DNA of 53,787 nucleotides, counting the filler, from Sluysia triapertura (Eukaryota), in assembly GCA_046118255.1 (NCBI GenBank). It is 3 parts of 3 records of this genome, joined end to end, with 100 filler letters (N's around TTAATTAATTAA, not from the genome) between each part and the next. Parts side by side here need not be neighbours in the genome. Positions count along the whole stretch, not along the records: positions 1 to 20,013 come from JBJNIA010035484.1; positions 20,114 to 35,198 come from JBJNIA010239883.1; positions 35,299 to 53,787 come from JBJNIA010140836.1. One strand, 5' to 3'. Shown here one piece after another: positions 1-53,787 of the stretch. The first letter of the stretch is position 1; each line of letters begins with the position of its first letter. The position numbers and the translations under genes were made by a program. Below the pieces are notes generated by a model. The model worked only from the letters and a program-made list of their open reading frames with translations. It searched no databases and was not told where the DNA came from.

Positions 1-478
1 ATATATATTATAGTTTTCAATCAATTTTAATTTTTCTATTTAAATTAAATAAATTTAAAAAAACAGTCCTTACGATTTATAAATATTTAATCTCTTGTGA
101 TTAAATATAATATAAAACAAATTTGTCCAATGATTCCTTTTTAAAATAATATAGTATAAATATAAAAAAAACAATGTAGTAAAAATTCAAAGTTTTGAAA
201 AACTTTTAAAAGATTTTTTCATTAATAAAATTAAGAAAATACCTAAAGTTCTAAAAATATTAATATTAATAATATTAAATTAGATAAAAGAAATAAAGAA
301 ATAAATAAAATAAATTTAAGTTTTGTCGATATAAAAATAAAAATTATATAATAAAATCAAGTAATAATAATAATAATAAATTTTATCTAACTTGTAAACA
401 CAATTTATACCAATTTTAATTTTTTGAATTTACCTTTAAATGCAAAAAAATTAAGATAATCCCATTTAATCTAAGAGA

Positions 479-480
<2 letters not shown>

Positions 481-545
<65 letters not shown>
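481..545. repeat. (TAA)n microsatellite
   Basis: Pure TAA run. Similar runs at ~8930-8987, 31104-31146, 46085-46155, 49070-49133, 53401-53438 and 53726-53787. Confidence 0.97.
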
Positions 546-621
546 GTCGTAGTAATAATATAAATAAATAAATAACTTTATAAAATAATAATCTAATTAT
601 TATTTAATTTTTCTAAACTTT

Positions 622-1055
622 TTAAATTTTTTTATTTTTAATATTAAATTTTCCGCGATCTCCTATTGCACCAAACGAATTTTTATTATTGTTATTATTA
701 TTATTACATTGCTTAAAATTATCGGCATATGACTTTGGTTGTGGTTTGGATTTGATTATTCCATTACTCTTTGCATTTGAAATCCCCAAAGAAACCGCAG
801 CTGTGGCTGGTGTTATCGTTGATGCTGGTAACGCTGTTGACGACGTCGTAGGTGACATGTATGGTTGAGTTAGGTATGAATTATTATGATCTAATATAGT
901 TGTGCTATTGTTGTTATTGTTATTGTTACTAAAAATATTTATGTTGTAGACAGAAGTATGATAGTTAAATAATCGATTTTGATTTGTTGAATAATCAATG
1001 ACTGAATTAGAAGAATTGAATGCGTTTGTGTTAAATTGATCTGAAAAATTAAGCC
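622..1055 (-). CDS. Probable terminal exon of an unknown gene; N/S/T-rich low-complexity protein segment
   Basis: The frame of ORF 622..858 stays open upstream to a splice acceptor (ttttttaattacAG|GG, exon start 1055). It reads LNFSDQFNTNAFNSS...PYMSPTTSS...FGAIGDRGKFNIKNKKI*, and GC is higher than in the flanks. No domain recognised. Confidence 0.5.
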
Positions 1056-1843
1056 CTGTAATTAAAAAATGATTATTAATAATAATGTAAAATAAATTTT
1101 ATTTGACAACTATATTTCATTAGTCTAATGATTGGTAAATGACCTAACAAAATTTTGTTGTTATCATTAGAAGTTAGTTTTAAAAATAGAACTAGTGTGT
1201 TAAATTTCAATTTCAAAGATTTACCTTTATAAAACAAAAATATTCACATTATTTAAACATAGACATGTTCATATTTTTCGCTTTTATATATTCATAAGAG
1301 TTTATTATTAAATTCATCTACAATCTGATAATATTTTAAACTAATTTGTATTAAATTTTATAATAAAATGAATAATTACACAACATTTATGGTTTGTGTC
1401 ACATACACGATGCTTTATGTAAACGGTTTTTTAAACCATTCACGTAAACAATTATATTTTTATAATTCAAATAAAGTTTTACAGTGCGAAAAGAAATTTC
1501 TGTGCTGACCAACCCAATATCTTAGGGTTTAGTTTCAAAATATATACACCAAAATCACCTGTCACAATATTTCATAATTCATAATATTTTCAAACATTAC
1601 AAATATAAAATTACATAACATCAAATTCACATTTAATACCGAAAATCATCAATCACACACTTAAAAATTAGTCTAAAACATTTTAAATTAAATTAGTCCA
1701 ATATATCACACATTACATAACATCCTAACTATTTTCCATCAAAACCTTTTTTTATATTTTATTTCTTCAGATCCACTAAAACCATTTTTATACCTTAAAA
1801 CATTTTTTAATTCTTAATCTGACAACAGCAATCACATCCTAGT

Positions 1844-1864
1844 ATCTGCCAGTGGTTGACAGTT
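1844..1864. promoter_or_regulatory. CTGTCA-N5-TGACAG-type palindrome of family A
   Basis: CTGCCA-GTGGT-TGACAG here. Equivalents at 26351-26371, 42280-42296 and 42330-42350, plus an N4 variant at 26293-26310. Always upstream of the cargo ORF. Confidence 0.55.
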
Positions 1865-2245
1865 AATTAAACAAAACTGTATCAATAGTAATTAATGTTA
1901 ACTGTTAACAGCTGGATAATAAAAATTGTATTCTAAGCTATTATCTTATCTCTCGTTTTGGTTGCTCATTGAACATCACAACAATGTTAGAATTAATTTT
2001 TATTGATGATTCACCTTTTGAATAATTGTAAGTGGCATATTTATTTTTATAATTGAATATTTGGTGTATCAATCATATGAACGAACGTATACTAATGTTT
2101 TAACTCATAAAAATATAGTTGATTAATTTTAATAGGCAATTTTAGAAATAGTAGTATATCAAGAATCAGAAATAAACACTTAAAATTAGAAGAATAAATC
2201 ACTGAAAATTTATAGTACTGACAAAAGTATAAATCTTTTTCTATA

Positions 2246-3576
2246 ATGATAACAGCCGTACCTAAACTTTCAGATAATATTTCTAAATTAAAGTGGTAAA
2301 AACCGGTTAAAATTCAACAACATGCTATTTCATTATTGCTGGAACATAAAGATGTTATTGATTTATCTGTAACTGACAGCAAAAAACTACTCGTTATTGT
2401 ATTCAAGTAATTCAACAATATTTGGATAATGATCAGCCATTCATGTACCTAATGATTTTAATTCTCTCAGTAATTACTCAGTAATGCAAGAGTATTGTGA
2501 GATTTTAAAAATGAATGAAAGATTAAATTTGAAAAGAATGCGTTTGACTGGAGATATAGATATCACTGATCAATCAACAGAATTTAGTATTTCTGATATT
2601 CACATTATATTAGCTACTTCTGGTCGAATTTTATTGATACTTCATCACACTAGTCAAATTAAAGAAATTTTTTATTTTATTCGATACTTGCTGTTGACGA
2701 GGCAGATAAAATGATGCGTAATGAATTAGATGAAGAGATCGAAAGAATTTTACGAATATTAAATAAGAAAAGGAAAGAGAGAAATAAAAAGATATTCAAA
2801 CAATTCAAATTCACTCAACAATATGTTATAGTGATGCTAAAGCGAAGTATAGAATTATGTTTTATGATTCTCAACTTGTTGATGTCACATTAAAAAGCGA
2901 TATTCCAACACAGTTGAAATGTTAAGCTTTGACCATATCAAATCATACTGAAGATAAAGTTGCTCTTAAAATAATATGCGAAACATATATACCTAAAATT
3001 TTAGACTTTGTTAATGTTTACCCTGTCATATGGTCCTATGAATCCATTATAAACAAAATGAATATTAAAGATTTTCCAGCAGTATACCGAGAGTACTAAT
3101 GCCTCGCCGAAAATGCAGCAAAAACGTGAGCTTTCCCGAATCAAGTAATACACATGATATATTCCTTCACCGGTTTACTAACTGAGTACTGGATTTAGAA
3201 GATATTTTTATGAATTTCAATCTCAATGTTCCAAAAAAAGGTTGATATCTATCGTCATAGAATTGGGTATAATTCTACAAACTTTAATGAACGTTACGAA
3301 ACGTCTCTATGTCTGCATATGGCAACGCAAAAAGAAAAATGCACAAAATATGGTGCAAAATGCGTGTACCTCCACTCAATCAATGAATTCGAAGAGTTCG
3401 AAATCGATCCAGCAATTCGGATGACACACTACAGTAGAATAAATTACTTATTGGCAGATCTCAATAAATTTTCTTCGACATCACATCCCAATATAAAAGC
3501 TATCAAAACTGCTATCAACAATTCTACGACCAGATTTTCTTCTAATAACAATAAAGTAAACATTCATTATAATTAG
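2246..3576 (+). pseudogene. Decayed DEAD-box RNA helicase (DDX47/Rrp3-like) fused to a C-terminal CCCH zinc finger
   Basis: Read across stops and frameshifts: Q motif W*KPVKIQQHAI, motif I remnant SVTDS(K)KT, LTGDIDITDQS, Ib HIILATSGRI, II AVDEADKMM (GACGAGGCAGAT 2696-2707), VI NVPKK-VDIYRHRIG. Then YETSLC-x9-C-x6-C-x3-H (3295-3375). Confidence 0.8.
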
Positions 3577-4387
3577 AATGATGATATTTTAATTATATAT
3601 TTCTATTTGGTTAAAGAAACTGGATCTCGAAGAACGTGGCATATTTTGAAATTAACTATGATGAACATTTTTAAATTAATCATTATAAATAAAATTAGGT
3701 CTTCAATTTTGTTCTTTTGTAATGTGTTAAATTTTAGAATAATTTTATTCAATAATTAAAAAGTAAACATAATGTTTCTCAATATAACAAATTTTTATGA
3801 AATAAATAAATTGTTAAAATTCTTGAATTTCATAAGGCAACCAACCTTAAACCATCACAATTTCAAAGGATCAAATGAAAGATTTTTGGGAAAGTGATAA
3901 CAATAATTAAAGTTTTGGTTTAATGTTTTTGTTTCTAGATGTAAAATGATTTCTATATGTACTTTTATATATTTGTTACTTTTGTGTTTTCCAAAGACAA
4001 ACATATACTATTTGTCTTAGTTTCGATTGACAAGGTTTCCTAAAGAACCTATTTTCTTTGTAAATTCAACTTATAAATCAAACCATACAATTGCTTGAAG
4101 ATTTAGGAGTCTTTATATTTGTAACTGATCATTACCGATATTTTCTTTACAAATATCCTAGATTTTGGTAATATTAATCTAAATAAGCATGATGAAAAAA
4201 TGTTCAATGAATGTTACATCATTTTAAGATTATATTGTTTAATTATAACAAAGAAAGCGTTTAAATATAAATTATTATTATTTTTACATATTGATACTAA
4301 TAAAATTAGGGATCATTAACCCAATAATTTAAAAAACTCCATGAATCTATAAGTGAACACTATAAACTTATATAAATCCACTGTCAT

Positions 4388-5350
4388 TGTAGTGAGTTAA
4401 AACCCACAAAGATACATTCCCAAAAAATTGAAACACGTAAACTTCTACATATCATGAACAATAAATATTCATTTACTATTACATCCTCACATTCTCACAC
4501 ACTTATACACTCTTACATCTCAATAATCTCATTTACACGACCTAAATGTATATACTATAATCTTTATTTACATCAACCTAAATTAAACTTAAAATTTATT
4601 CTTGTTATTGTTATTACACAATCTATCTTGGTAATAGTTTCACACATTTAGAATGTTGTATCACAGAAATTGCCCTACGTGTTCTGGACGTTTTATAAAT
4701 CTAATTTTACTATTTGAGTTTCATTAAATTTAACAATTATGTAATTAAACGTATTTAGTGTAATATTAATTTTTTTCTATTGAATTCGTTTAGAGTGAAA
4801 AATCTGATTAAGTATACTATAAGTATAGTTTACAATATTATACATAATAAATCACAAAACGTAGTATAAATAGATTATTTCAAATATGCAACATAAGTAA
4901 AAGTGTATCATTTTATGTAAATTATTACTTTATTAAAGCTACTAATAGATGAAAGTTATTAAAAGTTTAAAGCTACTCTTTTCGTAATTATTAATAGCTG
5001 AAATATTAATATTGGAATGTAAGTCTATCCAAATCAGTTATTATTTATTAAGTATTAATAAATAAATCACGAAGTATTGAAAGTTTATAAAAGATTTAAA
5101 ATAAGAAAAATCAACTTAAATTTTTTAGATCAATGTGTTAAACTTGTTAATAAAACTTATTGTTATCATCTATAGTCTTATCTTTCGAAAATTTTCATTA
5201 AAATGTGCAATCGCTTCTATCGTTAGATCAGGACAAAAGACTCAACATTTTAATTGTGAATATTTGAATTTTAATAAAACCAATTTAAGCATTCTAACAA
5301 CCACTATAATATTGTTTATTAACAACGAAATAGCAGCTACATGACTCACG
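4388..5350 (+). mobile_element. Family B LTR-like element, 5' part
   Basis: Starts TGTAGTGAGTTAAAACCC followed by a G-poor arm, matching TGTAGTGAACTTAAACCC at 18369 and TGCAGTGAACTCTAAATC at 52306. The 3' end is not resolved. Confidence 0.5.
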
Positions 5351-6599
5351 AGATCGAATTATCCTGGTTTGGTAAATAAATAATTCATTTTCGTAAAATC
5401 ACCAACTTGATTATTCATCATTTCATTTTTACTTTAATGCGTTTATTATTATTTAAATTATTATTATTATTATTTGAATTTAATTCAATTTATTGCTATA
5501 TTAACTTTATATTCAAAAATTCAGTACAGTAAAATAAAATTTAATCTCAATTATATTTTCTATAATGATAATATAATCAAAAGATTACGATAATGGAATC
5601 TAAAACTAATCTTACAACTATCATTATCATTAATAAAAGCACGATATTCAAAATAACGAAAAATTATGAATTGTTATTATTGTAAATAAACTAACTAAAC
5701 TACATGTACTATACGAACTAATAAACTATCTAAACTACATGTACTATATATAAATTATTATGTATAGTTAGTGTGTAAAAAACTAATTAGTATAGTAATT
5801 TTAGCGATTAAATTTTAACATTAAATCTCTTTTAATTGTCAACTAATTTGTAGAATTAATTTTAATTTTTAAAGAAATTATTAAAATTTAAAGAAATTAT
5901 TAGGAATTATTATCTAAAAGTAAGTATAATTTAATAATCTAATAATCTAAATTATTATTTAAATTTAAAAGTGAATTTTAAAACATTTTTATTTTGTTTG
6001 AGTTTTGACCTTCAAGGTTGAAACTCACAGTATAAAGAGGTAACATAAACTTTCACACGCAATATTATTATAAATTTTGTCATTTACAATTTTGATTATA
6101 AATTTTTAATTCACAATTTTTGGCACTTTTGAAAAACGAAAATAATTTATCTTTATCCCGGATATTGGACAAGAACTTAATCGTTGCAGAACACTTTTAT
6201 AACTATGAATTTCATTTGATCTTGAAGAATCCAGAATCTTGTGATTCTATATTTTTGCAAAATAATAGTGAAAATATCGTTAGTTAATTTTTAGTAAGAT
6301 TTAGTAACATTTATTTTGCCAAGTAAACTATACGTAAAATAATATTTAACACATATTTTCACTAACCGATAAAACGATAGCAAAGTAAAATCCTTTAAAA
6401 AAATTTTATAACGACAGATATTCATTTATGGAAAATCCTATAACTTTTATATCATTTTATATTCATTGTTTTATTTATTATTGTATCAATTTTTGTTCAA
6501 TAAACCTTTAAGTTAAAACGGTGATTTTTGATTTTTAAATTTTGTTAATATTCATACGATTCTATTTAATTCGGAACCGGAGAAAATTACAAATTAAAA

Positions 6600-7110
6600 T
6601 CATTTATAAGAATTTTGGTAATTATTTAACTCTAAAATCTTAAGCAATTAAACGAAGTTAAGAAATCAAGATAATATAATAAGAGAACCTCCAGTAGTTA
6701 TAAATTATCCTTCTAAGAAAAATCCAACGGCTAACCCTAACAGCTAAGACTAGATACGTTGATGGACTCACCATAAACATTCTTTTATTCGTAAGACTAA
6801 GTTAAGAAATATAAATCAGTATTAAATAATTAACTCCTAATTAGTAACACAATAAGCTGCCCAATAAAGAAATTAAAAAGGAAGTTTAAAATAAAAATTG
6901 AAAGGATATTTCAAATTATTTAACTTTCAATTTTATTCAATAATAAAATTTATCTAAAAATTCAATTTTACTCAATAATAATCAAAATAACAATTAGTTG
7001 GGGAATTTCCTAAATTACCTAAAATTTAAATTCTTTTCAAAAAAATTAAGTAAAAGTAAAACTGTTGCCAAAATATCATGAATATTTACCAGACAGGTCG
7101 GTATTAGGCT
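6600..7110 (-). repeat. Family D repeat fragment with decayed minus-strand ORF
   Basis: 6710-6810 aligns with 12903-13000 (ggctaaccctaac...tacgttgatggactcac vs ggctagccctaac...tacgttggtggattcac). Confidence 0.55.
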
Positions 7111-7159
7111 GTTATTCACGTGATTGTAATTTGTATCATGTTGTACTAGTTGTGTTGAA

Positions 7160-7900
7160 AATTTTGGAACCTTTTATACTTTCGCACTATCCAATCACTC
7201 TTCAGTTTTATAATGAAAAATTCTCTTACACAAATCATTAGAAACTCCTTTGAGTATTCAATCTACAAAGACAGATTTGACAATTACATGGTATGGCGTA
7301 TCAAAACATAAAAATTTGATTAATGGTCAAAATTATTTTCTTCTATTTTAATTAAATTATTTCCCACATTAAAGTAACATTCATTAATATTGTCAATATA
7401 AATGAAAATAATGAATGTAACTTTAGTTTTTATAATTCAATTAATTTTTAGTTTTGCTCACCCCATTTCTAATGGAAAAGGATTAAGTTTCTTATTATCA
7501 AACAGACCATTCTATAAAGATTTAAAACCCATTTCTAGATTCTCCTCTTTCGGAGCAATCACCTCATATTCAATTCATTATTTTTTCATCATTCTAAATA
7601 TGGAACATTCAAGAATTAAGAATCAATTAAAATTTGATTTTCTCAATATTAAAACTTTTCTCGCATTAATTCAGTAAAATCATAACTTCATCAAAAGATC
7701 TTTTAAAAACACAAACAAACACAATATTCCGCATTTATGAAAGGTACTTTTTTTTAATTAAGTTAATTAAGATTTTAATTAATTAACCGATCTTTAGACT
7801 TAATCTTATTTTATGCTTAAAAGTTGTATTAAGGTTCTAAGGTTGTTTAGTACTTTAATAGGCACTCAGAAAGCTCTAGATGATTCATTATTTTGATTTC
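7160..7900 (+). pseudogene. Family C repeat: decayed gene with signal-peptide-like N-terminus and an intron
   Basis: ORF 7402..7677 starts MKIMNVTLVFIIQLIFSFA; GT-AG intron 7744-7797. The reverse complement aligns with 19560-20013, 39800-40480 and 50500-51280. Confidence 0.6.
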
Positions 7901-8926
7901 TTTCTCTACTTATTTATGTTAATTATTAGTGTATCCAATTTATCATATAGAATGCATTTTAAATTTAGATAATGAACCCACTGCTGAATCGAGTATCTTA
8001 CAACTTTTTTTAAGAAGGATGGCATAATGAGTGATGAAGGATACTGATTATTTTTATATAAGATCTTCCATGTGCTACAAAAGTAATGTCAAATACTTGC
8101 CTCTAAACACCATCATTAAAATCATAAGAACTCTCAGATTTTAATAAATTAAGAGCATTGACGCTGTGACATGCTATATTAAATCTGAAGTACATTTTTT
8201 GCATTTTGTACATAGTATTTTGAAAAAGCTCCTTTAGATGCTTATTAATTAAGAAGTTCACTATAAACCTGATTGGTTCACACCTTTTTTATCAGTTTCT
8301 TCCTTTGGTAATGTTTTAAAGTACAACTCATTATTGTCTTCAGCAGTTCTACTAAGAATCTTTATTTCAAGTATCACTTTACCTAATTTTATCTTATTTA
8401 GTATTCTAATGAAATAGATTTTAACTAAGTTTAAAGCCGCTTAAGGCCTGGCAAAACATATAGACTTGAATTTCCAGGGATGATTATATCAAAATTAAAA
8501 CAGTCTAAAACAAAATATAAAACAAAGTAATCATCATTTTTTATAACATGCATATGCCAATTAAATCTAACATAAAACTGGAACAATAATTTTGTAATTG
8601 TAAATGGGAAATGTATGTTTTTAGTTCTGTGTCATTTGGATGACTATTTACGATACATGCTTTATTGGAACTTAGAGTGACTAAGGAACGATTGGATCTC
8701 GACGGTTTAAATGCGTTAATATAGCTATATAGGACACAATCAGGTTTCATCATATTAATAATGGTGTCTTAAGTACAGCGAGTCATCATCAATTAACCTT
8801 CTAGTTTTACGGGAATCATTGGTTTGATTACGAATCATTGAATTAAAATCTTAACTCAATTTTATTAATTATATCATTTTTATTTCACAATTATCATCTC
8901 ATAATTATATAAGCATAAAACAATAA

Positions 8927-8988
<62 letters not shown>

Positions 8989-9089
8989 GATATATATAAT
9001 TGATAGTGATAATAATGAAACAGATAATAATTTACCATTTGCGATAGTAAATGTATAATAATTTATAAAATTTAAAATAATAATAATAA

Positions 9090-10280
9090 TGTCAGTGTGT
9101 ATAATCGTGTATATGTATATTTAGACTCTATTTGTGAATATTTATATTATTTAATTGATTTAATAATTAATAAAAAAAATAATATTAATCTTACTATTTT
9201 AAATGTTTAATTTTAAAATTATTTATATTGATAAATTAATTTGGTTTCAAAAGAAAATATTGTAAAGATCTGTGGTGTAATAGATTTCAATAACAATTTG
9301 ATTTTAATAATTGTTTTATAACAATCGTATTTTGATTTTATTGATTATTAATATTTGATGAATTTAAATGATAAAAAAATTTACATTTATCAAATATAAC
9401 AAAATAATAACAAACAAAAATAAATAAAATTATTAATAAAATTAGTTGATTAGTTAAATATCTAAAATAAAAATTCATCAACAAGCAAAATGGAGGGTTA
9501 GATTTATCTATTTAAGCTAAACTTTTCTAGAATTGAAGTAGAATTAAAAAACACAAGTTGAGATACGAAGACAAAAAAATTTTGGTTCTTCAGTTTACAG
9601 AAAAGCTTCTCCGCTGACGATTGATCAATTAACCTTTTTCTATGAGTCAAAAGTAATTTCTTACTAAATAGGTTTTCATTAAAATCTTGATTTTAATAAA
9701 ATAGGATTGATTAATATCCACTTAAAATCTTGTTATAATTTCCTAGACCGTAAAAAAGCTAGGTTAATTTGTAATTTTAAACTTTGAATTTGAACTCCTA
9801 AGCCTTAAGCTTAAGGAAGTTAAATCAATATCATTATTATAATTTTCTATTGTGTTTGTATAAGATTTTATTGTACAATATCTAAATGTTAATAAAAGTT
9901 CGTAGTTTTTGTATATTGTTTATTAAAATCGACGATTTAATCAGACCGTAAAAAGGCTATCTTAACATATAAATAGGGTTGTTTTTGTTTAATTAATTCA
10001 CTCAAACTAGAGCAGATAACTTCACACTATCTTTAATTGAATAAGTCTAATTAGACCGTCGTCAGTTAGTGACATAAATCGTATCTAATTAGCCGGACTA
10101 ATCTCCATATCTTATTTATTTTGCTAAGTAGGTGTCTCTTTAGTTAAAAACACTTGCAATATTTATAAAAATATTCAATTGATAAATTAATTTTTAATGA
10201 AAAATATTTAATTTTTATGATGTTTTGTTTTATTAAAACTATATAAACACAAATTTACAACAATAACAACACAAATATGA
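9090..10280 (-). repeat. Family D repeat copy containing bulged hairpins
   Basis: CTAGACC-N7-GGCTAG-type motifs at 9742-9763 and 9941-9960, shared with 13115-13284. Boundaries approximate. Confidence 0.45.
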
Positions 10281-11889
10281 TTCAAATATTATTTTAAATC
10301 TTATCCACGAGGATACTTTGTTTAAGATATCTTATTTCCAAATAAATTTTGCTTCGAAATCATCGTTAGTTTAGTTTAAGTCTAACGAAATTTTAATATA
10401 CACTTAAATTACTAATAAATCATTAATAATCTTTTAATTAGATTGTAGTACACTTTTTAATGTGTGAGTTTACGTTTAGATTAATAACCATTGACGTCTT
10501 AATCTTGTAAAACAGTTAATTATAATTACATTACATACCTTTCACATAATTTTAATTTTGACTAATAATTTAAGGAAGATTAATAAATCAATTACTTTCT
10601 CGCACTAATTAACTTACATAGTTTCAAATTCCCATTTAAAAGTTACCTTATACCGTTAAATTTTGTTTATACATCCTATTTAATTGGGATCTTACTCAAA
10701 ATCATTACTTAAAATCGTCATTGCAAAAAGACGAAAAAGCAATTACTGATATCAATTAGTTATTATTCGTACTTTAATCTCCAAAAAAACATTTAAAAGA
10801 ATTTTGTCAAACACTAATAACTGAGTTGTATTTAACTATTCTTATGTTATACGCCACTTAGGTGTTACCTCTTAAGTGAGTAAGTTTAACATCGCAAGGG
10901 ACTCATATGAAATTAACTGTAAGCTAAAAATCTTACATTAATAAGTTATTTGATGTTGAATTTATAGAATATCGTCGAAATATCAAAAACGGAATTTCAA
11001 ATAACCGAAAATTCAATGAATTTATTATAACCTCTTTAATGATCACTATTATTGACCCTCATAAGTTATTTATATCGGAAATTAAAGATGACTACCGTTT
11101 TCAAGGAGAAATAATTACATTAAAACACTTGAAAAAATGGATTTTATTAACTAAGGAAGTATACCAAAATATAACAAATTCAAATAACCTCTGTTCCTAA
11201 TGAAAATACTTTACCCTATGATGAATCTGAAAACAAGTTTATCGATAATTATGACGGAATACATTTATTTTATATAAAAAGGAAAGTCTAAAACAAAATT
11301 CAAACTTAATGTGCCTCCATTTTCATTAGCATCAGTTTCTAAAGGAGTTGTACTGACCATATATATCTAGCATGTATAGCAAACACATTTATAACTTATA
11401 GATCTTTAAACTGATGCGTATATAGTGGAAGTGCCGGCTAACTCTTGGATATGTCTTTAAGATATAATAATTTTAAAATCATATTCAACAAAATTAGATT
11501 GTTGCAATCTGGAAAAATTATGATAATGAATAATATATGCTCTTGCTTGGTTTACTTTTGAATAGCAGTGATTTCCGATTCCTTGAAAACTTGAAAACCA
11601 TCGTGTAGAAGGTGCATACATAATAGACATTGTTAATTTTTAACATAGATAATAAAATTACCCAAACTGCATACGATCTACAAATCACAAAATCAACAGA
11701 TATCAAACTGATACAACAGATAGTAATAGTAATTATAAGGTATAACGAAAATATAAAAATAGAGCAGCAAGAATTTACATGCATACATACCTTTGTACAT
11801 TTGGTAAATAAAATAACAAAACAATGATAGTACAGAGTTATATATATACAAACATGAGTACTAATATCAATGACCATTCAAACATCAAT

Positions 11890-13560
11890 GACGTTGATTA
11901 ATATAATTTATTGTGCTCAGTTTAATTGTGTATATAATTTATTGTGCGTTATTATATTATTTATTTATTGATTTTGTAATTTATTGATTTTACTTAATAT
12001 ATTATTTATGAACATTTATAAATTGTAATTTATTGATTTTGTTTGCAAAATAATTTTGATAATAATTCGGATTTATAATTATTTCGATTTTTAATTAATA
12101 CTAACGTAAGTAGTTTCTTTATATTATCAAACTTTAATATTTTTGTTTTAATTATAAAAATAATTAATTTTTGTTTTAATCTAGCCAAGGTCAGTTAAAT
12201 TAAGCATATAACCATCATATAAATGCATAAAAGTCACAACTTTTATAGTTTAAGAGATCACTAGTTTTTACAAATATTTCAGTTGGAAAAATGTACATTG
12301 AGAAAGGACCTGCCAGATTTTCTTTCACACAAAATATTTACGTTAGTTTATAATATTAAGTTTGGATACAATAGGTATCCTCGTAAAATTAACGAAAAAT
12401 AAAATTTTGTAATCAATTTTGAAACTTATAATAGTTTCACTCAAAATCCATTGCTAAATTATTACTTAAAGAATTAAATAAGATTAATTCTTCGCAACAT
12501 ATTTATCAATTTTTATATCTCCCTTGTGTTATATTGAGTGTATAATATAAATTTCTTGAGATTTCCTTATTATTAATAGTTAACTTCTATAGTTGTAAAT
12601 ATAAAATCACCACAGCAGTAAAGTTTTTTATCAGAATTTAATTCTGATATCGCAAAATCATTCATTAAATCATTTTCATAAGATTTGCGTAAACTATTTT
12701 ATAACCATTTTATTATTAATAAATTATATTTAAATTTCCTCCATAATTTAACTAAATTTGAGTATTTAAATTTTAAATTGTGATTTTGCGGGCAGCAAAA
12801 TATTTGAATAATCTCGTTGAGTTAAGAGTATCTTGATATTAAATTCGCAGACACTTTAGATAGAACTTTAGAAAGTTATTCCCATCTTTAGATAAAAAAC
12901 CTTTTCTATATAAATCTAATGGCTAGCCCTAACTGGTAAGCCTATTACGTTGGTGGATTCACGTAAAAAATCTTACTTTATTCTATAAGTCTCTTATTAA
13001 AATCCCTACATATACAGTTCTTTTCTTAAGGGGTACGACTTGAGCAACCTTACCCTAATATACTTTAAGGTGTAGATTTGTTATTATTAACAAAAATAAA
13101 ATCATTTTTTGCAACACTAGACCTTAATATGGCTAGTGAATTTGTAAATTCTTATATTGGTTTTCAATCTAGACCTTAAAAAGGCTAGAGCAATTATATA
13201 AAATCAGTAAATTGTTTTTATACAAAACTTTAAAGGTTTGTGTTCTTTATAATTTTTACTAAACTAGACATTAAGAAGGCTGGTGTAACACAATATAAAA
13301 TAACGTAATTTAAAGTAATGTAACATTAAATTTGTGAAGAGTTAATGCACTCACTTTAAGTTTAGTCTAAGTCTAAGTTCTCTTTGATAAGTTTAAATAT
13401 AAATGGTGGATATTAGGCGAATCGACCCTCAGTTATTTTCTGAGTTGTTAAGCTTTTAAGAATACACTTTAAAATGCAAATTTTTATTTTAATTAATTTT
13501 AAAAATATTAACCAGGAATTACGTATCACGGAATAATAATAATAACTAAAAACATATATA
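11890..13560 (-). repeat. Family D repeat copy (decayed ORF ~12200-13000, three hairpins 13115-13284)
   Basis: Homology to 6710-6810 and hairpin motifs shared with 9742-9960. Boundaries approximate. Confidence 0.5.
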
Positions 13561-16500
13561 CATGAATCTTATTTATTTATATTTATTTAAAGAAGAAAGT
13601 AACATCAACGCATTAACCTTTGAAAAAGATTTTCACTTATAAAATACTGATAGAATTAGAAAAAAGATATATCAAAAATTAAGTTGATGGTTATATGAAG
13701 AAATATAATGTTATAAAGTATTATTTTAAATGGAGATCTGTTTATTAAAAAGTACAAAAGAACATAAAATATAAAGTTAATTAATCAAATCAATCATTTT
13801 TACAAGATGAAAAACGTGACAAGATTTTCCAGATATAATTTTGGTAAGTTTCGCACCAAAAAGGAACTGAATGTATTTATATTGTGTGTTACTTGATTAC
13901 GGAAATAAGTGTGATTAAAAATGTATTTTATAAGCGAGCTAATTTCGCTTCCAATATTACAATAAAATTTTATCTACAAAGAATTATCTATTGTCTAATG
14001 TCATTGAACGGAAAACCGCGCATTAAATTCGAATTAATACTATTAAAAGATAAACGTCTTATATATTTTATACTGATTTAAGTTTTTGAGCATATTACAG
14101 TTTTGGTTGTGTTTTTCTATGTTAATTTTCTTATTTTGTGTAATTTTTTCCTTACAATTGATCTATAAGTTGATTACTGATTTACGATAATTTGATTTAT
14201 AATTTTTGCATTTCTTGGTTATAACATTTCTTTGGGATATATAAGTTTTTTTCATGATAATTCACATTTTTATATTAATTGTGATAATTGATTAATTTTA
14301 TTATTTGTAATTTTGATATTCTGAATTTTGAATTTAAAGTTATTAAAGGGATAAATTAAATTATTAAATTGAAATTAATTTAATTTAATTTAATTTATTT
14401 AATACGTATATTGAATTTGAAATCAATAACATAGAAAATATTATCAACTAAAAGAATAACCACTAACTGATATGGAAAATTGGTTAAGAAATGTTATGAT
14501 TTTTTGGGGTTTGGTTAAATTTGAAATGGATATAAGGGTTACAGCTTAAAGTAAAAGAATAAATTAAGTATTATTGAAGAACAAAAATAAAACATTACGA
14601 CGAATTGTGTTAATAGAATAAATGTATAAATCTTTTAAATCAATATAAAATATAGAAAGATACGAAGAAAGAACCATTTATAAGGCTTTACTTATTAAAA
14701 TATAAAAGTACATTTATTAATTAATTTAATTAAAATTTGCCTAATTTGATAACTCAGTGAAAAATGTTTGCTCATAATAAAATAAATTTTTATTATTATT
14801 CTTGATTATGAAGTGTTAAGAAGCACGTCGACACAGATAATCTAAAATTAAAATTAAGTTTAATTAAAGCATGTAATAAACTACCGCTCATGAAGATACC
14901 AACTCAAATATATTACTGAAATCGACGTGCGACGTAAGGTGGATTTCACAAGATTTCTATGAAAAATAAATTTCATCTTTAAGTTGATAAATTGTGTTAA
15001 TAACAGAATAGTAATAAATTTTGATTCAGTTATGTTGAAAGGATAAAGGGATTATTTATCACAAATCCTATTATCTTTGGGTAATTGCAGAAGATAATGA
15101 AATTTGACATAGACGGAAATTACTGATGAAATTTAATTACTAAAATTGGTCGACTTATGACCGACTAAAAAGAATGAATGTTTTATTTTGTAAAAATGGA
15201 AATGTTTCAAAATGATGAATTTTGTAGTATTAAATTTTTATAAGAGAATTAGCATTAATTTTACCTAATATGGATGGTATTGCGGTAGCAAAGGTTTTGG
15301 GTAGACAAAATGGGGCCTTTTTCGTTGATCGTATGCAGAATGAGAAAAAATAGATTACTGTCAGTCGTCAGTTTAGAAGATGTTATAGGCAGTTTATAAA
15401 TTAATTGAGTAAAATATTTATGATGAAGTGTAAATTTGAAAAGTTGATATTTATATGTTTGGAACGAATAATATGTGAAAATGACTTAAATAAGTAAATC
15501 GCAGATTAAAAGGTTTATGTAAGCGGGCTTGCATGAACAATGAAATAAGAAAATTGTGTGCTCGACTTGATGTTGTATACATCAAATCAAGAAAATCAGG
15601 TTGTTGATAGTTGTCTTTTGTTTCTAGGCACATGACCTATGATGAATTTTATTTGAATTTGTACTCTTATGTTGATTAAATTGCAATATAAAACGTTTCT
15701 TAATTTAAATATACAATAAGTGTATCGAAATATATTTATCGGTTTTAAGGACCATAAAATAAAGAAAACATAAGTTTTGATTAATCCATTATATACACTA
15801 ACAAAGTTAATATATAAATTACACGATGAATATCAAGAGTACTCGTAAAAAAGTATATATAAAAATAAAGTTTTTCATTAGATTCTTTAAAATTGAAAAA
15901 CACCATAAATCTGATGATAGAAGATTCAAAATAGTGGTGAGTAGAATATTTTCTAGAACAAAAGACTGGTGGAAACATAGGAAATATTTTTGAATTAGCA
16001 ATTAACATTAAAACATCATATAGGTTATTACAGTTTAACATTTCAAAGAAATAACAAGGAAAACTTTTTCTGCTGACACTATAATAAGTTTCATGATATT
16101 CCTCATTATAATCTAGTAAAACTTAAACATAAATATCAGGATTTAAATTAACACGACATCTATTCATATTTGATCGTTTTATGAATTGTATGTATTAGTT
16201 CACAGTTCGTATCATGAATAATTTCAGGGCTAAAACTTTGAGAGATTAATTTTGGTTTGAATATTGATTTTGTTAAATAATTTAGTAAGTACAATATTTA
16301 AATTTAAAATTAAATAATACAATTTACATAAAATTAAAATATATCTTCAATTATGCATTATAATTGTATGCTTTTTGTTAATAAATGTACATTAGTGTAT
16401 AAAGCGTTTGTTTTATTTCCGAATATGGCACTTTCAGACTACCTTAATTTTAGACTAGCTCTTCCACCGCAAACAAAGCTCCATGATTTAGAGATTGATC

Positions 16501-16949
16501 ATAAATTTATTCGATGGACAAAATTTCTAAGTAAAATTTATCCGTCGCATTTTAAAATCAACGTTGATAATATTTATGACTCTCCAAGTGATTATAAAAT
16601 TATAATTTTATAATGGTTTAAAATAAGTAATTTTATGCAAACTAGCAAAGTTAAAACTAAAAAGCAGTAATTTTTGAACTTGAAGTAAATAAATAAAAAT
16701 TTTATTGCAATTTAAGTCATTTAAATTAAAGAAATAAAATAATATAAAAAAGATTCTATCACCGATATATTATTAATTCGACATAAAACATACATTTATT
16801 ATTTTCATTTAATAATCAATGTATTGTTCAACTCTAAATTTCTTAAAGAAAATTAACGAATCAAAATCGAATAATCTTTCTTTCAATTTAAAAATGTTAA
16901 AGTGACTAGAATTATATATTTTTAACTGTTATATTAAATCGTTTTTTAA

Positions 16950-17435
16950 ATGAATGAAACTTTAAATCTATTTGGTAACAAAAGTTCTCTTACGCGATAT
17001 TTATGGATTATACATTTAATTGTATTTTTGATGGTTATATGTTTCTTTGTTGGTTCATATTTACATTATCGTTGGAAATCACGAAAGAAGCAACAAGCAA
17101 CATTTTATCAATTCTTAAAATCACGCCAAAGTCGTAATGTATTCAACAGAATTATTAATGATAATATACCAGTAACAAGTTATGCACCTAATCTTGACTC
17201 TGGAGCTATCTCTGAATCATCTATTAATATACAGAGTAATATAAGAAGCGGTAGTGCATTCGTAGCTGATAAAGATGCTTTTTTTGATGATAAAAATAAA
17301 GTGTTTATATCCAACTTAAATTATAAAAATCTTAATCAAAATAACAAACCTTACAATATTGCAGGATGCAGTGGTTTTAAGCCAAAAATTTCAATGTTCG
17401 TTGGAAAATCGTTTCAAATAAAATCAATGGAATAA
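16950..17435 (+). CDS. Single-pass membrane protein of unknown function, 161 aa
   Basis: Longest ORF in the track, intact. AAATG start context, N-terminal NET sequon, hydrophobic segment LWIIHLIVFLMVICFFVGSYL followed by basic RWKSRKK. Confidence 0.6.
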   Translation: MNETLNLFGNKSSLTRYLWIIHLIVFLMVICFFVGSYLHYRWKSRKKQQATFYQFLKSRQSRNVFNRIINDNIPVTSYAPNLDSGAISESSINIQSNIRSGSAFVADKDAFFDDKNKVFISNLNYKNLNQNNKPYNIAGCSGFKPKISMFVGKSFQIKSME

Positions 17436-18368
17436 AATCAATGTTTATTTATGGTTATATTGAAAATGAAATGCAAAAACACTTTAATCCATTCATTTAT
17501 CAATGACCAAATCGTAATAGATTTAATTTTATAGATTTGCATATTTTTAAGCTCAAATTTTCAAACAATTCGTTTGTGGAATGTAAAGGTTTTCTATTTG
17601 TATTAAGCATATAAATCAAATAAATACAAAGTACATTTTAAATAGTAAATGATAACAAAATTAGACATCATATTTTTGATATTTTAATGTGCTTTATGAG
17701 CTTGGATAAATTGCCTAATTATTATTTTTTTCATAAAAAATTTTGACTTCTAATTCTATTATTTTAGTTTTTATTGATATTTAATTTATTTCATTACATG
17801 TCTGCCTTTACCTATTTATTCATGCATCATTAATTTAATTCTTTATAATTTAATGCTTCATTATTGCATTTAGATTTATTTTGTAAATTTTGTTTTACAA
17901 ATAAATTATTTGGTTCACGATGAATTTTCTAATCTTCTACGGTATTTATGTAAATAAAAATATAATCATATTCTAGATGAAAAGGGGCAGGATTACTTTG
18001 GCGTTAATCATATATTAAAATTAGTTTCTTACATTCTAAAAGGGCCATTATCTAGAAGTCAAGATTGTATTCGTACCGTTAGGATAGATGTGAAATATGA
18101 ATTTTTATAACTAGTTCGAACTTTTATGTTTTACTGCAATTATTGCAGAGTTTGATATATGCAACGTTAAAATGACAGTTGTGAAATTCCTAAGTAATAC
18201 CAGTATTAATATGATAATTATAACATTCGCAAACAAAAGTAATATCCACGCTTAATTCTGCATTAAGTTTAATTTTATCCTTCTGGGTATTTTTTAACAC
18301 ACATTTAAACTCTAAAATTTTTAAGATTGAACCTGAATTTTAATTTACATATATGATGTGCAGTTTAA

Positions 18369-20013
18369 TGTAGTGAACTTAAACCCTAAACATAACAATC
18401 ACAAACAAACTTCTACTCAAAGTAAAACAATTCCTAGAAACTCAACAAATTACATAACATAACAGAGTTATTCGCAATTCAACAAATTTTTTACAATAAT
18501 TGGAAGATCTCATGTAACACCTTATGTTAAAGAATTACATTCGTAACCAATAAAAGCAAGAATAGAATTCAAAATCATGACAATAATTTACAAATTCTTA
18601 CATTTTACGGAAATCCTGGATATCTTTTAGAAATAATACGAAAATGGGAAACCAAGATGAATATTTCATTGAGGCATGATAATCTATACAGAATCCACAG
18701 TGATAACAAGCTAGCTGATAGGTTGTATACTGTTTATGTCTCAAAAATATACAACCAATTATCAGAGAATGTCAAATTATTGGAAGAAATGAGAGCAATA
18801 TAAATTAATATATTATTATTAACAATCATAACAATGATAATAGTACACACATTAACATTTACACTTTGCTAGTGTTTTTCTTAAAATGACCACTAAATAA
18901 TTAGATTATAATGACAAGGTTTGCCTACAGTTAACGAATTTATGCTTAACACGATGTTCCTGTAGGATTTAGTTATATTTAAACAAGGGTCTGTAAAACC
19001 TAATTTTAGAATTTTTCTACTAAAAATATTAGCTGTAATTTGAATTCTTATAATAGTTTCTTCCAATTACTATTATTCTTAATCTGTCTCTCAAATGAAT
19101 TCAAAGAAAATTATTTTTACTTTCTTATCGTGATTGATCTGGGAAAATATTGTTGGGATTAGAAGATGAGTAAGAGACACATATAAACACAAATTTAAGG
19201 ATGAATCGATACGAAGTGATAGACTGAACATTATAAACATTGTAGGAATAACAATCATGAAAGTAAAAATACCTATAATAATGTTAACAGCTGAAGAATA
19301 CCTTAAAGTTTCAAAGACCGATATAAGGTGTCAAGACTTTGTGAAAGCTTGAAACGGACTTGGAGGTATTAGAGTACCTTTGAGTTTGTGAACAGTGAGA
19401 TAATCTGAGACCCTATTAACCTTTAGGTATTCTTGATAAGAATCTTTGTTCTTCGAGTTAAAATCTTTACAATCTTTAAAATAGTTGAGAAATAAAATCG
19501 TTGTTATTGGTATTAAGAATAAATTTAGTATAATAATAATTAACATGAAGAAGTAGAAAAAGGAATATAAGCGGTGAAGTTGAAAACATCTTGAGCCTCC
19601 TGAATAGCTTTATAACCTCAATAAAACCTTTAAACATAGAATAAGATTCACTCTAAGTAGATTACGTACGTTTTTGTGAATAACTTTTGAATTTTTTTTC
19701 TGTTGAATTTGAAACTGTGTATGTATTTGTTTTGAAAAGACCTTTCGATGAAGGTATGGTTGAACCGAGTTCATGCAAAGAAGCCTTAATATTGAGCAAA
19801 GTCAAATATTAATTAATTTTTAATTATGGAATGTTGAATTTTTTATACTTAGAGTGATGCAAATGTAATGAATGGAGTATGAGATGATTTCTATGAAAGA
19901 GGAGAATCTATAAGTGAACTCGAAATGTTTTTAAAGTGGTTCGTTTGAGAATAAGAACCTTAAAACATTTTTCATTAGAAAATTTGGTGTGAAAAATAGA
20001 AAATTAATTAAAT
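18369..20013 (+). mobile_element. Family B LTR-like element with a nested L2 fragment and an antisense family C gene; truncated by the gap
   Basis: TGTAGTGAACTTAAACCC start and G-poor arm that resumes after 18820. Minus-strand hydrophobic ORF pieces (19331..19546) and family C homology at 19560-20013. Confidence 0.55.
18470..18820 (+). mobile_element. L2-clade LINE, 3' end of ORF2
   Basis: HVTPYVKELHS*PIKARIEFKIMTIIYKFL from 18511 resembles L2 HITPxLxxLHWLPVxxRIxFK. Also IYNQLSENVKLL and a (TAT)n tail. Confidence 0.75.
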
Positions 20014-20113
20014 NNNNNNNNNNNNNNNNNNNNNNNNNNNNNNNNNNNNNNNNNNNNTTAATTAATTAANNNNNNNNNNNNNNNNNNNNNNNNNNNNNNN
20101 NNNNNNNNNNNNN
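20014..20113. other. Assembly gap with synthetic TTAATTAATTAA six-frame-stop linker
   Basis: 44 N + TTAATTAATTAA + 44 N; identical at 35199-35298. Confidence 0.95.
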
Positions 20114-20478
20114 TAAACATCATATTATTATTTGTAAAGGGCTTATTTTATTACAAAATATTTAATATAGTATTATCGTGTTATCGCCCTAAATGAACTT
20201 GTATTCACCACCGCCCCCTGGATCCTTGCAGCGCCCACTTTGGGAATCCATGATATAGTGTTTTCATTATTTATCTCAAAAATGTATATTTGTGTCTCGG
20301 GAATCTTGATATACTTGATACAAAGTGCGTTATCGAATTCAATCCACACGTAGCTGCTTTTCGCACCGAAAGAGTGAAAATTTCAAGAAACAATACTTGG
20401 ATCTGAAAATAACCGAACCACAAACTTAAATAAAAATTAGATATCAAAAACGACAAATTTAATAAGTACATATAGTAT

Positions 20479-20750
20479 TTATAAATGTTCAAAATGTTCA
20501 CCTTGAACTTTAATACAAGAACTACTTCTTTTGACAACACCGCGACATACGTTATGGAAAGTTTCCTCTGAAATTTGGTTCAATTCGTGCTGAATACTTT
20601 GTTTTAGTTGATCATTTGTCCTAGGATTTTTATTATAAACTGGTTCCGGGGATCTAGAGGGCATTCGATTGGTCTTCGGCGTCCAGGAAATGTTTCAACA
20701 CCTTTGGAGTATTGCGCAGGTGCTCCATCTTGTTGAAAATGAAGGTCACT
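20479..20750 (-). mobile_element. Tc1/mariner transposase C-terminal fragment
   Basis: HFQQDGAP (~20718-20741), PSRSPE (WPPRSPDL-like, internally deleted), VYNKNPRT and terminal CIKVQGEHFEHL*. Confidence 0.85.
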
Positions 20751-22056
20751 TATAGAACACATTATTAAAAATGTTTTAGTTGTGATTTATATTTTTTAAT
20801 TTCAAACTTTACTCACAACCATTATGTACTTCCAAAGTTAGACCACTAAAAACATTATAATAATAATTATTATTATTACATTGTAAGTTAAAAGTCGGAA
20901 AGATAAGATACGTAAATCCTTCCAATTTTATTAAATTATTTTAATAAAACCTTTTAGTTTTATTGAGAGGATTTATAATTGTATTTAATTTTTTCTTTGA
21001 TACTTCAAATAGTGACCATGACATAAGCATAATATATTTTCTAAGGAAATTAATCGCTTTTAGAAAACTCATTAAGTATACTATTGTTTTCGGTTTCATT
21101 TTTCGTGATTTGCATATTACCGTTCCAAAATTTTCTTTGATTTAAGGGCATAATTAAATAATAGTCTGGACGTTTTCTACGAATCATTTCATTTACGAAA
21201 CCAAATAGTCTATATAGCCAATCAAAATATCTGGACACGTTTTTGTTTATTGATTGCATTACGAGATATTTAAACGATGTACAAACCAAACAAAAACATT
21301 ACACATTCTATTACTATTCTAGCTGAATCCATTTAAAATACTTTTTAAGTTCACATACGACATTGTATGAATTAATTTTTTGTTTGAGGTAAACATAATT
21401 ATTTAATACTTCATTTAAACTTTTAAAATAACCAATAATTCATTAACCTTTTCCTTTCATTTAGGTATCTCCTAAGAATATTAAAAGGATGCATTTTATT
21501 AACTCTTACAATTTTTAAATTAAGTTTTAAATTAAGTTTAAATAAAGCAAATATTCATTCAGATCATACATTGTATTGTTTGACTTCGTACTCATTGTCT
21601 AGATCAACTATCGTTTTCACTCTTTCTTTAATTTTATTATCATTTGTTTTCCTAGTTTCTAAAAATGAGTTAGATTAACATTTTATTACCCTCTAAACAT
21701 TTTCTTTTTCATATAAATCTAAAGTTAATATTTTAAAAATTGCATTCAAAGGTATCGTTTTCAATTCAAAATACAAATCCTTACCAAATTTATTTGTAAC
21801 TACATAACACCAATGTTAACTTGAATTTAACCAATTTTCAATAATCAATTTTAGATTATTTTGATTTGTACTTTTGGTATTGCTTAAGAATTAGAGTTAC
21901 CCAAATTGTGTAATAAGTACTTATCAATAAAGACTGCATACTGAATCCCAGTCATTTATCTACTTAGTTGAATTAGAAAATCAATGTCAAAAAACATGTG
22001 AAATGCAAATAAGTGTACTAAAAATTAATAATCTTTAATTTCTTTAATATACTAAC

Positions 22057-22314
22057 TTCTTTTACTGTTTTAGGGGGTACTAATTGAGCTCCCATTTCCC
22101 ACATTTTCTTGCGTAAATTTAAAATTGAGAGACAATCTTGTGACATATGTGTAATTGTAGTTTTATCTTCCATTGCCCAAAGCAAACAACTTAATTTTCG
22201 ACCATTTCCTAAAGTTTCAGATTCACAAATAACATTTATTTCTCGACGACATGCTGCATATAACTGAGGATCTGCATGAACATCAGCAAATCCTTCTTTC
22301 AATACATTAAGTAT
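22057..22314 (-). CDS. GLG1: Golgi glycoprotein 1 (cysteine-rich FGF receptor/ESL-1) exon, last Cys-rich repeat
   Basis: ttgtAG|ILNVLKEGFADVHADPQLYAAC...GNGRKLSCLL...DC...RKKMW...VPPKTVKE|GTtagt, phase 0. Resembles vertebrate VLNMLKESKADIFVDPVLHTAC...GRGRQMSCL...RIEMW. Confidence 0.9.
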
Positions 22315-24373
22315 CTACAATAAATATATATATTTATTAATCAGAACGTGAGCAAGCGCAATAAAAAAAACTTAAGGATTTATTACTTACAAAATTCTAA
22401 AAATGTTACTTTAAAAATATCTTTTTTGATTAAGCAAAATCAAGAATTTGATGGTGATTAAAAAATTTAAAACAATTACTTAATAATTATGAACGTCAAA
22501 TTTCTTTTATCTAAAATTTTCTATCAATTAAATTGAGTTATAAATATTTGAACTCAAATAATAACAAATAAACGTTACTTTGAGTCAAGCTAAATTTAAT
22601 TTCTTAAATCGTAGATGATTAGTTCTGAACTCATCTCTGCCTGTAGAGACAGAAGTGCAAAGTCTAACATTATATCAGATTTCCAAATATATTTTTCTAA
22701 ATCCGAAAAGTAGCTATTTACGTATGCGAAAATTTATACTATGAAAATTTAAACAATGAGATTATCATTATCCGAAAAATAGGACTTTGAAGTAATATTT
22801 CAAAGCGTAAATAATTCGTTTGACCATGTTTTTACTGATTTTAACACTAAAATAATCTAACCTTCAAAATTGCTAAGTTTATTTATTAAAAAATTATGCT
22901 AAATTATGTTTGGTATAGACTTATCGAGTAAATTTGAAATAACAAATTTCTAAATTCAAGAATGTTAACGTGGGTTACTGAGAAATTTTGGTTTAATTCC
23001 TAAATTGATAATTAAAAAATGGGTGAAACGAAGAAAGAATATTCCGACATTAGAAAGAAAAAAGTAGACTTTTATAAGGATTCATTTAAAATCAATAAAT
23101 CAAACATTAAAAATATTCGTTCGGATTCAAGTTCGAAGGTCTTTCATCATTATAGAAAAATTTAAAATAGCGAAATTTTAAATTTTCATTTACTAAGTTC
23201 GTTTTTAAATATATTTCATTATTTGTAGCAAAATCTATCACATTTTTAATAACTAATTTCAAAGCAGAAGGAAATATTTTTATGGAAATTTTATGGAAAA
23301 TATCGTGTAAATTTTAAAAAGCTTTAAAATGATTTTTAGTAGCTTTAAAGAGATTTTCAATCCAATATTTTTCATTTATTACTAATATCATTTGTTGATT
23401 ACTATTTTCAACGGGAGATTATATAGTAATTAAAATGCTTAATAAACTTAAAAAACGGTAATTTGAAAATGGAATATTTCAAAAAAATACATTTAAAAGA
23501 CAATAAAAGAAAAATAAGAAAGTAGAATAGGCAAAACATCATAGAAATAAAGACAAAAATTAATAACGGACATAAAAACAGTTATATTGTAAAATATAAT
23601 AAAGACGAATGTAAATGTAAATATATCATATAAAAACCATTATATAAAAAATCACAAATCAAGCGGATAAAAATGTAGCCTAAACTATATTATAGAATGT
23701 GATAACTATTATATAGAAGTAACAATATTATTTATTGTTAAACCAAATAAATTTTCTATTAAAGCTTTATTTGTATTTCTACGAGAATATCAGACTCAAA
23801 TTCGCATTGCATTTAGCATTTGCATCTCTGACAATCTAGAGACAAATCAAGCGCATAACGTTAACACTTAAACAGTTTGTAATTTGTAACGAATTAAAAA
23901 TATAAGATCCTAACTTTATAAATTGAAATCGGATGAATAAAAATAATTAAACATTAAATTCTTTAATAAATTTTTAATAAATGAATAATAAATGTTTAAT
24001 AATGAATAAACTTACATTATTATAATATTGCCAATTATTTGTAGCTTTTCCAGTGATATTTTAAATAACAATAAACTGGTTGGAAGGTATTTTAATTTCA
24101 TGCAATAAATCGTTTTAATGAATTTGAGAGGTAATTATTATCTTCCGAATAAAGATCTACAGTTCTAATGTCATTATTGTAATGTATTTTTAAATTTTAA
24201 AAACATGAATTACGATTTTAAGATTATTTTATAAGAACATATTCAATTTGGTCTATGTAATTGTCATATTTAATCAATAATAGTCATATTCAGTCTTTCA
24301 TTAAGCTGAATTTGAAAGGTATCGAAATAATTTAATGATTTCTCAACACGATAATTGGTATAAAAATGATTAC

Positions 24374-24562
24374 CTTAGATGCACATTCTTTATTATTAAT
24401 ATTTCTATCTAAATAGTTTCTTTTTAGACATTCTAATACTTCCGTGGGTGTGTGACGATTGTCATGTTCTAAATATCTGAGACATAAATTGTTAATAGAA
24501 TCATGGCATTTCTCTTGAAGGAATGGGTCCAAATGAAAATCTCTATTAGAGTCTACTATAAT
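24374..24562 (-). CDS. GLG1: Golgi glycoprotein 1 exon, penultimate Cys-rich repeat
   Basis: tttAG|IIVDSNRDFHLDPFLQEKCHDSINNLC...EVLECLKRN...KECASK|GTaatc, 189 bp, phase 0. Splices in frame to 22314. Confidence 0.9.
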
Positions 24563-25593
24563 CTAAATAAAAAATATCAATGTGCTGTTATTTTAAAACC
24601 TTTTATTACATCTTATGAATAACACTCATTCCATAGTTCAATTTTCATCTTAGCGTGACTTTAAAGTTTAAAAATTGATATAATATAATTACAACTAATA
24701 CATTCATATAAATGTAAATTTAACTAAAATGACTAAAATAACTAAAATAGTATAGTTATTATAGAATAACTAGAATTTATTAATATCGAAATTTATAATA
24801 TAGTAAAATTATAATATAGTGTGAAATTAGAATTACTGACTATAGTATATTAACTATAGTATTTATTAATAATGGAATAATTATTGTGTGATTAAATTTA
24901 TAGTATAGTAAATAAATATTGGAATTATTGAAATCGAAATTATGGAAATAAATAGTATTGGAATTTATTATATATAAGGACCAACATTACCACAATTATT
25001 ATCAGTTTTATATTGAAAATACTGAAAACTTACCACAATTATTATCGGATTTGTAACAATTCCATTGATGACTATTGTTAGGTTTTTAATTATATTTGAT
25101 TTAATTGAGGAGAAAGAGAATTCAACAATACAAATTCAACAAATTAATATAAAATAATACTTAAAATCACCATTAAATTACGAGTGGTATCCTTAACTTT
25201 GTTAAACATATTTTATTATATAGTTTTGTGTGTATCTTTTTATTCCGTTTAAGTTCAGGAAAGGATAAAGTTTGAAATTTTAAATTTATAAAATTTCGTA
25301 AATTTCCATCTTGTACATCTGAGGTGAGCAGAGACTTCAACCTTAAGATAAACTTTGACAATTTTAAAGAATAATTTAAAAAATATAATAGAAAGTCAGT
25401 AAATAACAAAGTAAAACTAAAGATCAGATCGCGAGCCCTTACACTCTCTTCAACATTCTCTTCATCTTCACTTTCAGAATCCGATAAAAATTTGCAGCAC
25501 CTTCATGCATAACATTCAAACATTACCATGCTAACTTTCTTCATTGTCTGAAAAATTACTTCAATATAGAATTTTGCTTGCCTGAACTCACTT

Positions 25594-27642
25594 TGTGGTG
25601 GCCAACCTTAGTACTTAAAATTTTAATTTAATTCAGCATAATAAAAATTACATTCTTGTAATATTCCACCTTTTATTTCTTCAAAAATCATTAAAAATGT
25701 AAATATATCAAAACATTTTAAGTTCACAATTTGATAACATTAAAATCCTTCATAACATCGAAAATCATTAAATTTACATTTTAAATATATTTCAAAACAA
25801 TAATAATAATCTAAATGGAATTTCTTTTACAATCTCTTTTTATAATTTTTATTCTTTATATTTTTATGATCATATGCATACCTCAACAACCTCAAGTTTC
25901 ATTATTTTAGCATTGCGCAACAATTAAAAGATTTATAAAGTATTTGAGGAATTAGAAGAATTAGAAATTGCAAGAAGCATACTTGCTCAACAGGATCCAA
26001 GTAATAAATAATTAAAGAACATATAGAACAAATTTTCAAGACAATAAATATTTATAAAAGTCACATAAACAAACATAGTAAGAAAAAGAACATGTTCAGA
26101 AAGAATTTCTTTTCAAGAAAAAGAAGTTATAAGAGTTTTATGTTACTTTCATGTATTTTTATTTAATTATTTTTAGTATTTTATATTATTTTATCATATT
26201 ATTATTATTATCATTATTATTATTATTAATTATTATGATTATTAACTATTCACATTATTATTACAATCATTGTTGGCCAGTTAATTATATTAGCTGTCAA
26301 TTTGGACAGCAGTTCAATTGTTTAATTTTATACAATTAAATTGGTTATACAACTGTCATTGGTTGACAGTTTCATTATTAAAAAGATATATGATACACAG
26401 CAGCAGATGAATCTCTTTTATTGGCCATCCAATTGTATTCATTTTTATCATCATTTTTAATTAGTCGCATCATTAGTTTAACTACAATTAATACTTAGTT
26501 AATTTTATGAGTTAAAAAATAAAACTCTGCCGTAACTGTTTGATTTTAAAGACTTTGGAGGCAAAATATTGGAACTTTCAGCTTATATTATTATTCTTTA
26601 TTAAAACAAACAAGTCTTAAATGGGTAATCATGATTTTAAAACAGAACTGGAACTTTTAATTAAACCAGTCAAAACTTTATTCAATATGAAAGGATTGAA
26701 TTAGTTATTGATACTCGTGTATACGATCGTAAAAAAGAAAGAAATATTTCATCATTTAGATTTATATAAAGACAGTATGATTAATGTATCAGGATAGAAG
26801 TATTATGTGAAATGAAACTTTGTCAGTACAATAGACATTTATTCTACTCATTTAATGAATATTAATTATGAATAAAAGACTTGATAAAAACGCAATGTGA
26901 AAGAATTTAAAATGAGTGACATCAAAAATAAAGAATGTGTTAAAGAAGTAAATGCTATGATCGAACATATTGATGTATCATCCAACACAATATCAAATAA
27001 ATATCTGAAATGCGATTTTGATCAAGATCATTACAAAACCGCACTATGTTTGTTTGGTACAATTAATTTAGATATATGCCTCAAATATGGCCGTATATGT
27101 CCGTATGCTTACAACGTACCAGAACTATTTTATCATTCATTCAATAACGCTAACTCTAACATCAACTTGGATCGCATTAACAAGCTATTTGCTTCATTAG
27201 AAATTAATTCAATCAATTCAAATCCTCAAATTAATAACGACATGATTCGTGGTAATCCTAGTAGACATTCAACTATGCTAATGACGATTCTAAATTAGAA
27301 GTAAATTTTGCTTTTATTGAATTTTTAGTTCATAATGTTTCTGTATTCTTACTAAGATTATACAAATTTATGCAACTTGTAGTATATCAAAATATAAGAA
27401 TACAAACATCTTTATTCAATTTATATCATAATTAATAGATGTTTAGAATCTTTGGTATTTTCCATTTCGAAAGAATTGTAATAAATGAAAACTTTGGTCA
27501 TTATTTTGTAAATTTTTACATATTACAATTAATAAAAAGAAATAATAGAGTTTTAACTTGCATTTTAATAAAAACTAATAAAATTATTTATAATTTAATT
27601 GCATTCAATATATTAACATTTCATAATTCTCCAAACACTTCA
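25594..27642 (+). mobile_element. Family A copy 2
   Basis: Starts TGTGGTGGCCAACC after CACTT and ends ...CCAAACACTTCA, with CACTT at 27641-27645 overlapping the terminal CA. Shares the 5' arm, palindromes and zinc-finger ORF. Confidence 0.75.
26560..27298 (+). pseudogene. Decayed cargo ORF: unknown N-terminal domain plus CCCH-type finger (H>Y)
   Basis: HYKTALC-x9-C-LKYGRI-C-PYA-Y-NVPEL (27032-27112), followed by RINKLFASL, which parallels RINYLLADL in copy 1. The upstream part is broken by stops. Confidence 0.7.
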
Positions 27643-27899
27643 CTTATTTCTCGAATTTTTTCCAATATCTGTCTCACTGACCATGCAGACATATTCCGGA
27701 TTGCAGTAAAACACAAGGCCAATGGAATGTAACGGAAACTGTCTCTTACAAGAACTTGATTTCTTATAGGCTCTGATCTTTACTTTCTGACTCTAAATGT
27801 ATAATTTCATTCATATTTCATTTAGAACTATGCCTGTAAATTTCCGATAAGAGTCCATTCTGTTTATACATTACGTTCTATGGATCCGATCGGGTTGTA

Positions 27900-28990
27900 A
27901 AAGTGTTCACTCCGAAACCAAACCTACATGTAAGGTTCAGATAAATAAAACATCCGTCTGACTGTAAGTAGAATTTGGCATACAACATAAGCTTAATACA
28001 GAGAAGGTAAAATATGTGCCGGTGTTTCCTCAAAAAAGAAAAATAAATACAAAAGAAAACGAAAAGATTATTCTGACAATTTAGCTCAAATAAAGTCGTT
28101 GAGGAACGATTCGCAGTCTTTCTGTCGTAATTAATATTCAAAATCAACTTTTTTGATACATTTAAACAGCGAAACTATTTAAAGCGAATATCTTCTACAG
28201 TTAAACCTACTTTAACAGATAAAATAAATGGGAAAGTTTACAGTTTTGCTTGTCAATGGTAAATTTTACCAGTAACGGAGATTTTCTTTTTGATCATTTA
28301 TGACTACGTTCATATTGACGAAAAATGGTTTTTTCTTAGTAAAATTAAATGCTCTTATTACCTAATGTTAAACGAAGAAACTGAAAAAGCAAAAGATTTA
28401 TTACTAAAGTAATGTATCATGGTTCGACCACGCTATGATATACATTGAAAGCATTATTTTGACGGTAAAATTTGAATATGCCCTCGCACATCAAGAACAG
28501 GATCAAAGAAATTCTAAGATCAAACCTAAAGAAACAAAATAACGAAAATGTGGAATATATTACAGGTGTACATCGTAAAATGATTATAGAAAATGTTATT
28601 CCAGCAATTAAATCAAAATTTCCGAAAACCTATAAAAATAAAACGATTTACGATTTTTCTGAAGAATATGAAGATATTGTTAATGTAGGTTCTGCTGATG
28701 GTTGGAATATTAGATTTAAGTCACGACGACCAAAGAGTCCTGATTTAAATGTACTTGGATTTGGGGTTTTTTTACTCAATATAATCGTCGCAACATAAGT
28801 GATTTTATTCAAAACCATTTAATAAATTAGAAGGAAATACTCTTTATAACGTTTTTACCACATTACAAATATGTATGGAACGAATTATGCTAACGGGTAG
28901 AGAAAATTCTTATTTAAAATTCCTCATAAATAAGGCAAATATTAGCTGAAAAATATTTATGTTCCGAAGAGACGTACGATAGGGCCAAAT
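27900..28990 (+). mobile_element. DD39D-type Tc1/mariner transposase remnant
   Basis: YVHIDEKWFF (~28305-28334), KRFITKVM, RPRYD, FDGKI, MIIENVIPAIKSKFP, GWNIRF...PKSPDLNVLGFG and NVFTTLQICM; frameshifted. Confidence 0.85.
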
Positions 28991-29559
28991 CTTATTTTAA
29001 TTAAATTTGTGTTACAAAATTATTTATATTTAATTATATTTTGTTTAAAAAAAGTATAATTTTTATATAATCTATAAAATATAAAAAATACAATTTTTAT
29101 GTTAACTTTTAATTTAATTTTATGTTTTTACAAATGTGTTTCCGAACAGAGTGTTAAATTTTTAATTTTTGCGATTTCTTCCGAAATAATTTTTAGTTTC
29201 TTCAATTATATAACTAAATTTTAAACGATAGTTTAATATAGTCTTTTTGTTAATTTCATTAATACTTTGTAAGAGCTTTTCCAAATCTCTTATTGATGAT
29301 TTCTTCAGAAATTGCATTTAATCGAATCTATATAAAATAACTTAGATTCAGCTTTCCTAATTCGATTATAACATCCTGCATTACAATAATCAAACAACAG
29401 TTCATAAAATACTAGAGATAAAACATTTCTGATGCTTTATTTATTACAAAAATTAAAATTCTTTAACAAATACCGTCCAATGCTAAAATATTTTATATTA
29501 TGTATATTAGACGAAATTGGATTATTAAAACAAATCTCTTTATTAAAATAATAATAATA

Positions 29560-29820
29560 ATAATAAATTAATTTTTTTATCATGAAAATAGTATTGTGAA
29601 AAGAATGTTAAACATTAGAACTAAAAATAATTAAAATATATTTAATATTAATGTTTAATGTTAGTTAAAATGTTTGGGGTTCATTGATAAAAATGTGTAA
29701 ATGTAAGAGTAGAGATAATTGAATATGAATTCAAAGTTTTTGTACATGTTCAAAAAATTGTATTCGTGTGTTCGAAGTGATGCATGTGTGAAATGATGAT
29801 TAGGGTCTTGAATTATCACA
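29560..29820 (-). mobile_element. LTR-like 5' arm in reverse orientation (family B-like)
   Basis: Minus strand begins TGTGATAATTCAAGACCCTAA at 29820, followed by a G-poor arm. A similar start TGCGATAATC with a G-poor arm lies at 31271 (+). Confidence 0.4.
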
Positions 29821-31101
29821 CTGAATTTTAAGAGTTAGTATATTAACGACGTTTTTTTAAGGCATCATGTTAAAGAGAAATCATATTCGCATAAGCGTGA
29901 ATAATTTCTGATAATAGTTTAGTCAATCCTGAAAATAATCTGCGATGAGCCAACACCATCGTATTTTCATATCATATTTTAATTTTCATAAATTTCCATC
30001 AAAATGACTTAAACCATTGTTATTACCATCATAATTATTATAATTATAGTTACATTATTACATTACTATATTTGTTTTACCACATAACGATATCTAGTGA
30101 CCTCAAGGTCATTTTTACTTTTATCGTTGTATGTTTACAAAAAATTTTACAATGGCTTTTGACGAGAAAAGTTTAGTAAGATTCAATTGAAAATCTGCGA
30201 TATTAATTTGATAAACGAAGAAATGTTTCCGAAATGCCGTAAATAGAAATTACTATGAATATCTGCAAATGTAAATGTAAAGAAAAGCAATTGTAACTGT
30301 AAAATGTATGGAGCATTTTAATATTAAAATGCTTTTCAATATTAAAAGTTTTCAATATTAAAAACGCACGATTTTTATTAATACCTTTCACGAAATATAT
30401 AATTATATTAAATTTTTTACAGATACTAAAAGTTCATAAACGAAAACCGAACTAATTTTAAAATTCATTACTAAAAAAGTTTATATTGATGTAGTATGTC
30501 ATCTTTTTAATATTAAAATTTAAAAAGCAGTAGTAGGGATGAAAGATGAAATACGCAATTGTTCTTAGAGCATTGACTAATTTACTGAATATAAATATTG
30601 TCAATCTATTAGTCATTCGAGAAAGTTTATGTTAGAACAAAATGATATAGAAAAATATTCAAAATTTATCATTTGCTTCTTTGTTGAGTCAATGTTGTGA
30701 GCAAGACATTAGGGTGGGGATTTTGATTTTCACGTAACTCTATTTATAAATACACGCATTACTTACTTTGAACAATTTGAACTTTTAAGTGTTTCTAATA
30801 GTATTTTTACATGTATTTTTGTTTTTATTTAAGGAGCATAAGTAAGGGGATAAATTTGTTAAAGGCACCGATATTTTAAATCTTCTAAATTGCAATTTAA
30901 ATAGGCATTTTGCAATTTAAAATTTAATATAAAAGGACGGTGTTTTACATCTCTTCTGAATAGTTAACAACTAATCAAGTTTCTCAATTAATAAGTATTT
31001 GTTTAATAAACAATTTATATTTTTGTTTTTTACTTAAAAAATTTTACTTAAAATTCAACAAATCCATAGTTTGGGTCGGCCTTAAGTCGCATAAATGTGA
31101 A

Positions 31102-31167
<66 letters not shown>

Positions 31168-33599
31168 AAGGTTCTAAATTCGATCTCACTTTAAATTTAT
31201 ATATCATAAGGTAAATATTTCTAATTAAAGTTATTAACTTACTGTTAATCTATTTCTTAAGCGTCTCAAGTGCGATAATCATTATTTAACCAATTATTAC
31301 ATGTTAATAACACTAAACTTAATAATCAACTCCTTACTCAAAATGTTATTAAAATTAATCACTTAACAAAACATCTCAGCAAATAAAACATTAAACTTAA
31401 TCCTCAATCTACCAAATATTAACATCTCAAACCTAAAAATTACATCACATTTGTAATACAATGTAATAAACTTAATTATGGCAATCAAATTTAAAAAACG
31501 TTCAAAGCAAGAATAGTAATACTATATTTCGCATTTAACACAAAAATAACTCGTTTACAAGTATATTCGAAACAGAAAAAGGTAAAATCGTGTAAACGAA
31601 TGAAGTCGACTTTAACAAAAGTAAAGCATTAAGTCACATAAAGTAATAACATTGTTTGAAAAATAAGTAGAAACAAACCATATATGAACGAAAAATTGTA
31701 AATACGAAGAATCATTACTCATGACAAAATATTAGCCAAAGAAACATCAGGTAACCAATTTCAGAAGAAAGAAATAATTAAGAAAAATTCAACATACCGT
31801 TAGAACAATGTAAAATGTTAAAGGAATCACTCATCTTAAGTAAATATTAATAAGAAATGATCTAAAATATGTTATACGCAAAATGTTTATAAAAAGAAAC
31901 AGAGACCTATCTCAAGATGGTGAATGTATATGGAATTGAATAAAATTTAAGAACATCAATAACTTTAATTCGTACCACAAATAGATCATTATTTGACTTT
32001 AAAAAGCATATAGTGATTTTTTTAGAAATATCATACATTAGTTTTAACAGCATCTGTTTTGGAGTACCTACATGTCAAAAAGTTATGTTTATCTATTAAA
32101 CATACTTGCATGAAAATACAGAAGAACCAAGAAGAAAAAGTTCAAATGAAGCATTCAAAGAATTATCGCCAATTATATCACAAATTATACAATTATTTAA
32201 CGTAATAAATATTGATTACAGGTAAGAAAAAGACACTTAAAATAATAGTGTTAAGACTTGGTGTTTAAACATGGTTTTAATTATGCTGGTAGAATTCATG
32301 TTTACATTAGAATTTAATTATGTTTAATTAATTCATTGGTTGGAAACAAAATGGCCGTCGATATCGTGCTTCTAATACAGTATGTATGCATGAAGAATGT
32401 TTTAAATCAAGCACATTACTTCCAATGAGAAAACAGACAAGCTAAACACGTAGTAAAAACTAGAATTAGAAAACCAAGTTGTGTAGCCAATCAAATCCCC
32501 AATGATAAATACGAATTAAAATTATACAAATAAACTTAGATACACATTATGGTAATCAAAAAATTGGATTCACATTAATTCTTAATCAAAATTAAACATT
32601 TCTCGGTAACCGAATCCAGAGTCTTATTTTTGGGCGTTTATGATAAAGCATTCCATGAATTCAGTATCGACATATTAAAGAAATTCAAAGTGTTAATCAA
32701 ATACATCGTAAAGATGATGTTTACACTACATATGTATTGTACAAAGTGTGTGTTAAATCTACCTAATAAATAAATAAGCTAAAGAATCGAATTTTATTTT
32801 GACATAATAAATAGTTACGATAAAGGGTACTCTAAAATTATGTTGATTTCGATAAATCAAGGCAGAAGTCAATTGAAAACTACCATAAATATAATGTTGA
32901 TACCAATGAAGTTATCGCAAAATGTAATGAAATATACATCAAAGTCAAATTTTTCTTGACAAAATATGCGGTAGCCATTATGAAATGTACTGTAAAACTG
33001 CTTGTTAACCGACATACCTTTTGAGGAAGCAAGTTCTCTATACCAATACGTTGAAAGCGGTTCACCATGAAAGAAGAACATCACTCATACTGATTTGGCG
33101 AGTTCTCATTCCACAACTAACTTTTATTCCAATGAAACTACACATGCACCAACATCAATATAATTTTCTCGAACTAAGTGCAAGTATTGAATTTTTATTT
33201 CTCTCAATTTGTTGTCAAATTGTTATGTCCATATTCTTTTAGTTTTAATATGGTAGTTCACCCCCATAAATATCACGTATTAAAGCGTCCTAATTTGATA
33301 AATCATATCTGTTTTAAGTTAAATTTTGTCGAAATTTTTGAAGATCCTAAAAATATTTTTTCAAGACTTAACGATAATTTTAAGATGTTAAACGAAATCA
33401 TAGAGAGGGATTTAATAAATATTTATTAAATATTTATTAAATTTAACAGGTTAAACTAACACTTGGTCATCAACATTCTCGTAAAGATTTTACTCAAACT
33501 TCAATCGAATCCTACAATGTTGTACCAAATAAATATAATGGTATTCATGAACCAAAAGGTAAGCAGAAAAACATGAATTATCTCAATGAAGCATCTTTT

Positions 33600-34738
33600 G
33601 AAACCTACATACTCTCGCTCCAACGCAGTTACCTGTTTCAACAAAAATAACAACTGCTCAACTGTATGTAGAATATGCTCTAACTCAACAAATTAGCCAA
33701 ATAAACATCATTTTATCATTTCATCATATAAATGATCTTCATTTATGGCTGTTTTCCTAAATTTGTGTCTCATAAACGTGTCTAATTCTTGCCACATTTT
33801 AAATGACTTATTACAATCGTTATTCCACTTTAATATTTTGTTGTAGAGTGAAATAGCCATATGATATAGAAGAATACCGTTTGATTTTGGTACACCTCTT
33901 GAAAATACTTAATAGTTAGTGGTAATGTAGACATCGTGCTAGTTAAATTTTCTAAATTATTTGGTAAACAATGTAAATTATCTCTAAATTATAATTTAAT
34001 AAAATAATAATTTTATAATTTAATAAATTTCTGAACTTTCTGGTATACAAGATATTTCTAAATTTATTATTTTACCCGTTGCATATTTTAATATATACTA
34101 TCATATCCATGTAAATTATGAAATAATACAAGTAGGACGAATTTTCTAATTAAATAACATTTATTACAAGATGCATCTAAAAACTTATCACTAAAATGGT
34201 CATAATCTTTAACAAGTTTAGTTGCTGGTTTTTACACAAATACATTATTTTGCATTATTAAACAGAAATTTTTCTTTAAATTTTGGTAATAACTCAGCTT
34301 AACTATACTTCAATTTTTAAAAAATGTAGTATTCGTTTATGGGCTTACTAATAATAAACGTGCAGTTAAAGGTTCATGATTTTGTTGATACTTTTCGTCT
34401 GATATTAATGCAGATTCAAAATCTGCGTAAATAACAAATGGTGGTGATTATTATCAATTAGCATAGTATATAAAGTATCTCCTTCAAGATTTTACTGCAT
34501 AAAATGAGATCTTAAACACTTTGTGCACCACTTAAACCTCATTCTTAAAAAGTTATTCATGTCTGCAATAAGAAATGTATTTAAGTCCTTTATTGTTACA
34601 TAGTTGAAAGTATTTTTGTCTCATTTCCTTCTGATAGTTATCAGGGACTTCATCAATTGTACTAATTATTGTAGAACAAATTCTACAATGCGTCTAGATG
34701 ATCTAGATGGTCAAATAGTTACTATGAATTTGTGATAC
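33600..34738 (-). mobile_element. Polinton/Maverick protein-primed DNA polymerase B remnant
   Basis: KWCTKCLRSHF, PPFVIYADFES (34412-34444), DYDHFSDKFLDASCNKC (Endo VII-like insert), VLFHNLHGYD (34100-34129) and DNLHCLPNNLENL; many stops. Confidence 0.85.
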
Positions 34739-35198
34739 CTAAAAATAAATATTAAAATTATTAAAAAATACTTATAATTAATGGGATTTTGCGGTTGTTA
34801 AACGAGTATTGTTTCTGCGTCAATGGTGATTTCTAGTGGGAAACATTTTCTTTTTCGGACTCAAATTCTCCGAATAATTTGTCGATCCTATAGTTTCTTC
34901 GCGTCTGCTTCAACGCGGGAACTTGCTACTTATTTTAACAGTGGATAAAATTGATTTGATTTATAATAATTTACAAAAAGAAAAAATGATTTTCTAAATG
35001 CACTAATTTATACTATTTTTTAATGGAATTTATCCAATTATAAATGAAACCGAATAATTTTTAATTTTTAAATTACAGGTTTTTAATTCCAAGCACAACT
35101 TTATCATTAACAAAAATATTGACATACAATGGATTGCACTTCAAATGACGCAAATTAGATACGGAATTAGTACATTATGAAAGATGAAATGTACTTTT

Positions 35199-35298
35199 NN
35201 NNNNNNNNNNNNNNNNNNNNNNNNNNNNNNNNNNNNNNNNNNTTAATTAATTAANNNNNNNNNNNNNNNNNNNNNNNNNNNNNNNNNNNNNNNNNNNN
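35199..35298. other. Assembly gap with synthetic linker
   Basis: 44 N + TTAATTAATTAA + 44 N. Confidence 0.95.
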
Positions 35299-35444
35299 AA
35301 TTAATTATTTCAAATTATTATTTAATTATTATTTATAAAATTTTACTTAAATTTATTAATTTTATTTAATAATTTATTTTTATAATAATAATATTGATTT
35401 TAGAGATAAAATAAAACACAAAAAACATAAAATTATTTTTTACA

Positions 35445-35980
35445 ATAATATAAGAATTGACAATAATGATAATTTCAATATTATTATATAATTATGACAA
35501 CAATATTGCCACCAATAACCACAATGATAACTTTAATAACAATAATGCCATAACAATCATCATAAAGATAAAATTGATAATAATAATAATGACAATTTTA
35601 ATAATAATATTATATAATCATGATAATATTGATATTAATAACAATAATCATCATTATGATAAAAATGGTAATACTAATGATAATATTATAACAATTAGAA
35701 AACGATAGTAATATTAATAACATAATAATCACAATAATATCATTACTAATGATAATAAAGATGATAATTAATAATATTAATAATAACAATAATGATGATA
35801 ATATTAACAATGATAATATTAATAATAATGATAATTTTAGCAAAAATAATGATAACCTTGTAATTGCAATAATAATAGTGACATCAATATAATGATAATA
35901 GTGTAATATTAATGATAATAATAGTAATAATATTATAATAAATAAGATAATACCATTGGTATCAATGACAATAATAATTT
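35445..35980. repeat. Degenerate (AAT)n-derived low-complexity tract
   Basis: AAT/GAT/AAC triplets throughout. Confidence 0.85.
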
Positions 35981-36936
35981 ATAGTGACTATTGGGTTTGA
36001 TAAGTGTTGAACACCTCTTTATCCTTCACTAATCCCAACAGAAAATGTTAATAAATTAGTAATGAAATGCCAATTAAGTAGAAATGTTGTTAAAATGATC
36101 TAATGATAAGTTTTATGGTTTTGTACTGGATGTATCAAAATAATATAAAATGATATTAATATATCGGATTGAATAAGAGGAGTATAATAAAAGTTTAAAA
36201 CATGTAATACGTTTTGTTTATGGGATTTCTGCTGTTTTTACATAAAATGGTGTAAGTTTGATTTTGAACCACCACGTGATACTCTTCCGAGACGCAGAAC
36301 ACATAAAATAAATGTAATAAATCCTTTAAAAATTCATTTTATCTGTGAATATTCCATTTTTGTTCAGTATTATTGTCGGTAGACCAAAGGAGATTAATAT
36401 GGTATTTTATTGATTCGTTTTGGTGATTGACCAGCACTGTTCCTTGTTTTTCCCATCGATATTTAGAGTGGCGGTATTGTTACGGTTTTACATTTTTAAA
36501 TTAACGAGAATTATAAGGCAAAATTAAATGAGTCTAAATCTCAATATATTCTAACTGTATCACAAAGTGTATCACGACATAAATCAGATAATAGTTTGCT
36601 CAATATAAATAAGTCTTTATGACAATTAATTATAATTTATTATAAACAAATTTCCAAATAATTAAATAAAATATAAATCAATTATAATACTCAATCCTAG
36701 AGGTTACGCAATATGTATAAATGTGCAGTGTAAAGAAAATCAAATAAGGAATTATAATCAAAATGAATTATTTTTCATTAATGTAGAATAAAAATTGCCA
36801 ATGATGATGAATATTAATATAAAATATTCATATAAGAAACATTCAATTAATTTAATTTTTTCATTCTGTTTTTGTTTTAATTACTTTTTTAGTCAAAAAA
36901 TGTTAAGTAAAAAACATTGAAGTCACAAGATTTAAA

Positions 36937-37466
36937 ATGTTTTTAAACAGTAAAACTACAATTTTATTAGCGTGGGGCATTTCTGCTGCAATTGGATATT
37001 GTATTTACTTTGACTATAAAAGAAGACGTGACCCAAATTTTAAAAGAAAACTTATAGAAAGTAATTTAGTTTTATTAGTTAATGATTTTCATAGAACGAC
37101 ATAAAAGACTTCAACAAACTAATATTGTTTTACCACCTTTACCAGATTTGACGAAAGTAGATACTAATCAGTATTTTCTTGAACAAATTCAATACGGAGA
37201 GCATTTTTTAAGTTGTGGTAAAATAGATGAAGGTGTGGAAAGGCTCGCATTAGCATTATGTGTTTGCAAAAATTCTGAAAATTTAATGAAAGTTATTCAA
37301 AAAACGATATTACCTGCTTATTATGACAAATTATTAAAAGTATATCCAATTGTGAAAAAAGTTTGTTTTTAAAATTAATTTTTATATATTCTATTAGCAA
37401 TTCCAGGAGCATGTTCAAAAAATTGAAAAACAATCTCTTATTATAACAGAGGAGCCACTTGAATAA
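36937..37466 (+). CDS. TOMM20: Mitochondrial import receptor Tom20, 3 exons (36937-37060, 37095-37360, 37398-37466), 152 aa
   Basis: AAIGYCIYFDYKRRRDPNFKRKL signature, YFLEQIQYGE...EGVERLALAL and acidic end EEPLE*. GT-AG introns of 34 and 37 nt with matching phases. Confidence 0.96.
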
Positions 37467-38284
37467 GTCAAATTGTATTTTGTGCCCTTGCTCAATTGAT
37501 GTAATAAATATGTAGGATTCTTGTATTTTTTCTAACAGATTAAGTATGGTGAGTGTATAATATAAGAATGCTTTGAGATTAAAGTATTATATGTGATAGC
37601 TTGCTGCAATTGTAGCTCCTGATGTCAAAATAAATATTTGAGAGTAAGCATAACATTAATGATGCTATTTGTAGAGTTGTTGAGATTTGATTTTTATAAA
37701 TTGTTTTATAGTTATTTAAAAAATCATGTTAATCTTAAAATTGAAAAAATAACACCCGAAATGTTGAAAATATGAAAGAAATACTTCAAAAAATGTTGTA
37801 ATCATAAAGGAAAATAGAATACGAATGTATGGTAGAACATGGTACATTTCAATATCAAAAAGGAAAATTTTCGGAAATAGTAACAAATAATCATGTAGTC
37901 TTAGCAAAATATAAATGAGATAGAAACACAAATTAATACAAATAAGTTAGATGCAAGTTAATAAATTATGCAGTTGATATAATGTAGAAAAAGTTGGTAA
38001 TGTAATCACAAAATTAAAGTTATGTATACAAACTTAACTGCAGAGTAAGTTTTGTGATAATGGAATTAATTATAATGAATTTCATTTACTGACATTTAAC
38101 TAAATTGCAAGCTGTTGATGTTTAGGCTATTAACTAACGAATTGTGTTTACAAGACATTAATTTTGACTATTTTCTAATAAATTATATTTATATGCTTAA
38201 TTTATTTACATGAGGGATTCATTAATTTTTGACTAAGATTTTACAATTAAATTACTGAGAAAAATTTTCTAATATGATGTAAAT

Positions 38285-38586
38285 CAGTGGTGTCAAACCA
38301 CTTTGACACCACTGTATTAAGGTAATAAAATAAATTAATGTACTAAGATGCAATATATATACTATGTATATACACTATATAATATATTGTATTATATAGT
38401 ATAGAAGTACTTGACCGCCTGTAGTACTTTTATTTTTAGATGTTAATAAATGAATTAAAAATTTAATTAATCCAGCTTGATCATCGTCAAAATAACGGAT
38501 GAATATTCGTGTACCTATCCTGGTATTGTTTGTAAATACACGGGCCGCATGATTTGCCTCCGCGGGCCGCCACTTTGACACCACTG
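38285..38586. mobile_element. hAT (Charlie-like) MITE
   Basis: TIR CAGTGGTGTCAAA / TTTGACACCACTG with subterminal GCGGGCCGC motifs. An extra right TIR at 38302-38314. No perfect 8-bp TSD. Confidence 0.75.
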
Positions 38587-39779
38587 GTTTAAGGTGACAC
38601 AAAAATACGTGCTATTCAAGGCCCACTTCCTTTATCCACATAGAAGGGTCTAGCTATTTTAAAAGAGTGTTTTTTTTGTATATATACGCAAATTAATTTT
38701 ATAAATAATCTTATTAATAATTTTAAAATAAAATTATTTGTGAAAGAATATCTTAGTGATTTTAATGTATTCTGGAATCAAAAAGTAAACGAAAGAAAAT
38801 AAATACAGTAAATAAATTCATCAGGCCAGATTTAGTGGTTAGAAAAAAGCTGACAGATTTAATGGTAGCATCAGAAAAGGAAAATAGAAGGTAGATGTTA
38901 CTAAACACACAAGGATTTTTGTTCTTTAATTCTAAATTCTTTAATTTAGACTTATGTCAATTACATCAAGTTAATGTTAATAAGTACATTAACTTAATTA
39001 AAAATAGATTTCTAAAATCTTTCTCTTAATTATGTACTCTCTTCAGTTGCATTATATTATTAACTACATTTGTATCATTATTGAAATAATTTTTTTATAT
39101 ATCATAACGAATTTAGTTAATTAGTTCACTTTTTGAAAGAAGGATTTAATATAAATATTAAAATTTGAACTATTCTCAGAGACAAGTTAAAAACTAACTT
39201 CTATTAGAACAATTATAAACTAATTTGATTTGATTTTCAAATATTTGTAAGACTAATCAATTATAACATAATTATATTAAGTAAAGCAGACACTTAACAA
39301 TGTGCTAATGATGTTAATAATAAAATCCTGTTGAATATTTCTACAACATGTTTGTGTTTGTTACTAAAATAAAGTAACCATAATGATCCAGTTGATTATA
39401 GTTGAATAAATTAAATAGCATATATTTATAATATGTAAATTATTTCATATTATTATTGTTTTACATATGCGGTCCATTCAATAAGTAATAACGAGTATAA
39501 CATCACTAACGTTTACGAAGTAGTTGTCGAAGATTAATGGTGCCATTTTATTTGAATCAACAAGGTAATAGCTAAGAAAGACAAATTCAAAGAAAACAAA
39601 TTATGTGAAAACTTAAATTTTATCTATAATTATTTTATTTAAATTATTTATAATATTTTGAGATCATTGAATGAACTTCAAATTACCTTAAAAATCTTTT
39701 GAAGCATAAAGATAATAGCAAAGACAAATTTGGTTTGTTAATAGTTAGTATAAAAAAGTAGAGAAAGAAGTTGGAGTGG

Positions 39780-40480
39780 TGAAGATTAAATGCCTTCTGA
39801 ATGCCTTCTGAAGCAAAAAAAACAACTTTAAAACCTTAATAAAACCTTTAAGCATAAAATATAGCATATTCCAAAATTAGATTAAAAACATAATTAAAGA
39901 AAAATACCATTTTATAAATAAATTTTAAATGAGCAATGTCACGATAAAGTTTGTTTTAGTAAGATCTTTCAATAAAGACATAGTTTGACTGAGTTTAACC
40001 AAAGAAAACATTAGTATTGAGCAAAGTCAAATTTTAATTAATTATGATTTAAAAAATATATTAAATTTTTATAACTAGAATGATGAAATAATGGGAAATT
40101 ATTGTTATGGAAGGGCATAATTTAGAAATAAATTAAAAACCTTTATAAAATTGTTTGTTTGAGAATAATTGGATCTGAATAATTAAAAATTAATTAATTT
40201 TCTAAAATCTAAAATTAAATTCATTATTTTTATTCATATTGCTACTACTAGTGATTGTTATTTTAATGTGAGAAGTAATTTAAGAAAAACAAATCAAATA
40301 GAGTAGAAGAAAATACGATATGATCATTAATCAATATTTTGTATTTTGTACTTAATGAAGTTTGACAAATAGTGCCACGTAATTATTAGAGTTGCACTCT
40401 GGACTTAATGGTTTGTGTAAGGAATATTTGATTGGACAATGAGAGAGTTACAAAAAAGGAGTAGTTGTAATATTTTATTA
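39780..40480 (-). pseudogene. Family C repeat copy
   Basis: Shares aataaaacctttaa, tattgagcaaagtcaaat, ttttaatgtgagaagtaatttaag and gattgga with the other copies. Confidence 0.65.
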
Positions 40481-41134
40481 ATATTTGGCTAAAAGAATAA
40501 AGAAACCAATAGTTAGGGTATTATTAATTTAAAATTTTAATTGGGCTTTGAATTGGACCTATTTTATTTTTATTTTTTATATTTTTAGTTCATTTAAATT
40601 AAAATTTTATTTAAGAAATTTATCTTAGATAACATTCCCTTTTGAATTACATATTTATATTGTCGAATGTTATCGAAAAGAGTTAGACCTTTCCTAGAAA
40701 TTAGTGACAGACTCGTTTTTATATTTAAACTTTTCATTTGGACATTATAATAGTTATTACGTTGTTTACTGTATTATTTATTTATAAAAATATTTTGCTA
40801 ATAATAAAATATTTATATTATTAGTTTTGTGTTTTCGTAATAGTTGTAAAATAATCAAAGTTTATAATCCTTAACATTACTACTTTCCTTTCTTGTTAAA
40901 TATTTTATTTATTTACTCAGTGCCCAAATCCATAATTATAATCTAAGAAGGGCACTTGTTTAAATGTATAAAAACGTGTACAAATATTCACTTATTCAAA
41001 TAATATATGATAATAATAATAATATTTTGCAATAAAATCAACAAAAGTAGCTGTTTTTTGTATAACTATAAATTGGCATTTATATTTTAATTCGTTGAAA
41101 AATTTTATAAACTACGGTTTCAATATTATGCTTT

Positions 41135-44100
41135 ATGTTAAGAGAAGAAGCAAGAAGAAGAGCAGAAAAATTTGTTACAGTTCGTAAAAAAGTAAGCCAC
41201 TATTTTTTATATTTTTTATAATTTTATAATTATAAAATTCAAAGTTATCATTCAATAATAATAATAATAATTATAATAATAATATTTCTTTATTTAGATT
41301 GAAATTACTTCAAAATCATTTACACAAATGATTTCATTTTTAGACATATGGAAGCCAGTCAACAAGGCCATTAGTGAATATTATGATTCAGGTAAAATTT
41401 AATTAATTTTTCTGAAATACAATTTATTGTTTGATATTATTTAAAATAATTTTTGTACAAAATATTAAAATTATGCAGAAGATTTAATTAAATTATAGTG
41501 GCCAACTTTTTCATTCAAAATTAAAATTATTATTTTACACGAAATGTCACATCCACTAACATCTTAGATTTTACCTTTCAGATCCATTAAATCCTTATTT
41601 TTATTTTTTCCAAAATAGTTAAATTCACAACCTCATAACGTTACAAACAAACGTACTTTCAAAACCATTAACGTACATCTAAGTTTCATTCAAAACATTT
41701 TAATTCACAATTTTACAACATTAGAATCACAATTTACATTTCTAATTGTCAAATAGTTATTTCGAAATTAATCCAAAACATTTCAATTACACAATCCATC
41801 AACACTTAATCTTTAGCATCTGTGGAAAACATTAAATCCACATTTTAAAATCACTTTAAAACATAATCAAAAATACGATTTCTTTAACATCTTCGCAAAA
41901 ACTCATACTTAAAACCATTCTAAACATTCGGATTCAAATAAAATTTTATTTAAATTAATTGTATATATTCTATTAAAGGAAGATTAAGTTTACACAAAGA
42001 AATAAAGATGTATGCAATTTTATTTATTTATATGTTAAAGAAAAGAATTTTATTTTCAAAGAATTATAAGCTCATTTGATGAATAAAGAGAATAAAGTTT
42101 ACGTATTATTATTATAATTATAATTATTACTATTATTATTTTGTCTGTTCTATTTAATATAATTATTATCATTATTTTAATCATTTTATTATTATCATCT
42201 TCATTTGATTATTATTATTATTAGTCTAACTATTTATATTAATCCATTAAATCATTTTCATTATCGTATTGATTGAAACCTGTCATCAGTCGACAGTTTT
42301 TTTATTTAATTTCGCGTAGATAATTTTGTAATTGTCAACTAATGACAGTTGCTTAGCCTATTAAATCACTCGTAGTTGTTATTAAGTACAGTTCTGTGTT
42401 GTTGTGCCTTAGATTGTGATTCAGTTTTAGTGTGTGTCATTGTTGTTTTGTATTGTTGTGACTTTCAACAAATAGTTCTTAATGCAGACGACCAATAAAA
42501 ATGTAAAAAGAAGCACCGCAAAACCTAAATAATAAGTAAAAAATTTCTAACAAATTTTAATTAATGTTTAAAGAATAAAAAAATTCTGACTTTATCTTAA
42601 TATTAAGAATAAATTTAATAATGGATGAATTAATTTTATTATCATTTGCTAAATTAGAATTAGACGATCGTTCAAATAAAGCTTGTATAAAGTTGTCTGA
42701 CAATTATAATATATTAGTAATGCATGGAAGAATTATGAATTTTATAAGATAAGGAAATACCATTAGATTCAAGGCTAGATATATTGATCATGAAAAGGAA
42801 TCACTTACAGTTTCTAATACTATATTAAATTTTAAATCAATTATGAAAATTGATAAAGGATTTCAAGAATGGGATATTGTAACTCCCAATGAAACGTCAT
42901 TTGGATTAAAAAATGATCTTAATTTTTTATTCAATATCATTAATCATGTAGATTCGTATCAAAATTTCAATAAAATCAATATAAGCGAATCCATCTTTGG
43001 TTATAAGTACGTATCTCATTTCTCCAAATTTTAGTATTGAACAAGATTTAATTGTAAAGTATCTACAATCTCTAATGAATATAATGATGATAAAAATAAA
43101 CAAAGTATGTCCGATCTGATCGACCAGGGGATCAATCATTTTAAACCGTCTATGTCTAATCTAAGTGGAATTTCTTGTATGGATAAAATTTCCATCTCAG
43201 TTAAGCGAATCCGACATTGTCGTTATTTCCTTAATATCTTTGAATCAAATTATCATGACTCTTGAGTGATCTACTCATTTCAGTACAAAATAATGCACCT
43301 GATCATAGATTGCAGGCTAATAGAATTCTCACTGGAACTACGAGTAATATTGAACCTGGTAGTCGGTTTAACAAGTCAAAAGTTAAAGTAATTTTAAATA
43401 TTTATCTTACATTGACATATTGTTTTTTTATTTATTATTGAGAGATATAAGTAATCTAAGTGACAAACATATAAAATTAACAATTTGTAGTATATTTGTT
43501 TATTTCAATTCAATGTATAATAAATTTAGGTCTTTTTATTTTATTACTTTATTCAACAAAAGAGCAAATGACGAAATTTTTAAATTTAATCTCGTTAGTT
43601 TGTGTTATAATTGGAAAAAATATAAATTTAATATAATTAATGTTAATTTCTTTAAAACAGTTTACAATAGTGCTATAATCATAAAACATTTAATCCAAAT
43701 TTACCTAAATAAATAACACAATAAGTAAAAACCATTAAATACTTAAACAATAAGTAAAACTATAATCAAATGTGCATTTTGTTTCGTCTTTAATTCTATG
43801 AACCAAATGAATATCTCACATTTATCGTTATCGCAATGTATATATTAAAATGCAATTACCAATACCAATTCAGTAATAATTGAATATCAAATGTGCATCG
43901 TTTATTTGAACGTTAAGTAATTTATGAATGTGAAGTAATTTACTGAAATGTTATGGAAGCAACAAATGTAAATGCTTGTACTCAATAATCAAATTCTAAC
44001 ATAAAAGTAAAACAATCAAAAATCGTACTAAATCAATTTATAAAAAATTAATTAAAAAGTTTAAAAACTATTTTACAACACTTCAAATTTATCTAGAATC

Positions 44101-46087
44101 AAAATAATATTTAGTTTCGAATTTTAATTCTAATGAAATTGTTGATACAGTTAATTGTAATTTGATATAATTGAGTTTTGAAACAATGAATAAAATTATG
44201 ACTCAAAAACGGGTCAGATATATCAAATGAATTAGTTACTGGTAAGGTTATGATGTATTTTTAGAATTTAAAAGGAATTAGATGTTTATGAAAGGTACAA
44301 TAATTAAGTGAAATATTGTTTAAGTTTGTTACATTAATTAAATCAGTGGTGCGTCTAGAGAGTGGGTTTGTTTTGAAATATTATGAGATGAAAAAAAATT
44401 TAAAAAGTATTAGTGACACAAGCTTGAACAGAGGCATAATTTCAATACTTGTAAAAAATGTTACTTCCATAAATGCCTTCAGAATTAAATGAAAGCAATA
44501 ATATAATGTAACTCAGATATAAAATTTAAAAATTATTTTTATTTTAAAATGAAATTTAAATTTTAGTTTTTTAATATTATATATATATTCAACAGAAGCG
44601 GTGTCATATTTCAAAGTGAACAGATGGATTACATTACATATAGCAATGGTATCTGTAGCCATATTTGGGTTTGTGTTAATACCAGGATTCATTTATGATT
44701 TTATCCAATCAAATGATTTTGTTGGACACATTTCAGAATTCGTGGTTAATAAAGCTTTCGTTAGTATTATTGTTAAAAAACGAGATTTGTATTGTTAGGT
44801 TGTCACAACGACCCTCTAAAATAATTTTAATGCTTTAAATTATTTATATATCTCTAAAAGTACTTAAAAATTGATTATTTTCTAAAAAAGAAATGTGATT
44901 TTCTGAAAAATAAATGTTATTTAAGTCTAAGAACTTTAGGAATGGATCAAATATAAGAAACTGGATGAAAAAAATTAAAATCAAAGTTTATAAAAGATTA
45001 TAAGACAAAGAAATTTATTTTCTTTAGTCAAGCATGTCTATATAGTGAAACGTTTTAGCTAACACATTTCTAGATAATTAGTTCCTAGAGAGTTAAGTAA
45101 ACTTTTAAATAAAGAAATAGTTTTGTTCAATAATTGATTCTTATTTATTTTCATTTGTTAGATATATATATTATCTACGCAAATTCTCAAATGATAATGA
45201 CTCTTTACTTCAACGGATTTTTTCTCACGTACTTTTTATACACTGGCAGTAACTATCTTACTATTTCTCAATATCTTTAAGTTGTTTCCAAATATATCTT
45301 CAGATTGAGTCACTACACATTTCAGTGCTTGATGGTACTTTAAATGTGTTATAGGAATCATTGTTTGTCAATAACCTAAACTCTTTATCGTTTTGATATT
45401 CGATTAATTTTTTTATTTATCCTATCTAGAAGTCTAAGTTCGGATACTCGTTCCGATGGCAAGGAATAGAAACCCAAATAAATATTTGAGCAAAAGCAAT
45501 GATCAACTACAAAAGAATTAGCTTATTTTAAGGTAGTTCTGTACTTGTCAACTCTCAAAATTTATTTTTTGGCGTTTCAAAGTTTCAAATAAATAACTGT
45601 ATATGCAAACAAATCAATTTATCAATTAATAATTATATTACAAATGTTATGAGAAATTTTGGTTCAAGTTAAATAAACTTCAAATTATCCAAACGAAAAA
45701 TTAGTATATTTACCTTTATTCAATATCTGTATATGTGACTATCCGTCTTCTTTTCAGTTGTAATGTTTCCTTTATTCATAATTTTGATTTCAATTATTAT
45801 TCCATCAAAAGAAACTATATTCGCCTTCTTCTTTCGATTATGTATTGAGTTGGTTTGTGTATACATATCCAAATTTATTATTAGATAAAATTTAATTTTT
45901 TCACCAAATAATCAATAATAAGCGATAAATAGTAATATGTTAATTTTAATAATAATATGTTAATTTTCTATCATAACAAAATTTTACTATACTAGTTATG
46001 TTAATATTTAATATTTAATATTTAATAATAATGTTAATATTTTGTAATAAATTTTTACTATACTAATTTTAATTACAAATGATAATG

Positions 46088-46126
<39 letters not shown>

Positions 46127-49084
46127 GTAATAATAATTATAACAATAATAATAATTTCTCTGTTTGGATAATTTTATTAAATTTTAATTCGATACAGGTT
46201 ATATTTAATCATATTTTAATATAATTTTTCTTGATTATAGTGCTTTTTAAATTTAGTATAACATTATTCTCTCATTTTTTAATTTAAGTTAATTTTGATC
46301 GAGAATAATGTTATTAATTTTTTATTGTACACTAGTTTTACTCAATCTCAATTCAATACAATTTTAACTCTCATATCAGAATAATCTTTATGTTCTTAAA
46401 ATTTAATGTTATATTGTCTTTATAGAATCTCACTTTAAAATGATTATTTATTTTATTTTAATCTAAAACTAATTGCTATTTGTTATTAAATTTTGACTTT
46501 ATATTAGCTTTATTAAATCTCATTTTAAATTGATGGAAAGCATTATAATCTCAATAGTAATGATCTTAATTGTACTTTAAAAATAATTTTTATTTTTATG
46601 AAATTCACATTAAATCAAAAGTTAATAAATATTATGTTACACATTTTATAGTTTATCATATTTAGGTTTCGTTGGTAAATACTCCTATGTATTATGGTTT
46701 TTATAATAGTACTGCTATGAAGGCGATATTTCGTAATTATTCGATCAGTTCTTCGTATTTCTGGACTAATGCAATTACAAGAATATTATACGCAATATTT
46801 CTTATTAAAAAGTTGAGTAATATTATTACTAATTAGTAAATGAATATATTTCTATCTTATTTTGATGTGATGTGATTTATAAACTGAGATATAATGATAT
46901 GATTAATATCATCAATTTATTTTAATTTTCTTTTTATTAAATTTAAAGTCTATATGTACAAGCCAAGAATGAATATGTTTATGGTTTATTTCTGTTAATT
47001 TAGAAATAATTAAAAAGTTCGAAAAACTTTACTAAATAAACATAAATATCAAACATAAGGAAAAGTTATCAACTGTTCGATGCAATATTAAAAAGTTATT
47101 GTTTGTACTAAGTGGTAATTGGATGACTTAACGTTTAACTAACAAAGATAATTTTAACTGAAGTACCCTTAACTTATGGGCGTAAAGTTATGTAATGATG
47201 GAATCAAAAATGAATTATTATTATTGGTTATCGTTACCAAGTATTGAGAGAAAAATAACTAGAATATACAAAAAAGTGATTTTTCTGTATTAAAGTATTA
47301 GATAACATATTGCTAATGCAGTCTATGAAATGTTAGAATGCATAGTGTGCGGAAAATGACATATTTTTTCTTTGTTATTTTATTTTTTACTTCATTTATA
47401 AAACGACGTAAACACATTAAACATCTAATTAATTCTTATAATAACTAATCATTCAGTTAAATAAATAAATTGCAAATTATTGCATAATTTATATTAATTA
47501 AATAATTTCAAAATATATAATAACAAATTCTGGATTTTATATTTGTTTTCAAATCTTTCAGTTATTATTTTCTTTTTATGATAATTTTTAATTATTTGAT
47601 TGTAAATTTAGATCGATATAGTAATTATTGTTAATACAATTATTAAAAATTCAGATTAATTACAAATATCAGTACATTGAATGCTCAGTTAAACAAAGTC
47701 CAATCGTCTCATCGATACAGTGATATATTGAGTGTTTGGAATTTCAATGTTAAGTCTCAATCTTTATGCATAAGAAATTTTGTAAATTCTAAACAATTTG
47801 CTAAGGTTGTTATTTTATTATATACGATATACATTCAATAAACACTCGGAATAGCAAATAGTTATACACTAAGGGAATACATCATTTATTATTTACTGGT
47901 ATTTTTTCAAATTTAGTTACAAAAGATTTTTTCTTTTATACCATTAAAAGAATCTGAAGTTTTAGAAAACTCGTCAAAATTTTCTAAACATTTTCGTCTA
48001 AAATTTTCTTAAAAAATGCATTTCCTGACAATGTTAAATGCTCGAAAATGTTGAAAAATGATACGTTCTTAATTTTATTATTGTTATATTGGTTTCTGGT
48101 CTAGTGCAAGCAATTATTAAATGCACCGCGTTTGTTGAAGTGTAAGTTTAAATTGTTAGATATCTCAGTCAATACAGCATTTCATTTAATTAAATAATAA
48201 ATATAGATTGAATTCAGTAAAAATAAAACTGTAAGTTAGTTTATAGGTTATACACTGTTTATGTTTCAAAAATATTATCACCATCTACCAGAGAATGTCA
48301 AATTACTGGAAGATTATGAAATATTTAAGAAAAAGGTAAAGTTCTTTCTGTTTCAGAAATATTATAATGAATGATTTATTTTAAGCGCTTTTGAGTACTT
48401 ATTTTGTAGTATGTATGAGCGCAATATATATTAATATATTATTATTATAGCGAAAATGTGCTTTTAGAAATATGGTATATTAATTAATCACTAGACCCAC
48501 GGCCTGAGTAAGAGTTTGATTGTCCGATTTTGGGGAAATACTGAATATATAGTTCGATATATTTTTTGTTTCATGAGCCTTTAAATAAACAAAAACAAAC
48601 TAACTAAACAAAAAATAACTTCACTTGAAAAATACATATTCCTTGTCAAAATATTTAATACATAAAATTATAAAGTAATTAATGTATTGAAAGTGTTTCT
48701 CTGAAATTGATATTTAATATTAAGAAAAAGAAAAAATATGGTTATTTAAAAATGTACTGAGAAATTAATTGCATATGCATTTACTTTAACTTTTTTAAAA
48801 TCGTTTTACGACGATTTTTAATTTTAATTTTAAAGTTAATTAAAAAGAATATTGTGCTTTAATAATTAAAGATTATAATAAGTGTAAATTATTATTTATG
48901 AAATTAAAACGTATTTCATTTTTTACTTTATTTGAAATTGAATCGATAATAAATATTTAACTTGTTATCTGATTATTGTAATAATATTTTTAATCATTTA
49001 TTTACTAAAGTGAGTAATAAAAATAAATAATAAAATGAAAATATTGCTATTTGTTATCAGTAATAAAAGTAATAATAATAATAA

Positions 49085-49134
<50 letters not shown>

Positions 49135-49475
49135 TAATGTTTAAATATAATTTTTGAAACTATTTAAAATATTAAAATCAAGCAAAAAAGAACAATATAT
49201 TTTTATAATCTTATTGATGCTTTATCAATCTACTTAACGTATTTGAAGACATTTATAATTATGTATTTCTAATTTAAGTATTTTAAACAATAATTAAAAT
49301 CTATTGTTACTTTTTAATTTTTTTAATTTCACTAATTTAGAAAATATTAACTCGTGAAGTAAAATTACCCAAGATTGCCATAGCAACAAATTGTATATTA
49401 AATATTTCTTGTTTAGTGGCTTTTATTGTTTATTTAACTATGTTAGAAAGACTTTTGTTGTCAAATGAACAAATT
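41135..49475 (+). CDS. Transmembrane channel-like (TMC) gene, partial. Exons 41135-41191, 41298-41391, 44596-44759, 46666-46811, 49341-49475; at least one exon unresolved
   Basis: Phase-compatible splicing gives DIWKPVNKAISEYYDS|EAVSYFKVNRWI (TMC W..IK.IE..FG..V.SYF.FLRW) and KAF|VSLVNTPMYYGFYN (TMC T.LFYG.Y), with hydrophobic segments in the expected order. The start codon is uncertain. Confidence 0.7.
41494..44085 (+). mobile_element. Family A copy 3, inside TMC intron 41392-44595
   Basis: Starts TATAGTGGCCAAC; 5' arm homology (ttcagatccattaaa, caaaacatttt...ttcacaattt), two palindromes, and aataaatttaggtct shared with copy 1. The end may be CAACACTTCA (44085) or ~43666-43720. Confidence 0.65.
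42621..43410 (+). pseudogene. Decayed cargo ORF of family A copy 3
   Basis: MDELILLSFAK...ARYIDHEKE resembles QLILLFFIK...TRVYDRKKE in copy 2. The cattttaaaccgtctatgtct at ~43137-43157 resembles the zinc-finger lead-in. Confidence 0.5.
48240..48450 (+). mobile_element. L2-like LINE 3' end
   Basis: Aligns with 18720-18820 and reads LPENVKLLEDYEIFKKKVKFFL, with the same 3' tail. Confidence 0.75.
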
Positions 49476-50029
49476 GTAAGTTTATGATTTTAAATAAATA
49501 ATATGAATATATATTTTCTTGCAATTTATAAACAATCTATAAAAATAAACATTTGTTGGAGTTAAACATATAAATACATCTTGGGGATCATATGAATTCA
49601 ATTCTTTGTGTGTAAAATATTTTTTAAATTATAAACCAATTAAATTTAACTAGATGTTTTTAGTAAGATTACTAAAGTTTGTATCTTCATTCGACAAGAA
49701 TTGTCCTAACGCATAAAGACATAAATATAATCATTTAATTTTTGCTTCTGTTTTATGCAGTCACCATTTGCAGAAAACAATGGCAAAATTAATTTTCTTG
49801 CCTTGTCATATTTCTTAAAATTTATTTCAAAATTATTCTATTAATAATGCATCGTTTTGCAATAATATCTTTAAACTATTGTTATATAACGTATATTCAA
49901 CTTATTATTAATAATAGTATATCATTTTAAAGATGGTGTCCTACATTTTTGTTTTAATGAATCAGTTATTTATATATTTGAATTAAATTTTTTGTAATTT
50001 TAATATTATTGAAGTATAGCAGATAATTA

Positions 50030-51280
50030 ATATTATAGCAGATGTATGTAAACTATTCTAATTGTTGGAATTACCAAAATGTTTGATAAGAACTGAACGA
50101 ATTGAAAAATACAGGAAGAATACAAAATGATGGCAAAAATATAATAAAATATTGTTGGAGTGAAAATGATGAAGATGAAAACATCTATATTTATTTTGAG
50201 AATTAAGGAATACATTGGAATTCCAAAAACTCTTGTAATGTATTGAGAACCTTCAGGAAATTTGAGATTGGCTTAAAAAAATTTTGAATCATTAAAGTAC
50301 ATTTAACTTTGAGACTATTTAGAATCTTTGAAACATTGATGGGTGTTTAAGATATTTGAGAAATCTTGTAAAGTATTTGAAATGTTTGAAATGTTTGTGA
50401 AATTAAATCATTGTTACTGGTATTAAAGATAAATTTCATGGATTAATAGTTAGCATAGGAAAAGAAACCAGAATAGTTAAGGTAAAAGTACCTAAAACCA
50501 ATCAATTTTAGAACTTTAAGAAAACCTTTAAGTATGAGATAAAATGAAGTCTGAAGATATGTTAATTAATTAAAAATACGTTTTTATAAATAAAATGTGA
50601 ATGCGGAAATCTGTGTCAAAGTTGTGACAGATTTAATAAAGTATGTATATGATTTAATAAGACCTATCGATAAAGTTATGTTTTGATTAAGTTCATGCAA
50701 GGAATGCCGTAATATTGGGTAAAGTCAAATTTTAATTAACTCTCAATTCTAAAATATTAAATTTTTCATATCTGGAATGATGTAAGGATAATGAATTGAA
50801 TATGAAGTGATTAGTACGAAATAGGAGAATATAGAAATGAATTTGAATTTGATTTCTTTGAGAATTAGAAGCTTAAACATTTCCATGTTAATAGCTGAAA
50901 ATTCTATTAATGAATTGTTATTATGCATGTTCTTAATAATATGATTATTATTTTAATGTGAGAAGTAATTTAAGGGAAAATAAGTCGATTATAGTAAGGG
51001 AAAATAAGTCGATTCTAGTAAGGGAAAATAAGTCGATTCTAGTAAGGGAAAATAAGTCGATTCTAGTAAGGGAAAATAATGATTTATCAGTAATCAATTT
51101 TTGGCGTTTAGTGCTTAACGAATTCTGATAATAAATATCATATAATTCTCAAAGCTGTCAATATCGTCTTGATTCTGAAAGGATATTCAGATGATTTGTG
51201 TAAAAAAGATTAATTGTAAAACTCAAAATTGATTGGATAATGAGAAAGTATAAAAAGGAATAGTTATAAAATTTCTCATG
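50030..51280 (-). pseudogene. Family C repeat copy with hydrophobic ORF pieces
   Basis: Homology to 7160-7900 (reverse complement), 29-nt GT-AG intron at 50551-50579, and hydrophobic ORF 50033..50215 parallel to ~19150-19300. Confidence 0.65.
50971..51079. repeat. 24-bp minisatellite, 4.5 copies
   Basis: Unit TAAGGGAAAATAAGTCGATTCTAG, head to tail, with one mismatch in copy 1. Confidence 0.97.
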
Positions 51281-52101
51281 CAACAATAACGAAGATAATT
51301 ATGATTATGATGATAATGACAATAATTTAAGATCCATGAAGAAAGTAATTTTTATTTTATTATTATTTTAAGTTCAAAATTTTTATAGTTTGATTTAATC
51401 TAATTATAAATTCTTATTTCTTGGAATTTGGTGAAAAAATGAAGGTGACGCTCATTATTTTAAATGCTTTTGCTCTGGTTTCCTTAAATCTAAACCTGCG
51501 GCAATAAACGTCTTATGTCGTAACTAAACTTAAGTAAATCTTAATGCAAATTTAATAAAATAATTATTCTTAGATTATTTTATTAAATTAACTTAGATTA
51601 GAGGATCTGATAGAATTTAATCTATGTAATAAGATCCTAACTAATTTATAATTTTTAATGTTTGAAACTTATTGGTGAACTTAATACTAATGAAAATCAA
51701 GACAAATTTAAAAAACTTAAAATATATTCAACAAGAATTTATAATCTTTCGACAAAAATACAAAAAGAGTATTTTAATAGTTTATAATTAAAATCCAAAT
51801 AGATCTTTAATTTTTAATTATAACTTAATTACAAATTATCCTCCTCATTACATTTGGGTTAAACATCTCTTTTAAGAAATATTTTACGTGTGATTTTAAT
51901 GTTTTTACTTCTTCTAGTGAGAGTAAAATCAACTTTCGGTATTCATGGATTAAAAATTAATGGAATTACCCTGGAAACGAATAGCTGACTCTATAGAATA
52001 AAACCCCTGCGTTACCAGAAGATGGTGACCAAAAGATAAACTGAATTCCACAACTGAATTCTGAAAGTTGTGATTATTTTGAGTAGCGTTATAACTGCAA
52101 C

Positions 52102-52164
52102 TATTTATAAGAGCCAACAGCCAATCACAAGCGAGTAGAATTTTAGAATGTTCTAGAACATTCT
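52102..52164 (-). promoter_or_regulatory. Heat-shock element + CCAAT + TATA promoter
   Basis: Perfect palindrome AGAATGTTCTAGAACATTCT (52145-52164, four nGAAn units), CCAAT at 52121-52125 and TATAAATA on the minus strand at 52109-52102. Confidence 0.7.
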
Positions 52165-52305
52165 TTTCTATTTTTAGTAAGGAGTTTTCTTTTTTAGAAA
52201 ATAAAGTTTAAATTAATATTGTAAGTTGTTTTTGTAGTTTTGTCATTTTAAAATGGTTGTGATGATCACCTAACATCACTTCTCCGTTTATAAAAATTTG
52301 TCCAC

Positions 52306-53120
52306 TGCAGTGAACTCTAAATCAACGCATCACAATCACAAACACATTTCTTCACAAATCATGACTTCATACATAAATAAATTATTAAATAGATTACTCA
52401 ATTCATACAAAACTCAAACACTATCATAATAATTTATAATCCATATAGTCTTACAGTTATTATCATAATTATTATCACAATAATAACTATTGTCATAATA
52501 ATACTAAATTGTTATAATAATTCCATAATTGTCGTTATAACCAATGCTGTTATTGTTGTAACTATTATTATTATCGTTGTTGGTGCTCTATTAATTTAAT
52601 TATCATTATATGGTTATTTCACCTATAATTATGTTCAATATTTGACTTTTATTCGTGATATTGATATTTCTAGATTTAATTTATATTCATGGTCTTAATT
52701 GTTAAATTGTATTATTCGCATTTCCTAGAGAAAGCAATTGAAGTTGAGTTTTGAATTCAAAGTTAATAGGGAATTAAATTAGAATATTTTAAAAGAAGCA
52801 ACACAAGAAGGATCAATGATAGATGTTTGTAGACTGTAGACCAAATAAACCTGGTAGCCGAAATAATAAAGATTTAGATGCCAGTTCAAATTGTTCGAAC
52901 AATATCAAGTGAACTTCAAATTTCTTCATCGAATGTATTTTAGAATTTGAAATTTTTAGAAAAGATTCTTAAATGTTTGATTTGAATAACAATCACAGAA
53001 AATCTGTGCAAATAAATGCCGGAAAACACTAATAATGTACTATTTTTTAAAGATTATTGTTACATTATAGTAAGAAATAAAATGAAAATGAATAGATAGG
53101 TAAAGGTATAGTTCACTTTG
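52306..53120 (+). mobile_element. Family B LTR-like element, 5' part
   Basis: TGCAGTGAACTCTAAATC...acaatcacaaacacatttcttcacaaa matches 18369-18420. The end is unresolved. Confidence 0.5.
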
Positions 53121-53223
53121 AATTGATTCCTTGTGTTCAGTTTATTATCTTTGAACTATATTGTAATCAGATAGAACGAGTTGAAGTTATTATTAGTCAA
53201 TAGTAATGTTAGACTTCATAAAA

Positions 53224-53295
53224 TGGACTGACCGGGGATCGAACTCTGGACCTCTCCCTGCGTAGTTCGATGCTCTACCACTGAGCTATCAGCCC
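53224..53295 (-). pseudogene. tRNA-like sequence (Ala/Cys-like body, broken anticodon stem)
   Basis: GGGCTGA TA GCTC AGTGGTA GAGC A TCGAA CTACGCA GGGAG AGGTC CAGAG TTCGATC CCCGG TCAGTCC A. Acceptor and D stems pair and the A and B boxes are intact; the anticodon stem does not pair and the T stem has two mismatches. Confidence 0.75.
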
Positions 53296-53398
53296 CGTCT
53301 AACAATTCTATTTTATTATAGTCAATATTTATACGTGGCACTTTTAGGTCTTTACCCCAACAGTAATAAAGTTTTATTCCAACAGATAATTTCCAAAA

Positions 53399-53440
<42 letters not shown>

Positions 53441-53464
53441 ATGATCTTGATGGATTTGATATAT

Positions 53465-53650
53465 GTATTCCAGATTTTGCTTCTTCTGACTATTACTTAT
53501 TTCAGGATCTTTAATAGGAACGATGATATAAAAATAACTATGAAGAATTTTTAGCTTCTAAAAAGAAGGATTGGTTTTTAAATTGTATTAAATAGTGATG
53601 ACTTCATCGATGGAATAAAATTATGGTTTTTTGAAAGGTTATTCTAACAC
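53465..53650 (+). mobile_element. Mariner (DD34D-like) transposase C-terminal fragment
   Basis: PDFASSDYYLFQDL...EEFLASKKKDWF...LHRWNKIM resembles SPDLAPSDYYLF...FFASK...LPxRWxK. Confidence 0.8.
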
Positions 53651-53721
53651 CTACCCTAAGTGATTATAAGTTTCATTTATTGTAATAGTTTAACTTAGTT
53701 TTGCTTATTTTTAAATAATAA

Positions 53722-53787
<66 letters not shown>

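Follow-up and report, generated by a model that had tools for sequence, protein, structure and literature searches.

Three diverged copies of an LTR-like, gene-bearing unit are present in the analysed window, a stretch of 53,787 nucleotides joined from three records of the Sluysia triapertura genome. These copies are homologous repeats of an animal genome, and on balance they probably represent decayed solo LTRs with a gene carried in U3, comparable to sag of MMTV, one branch of which would have captured a helicase mRNA by template switching. Each unit measures 2.0-2.6 kb in an AT-rich setting with short introns, and together the three copies account for approximately 13% of the window (Table 1).

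Table 1 Features of the three LTR-like copies (positions along the whole window)
Feature	Position	Strand	Basis or remark
Copy 1, whole LTR-like element	1501..3859	+	TGTG...CACA; ATTTC flanks 1496-1500 and 3860-3864; contig depth
Copy 1, G-poor 5' arm	1501..1860	+	arm comparison, G content, contig depth
Copy 1, CTGTCA-N5-TGACAG-type palindrome	1846..1862	.	1 mismatch
Copy 1, broken DEAD-box helicase core, Q motif to motif VI	2261..3267	+	profile scores 83 and 40 vs background maxima 32
Copy 1, finger C-x9-C-x6-C-x3-H (3295-3375) and RINxLxAxL stretch, Unkempt-like	3295..3462	+	alignment, profile
Copy 1, AATAAA followed by T/GT-rich stretch	3688..3730	+	candidate poly(A) signal, 171 nt before right end of copy
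Copy 2	25594..27642	+	right end uncertain: 27635, 27640 or 27642
Copy 2, two palindromes	26294..26369	.	26294 with spacer 4, 1 mismatch; 26353 perfect
Copy 2, frame with 6 stops: N-terminal domain, finger (27032-27112), RINxLxAxL (to 27199)	26621..27298	+	
Copy 3	41494..44085	+	starts TA; right end uncertain: 43681 or 44085
Copy 3, two palindromes	42280..42348	.	42280 and 42332, 1 mismatch each
Copy 3, frame with 6 stops, homologous to copy 2 frame	42621..43400	+	finger unrecognisable alone

The start motif, G-poor 5' arm and palindromes named in the original prediction were recovered. With up to two mismatches, the start motif TGTGGTGGCCAAC occurs on either strand of the window only at 1501, 25594 and 41494, the last with TA instead of TG. 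The first 300 nt contain only 4.0, 5.3 and 5.3% G in copies 1, 2 and 3, respectively, and the 5' arms are alike with z 9.0 for copies 2 and 3 (none of 596 window controls as high), as well as z 3.3 and 3.4 for copy 1 compared with copies 2 and 3 (each equalled by 3 of 596 controls). Over the full length, copies 1 and 3 give a weak comparison (z 1.6, 5/40 as high). The palindrome CTGTCA-N5-TGACAG, allowing one mismatch, is found four times in the window (1846, 26353, 42280, 42332) and always within the copies, compared with 0.01 expected occurrences; the one in copy 1 may be a promoter site. None of 14 other G-poor arms or repeat copies clearly resembles the three 5' arms, the best being 50450 on the minus strand, which matches copy 1 with z 3.4-4.1. 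A similar 3' arm had likewise been proposed, but this could not be substantiated: none of six comparisons was significant (z -0.9 to 0.5), and in a second set nine of ten remained below z 1, with the tenth (z 2.5) being equalled by 69 of 750 window controls. AATAAA plus a GT-rich stretch, a motif defined after viewing the copies, is present at 3688, 27480 and 43519 and three more times outside the copies.

Ends of the TG...CA type with a 5-bp target site duplication had been predicted for the family, and this holds for copy 1, in which six of seven terminal bases are complementary and the duplication is exact. Copies 2 and 3 lack a clean CA end with duplication, and five of seven terminal bases are complementary at the ends proposed for them. 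No duplication is present at 27642 in copy 2; its left-hand 5-mer, CACTT, is repeated at 27636-40 and again at 27641-45, which would place the end without CA, and the reading phase of the flanks gave no decision on the right end. For copy 3, no exact duplication is found at 44085, and a 4/5 match occurs at 43681. TG...CA pairs with a 5-bp duplication are commonplace by chance (15 in the window vs 15.3 in shuffles); for copy 1, the edges of contig depth provide separate support. Summed contig depth in public run X1, considered for copy 1 only and not to be read as a copy number (X1 may be the window's own sample), ranges from 292 to 7226 in bins inside the copy vs 26-95 in flanking bins. These sharp steps at both ends place copy 1, with its cargo, in a multi-copy family. 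Depth in the arm amounts to 7226 in bin 1501-1767 and 25228 at position 1765, 53 contigs depart from the copy 1 sequence at 1652, and across the genome the 5' arm is much more abundant than the cargo. In a second run, X2, kept out of the evidence, copy 1 is represented only by short pieces with a depth of 2-3.

The cargo of copy 1 is a broken remnant of a DEAD-box helicase, as originally predicted, with motifs Q, I, Ib, II, V and VI in order, motif I being degenerate and motifs III and IV unrecognised. The core is whole from Q motif to motif VI and, at 1007 nt, too short to accommodate introns, so that it appears intronless; intron candidates of 34 and 37 nt occur in a host gene of the window. 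For two of three helicase fragments the best match among solved structures (PDB) is DDX47 (E 0.001 and 0.21), the third matched CGH-1 and DDX41, and a Vasa-like protein ranked second for one fragment; by best PDB match only, the helicase may hence be called DDX47-like. Three frame shifts and a stop interrupt its first domain, with further breaks downstream, and since Walker A is degenerate in copy 1, it is possible that the family never had an active helicase. In public protein sets, no relatives of a helicase fragment were found. Contigs differing by 10-14% cover the helicase part and 3089-3678, spanning the junction of helicase and finger, so that at least one diverged paralog also carries the fusion.

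Copies 1 and 2 share the predicted ending of a CCCH finger plus RINxLxAxL (score 97, z 10.6, 0/200 shuffles as high). The finger of copy 1 is complete with a Y-x-T lead-in, and that of copy 2 carries Tyr in place of His as last ligand. The finger had been regarded as atypical, but together with the following helix it aligns without gaps over 60 columns to the Unkempt-like protein P0010, including the same 9/6/3 spacing, and is thus not a new type. Scores with the Unkempt-type Pfam family PF25427 (27.3 and 23.8 bits) are below its gathering score of 31.1. Ten of 1.84 billion representatives matched the finger profile, and no match fell below 1e-10. Five of them were examined: P0001, P0003 and P0009 are ordinary proteins of the TIS11 type, P0010 resembles Unkempt, and P0008 is a two-finger protein without a name. 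With the copy 2 frame, the ESM Atlas gave generic CCCH clusters under 0.9, and no related loci were found in metagenome or viral contigs. The remnant suspected in copy 3 does not reach significance when taken alone (43/60 and 5/60 shuffles as high), and a scan of the window with the finger profile turned up no finger besides those of copies 1 and 2. When these two copies are compared, conservation is 0.59 at second and 0.39 at third codon positions (pN 0.49, pS 0.66), a modest sign suggesting past protein-level constraint.

Copies 2 and 3 have a different N-terminal domain in common, in agreement with the original prediction: their frames are homologous (1/3000 shuffles as high; profile score 65 vs background maximum 46). 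The idea that this domain is a worn helicase found no support (helicase profile scores 19.7 and 23.6, below the background maximum of 27). It gave no Pfam match and one chance PDB match; its predicted fold had a pLDDT of 33 and was set aside. No protein relatives of the copy 2 frame were found in public protein sets, and a search for protein relatives of Tom20 found none either. The one sense ORF described for each copy is broken in all three; copies 2 and 3 contain six stops each, in 225 and 260 codons, respectively. Of the proposed cargo swapping, the two cargo types stand, but with only two types among three copies 'interchangeable' is overstated, as one capture event explains both.

In accordance with what had been claimed, no gag, RT or integrase was detected in the 13, 41, 91 and 10 frames scanned (of 129 frames of at least 55 aa, 57 passed the composition filter and 41 were scanned; of 392 frames of at least 38 aa, 91 were chosen), and frames of the copies gave no Pfam match to an integrase-like transposase. 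Paired copies around gag-pol with PBS and PPT are likewise missing from the window. No gag-pol parent element was found, so that LTR membership is putative. Comparison of the first with the last 400 nt revealed no direct terminal repeat in any of four tests (z -1.2 to 0.9; 32, 191, 183 and 94 of 200 shuffles as high). Long terminal inverted repeats of the Ginger type (40-270 bp) are absent from all three copies, and in copy 1 a single inverted match reaches significance, which lies inside the element (1683-1720 with 3715-3752).

On the plus strand, the layout runs from the G-poor arm through the palindromic sites and the ORF to a candidate poly(A) signal and a short tail. We infer that each copy would be a one-LTR unit with its gene in U3. 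The ancestral ORF would have ended in the Unkempt-like CCCH finger and the stretch behind it, and in the branch of copy 1 a spliced host mRNA for a DDX47-like helicase may have been joined in frame to this finger, most simply if reverse transcription switched templates within U3. Whatever U3 contains is copied to both LTRs and survives LTR-LTR recombination, so that one ORF between TG and CA, one duplication and no gag-pol would be left. Copy 1, with its ends and its duplication, fits the end motifs and AATAAA/GT-rich layout described for LTRs (PMC3601003). Before decay, the encoded protein probably served as an accessory factor that bound RNA, either that of the element itself or host mRNAs. 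The predicted LTR-like, mobile and gene-bearing nature is supported for copy 1 by its ends, duplication, multi-copy depth and lack of long inverted or direct terminal repeats; the relatives of copy 1, copies 2 and 3, lack clean ends.

A reading that overlaps with decayed, gene-bearing solo LTRs and differs in function only takes the helicase as a role-less passenger, captured once by chance and multiplied with the element, without any interchangeable effector system. Two cargo types among three copies, ORFs that are all dead, a degenerate Walker A and missing relatives in public protein sets make this a credible option, if somewhat short of probable, given that the helicase is in frame with a finger under protein-level constraint and that the fusion recurs in the diverged paralog. 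Stand-alone non-autonomous elements of an integrase-type transposase (Ginger-like, 'Pack' type), which were never part of a larger retrotransposon, are unlikely. Such elements would account for the missing gag-pol domains in the frames scanned, Ginger ends also follow a TGTNR pattern, TDD-4/5 make 5-bp duplications (PMC2836005), and GingerRoot carries gene fragments (PMC6839031). However, Ginger TIRs of 40-270 bp (PMC2836005) contrast with terminal matches of 6/7, 7/15 and 15/40 in copy 1, and an intronless helicase speaks for an RNA step.

In LTR-mediated retrocopies of the usual kind, the cargo would sit where the interior had been, flanked by two LTRs that are very short or decayed, and the two arms would be remains of these separate LTRs. 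LTR-mediated retroposition is common in animals, yields chimeric genes and permits further rounds (PMC5131818), but the mechanism leaves a 5' and a 3' LTR, and even copy 1 with its exact ends displays no direct terminal repeat, which renders this origin improbable. Still less can be said for a host CCCH gene family spread by segmental duplication with TG...CA ends by chance: the finger is of host type and chance pairs of such ends with duplications are frequent, yet the depth edges of copy 1, an arm far more abundant than the ORF, low-copy flanks and three pseudogene ORFs make it very improbable. For the originally proposed function as effectors against host RNA silencing, nothing was found that points there, and we give it little credence. 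It draws on RNA binding, a general property of both domains, and on the DEDDy ORF3s of rotifers as a precedent for RNA-acting accessory genes (PMC5408684). Opposed to this, the helicase has DDX47 as best match in two of three fragments, even though a Vasa-like protein comes second for one, and the finger is Unkempt-like. Neither the DDX47 nor the Unkempt family is a known piRNA factor.

A bolder version of the gene-bearing solo LTR, which we consider rather unlikely, would be an invertebrate LTR acting as a self-contained gene cassette, in which the promoter is fixed and host mRNAs are captured in frame ahead of an RNA-binding finger derived from Unkempt. Every such solo LTR would then be a complete new chimeric gene, and the abundant arm would hide many more cargo types. 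If true, this cassette would constitute an exon-shuffling system targeting captured enzymes to RNA.

Among known systems, the LTR-mediated retrocopies of Tan et al. (2016; PMC5131818) share intronless host capture, chimeric ORFs and later amplification with the present copies, but their cargo replaces internal ORFs between two LTRs, whereas here one TG and one CA end and no two LTRs are seen. Variable host-like accessory domains are likewise known from invertebrate LTR retrotransposons, namely Juno, Vesta and TelKA of bdelloid rotifers with their variable ORF3 (PMC5408684) and planarian Burro (PMC6431247); in these, however, the extra domains reside in the internal region. CCCH and DEAD are not mentioned in the main text of the former source, nor CCCH in the review covering the latter. 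Ginger1, Ginger2/Tdd and GingerRoot resemble the copies in TG...CA-type ends and 4-6-bp duplications, and GingerRoot also in gene capture, but possess 40-270-bp TIRs and a transposase, neither of which was found in the copies (PMC2836005; PMC6839031). At the protein level, the copies match the Unkempt-type finger (PF25427) in spacing and gap-free alignment and the DDX47-type helicase in ordered motifs Q to VI; they differ in having a single finger below the Pfam cut-off, placed behind a helicase or another domain, with all copies broken. In the literature covered, which was thin for subscription journals and Repbase, no LTR was found to contain a CCCH finger or a DEAD-box gene, so that absence from print is not established. 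LTRs are 'ordinarily non-coding' (PMC4667437), with MMTV sag as the standard exception. Compared with MMTV-like betaretroviruses, i.e., vertebrate retroviruses with one superantigen cargo, the present family combines a host-type CCCH finger with two N-terminal domains, and its parent element was not found. The likeness lies in a protein gene inside the LTR, in U3, which is mostly left as gene-bearing solo LTRs (490 of 527 sag-bearing contigs; PMC4667437). If true, the interpretation of the copies as solo LTRs with a gene in U3 would add a second, independent case of gene-bearing LTRs, this one from an invertebrate element that combines a captured helicase with an RNA-binding finger of host type, and with it a route by which solo LTRs could scatter ready-made chimeric genes across a genome.

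As the original prediction held, the three copies of family A are related repeats, with the start motif, the G-poor arm and the palindromes restricted to them within the window. Copies 2 and 3 are homologous from end to end (global DNA z 9.1; 0 of 40 shuffles as high), and their protein frames are alike as well (score 65 vs a background maximum of 46; 1 of 3000 shuffles as high). Between copies 1 and 2, the links are a 98-nt match in the arm (67%), a palindrome and the CCCH finger (z 10.6); the whole-length likeness of copy 1 to copy 3 is weak (z 1.6). The similarity claimed for the 3' arms was not borne out, as these are not significantly alike, their sole common feature being an AATAAA-plus-GGTC motif chosen post hoc.

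The proposed DEAD-box helicase N-terminal to the finger of copy 1 was recovered with a profile built from five E. coli DEAD-box proteins and aligned across frame breaks, which gave scores of 83 at 2261-2776 (against a maximum of 32 among 38 controls) and of 40 at 3189-3267, comprising motifs V-VI (against a maximum of 32 among 96 controls). The fragments, taken in order, give weak matches to Pfam DEAD (E 0.015 and 0.019), and the best PDB match is DDX47 for two of three fragments (E 0.001 and 0.21) and CGH-1 for the third; the stretch separating the two profile-matched parts gave no match. The first helicase domain carries three frame shifts and one stop, with a degenerate motif I. The whole core lies within 1007 nt, a length that cannot accommodate introns. 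The finger starts 9 codons past motif VI. For the N-terminal domain that copies 2 and 3 share, no identity emerged from Pfam, PDB or fold prediction, and a helicase was not detectable there by the helicase profile. The two flanks of copy 2 (25330-25593 and 27646-27960) are GC-richer (30% and 36%) and contain stop-free minus-strand stretches without Pfam match; copy 2 may have been inserted in older coding sequence.

The finger plus RINxLxAxL was upheld as a module shared by copies 1 and 2, but the remnant suggested for copy 3 is not significant. Both fingers display a 9/6/3 spacing, the last ligand in copy 2 being Tyr. This spacing occurs in 1 of 11 retrieved proteins, the Unkempt-like P0010 (E 5.5e-25 against Pfam zf-CCCH_UNK), with which the module aligns gap-free over 60 columns (probability 96%); PDB matches of the finger are TIS11-type and Unkempt fingers. 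Spacing, alignment and PDB matches point to an Unkempt-like gene of the host as the most likely source of the module, a TIS11-type origin being conceivable. Codon positions suggest past constraint on the module, but the copy 1/2 pair is near saturation. P0008 (250 aa, on a Logan contig of 3221 nt), also matched by the finger profile (58 columns), has two fingers with x6 between the second and third Cys. Public protein sets contained no close relative.

Copy 1 ends in TGTG...CACA, with ATTTC at both flanks. As TG...CA ends with a 5-bp duplication are common by chance in the window (15 seen vs 15.3 expected), separate evidence is needed. Contigs of the public sequencing run X1 were aligned to 700-8700, covering the copy 1 region only, at 80% likeness. 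Their summed depth per bin, which is not equal to copy number and may come from the source sample of the window, was 56-93 in three bins upstream of 1501, then 7226, 2377, 292, 997, 1614, 979, 549, 575 and 347 across copy 1, and 26-95 in six bins past 3903. Both junctions are bridged by exact X1 contigs (depth 13-15). Contigs differing by 10-14% of letters lie over two stretches, 2285-2682 and 3089-3678; the second of these spans the helicase-finger junction. Copy 1 is a mobile unit. From the depth profile we conclude only that its family is multi-copy, cargo included, and that the 5' arm is much more abundant than the cargo. The right ends of copies 2 and 3 are uncertain.

The window has a low GC content, about 0.15-0.29 per kb, and its source is an animal, judging from exons with Pfam Cys_rich_FGFR and MAS20/Tom20 matches; from sequence alone, the Tom20 gene has two candidate introns with GT-AG borders, 34 and 37 nt long. 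N runs flank TTAATTAATTAA at about 20014-20113 and 35199-35298. They are probably artificial linkers joining contigs, so that copies 1-3 may sit on three unlinked contigs and adjacency across the runs is not to be assumed. A second repeat family of four copies (pairwise z 27-71), unrelated to family A, is very abundant in X1, where depth reaches 676,000 near 7787. Further G-poor arms, three of which start TGT[GA], probably represent other LTR-like families.

Further features of the window
Feature	Position	Strand	Remark
Cys_rich_FGFR exons	22021-22314; 24335-24562	-	Pfam match
MAS20/Tom20 exon(s)	36907-37369		Pfam match
Second repeat family	7300-7900	+	
Second repeat family	19600-20000; 39760-40500; 50460-51290	-	one copy with 24-bp tandem array, 50971-51090
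CCAAT- and TATA-like motifs in the second repeat family	near 40430-40460; 51230-51260		by eye
G-poor arms	52258; 18340-18560	+	homologous to each other, z 7.5-10
G-poor arms	4388; 31240	+	
G-poor arm	29820	-	
Broken frame	28000-28900	+	no Pfam support; motifs presumably Tc1/mariner transposase-like
Broken frame	20440-20800	-	as preceding
MITE-like element, about 300 bp	38286-38586		terminal inverted repeats beginning CAGTGGTGTCAAA
Intact 161-codon frame	16950-17435	+	transmembrane-like segment; no convincing Pfam family
tRNA-like sequence	53224-53295	-	Rfam tRNA 36.3 bits, no ARAGORN match; pseudogene or SINE head

Direct terminal repeats and long terminal inverted repeats were found in none of the three copies; the lack of the former argues against two-LTR elements, and that of the latter against Ginger transposons as described in passages of PMC2836005 and PMC6839031. 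A single LTR would be consistent with the 7-bp end repeat, the 5-bp duplication and, some 170 nt before the end, AATAAA plus a T/GT-rich stretch, by comparison with the LTR layout given in PMC3601003. LTR orientation is not readable from the ends, and an antisense ORF is possible.

The three copies themselves are unable to make the proteins. Unkempt and TIS11 fingers bind mRNA. The likeliest role would be that of an accessory RNA-binding protein of the element while active, with the element's RNA or host mRNAs as its targets; that the helicase is a mere passenger is nearly as likely. The effector against silencing envisaged earlier is supported by no result. Among the papers listed on DEAD-box capture, CCCH accessory genes and ORFs in Ty3 LTRs, titles and abstract starts, together with passages of PMC4299795 and PMC8278194, mention no LTR element with a CCCH finger or DEAD-box gene within the LTR.

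The copies, as putative but unproven LTRs, would represent a variant form of the capture of genes by LTR elements. In the simplest mechanism, cargo would be captured into U3 through a template switch, a process shown for internal regions of LTR elements in PMC5131818. It would then be copied into both LTRs, and the interior would finally be lost by LTR-LTR recombination. The end state proposed for family A would be the same as that of MMTV sag, as portrayed in PMC4667437.

What the first reader, a model, noticed from the sequence alone, without database searches (positions are those of the whole stretch)
1496..3864. Perfect 5-bp TSD and TG...CA ends delimit copy 1 as a single insertion
Seen: ATTTC|TGTGCTGA...CCATCACA|ATTTC, where CCATCACA is an imperfect inverted repeat of the family start TGTGGTGG. 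There is no internal direct repeat, so the whole 2359 bp resembles one long solo LTR containing a gene. Copies 2 and 3 end in ACACTTCA with only a 3-bp clean match (CTT, AAT), or a 5-bp match overlapping the CA, so TSD length is ambiguous there.
Basis: partly seen in the sequence, partly recalled or inferred. Interest (0 to 1): 0.7.

Follow-up and report, generated by a model that had tools for sequence, protein, structure and literature searches.

The report
Gene-carrying solo-LTR-like insertion
This is a 2.4-kb piece of repeated, mobile DNA in an AT-rich, probably animal, genome that looks like the lone left-over end repeat of a retrotransposon but, unusually, holds a decayed gene made of an RNA-helicase fragment and a zinc finger.

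Summary
The junctions are as described: ATTTC|TGTGCTGA (1501) … CCATCACA (3859)|ATTTC, 2359 bp, no terminal repeat. That pattern alone is common here (88 such pairs in the window). Independent evidence makes the unit real: contigs of one public run pile up from the bin holding 1501 to the bin holding 3859 (summed depth 368-4783 in 8 of 9 bins; 10-158 in the three bins before, 26 in the bin after), and two relatives in the window share the start motif, a C-rich 5' module and a CTGTCA-N5-TGACAG palindrome. Only 16 of 5117 control TG starts have an equally good end in such a slot. One correction: the flanking repeat is 6 bp (AATTTC) if it takes the last A; copies 2 and 3 fit 6/6 and 5/6, so duplication length is unresolved. 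The cargo is a broken DDX47-like DEAD-box half followed by a CCCH zinc finger; copy 2 has a related finger, copy 3 an unrelated frame. Best reading (0.6): a long solo LTR bearing an accessory gene, as MMTV's LTR does. No empty site, two-LTR parent or integrase was found, so a non-autonomous DNA element remains open.

The parts
1496..1500 (.). left copy of the flanking direct repeat ATTTC (AATTTC from 1495 in the 6-bp reading)
1501..3859 (.). the element (copy 1), 2359 bp, TG...CA, no terminal direct or long inverted repeat
1501..1514 (+). family start motif TGTGCTGACCAACC (12/14 to copy 2, which is 11/14 to copy 3); presumed integrase attachment end
   Evidence: function inferred
1501..1800 (+). 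C/A-rich, G-poor module (GC skew -0.54 and -0.82 in 150-bp bins); highest repeat depth; aligns colinearly with the 5' part of copy 2
1757..1775 (.). conserved motif TTTTATTTCTTCAGATCCA: holds AATAAA on the - strand (1758-1763; same offset in copy 2) and also reads as a splice-acceptor-like string on +; core shared with copy 3 and a family-C repeat at 40170-40188
   Evidence: role inferred
1846..1862 (.). palindrome CTG(T/C)CA-N5-TGACAG, about 400 bp upstream of the cargo ATG; presumed promoter element
   Evidence: role inferred
2246..2890 (+). broken N-terminal half of a DEAD-box helicase, best match DDX47; stops and two frame changes; Walker A region degenerate, DEAD motif present, nothing recognisable beyond motif II
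2857..3576 (+). downstream frame with stops in its first half, ending in a 116-aa open stretch with one CCCH zinc finger (3295-3384, TTP/Unkempt-like)
3852..3859 (+). right end CCATCACA, imperfect inverted repeat of the start
3860..3864 (.). right copy of the flanking direct repeat ATTTC (from 3859 in the 6-bp reading)
25594..27642 (.). copy 2 (relative): same start motif, 5' module, palindromes at 26294 and 26353, CCCH ORF 26912-27298; right end at 27639-27642 depending on duplication length; splits a GC-richer stretch whose - strand frames are in phase
41494..44085 (.). copy 3 (relative): TATAGTGGCCAACT start, 5' module, palindromes at 42280 and 42332, a 255-codon frame with 4 stops (42621-43385) and no family match; right end at 44082-44085

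Best explanation
1501-3859 is one old insertion of an abundant family, most likely a long solo LTR: an LTR retrotransposon integrated with a 5-6 bp target duplication, and recombination between its two LTRs removed gag-pol, leaving one LTR. This LTR is long because it includes an accessory gene with its own upstream motifs. In copy 1 that gene joins an intron-free piece of a DDX47-like host helicase to a CCCH zinc finger; the finger was kept by selection while the family diverged, and the N-terminal cargo varies between subfamilies. The product would be an RNA-binding protein (a helicase fragment that cannot unwind, plus a finger), plausibly acting on element RNA or on host RNA silencing. Shown: junctions, repeat character, family motifs, cargo homology, decay. 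Inferred: target duplication by an integrase, LTR origin, LTR-LTR recombination, retro-capture, protein role. Orientation is open; one fit is an LTR read on the - strand (AATAAA at 1763-1758, then about 250 G/T-rich bases to the end) with the gene antisense in U3.
For: Repeat depth rises in bin 1422-1695 (4569 after 54) and falls after bin 3614-3887 (368 to 26), unique contigs having depth 13-18 (summed contig depth, not a copy number). The only CA+ATTTC within 9 kb downstream of 1501 lies at that fall; 16 of 5117 controls do as well. Ends fit LTR short inverted repeats of about 7 bp; copy 2's start equals the TGTGGYG motif listed for one Gypsy clade, copy 1 6/7 (PMC3601003 Table 3). No terminal inverted repeat beyond 8 bp among the 25 of 40 pairs shown, unlike Ginger DNA transposons (40-270 bp TIRs, PMC2836005). 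Family: 5' parts align above all 200 shuffles for copy 1/2 and 2/3; all 4 palindrome matches fall inside the three copies, 0.03 expected (motif picked after seeing it). Copy 2 splits in-phase frames of 44 and 29 then 109 codons. Cargo: DDX47 E=1.9e-7; 375 nt in the element against 357 nt in DDX47 between matched blocks leaves no room for an intron; CCCH E=3.4e-6 and 4.3e-5; copy 1/2 finger block identical at 32/41/26 of 69 codon positions, 15 of 23 shared residues with different codons (block chosen by protein similarity). An ORF inside an LTR has precedent in MMTV (PMC9412291); LTRs of 1.9-6.5 kb in Ogre and host-like domains in Burro (PMC6431247).
Against: No empty site among the 15 of 200 joints shown. 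No parent with two LTRs, and no RT, RNase H, integrase or gag match in 190 of 190 stop-free stretches of 48 aa or more; no genome was held to look further. Depth dips to 113 in bin 1970-2243, between the 5' module and the gene, as it would if two repeats were juxtaposed. The three 3' regions do not align (136, 160 and 8 of 200 shuffles reach the score), copy 1/3 5' alignment is reached by 10 of 200 shuffles, and nhmmer found no copy-to-copy match below E=0.1. No single duplication length gives CA ends in all three copies. The clade whose start motif matches has LTRs averaging 330 bp and 4-bp duplications. AATAAA is everywhere in this DNA (9 on +, 6 on - in copy 1), so the LTR anatomy is weak evidence.
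Confidence: 0.6

Rival explanations
1. A complete non-autonomous cut-and-paste (Pack-type) DNA element with very short, imperfect TG...CA ends, moved by an integrase-like transposase encoded elsewhere and carrying captured gene pieces.
For: Ends and cis motifs are conserved while cargo differs between copies; no parent LTR element seen; integrase-like DNA transposons have TGT ends and 4-5 bp duplications (PMC2836005). The start motif also resembles the end of a small inverted-repeat element at 38286 (hAT-like by recall).
Against: No terminal inverted repeat beyond 8 bp and no subterminal repeat array; the start motif has no reverse-strand partner in the window; described Ginger TIRs are 40-297 bp; the finger shows protein-level constraint, not passive carriage; intron-free helicase piece suits an RNA step.
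Confidence: 0.2
2. The unit is a composite: a high-copy 5' repeat module next to a separate gene-bearing repeat, and the right-hand CA+ATTTC is coincidence.
For: 88 look-alike pairs in the window; 8.9% of TG starts have CA plus a 5-bp repeat in such a slot; depth dips to 113 between the two parts; 3' regions of the copies do not align.
Against: The same order (start motif, module, palindrome, same-strand frame, CA-like end with a flanking repeat) recurs in three copies on three separate sequence pieces; copy 2's removal point falls between in-phase frames; 0.3% control rate with the inverted match.
Confidence: 0.13
3. A dispersed host gene family or processed pseudogene (DDX47-like plus CCCH) copied by another element's machinery, with family promoter DNA attached.
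For: Intron-free host-like helicase piece; coding part is multi-copy.
Against: No poly(A) tail at either junction; upstream motifs 400-750 bp before the ATG travel with it; copies with different cargo share the same ends.
Confidence: 0.07

Closest known systems
Solo LTRs of Gypsy/Metaviridae or BEL-Pao retrotransposons
   Same: TG...CA ends with about 7-bp imperfect inverted repeats, short flanking direct repeat, no internal terminal repeat, high copy number (PMC3601003 passages).
   Different: 2.0-2.6 kb long and holds a protein-coding frame; the animal Gypsy LTRs modelled in PMC3601003 average 174-695 bp; no parent element seen.
MMTV LTR with the sag/naf ORF in U3
   Same: A gene inside the LTR, with promoters in the LTR (PMC9412291 passages).
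   Different: MMTV is a mammalian retrovirus with one dedicated gene; here an unidentified AT-rich eukaryote, host-like RNA-binding cargo that differs between subfamilies.
Burro (planarian) and Ogre (plant) giant Gypsy elements
   Same: Long LTRs (Ogre 1.9-6.5 kb) and captured host-like domains and accessory ORFs (PMC6431247 section 7).
   Different: The accessory domains described there (BIR, BCL2, MATH, ankyrin, midasin-like) are in the internal region or polyprotein; that review has no occurrence of 'CCCH', 'DEAD' or 'solo'. The host here was not identified as a planarian.
Plant Retand/Grande/RIRE2 additional antisense ORFs
   Same: Conserved accessory ORFs with their own promoter near the 3' LTR (PMC7264820 first third; PMC11963269 passages).
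   Different: Those ORFs lie between pol and the 3' LTR, not inside it, so solo LTRs do not carry them.
Ginger1/Ginger2-TDD DNA transposons
   Same: TGT start, 4-5 bp duplication, 2.6-7 kb size range (PMC2836005 passages).
   Different: They have 40-297 bp TIRs and a transposase; neither is present here.

Membership tests
solo LTR | TG...CA termini with short imperfect inverted repeats | tested here: met
   copy 1 TGTG...CACA, 6/8; copies 2 and 3 end in CA only under a 3-bp duplication, and copy 3 starts TA
solo LTR | 4-6 bp target-site duplication | tested here: inconclusive
   flanking repeat 6/6, 6/6, 5/6 in the three copies, length 5 or 6 unresolved; not confirmed against an empty site
solo LTR | interspersed repeat whose homology stops at the termini | tested here: met
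   depth rises and falls in the bins that hold 1501 and 3859; resolution 274 bp only
solo LTR | same sequence occurs as the paired LTRs of a gag-pol element | not testable with these tools
   no genome held; no retroelement domain in the window
solo LTR | U3-R-U5 anatomy (promoter, poly(A) signal, GT-rich tract) | tested here: inconclusive
   - strand AATAAA at 1758-1763 followed by a G/T-rich tract, same offset in copy 2; AATAAA is frequent by chance; no RNA data
solo LTR | no primer-binding site or polypurine tract attached | tested here: inconclusive
   no TGG after either end on reading the flanks; host tRNA set not available
CsRN1 clade of Gypsy | 5' motif TGTGGYG | tested here: met
   copy 2 exact, copy 1 6/7
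CsRN1 clade of Gypsy | 4-bp duplication, short LTRs (mean 330 bp), TGT...AAA/ATA ends | tested here: not met
   2049-2592 bp units; 4-bp reading gives ends CACAA and CTTC
Ginger / TDD DNA transposon | 40-297 bp terminal inverted repeats | tested here: not met
Ginger / TDD DNA transposon | integrase-like transposase | tested here: not met
   no Pfam match in the element's stop-free stretches or read-through frames on +
Helitron (recalled: no duplication, TC...CTRR ends) | no target duplication; TC start, CTRR end | tested here: not met
   flanking repeats in all three copies, TG/TA starts; defining features recalled
retrozyme / Penelope-like pseudo-LTR / tRNA-bearing LTR | hammerhead ribozyme or small-RNA gene inside | tested here: not met
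   Rfam at gathering score: one tRNA-like hit at 53224-53295, none in the copies; ARAGORN none
active DEAD-box helicase (DDX47/Rrp3) | two RecA domains with intact motifs I-VI | tested here: not met
   match covers only DDX47 chain residues 56-99 and 175-220; Walker A degenerate; frame broken
CCCH zinc finger (TTP/Unkempt-like) | lead-in plus C-x8-C-x5/6-C-x3-H | tested here: inconclusive
   pattern present in copy 1, last His replaced in copy 2; Pfam E=3.4e-6 and 4.3e-5 but below the curated cut-off (27.3 and 23.8 vs 31.1 bits); TTP E=0.0014

The most novel reading that the evidence does not exclude
An abundant invertebrate retroelement lineage whose 2-2.6 kb LTRs each hold a self-contained, exchangeable accessory gene for RNA-binding proteins (helicase fragment, CCCH finger), so that every solo LTR leaves a promoter-plus-gene cassette in the host genome; or, bolder, units that move on their own with only 7-bp integrase ends and no paired-LTR parent. 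Either would be a route for scattering many copies of candidate RNA-silencing modulators through a genome.
Probability: 0.3. Interest if true: 0.7.

Novelty: new variant of a known kind. Interest (0 to 1): 0.42.

Why it matters
Solo LTRs are usually non-coding left-overs. If this family's LTRs carry a selected gene, each recombination remnant is a gene cassette: three relatives lie in 54 kb here, so the genome may hold very many. Host-like RNA-binding cargo (DDX47 fragment, CCCH finger) suggests an element-versus-host RNA conflict and would be mis-annotated as a large host gene family. Accessory ORFs in LTR elements are known, and a gene inside an LTR is known from MMTV; my searches listed no paper describing CCCH or DEAD-box genes inside invertebrate solo LTRs, but Repbase and Grohme et al. 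2018 with its supplements could not be seen and may describe this.

Tried and rejected
No whole genome was held, so copies and parents could not be surveyed. Sequencing runs: one holder, contigs only, 0.80 of words, possibly the assembly's source; no RNA holder listed. No empty-site joint in the 15 of 200 joints shown and no loose end at 1501 or 3859 in the 6 of 1690 shown; contigs drop rare variants, so this is a blank, not a negative. Relatives of the CCCH part: none in the word-indexed protein search (3 candidates), none at E<=0.001 among 1.84 billion representatives, none in metagenome or viral contigs; ESM Atlas unavailable. Host identification through TOM20 and GLG1-like exons returned nothing; the planarian idea is unverified. 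Single-sequence structure models of copy 1's 3' frame and copy 3's frame were unusable (mean pLDDT 36.5 and 33.9), so no fold search was run; an OB-fold guess for the N-terminal cargo of copies 2 and 3 got no support from PDB sequences or Pfam. nhmmer did not link the three copies. No ribozyme or tRNA inside. Flanks of copies 1 and 3 show no in-phase frames. Rejected: Ginger (no TIRs), CsRN1 membership (size, duplication), Helitron (duplication present), active helicase. Earlier scan notes: nothing found. Grohme et al. 2018 not held. The bacterial promoter scan is irrelevant to this eukaryote.

Full report
Setting. The window is 23-24% G+C, has few long ORFs and holds spliced host exons (GLG1-like cysteine-rich repeats at 22021-22314 and 24335-24562, TOM20 at 36907-37369), so it is from an AT-rich eukaryote, probably an animal; the taxon was not identified. 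It consists of three pieces joined at N-spacers (20014-20113, 35199-35298), and the three copies discussed lie on separate pieces. No genome was held.

Observation. The junctions are exactly as written: ATTTC at 1496-1500, TGTGCTGA from 1501, CCATCACA to 3859, ATTTC at 3860-3864. The 2359-bp unit has no terminal direct repeat and no DNA match elsewhere in the window by blastn; its longest internal direct repeat is 29 nt at 76%, and none of the 25 longest of 40 inverted pairs is terminal. No single length gives CA ends in all three: 5 bp does so for copy 1, 3 bp for copies 2 and 3; 6 bp fits all flanks best but leaves ends CAC, CACT, CACT.

Is it more than chance? Not from the pattern alone: 88 TG..CA pairs with a 5-bp flanking repeat and at least 6/8 inverted match occur on the + strand. 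Independent evidence comes from laying the contigs of the one run that holds this DNA on 600-8800 at 80% likeness. Summed depth is 10, 158 and 54 in the three bins before the element, 4569 and 4783 in 1422-1969, 113 in 1970-2243, 872, 1832, 902, 578, 565 and 368 in 2244-3887, and 26 in 3888-4161; long unique contigs have depth 13-18. This is a repeat signal, not a copy number, and the C/A-rich 5' part may attract short look-alikes. The only CA+ATTTC within 9 kb downstream of 1501 falls at the drop. Of 5117 TG starts, 456 have CA plus their 5-bp repeat in the same 548-bp slot and 16 also have the inverted match. Contigs 1011-1598 and 3712-5442 cross the two junctions without a difference, though the run may be the assembly's source. 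No empty-site joint was among the 15 of 200 shown.

The family. A 14-bp start motif has 4 matches at up to 3 mismatches (0.21 expected): the three copies and a small inverted-repeat element at 38286. CTGTCA-N5-TGACAG has 4 matches at up to 1 mismatch, all in the three copies (0.03 expected; the motif was chosen after inspection). All three begin with a G-poor, C-rich module; copy 1/2 and 2/3 align above all 200 shuffles, copy 1/3 is reached by 10 of 200, and the 3' regions do not align (136, 160, 8 of 200). nhmmer, which discounts composition, found no link below E=0.1. So these are distant subfamilies, not near copies. Copy 2 offers an internal empty-site test: its flanks are richer in G+C (0.31, 0.35) than the element (0.23), and - strand frames of 44 codons on one side and 29 then 109 on the other are in phase across the site (one of 18 strand-phase-copy combinations examined). 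Copies 1 and 3 give nothing of the kind.

The cargo. From 2246 copy 1 encodes the N-terminal half of a DEAD-box helicase; the best solved relative is DDX47 (E=1.9e-7, next 3.5e-4). It is broken by stops and frame changes, its Walker A region is degenerate and nothing beyond motif II is recognisable. The matched blocks lie 375 nt apart against 357 nt in DDX47, leaving no room for an intron, which suits capture from mRNA (inference; the host gene was not seen). A further frame from 2857 ends in a CCCH finger (Pfam zf-CCCH_UNK E=3.4e-6, below its cut-off; tristetraprolin E=0.0014). Copy 2 has a related finger (33% over 69 aa, E=1.3e-4) behind a different N-terminus. Codon-position identity is 32/41/26 of 69 and 15 of 23 shared residues use different codons, the pattern of protein-level constraint, with the caveat that the block was picked by protein similarity. 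Copy 3 has a 255-codon frame with four stops and no match. No relatives were found in public protein or contig collections, and folds were unusable.

How it most likely works. Ends of TG...CA with about 7-bp imperfect inverted repeats and a 5-6 bp flanking repeat are what an LTR-type integrase leaves (PMC3601003, passages and Table 3). With no long TIRs and no second LTR, the plainest history is integration of a retrotransposon followed by LTR-LTR recombination, leaving one LTR that is long because it contains an accessory gene with its own upstream palindromes (0.6). The product would bind RNA without unwinding it, perhaps acting on element RNA or host silencing; that is inference only. Orientation is open. 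On the - strand an AATAAA at 1763-1758, at the same offset in copy 2, is followed by about 250 G/T-rich bases to the end, the order described for animal LTRs, which would put the gene antisense in U3; but AATAAA is frequent here and the same string reads as a splice acceptor on +. Rivals: a complete non-autonomous DNA element with minimal ends (0.2), a chance composite of two repeats, for which the depth dip at 1970-2243 speaks (0.13), and a dispersed host pseudogene family (0.07). What is missing for the LTR reading is the parent: no RT, integrase or gag match in 190 of 190 stop-free stretches of 48 aa or more.

Comparison. It works like a solo LTR, but membership is unproven. An ORF in an LTR is known from MMTV (PMC9412291, passages); long LTRs and captured host-like domains from Ogre and Burro (PMC6431247, passages and section 7); accessory antisense ORFs outside the LTR from plant elements (PMC7264820, first third; PMC11963269, passages) and extra ORFs from rotifer elements (PMC5408684, listing and passages); helicase domains in insect retrotransposons are viral SF1, not DEAD-box (PMC6338049, passages). 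The start motif matches the CsRN1 clade, whose short LTRs and 4-bp duplications do not fit (PMC3601003, PMC2582038, passages). Ginger elements need 40-297 bp TIRs (PMC2836005, passages). Passages of PMC8532177, PMC11410931, PMC12471100, PMC13238120 and PMC1560396 added nothing on genes inside LTRs. Searches listed no paper on CCCH or DEAD-box genes inside invertebrate solo LTRs; Grohme et al. 2018, its supplements and Repbase were not seen. Helitron and hAT end patterns and BEL-Pao duplication lengths are recalled.

Verdict. A real, decayed insertion with about the stated ends; duplication 5 or 6 bp; probably a gene-bearing solo LTR of an abundant, diverged family. The boundary observation itself is ordinary; the selected, exchangeable RNA-binding cargo inside an LTR-like unit is the part worth following. 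New variant of a known kind; interest 0.42.

Noticed in passing
window 7139-7950 (+), 19521-20013 (-), 39724-40444 (-), 50431-51256 (-): A second, far more abundant repeat family (nhmmer E 1e-39 to 1e-32; summed depth 3e4-3e5 at 7176-7997), also C/A-rich at its 5' end; the 40170-40188 copy shares the TCAGATCCA motif with copies 1 and 3 and one has the palindrome at 50613. It may be a related LTR-like family.
   Followed up: partly
window 4388, 18369, 52306: Three C/A-rich stretches starting TG(T/C)AGTGA, a third LTR-like start; ends and duplications not found.
   Followed up: partly
window 25176-25593 and 27646-27792 (-): Copy 2 interrupts a GC-richer, decayed coding stretch with an acidic run; frames on both sides are in phase; no Pfam match.
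   Followed up: partly
window 38285-38587: Small element with inverted ends CAGTGGTGTCAAA and an internal short hairpin copy, hAT-MITE-like by recall; its end resembles the family start motif.
   Followed up: no
window 28200-28950 (+): Decayed Tc1/mariner-type transposase remnant with a SPDLN motif (identity by recall, no Pfam hit at 0.001).
   Followed up: no
window 622-1098 (-): Asn-rich exon-like frame with a splice-acceptor-like site near 1056; copy 1 lies about 440 bp upstream on that strand, perhaps in an intron.
   Followed up: no
window 41345-41390 and from 44597 (+): Exon-like pieces with splice signals on both sides of copy 3, suggesting it sits in an intron of a + strand gene.
   Followed up: no
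window 16950-17435 (+): Intact 161-aa ORF with one N-terminal hydrophobic helix and no firm family match (GAPT E=0.0008, below cut-off).
   Followed up: no
window 20014-20113 and 35199-35298: N44-TTAATTAATTAA-N44 spacers: the window joins three separate sequence pieces.
   Followed up: yes
window 50971-51090 and 53224-53295 (-): A 24-bp tandem repeat of four to five units inside a family-C copy; a tRNA-like sequence found by Rfam (36 bits) but not ARAGORN, perhaps a SINE.
   Followed up: no

What the first reader, a model, noticed from the sequence alone, without database searches (positions are those of the whole stretch)
2246..3576. Captured DDX47/Rrp3-like helicase fused to a CCCH finger exactly at motif VI
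Seen: the ORF track shows four anonymous fragments. Read across frameshifts they give helicase motifs Q, I, Ib, II (DEAD) and VI in the expected order, with no evident coding introns. Homology stops at HRIG, where RTARAG would follow, and the frame runs straight into the finger. Established: W-x-KPxKIQ and the GxDxxxQS segment resemble the DDX47/Rrp3 subfamily, and motif VI arginines are needed for ATP hydrolysis. Inference: a retro-captured host helicase, possibly catalytically dead (RNA clamp or decoy) even before it decayed.
Basis: partly seen in the sequence, partly recalled or inferred. Interest (0 to 1): 0.85.

Follow-up and report, generated by a model that had tools for sequence, protein, structure and literature searches.

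The report
Decayed copy of amplified helicase–zinc-finger chimera
This is a broken, intronless copy of a DEAD-box RNA helicase joined in frame to a CCCH zinc finger, and it is one of tens of diverged copies of the same chimera in the source genome, so it is an amplified chimeric pseudogene family, not a working gene here.

Summary
A frameshift-aware alignment of window 2231-3267 (+) to a DEAD-box profile scores 108 bits, against 31.6±4.6 for shuffles. It covers the Q motif through the first half of motif VI (HRIG), with 7 frameshifts, 4 in-frame stops and no intron-sized gap. Homology stops after HRIG. The same frame runs into a real CCCH finger (3310-3375) that matches Unkempt and tristetraprolin fingers and has Unkempt ZnF3 spacing.

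New here: the ~1.6-kb unit (about 2130-3760) is multi-copy in the only sequencing run that holds this DNA. Between 6 and 49 diverged contigs cover each listed site, against single-copy flanks. One paralogous contig at ~83% identity spans the helicase/finger junction, so the fusion is older than this copy. Where this copy is broken or non-canonical, most other copies read canonical residues or an open frame. The progenitor therefore had an open helicase frame.

No related protein was found in 1.84 billion representatives. The DDX47/Rrp3 call is only weakly supported. The mode of amplification (retroposition or transposon cargo) is unresolved: no poly(A) tail, target-site duplication, inverted terminal repeat (TIR) or LTR was seen. 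Moderately interesting: an amplified captured-gene chimera.

The parts
2130..3760 (+). Repeat unit (edges approximate): the whole helicase-finger chimera plus about 100 nt of 5' and 185 nt of 3' non-coding sequence; multi-copy in the source organism
   Evidence: summed contig depth is 200-2500 over 2138-3745 against 23-50 in the flanks (1200-1467, 3880-5200). Exact single-copy contigs break at 2175, 2212, 2550 and 3712. GC is 0.31 here against 0.19-0.25 around it.
2231..2839 (+). RecA-like domain 1 of a DEAD-box helicase, decayed. Contains upstream F and Q motif KPVKIQ (2237-2317), a motif I remnant (2366-2389), LATSGR (2610-2627) and DEAD (2696-2707). Has 3 frameshifts and 1 stop.
   Evidence: Domain-1 score 81.7 bits against null 19.7±3.1.
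2842..3267 (+). RecA-like domain 2, more decayed. Contains a MQQKRE (QxxR-like) remnant, a motif V remnant TN*VLDL (3177-3197) and motif VI reduced to HRIG (3256-3267). Has 3 stops; four frameshifts lie at or within its borders (2840, 3112, 3146, 3243).
   Evidence: alignment; 30.1 bits against 19.4±3.5, reached by 1 of 300 shuffles. SrmB and DbpA tblastn segments at 3189-3312. Pfam Helicase_C was not detected on the separate pieces.
3226..3576 (+). Intact 116-codon ATG ORF (open frame 3214-3573, 120 codons): last helicase residues, then the CCCH finger and tail
   Evidence: An open frame this long is expected by chance with P=0.014 (local composition) or 0.07 (whole window).
3295..3375 (+). 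Single CCCH zinc finger with a Y-x-T-x-x-C lead-in and C-x9-C-x6-C-x3-H spacing (ligand cysteines and histidine within 3310-3375)
   Evidence: Pfam PF25427 zf-CCCH_UNK E=3.4e-6. PDB 1m9o tristetraprolin E=1e-4; 5elh Unkempt ZnF3 E=0.007, aligned without gaps.
3376..3573 (+). 66-residue C-terminal tail of unknown origin, co-amplified with the rest
   Evidence: No family, structure or protein match. Covered by paralogous contigs.
1468..1869 (.). Separate, far more abundant repeat about 270 nt upstream. Not shown to belong to the unit.
   Evidence: depth 3500-8600, with a trough to 54 at 2004-2137 between it and the unit. No tRNA or Rfam match.

Best explanation
Window 2130-3760 is one decayed copy of a dispersed repeat family, with tens of diverged copies in the source organism. 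The ~1.6-kb unit is an intronless chimeric reading frame with three parts:
- the core of a cellular DEAD-box RNA helicase, from the Q motif to the first half of motif VI;
- a single Unkempt/TIS11-type CCCH zinc finger, joined in frame;
- a ~66-residue tail of unknown origin.

The junction is older than this copy. The progenitor frame was open and carried canonical helicase residues. This copy has since acquired at least 7 frameshifts and 4 stops in the helicase part, so it cannot make a helicase.

Inferred, not shown: the chimera arose once, most likely as an mRNA-derived (retroposed) or otherwise captured copy of a host helicase fused to a finger-coding sequence. It was then multiplied by a mobile-element machinery acting in trans, or as cargo. 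Because the motif VI arginines and the final strand and helix of RecA2 are missing, even the progenitor protein was probably not an ATPase. At most it bound RNA.
For: - Helicase homology across frameshifts: 108.4 bits against 31.6±4.6 for shuffles; both domains are individually above their null. Independent support from Pfam, PDB and E. coli tblastn and HMM.
- No intron-sized gap: 1035 nt of DNA align to 332 profile positions.
- Homology ends after HRIG in all frames.
- The finger is genuine.
- Multi-copy: 1824 contigs of run X1 lie on 1200-5200 at 80% likeness or more. Depth is 200-2500 over the unit against about 25-50 in the flanks, and 32-49 contigs cover single sites in the N-terminal half against 6-17 in the finger and tail.
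- The junction is shared: a 624-nt paralogous contig at about 83% identity spans 3089-3678.
- This copy's damage is private. At 2330 and 2619 most copies read P, giving AIP and ATPGR. At 2925 and 3183 most copies read Y and R where this copy has stops. Indels at 2472 and 2689-2693 in other copies remove two of its frameshifts.
Against: - No hallmark of any particular amplification route was found: no poly(A) tail, target-site duplication, terminal inverted repeat or LTR.
- Coverage is higher over the 5' half than the 3' half, the opposite of the 5' truncation typical of LINE-made copies. Summed contig depth is, however, a poor measure of copy number.
- The finger ORF is intact for 120 codons (P about 0.01-0.07 by chance). 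That leaves room for some selection or a young age.
- The copies themselves could not be fetched, so copy number, intactness and ancestral state rest on summary tables from one run.
Confidence: 0.6

Rival explanations
1. A lineage-specific multigene family that still has working members. Intact copies elsewhere encode a helicase-like RNA-binding protein with a CCCH finger in place of motif VI, and this locus is simply a dead member.
For: Most other copies keep canonical residues and open frames where this copy is broken. The finger ORF here is still open.
Against: A family copied quickly from a young master shows the same majority pattern without any selection. At least one other copy is also degenerate at motif VI: the loose-end consensus after 3238 reads V-D-T-Y-P-H-K-N-S. 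No related protein exists among 1.84 billion representatives. The unit is only CDS-sized, with single-copy flanks.
Confidence: 0.2
2. Cargo of a DNA transposon such as a Helitron, Pack-type or other non-autonomous element. The element picked up the chimera, and the very abundant repeat at 1468-1869 is its terminal sequence.
For: A repeat with about 10-fold higher depth lies 270 nt upstream. It ends near an 18-nt palindrome (1849-1866/1898-1915). A 38-nt 79% inverted match links 1683-1720 to 3715-3752, near the unit's right edge.
Against: Depth falls nearly to single copy (54) between the two repeats. There is no high-copy sequence on the right side. The inverted match is internal to the upstream repeat and weak (blastn E about 1e-3 in AT-rich DNA). 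Its core motif ACATTACA is not enriched: 4 matches against 1.7 expected, reached by 10 of 100 shuffles.
Confidence: 0.15
3. A chance or unrelated neighbour. A single-copy helicase pseudogene happens to abut an unrelated finger exon or a random open frame.
For: Helicase homology ends abruptly. The tail has no homologue.
Against: HRIG and the finger share one frame. Both parts are co-amplified, and a diverged paralogous contig spans the junction. The finger matches CCCH families at E from 1e-4 to 3e-6.
Confidence: 0.03

Closest known systems
DEAD-box RNA helicases, possibly the DDX47/Rrp3 branch
   Same: The Q motif with its upstream aromatic residue, motifs I (degenerate), Ib, II (DEAD), V and the start of VI occur in the right order and spacing. 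Human DDX47 (3BER) is the best or joint-best solved-structure match for the Q/I piece and the DEAD piece.
   Different: It lacks the GRxGR half of motif VI and the last ~40 residues of RecA2. It is broken by 7 frameshifts and 4 stops and is multi-copy. The longest piece matches DDX6 (cgh-1) and DDX41 better than DDX47.
Unkempt and TIS11/tristetraprolin CCCH zinc fingers
   Same: A Y-x-T-x-x-C lead-in and all four ligands. The spacing is identical to Unkempt ZnF3 (gapless alignment). Pfam zf-CCCH_UNK E=3.4e-6.
   Different: One finger only, whereas Unkempt has six and TIS11 proteins two in tandem. The score is below the Pfam curated cut-off. No other domain of those proteins is present.
Chimeric retrocopies and processed-pseudogene families; host-gene fragments amplified by transposons (Helitron, Pack-MULE and similar). 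From general knowledge.
   Same: An intronless, CDS-sized unit that joins parts of two coding sequences, is dispersed in many diverged copies and has decayed here.
   Different: None of the diagnostic ends (poly(A), target-site duplications, element termini) was found, so the mechanism is not assigned.
DDX41/Abstrakt, a natural DEAD-box helicase with a C-terminal zinc finger. From memory, not tested.
   Same: A helicase core followed by a zinc finger.
   Different: DDX41 keeps a complete motif VI and RecA2. Its finger is a CCHC knuckle well downstream of the core.

Membership tests
DEAD-box helicase (Pfam DEAD + Helicase_C) | Significant match to the family profile | tested here: met
   Separate pieces fall below the Pfam cut-off (15-16 bits against 26). 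The frameshift-aware alignment to a DEAD-box profile gives 108 bits against 31.6±4.6.
DEAD-box helicase (Pfam DEAD + Helicase_C) | Q motif and D-E-A-D (motif II) | tested here: met
   KPVKIQ at 2300-2317 with F at 2237. DEAD at 2696-2707.
DEAD-box helicase (Pfam DEAD + Helicase_C) | Walker A motif I (GSGKT) | tested here: not met
   This copy reads TDSKKL at 2372-2389. The state in other copies was not shown.
DEAD-box helicase (Pfam DEAD + Helicase_C) | Complete motif VI (HRxGRxGR) and the end of RecA2 | tested here: not met
   Only HRIG is present. The next residues and all frames downstream show no profile signal (14.4 against 13.8±2.0).
DDX47/Rrp3 subfamily | Groups with DDX47/Rrp3 rather than other DEAD-box branches | tested here: inconclusive
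   By piece, the best PDB match is DDX47 (E 0.25, tied with a planarian vasa-like protein), cgh-1/DDX41 (E 0.09-0.5) and DDX47 (E 0.21). No tree was possible.
CCCH zinc finger (zf-CCCH_UNK / TIS11 type) | Three Cys and one His with family spacing, and a profile match | tested here: met
   C-x9-C-x6-C-x3-H. PF25427 E=3.4e-6 (27.3 bits, just under the 31.1 cut-off). 1m9o E=1e-4; 5elh E=0.007.
Processed (retroposed) copy | No introns | tested here: met
   The alignment has no gap longer than a few codons over 1035 nt. Whether the parent gene has introns is unknown.
Processed (retroposed) copy | Poly(A) tail and target-site duplication | tested here: not met
   None was recognisable at about 2130 or 3760. 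Old age and AT-rich DNA could hide them.
Transposon cargo (Helitron, Pack-type, MITE-like) | Element termini on both sides that are shared by the copies | tested here: inconclusive
   An abundant repeat lies on the left only, separated by near-single-copy DNA. The inverted match is weak.
Dispersed repeat family | Many diverged copies in the same genome | tested here: met
   6-49 contigs per site, and four likeness classes from 99% or more down to under 90%, for all contigs laid on 1200-5200 (these include the more abundant repeat at 1468-1869). Flanks are single-copy. One run only.

The most novel reading that the evidence does not exclude
Intact members of this family exist and are expressed. 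They would encode a new kind of selfish or host-recruited RNA-binding protein: two RecA-like helicase domains whose arginine-finger half of motif VI and last strand are replaced by a CCCH finger, acting as an ATP-independent RNA clamp or decoy. Alternatively, the still-open 116-codon finger ORF at 3226-3576 is itself a functional small CCCH protein.
Probability: 0.12. Interest if true: 0.7.

Novelty: new member of a known kind. Interest (0 to 1): 0.4.

Why it matters
It gives a clear example of a host RNA-helicase core fused to an RNA-binding zinc finger and then multiplied to tens of copies in a very AT-rich eukaryotic genome. If any copy is intact and expressed, it would be a natural experiment in what a DEAD-box fold does without its motif VI arginines. 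If not, it is a useful marker family for dating and for annotating repeats in this genome. It also warns that helicase-like fragments there are pseudogenes and not genes.

Tried and rejected
**Searches for relatives that found nothing**
- The finger ORF (3214-3573) had no hit in the exhaustive HMMER search of 1.84 billion representatives, the word-index search, metagenome contigs or viral contigs.
- The helicase pieces had no hit either.
- Exact look-ups of five window ORFs found nothing, so neither the organism nor paralogous DNA could be fetched.

**Other checks with negative or inconclusive results**
- Rfam and tRNA scans of the whole piece were empty.
- PDB searches of pieces 2926-3096, 2788-2922 and 2541-2651 gave nothing useful.
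- Pfam found no Helicase_C on the C-terminal pieces and no transposase or reverse transcriptase in the ten pieces scanned: eight of the long open pieces elsewhere in the window and two short helicase-region pieces.
- There is no second copy of the unit in the window.
- The terminal-inverted-repeat idea (1683-1720 against 3715-3752) was dropped as too weak.
- Literature searches for a helicase-CCCH transposon or DDX47 retrocopies returned nothing relevant.

- Searching a joined read-through (X at each break) in the public libraries. It has no reference and would have meant typing a long string. The read-through was assessed only locally by aligning the DNA to a profile.
- A consensus of the copies.

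Full report
**Setting.** The piece (1-20013) is very AT-rich eukaryotic DNA: GC is 0.19-0.31, with its maximum of 0.31 exactly over 2501-3500. It has few long open frames and (AAT)n microsatellites. No RNA family or tRNA was found.

**The helicase.**
- Pfam places two separate stop-free pieces on consecutive parts of the DEAD profile. Piece 2433-2711 has E=0.017 (profile 60-122) and piece 2663-2890 has E=0.01 (profile 119-147).
- Solved structures give DDX47 (3BER residues 65-93) for 2300-2407, cgh-1/DDX41 for 2433-2711, and DDX47 (188-220) for 2663-2890.
- These hits are individually weak, so I fetched five E. coli DEAD-box genes as tool-derived references.
- Their tblastn hits cluster colinearly at 2222-2755, and SrmB and DbpA also hit 3189-3312.
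- A profile built from them ranks the three N-terminal pieces first, second and third of 1095 six-frame pieces of the window.
- A frameshift-aware profile-to-DNA alignment that I wrote gives 108.4 bits from profile position 4 to 335 over DNA 2231-3267.
- Controls for that alignment: composition-matched random sequences give 31.6±4.6 (max 44.4), the reverse complement 22.5, and other parts of the window 21.5-33.9.
- Domain 1 alone scores 81.7 against 19.7±3.1. Domain 2 scores 30.1 against 19.4±3.5 (1 of 300 shuffles reach it).
- The path needs 7 frameshifts and passes 4 stops. It has no gap of intron size.
- Downstream of HRIG no frame shows any similarity to the profile (14.4 against 13.8±2.0).

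**The finger.** The open frame 3214-3573 carries DIYRHRIG. Fourteen residues after that G comes a finger that matches Pfam zf-CCCH_UNK (E=3.4e-6, 27.3 bits, cut-off 31.1), tristetraprolin (E=1e-4) and Unkempt ZnF3 (E=0.007). The Unkempt alignment has no gap, so the spacing C-x9-C-x6-C-x3-H is the same. There is a single finger. The 66-residue tail matches nothing.

Only one public run (X1) holds most of this DNA.
- Laying its contigs on 1200-5200 at 80% likeness or more put 1824 contigs on the stretch.
- Summed depth is about 25-50 in the flanks but 200-2500 over 2138-3745.
- Single sites are covered by 32-49 different contigs in the N-terminal half and by 6-17 in the finger and tail.
- Likeness ranges from 99% or more down to under 90%; this count covers all contigs laid on 1200-5200, including those on the more abundant repeat at 1468-1869.
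- The helicase-finger unit is therefore a diverged multi-copy family. Its edges lie near 2130-2146 and 3745-3765.
- A 624-nt paralogous contig with 84 mismatches and 16 gap letters spans 3089-3678. The junction is thus shared by an old paralogue and is not private to this locus.

Decoding the best-supported differences shows that this copy's defects are largely its own.
- Most copies read P at 2330 (AIP) and at 2619 (ATPGR).
- Most read Y at the stop at 2923-2925 and R at the stop at 3183-3185, which gives the R-x-L-D of motif V.
- Other copies have indels at 2472 and 2689-2693 that remove two of the frameshifts.

The progenitor was therefore an open frame with canonical helicase residues. I describe these differences only.

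**Interpretation.** This is a decayed member of an amplified chimeric family.
- How the family multiplied is unresolved. I found no poly(A) tail, target-site duplication, LTR or convincing terminal inverted repeat.
- A much more abundant repeat (1468-1869, depth 3500-8600) lies upstream, but near-single-copy DNA separates it from the unit.
- The CDS-sized, intronless unit favours an mRNA-derived origin. The higher coverage of the 5' half argues against simple LINE-type 5' truncation, though summed contig depth is a poor guide.
- Established DEAD-box knowledge says the motif VI arginines and the terminal strand and helix of RecA2 are needed for ATP hydrolysis and fold integrity. The progenitor protein was therefore probably not an ATPase. 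That is inference.
- The finger ORF is open for 120 codons, with P=0.014 under local composition and 0.07 window-wide. This is suggestive of selection or youth but not decisive.

**Limits.**
- No protein related to the finger ORF exists among 1.84 billion representatives, in the word index, or in metagenome or viral contigs. The helicase pieces also found nothing.
- This does not exclude a host gene with the same architecture, because the organism's proteome may be absent from these libraries.
- The DDX47 assignment rests on two weak best hits and one discordant hit. No full-length eukaryotic references could be obtained, so no tree was made.
- The joined read-through was not sent to any public search because it has no reference.
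- All copy-number evidence comes from summary tables of a single run.

**Verdict.** This is a new member of a known kind: an amplified, captured or chimeric pseudogene family. Interest is moderate.

Noticed in passing
window 1468-1869: A very abundant dispersed repeat: summed contig depth is 3500-8600 against about 30 in the flanks. Many copies diverge at 1652. No ORF, tRNA or Rfam match. An 18-nt palindrome (1849-1866/1898-1915) sits at its right end. It could be a SINE, MITE or Helitron end.
   Followed up: partly
window 7476-7641 and 19805-19970: A 166-nt inverted pair, 73% complementary and 12 kb apart. Probably two copies of another dispersed repeat in opposite orientation.
   Followed up: no
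window 625-1098 (-) and 16950-17432 (+): Two unusually long open frames of 158 and 161 codons. The first is Asn-rich. The second has a transmembrane-like segment and a weak GAPT hit (E=8e-4). They may be real exons. Neither is in the protein collection.
   Followed up: partly
window 471-555 and 8914-8995: (AAT)n microsatellites.
   Followed up: no
window 2343-2536: Run X2, labelled as a different organism, holds a 194-nt contig identical to this copy at depth 2.9 and nothing else of the unit. It looks like carry-over between samples rather than a shared element.
   Followed up: no
window 3232-3238: The frameshift eight codons before HRIG lies in an A7 homopolymer run. Another copy has two fewer A's there.
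   Followed up: partly
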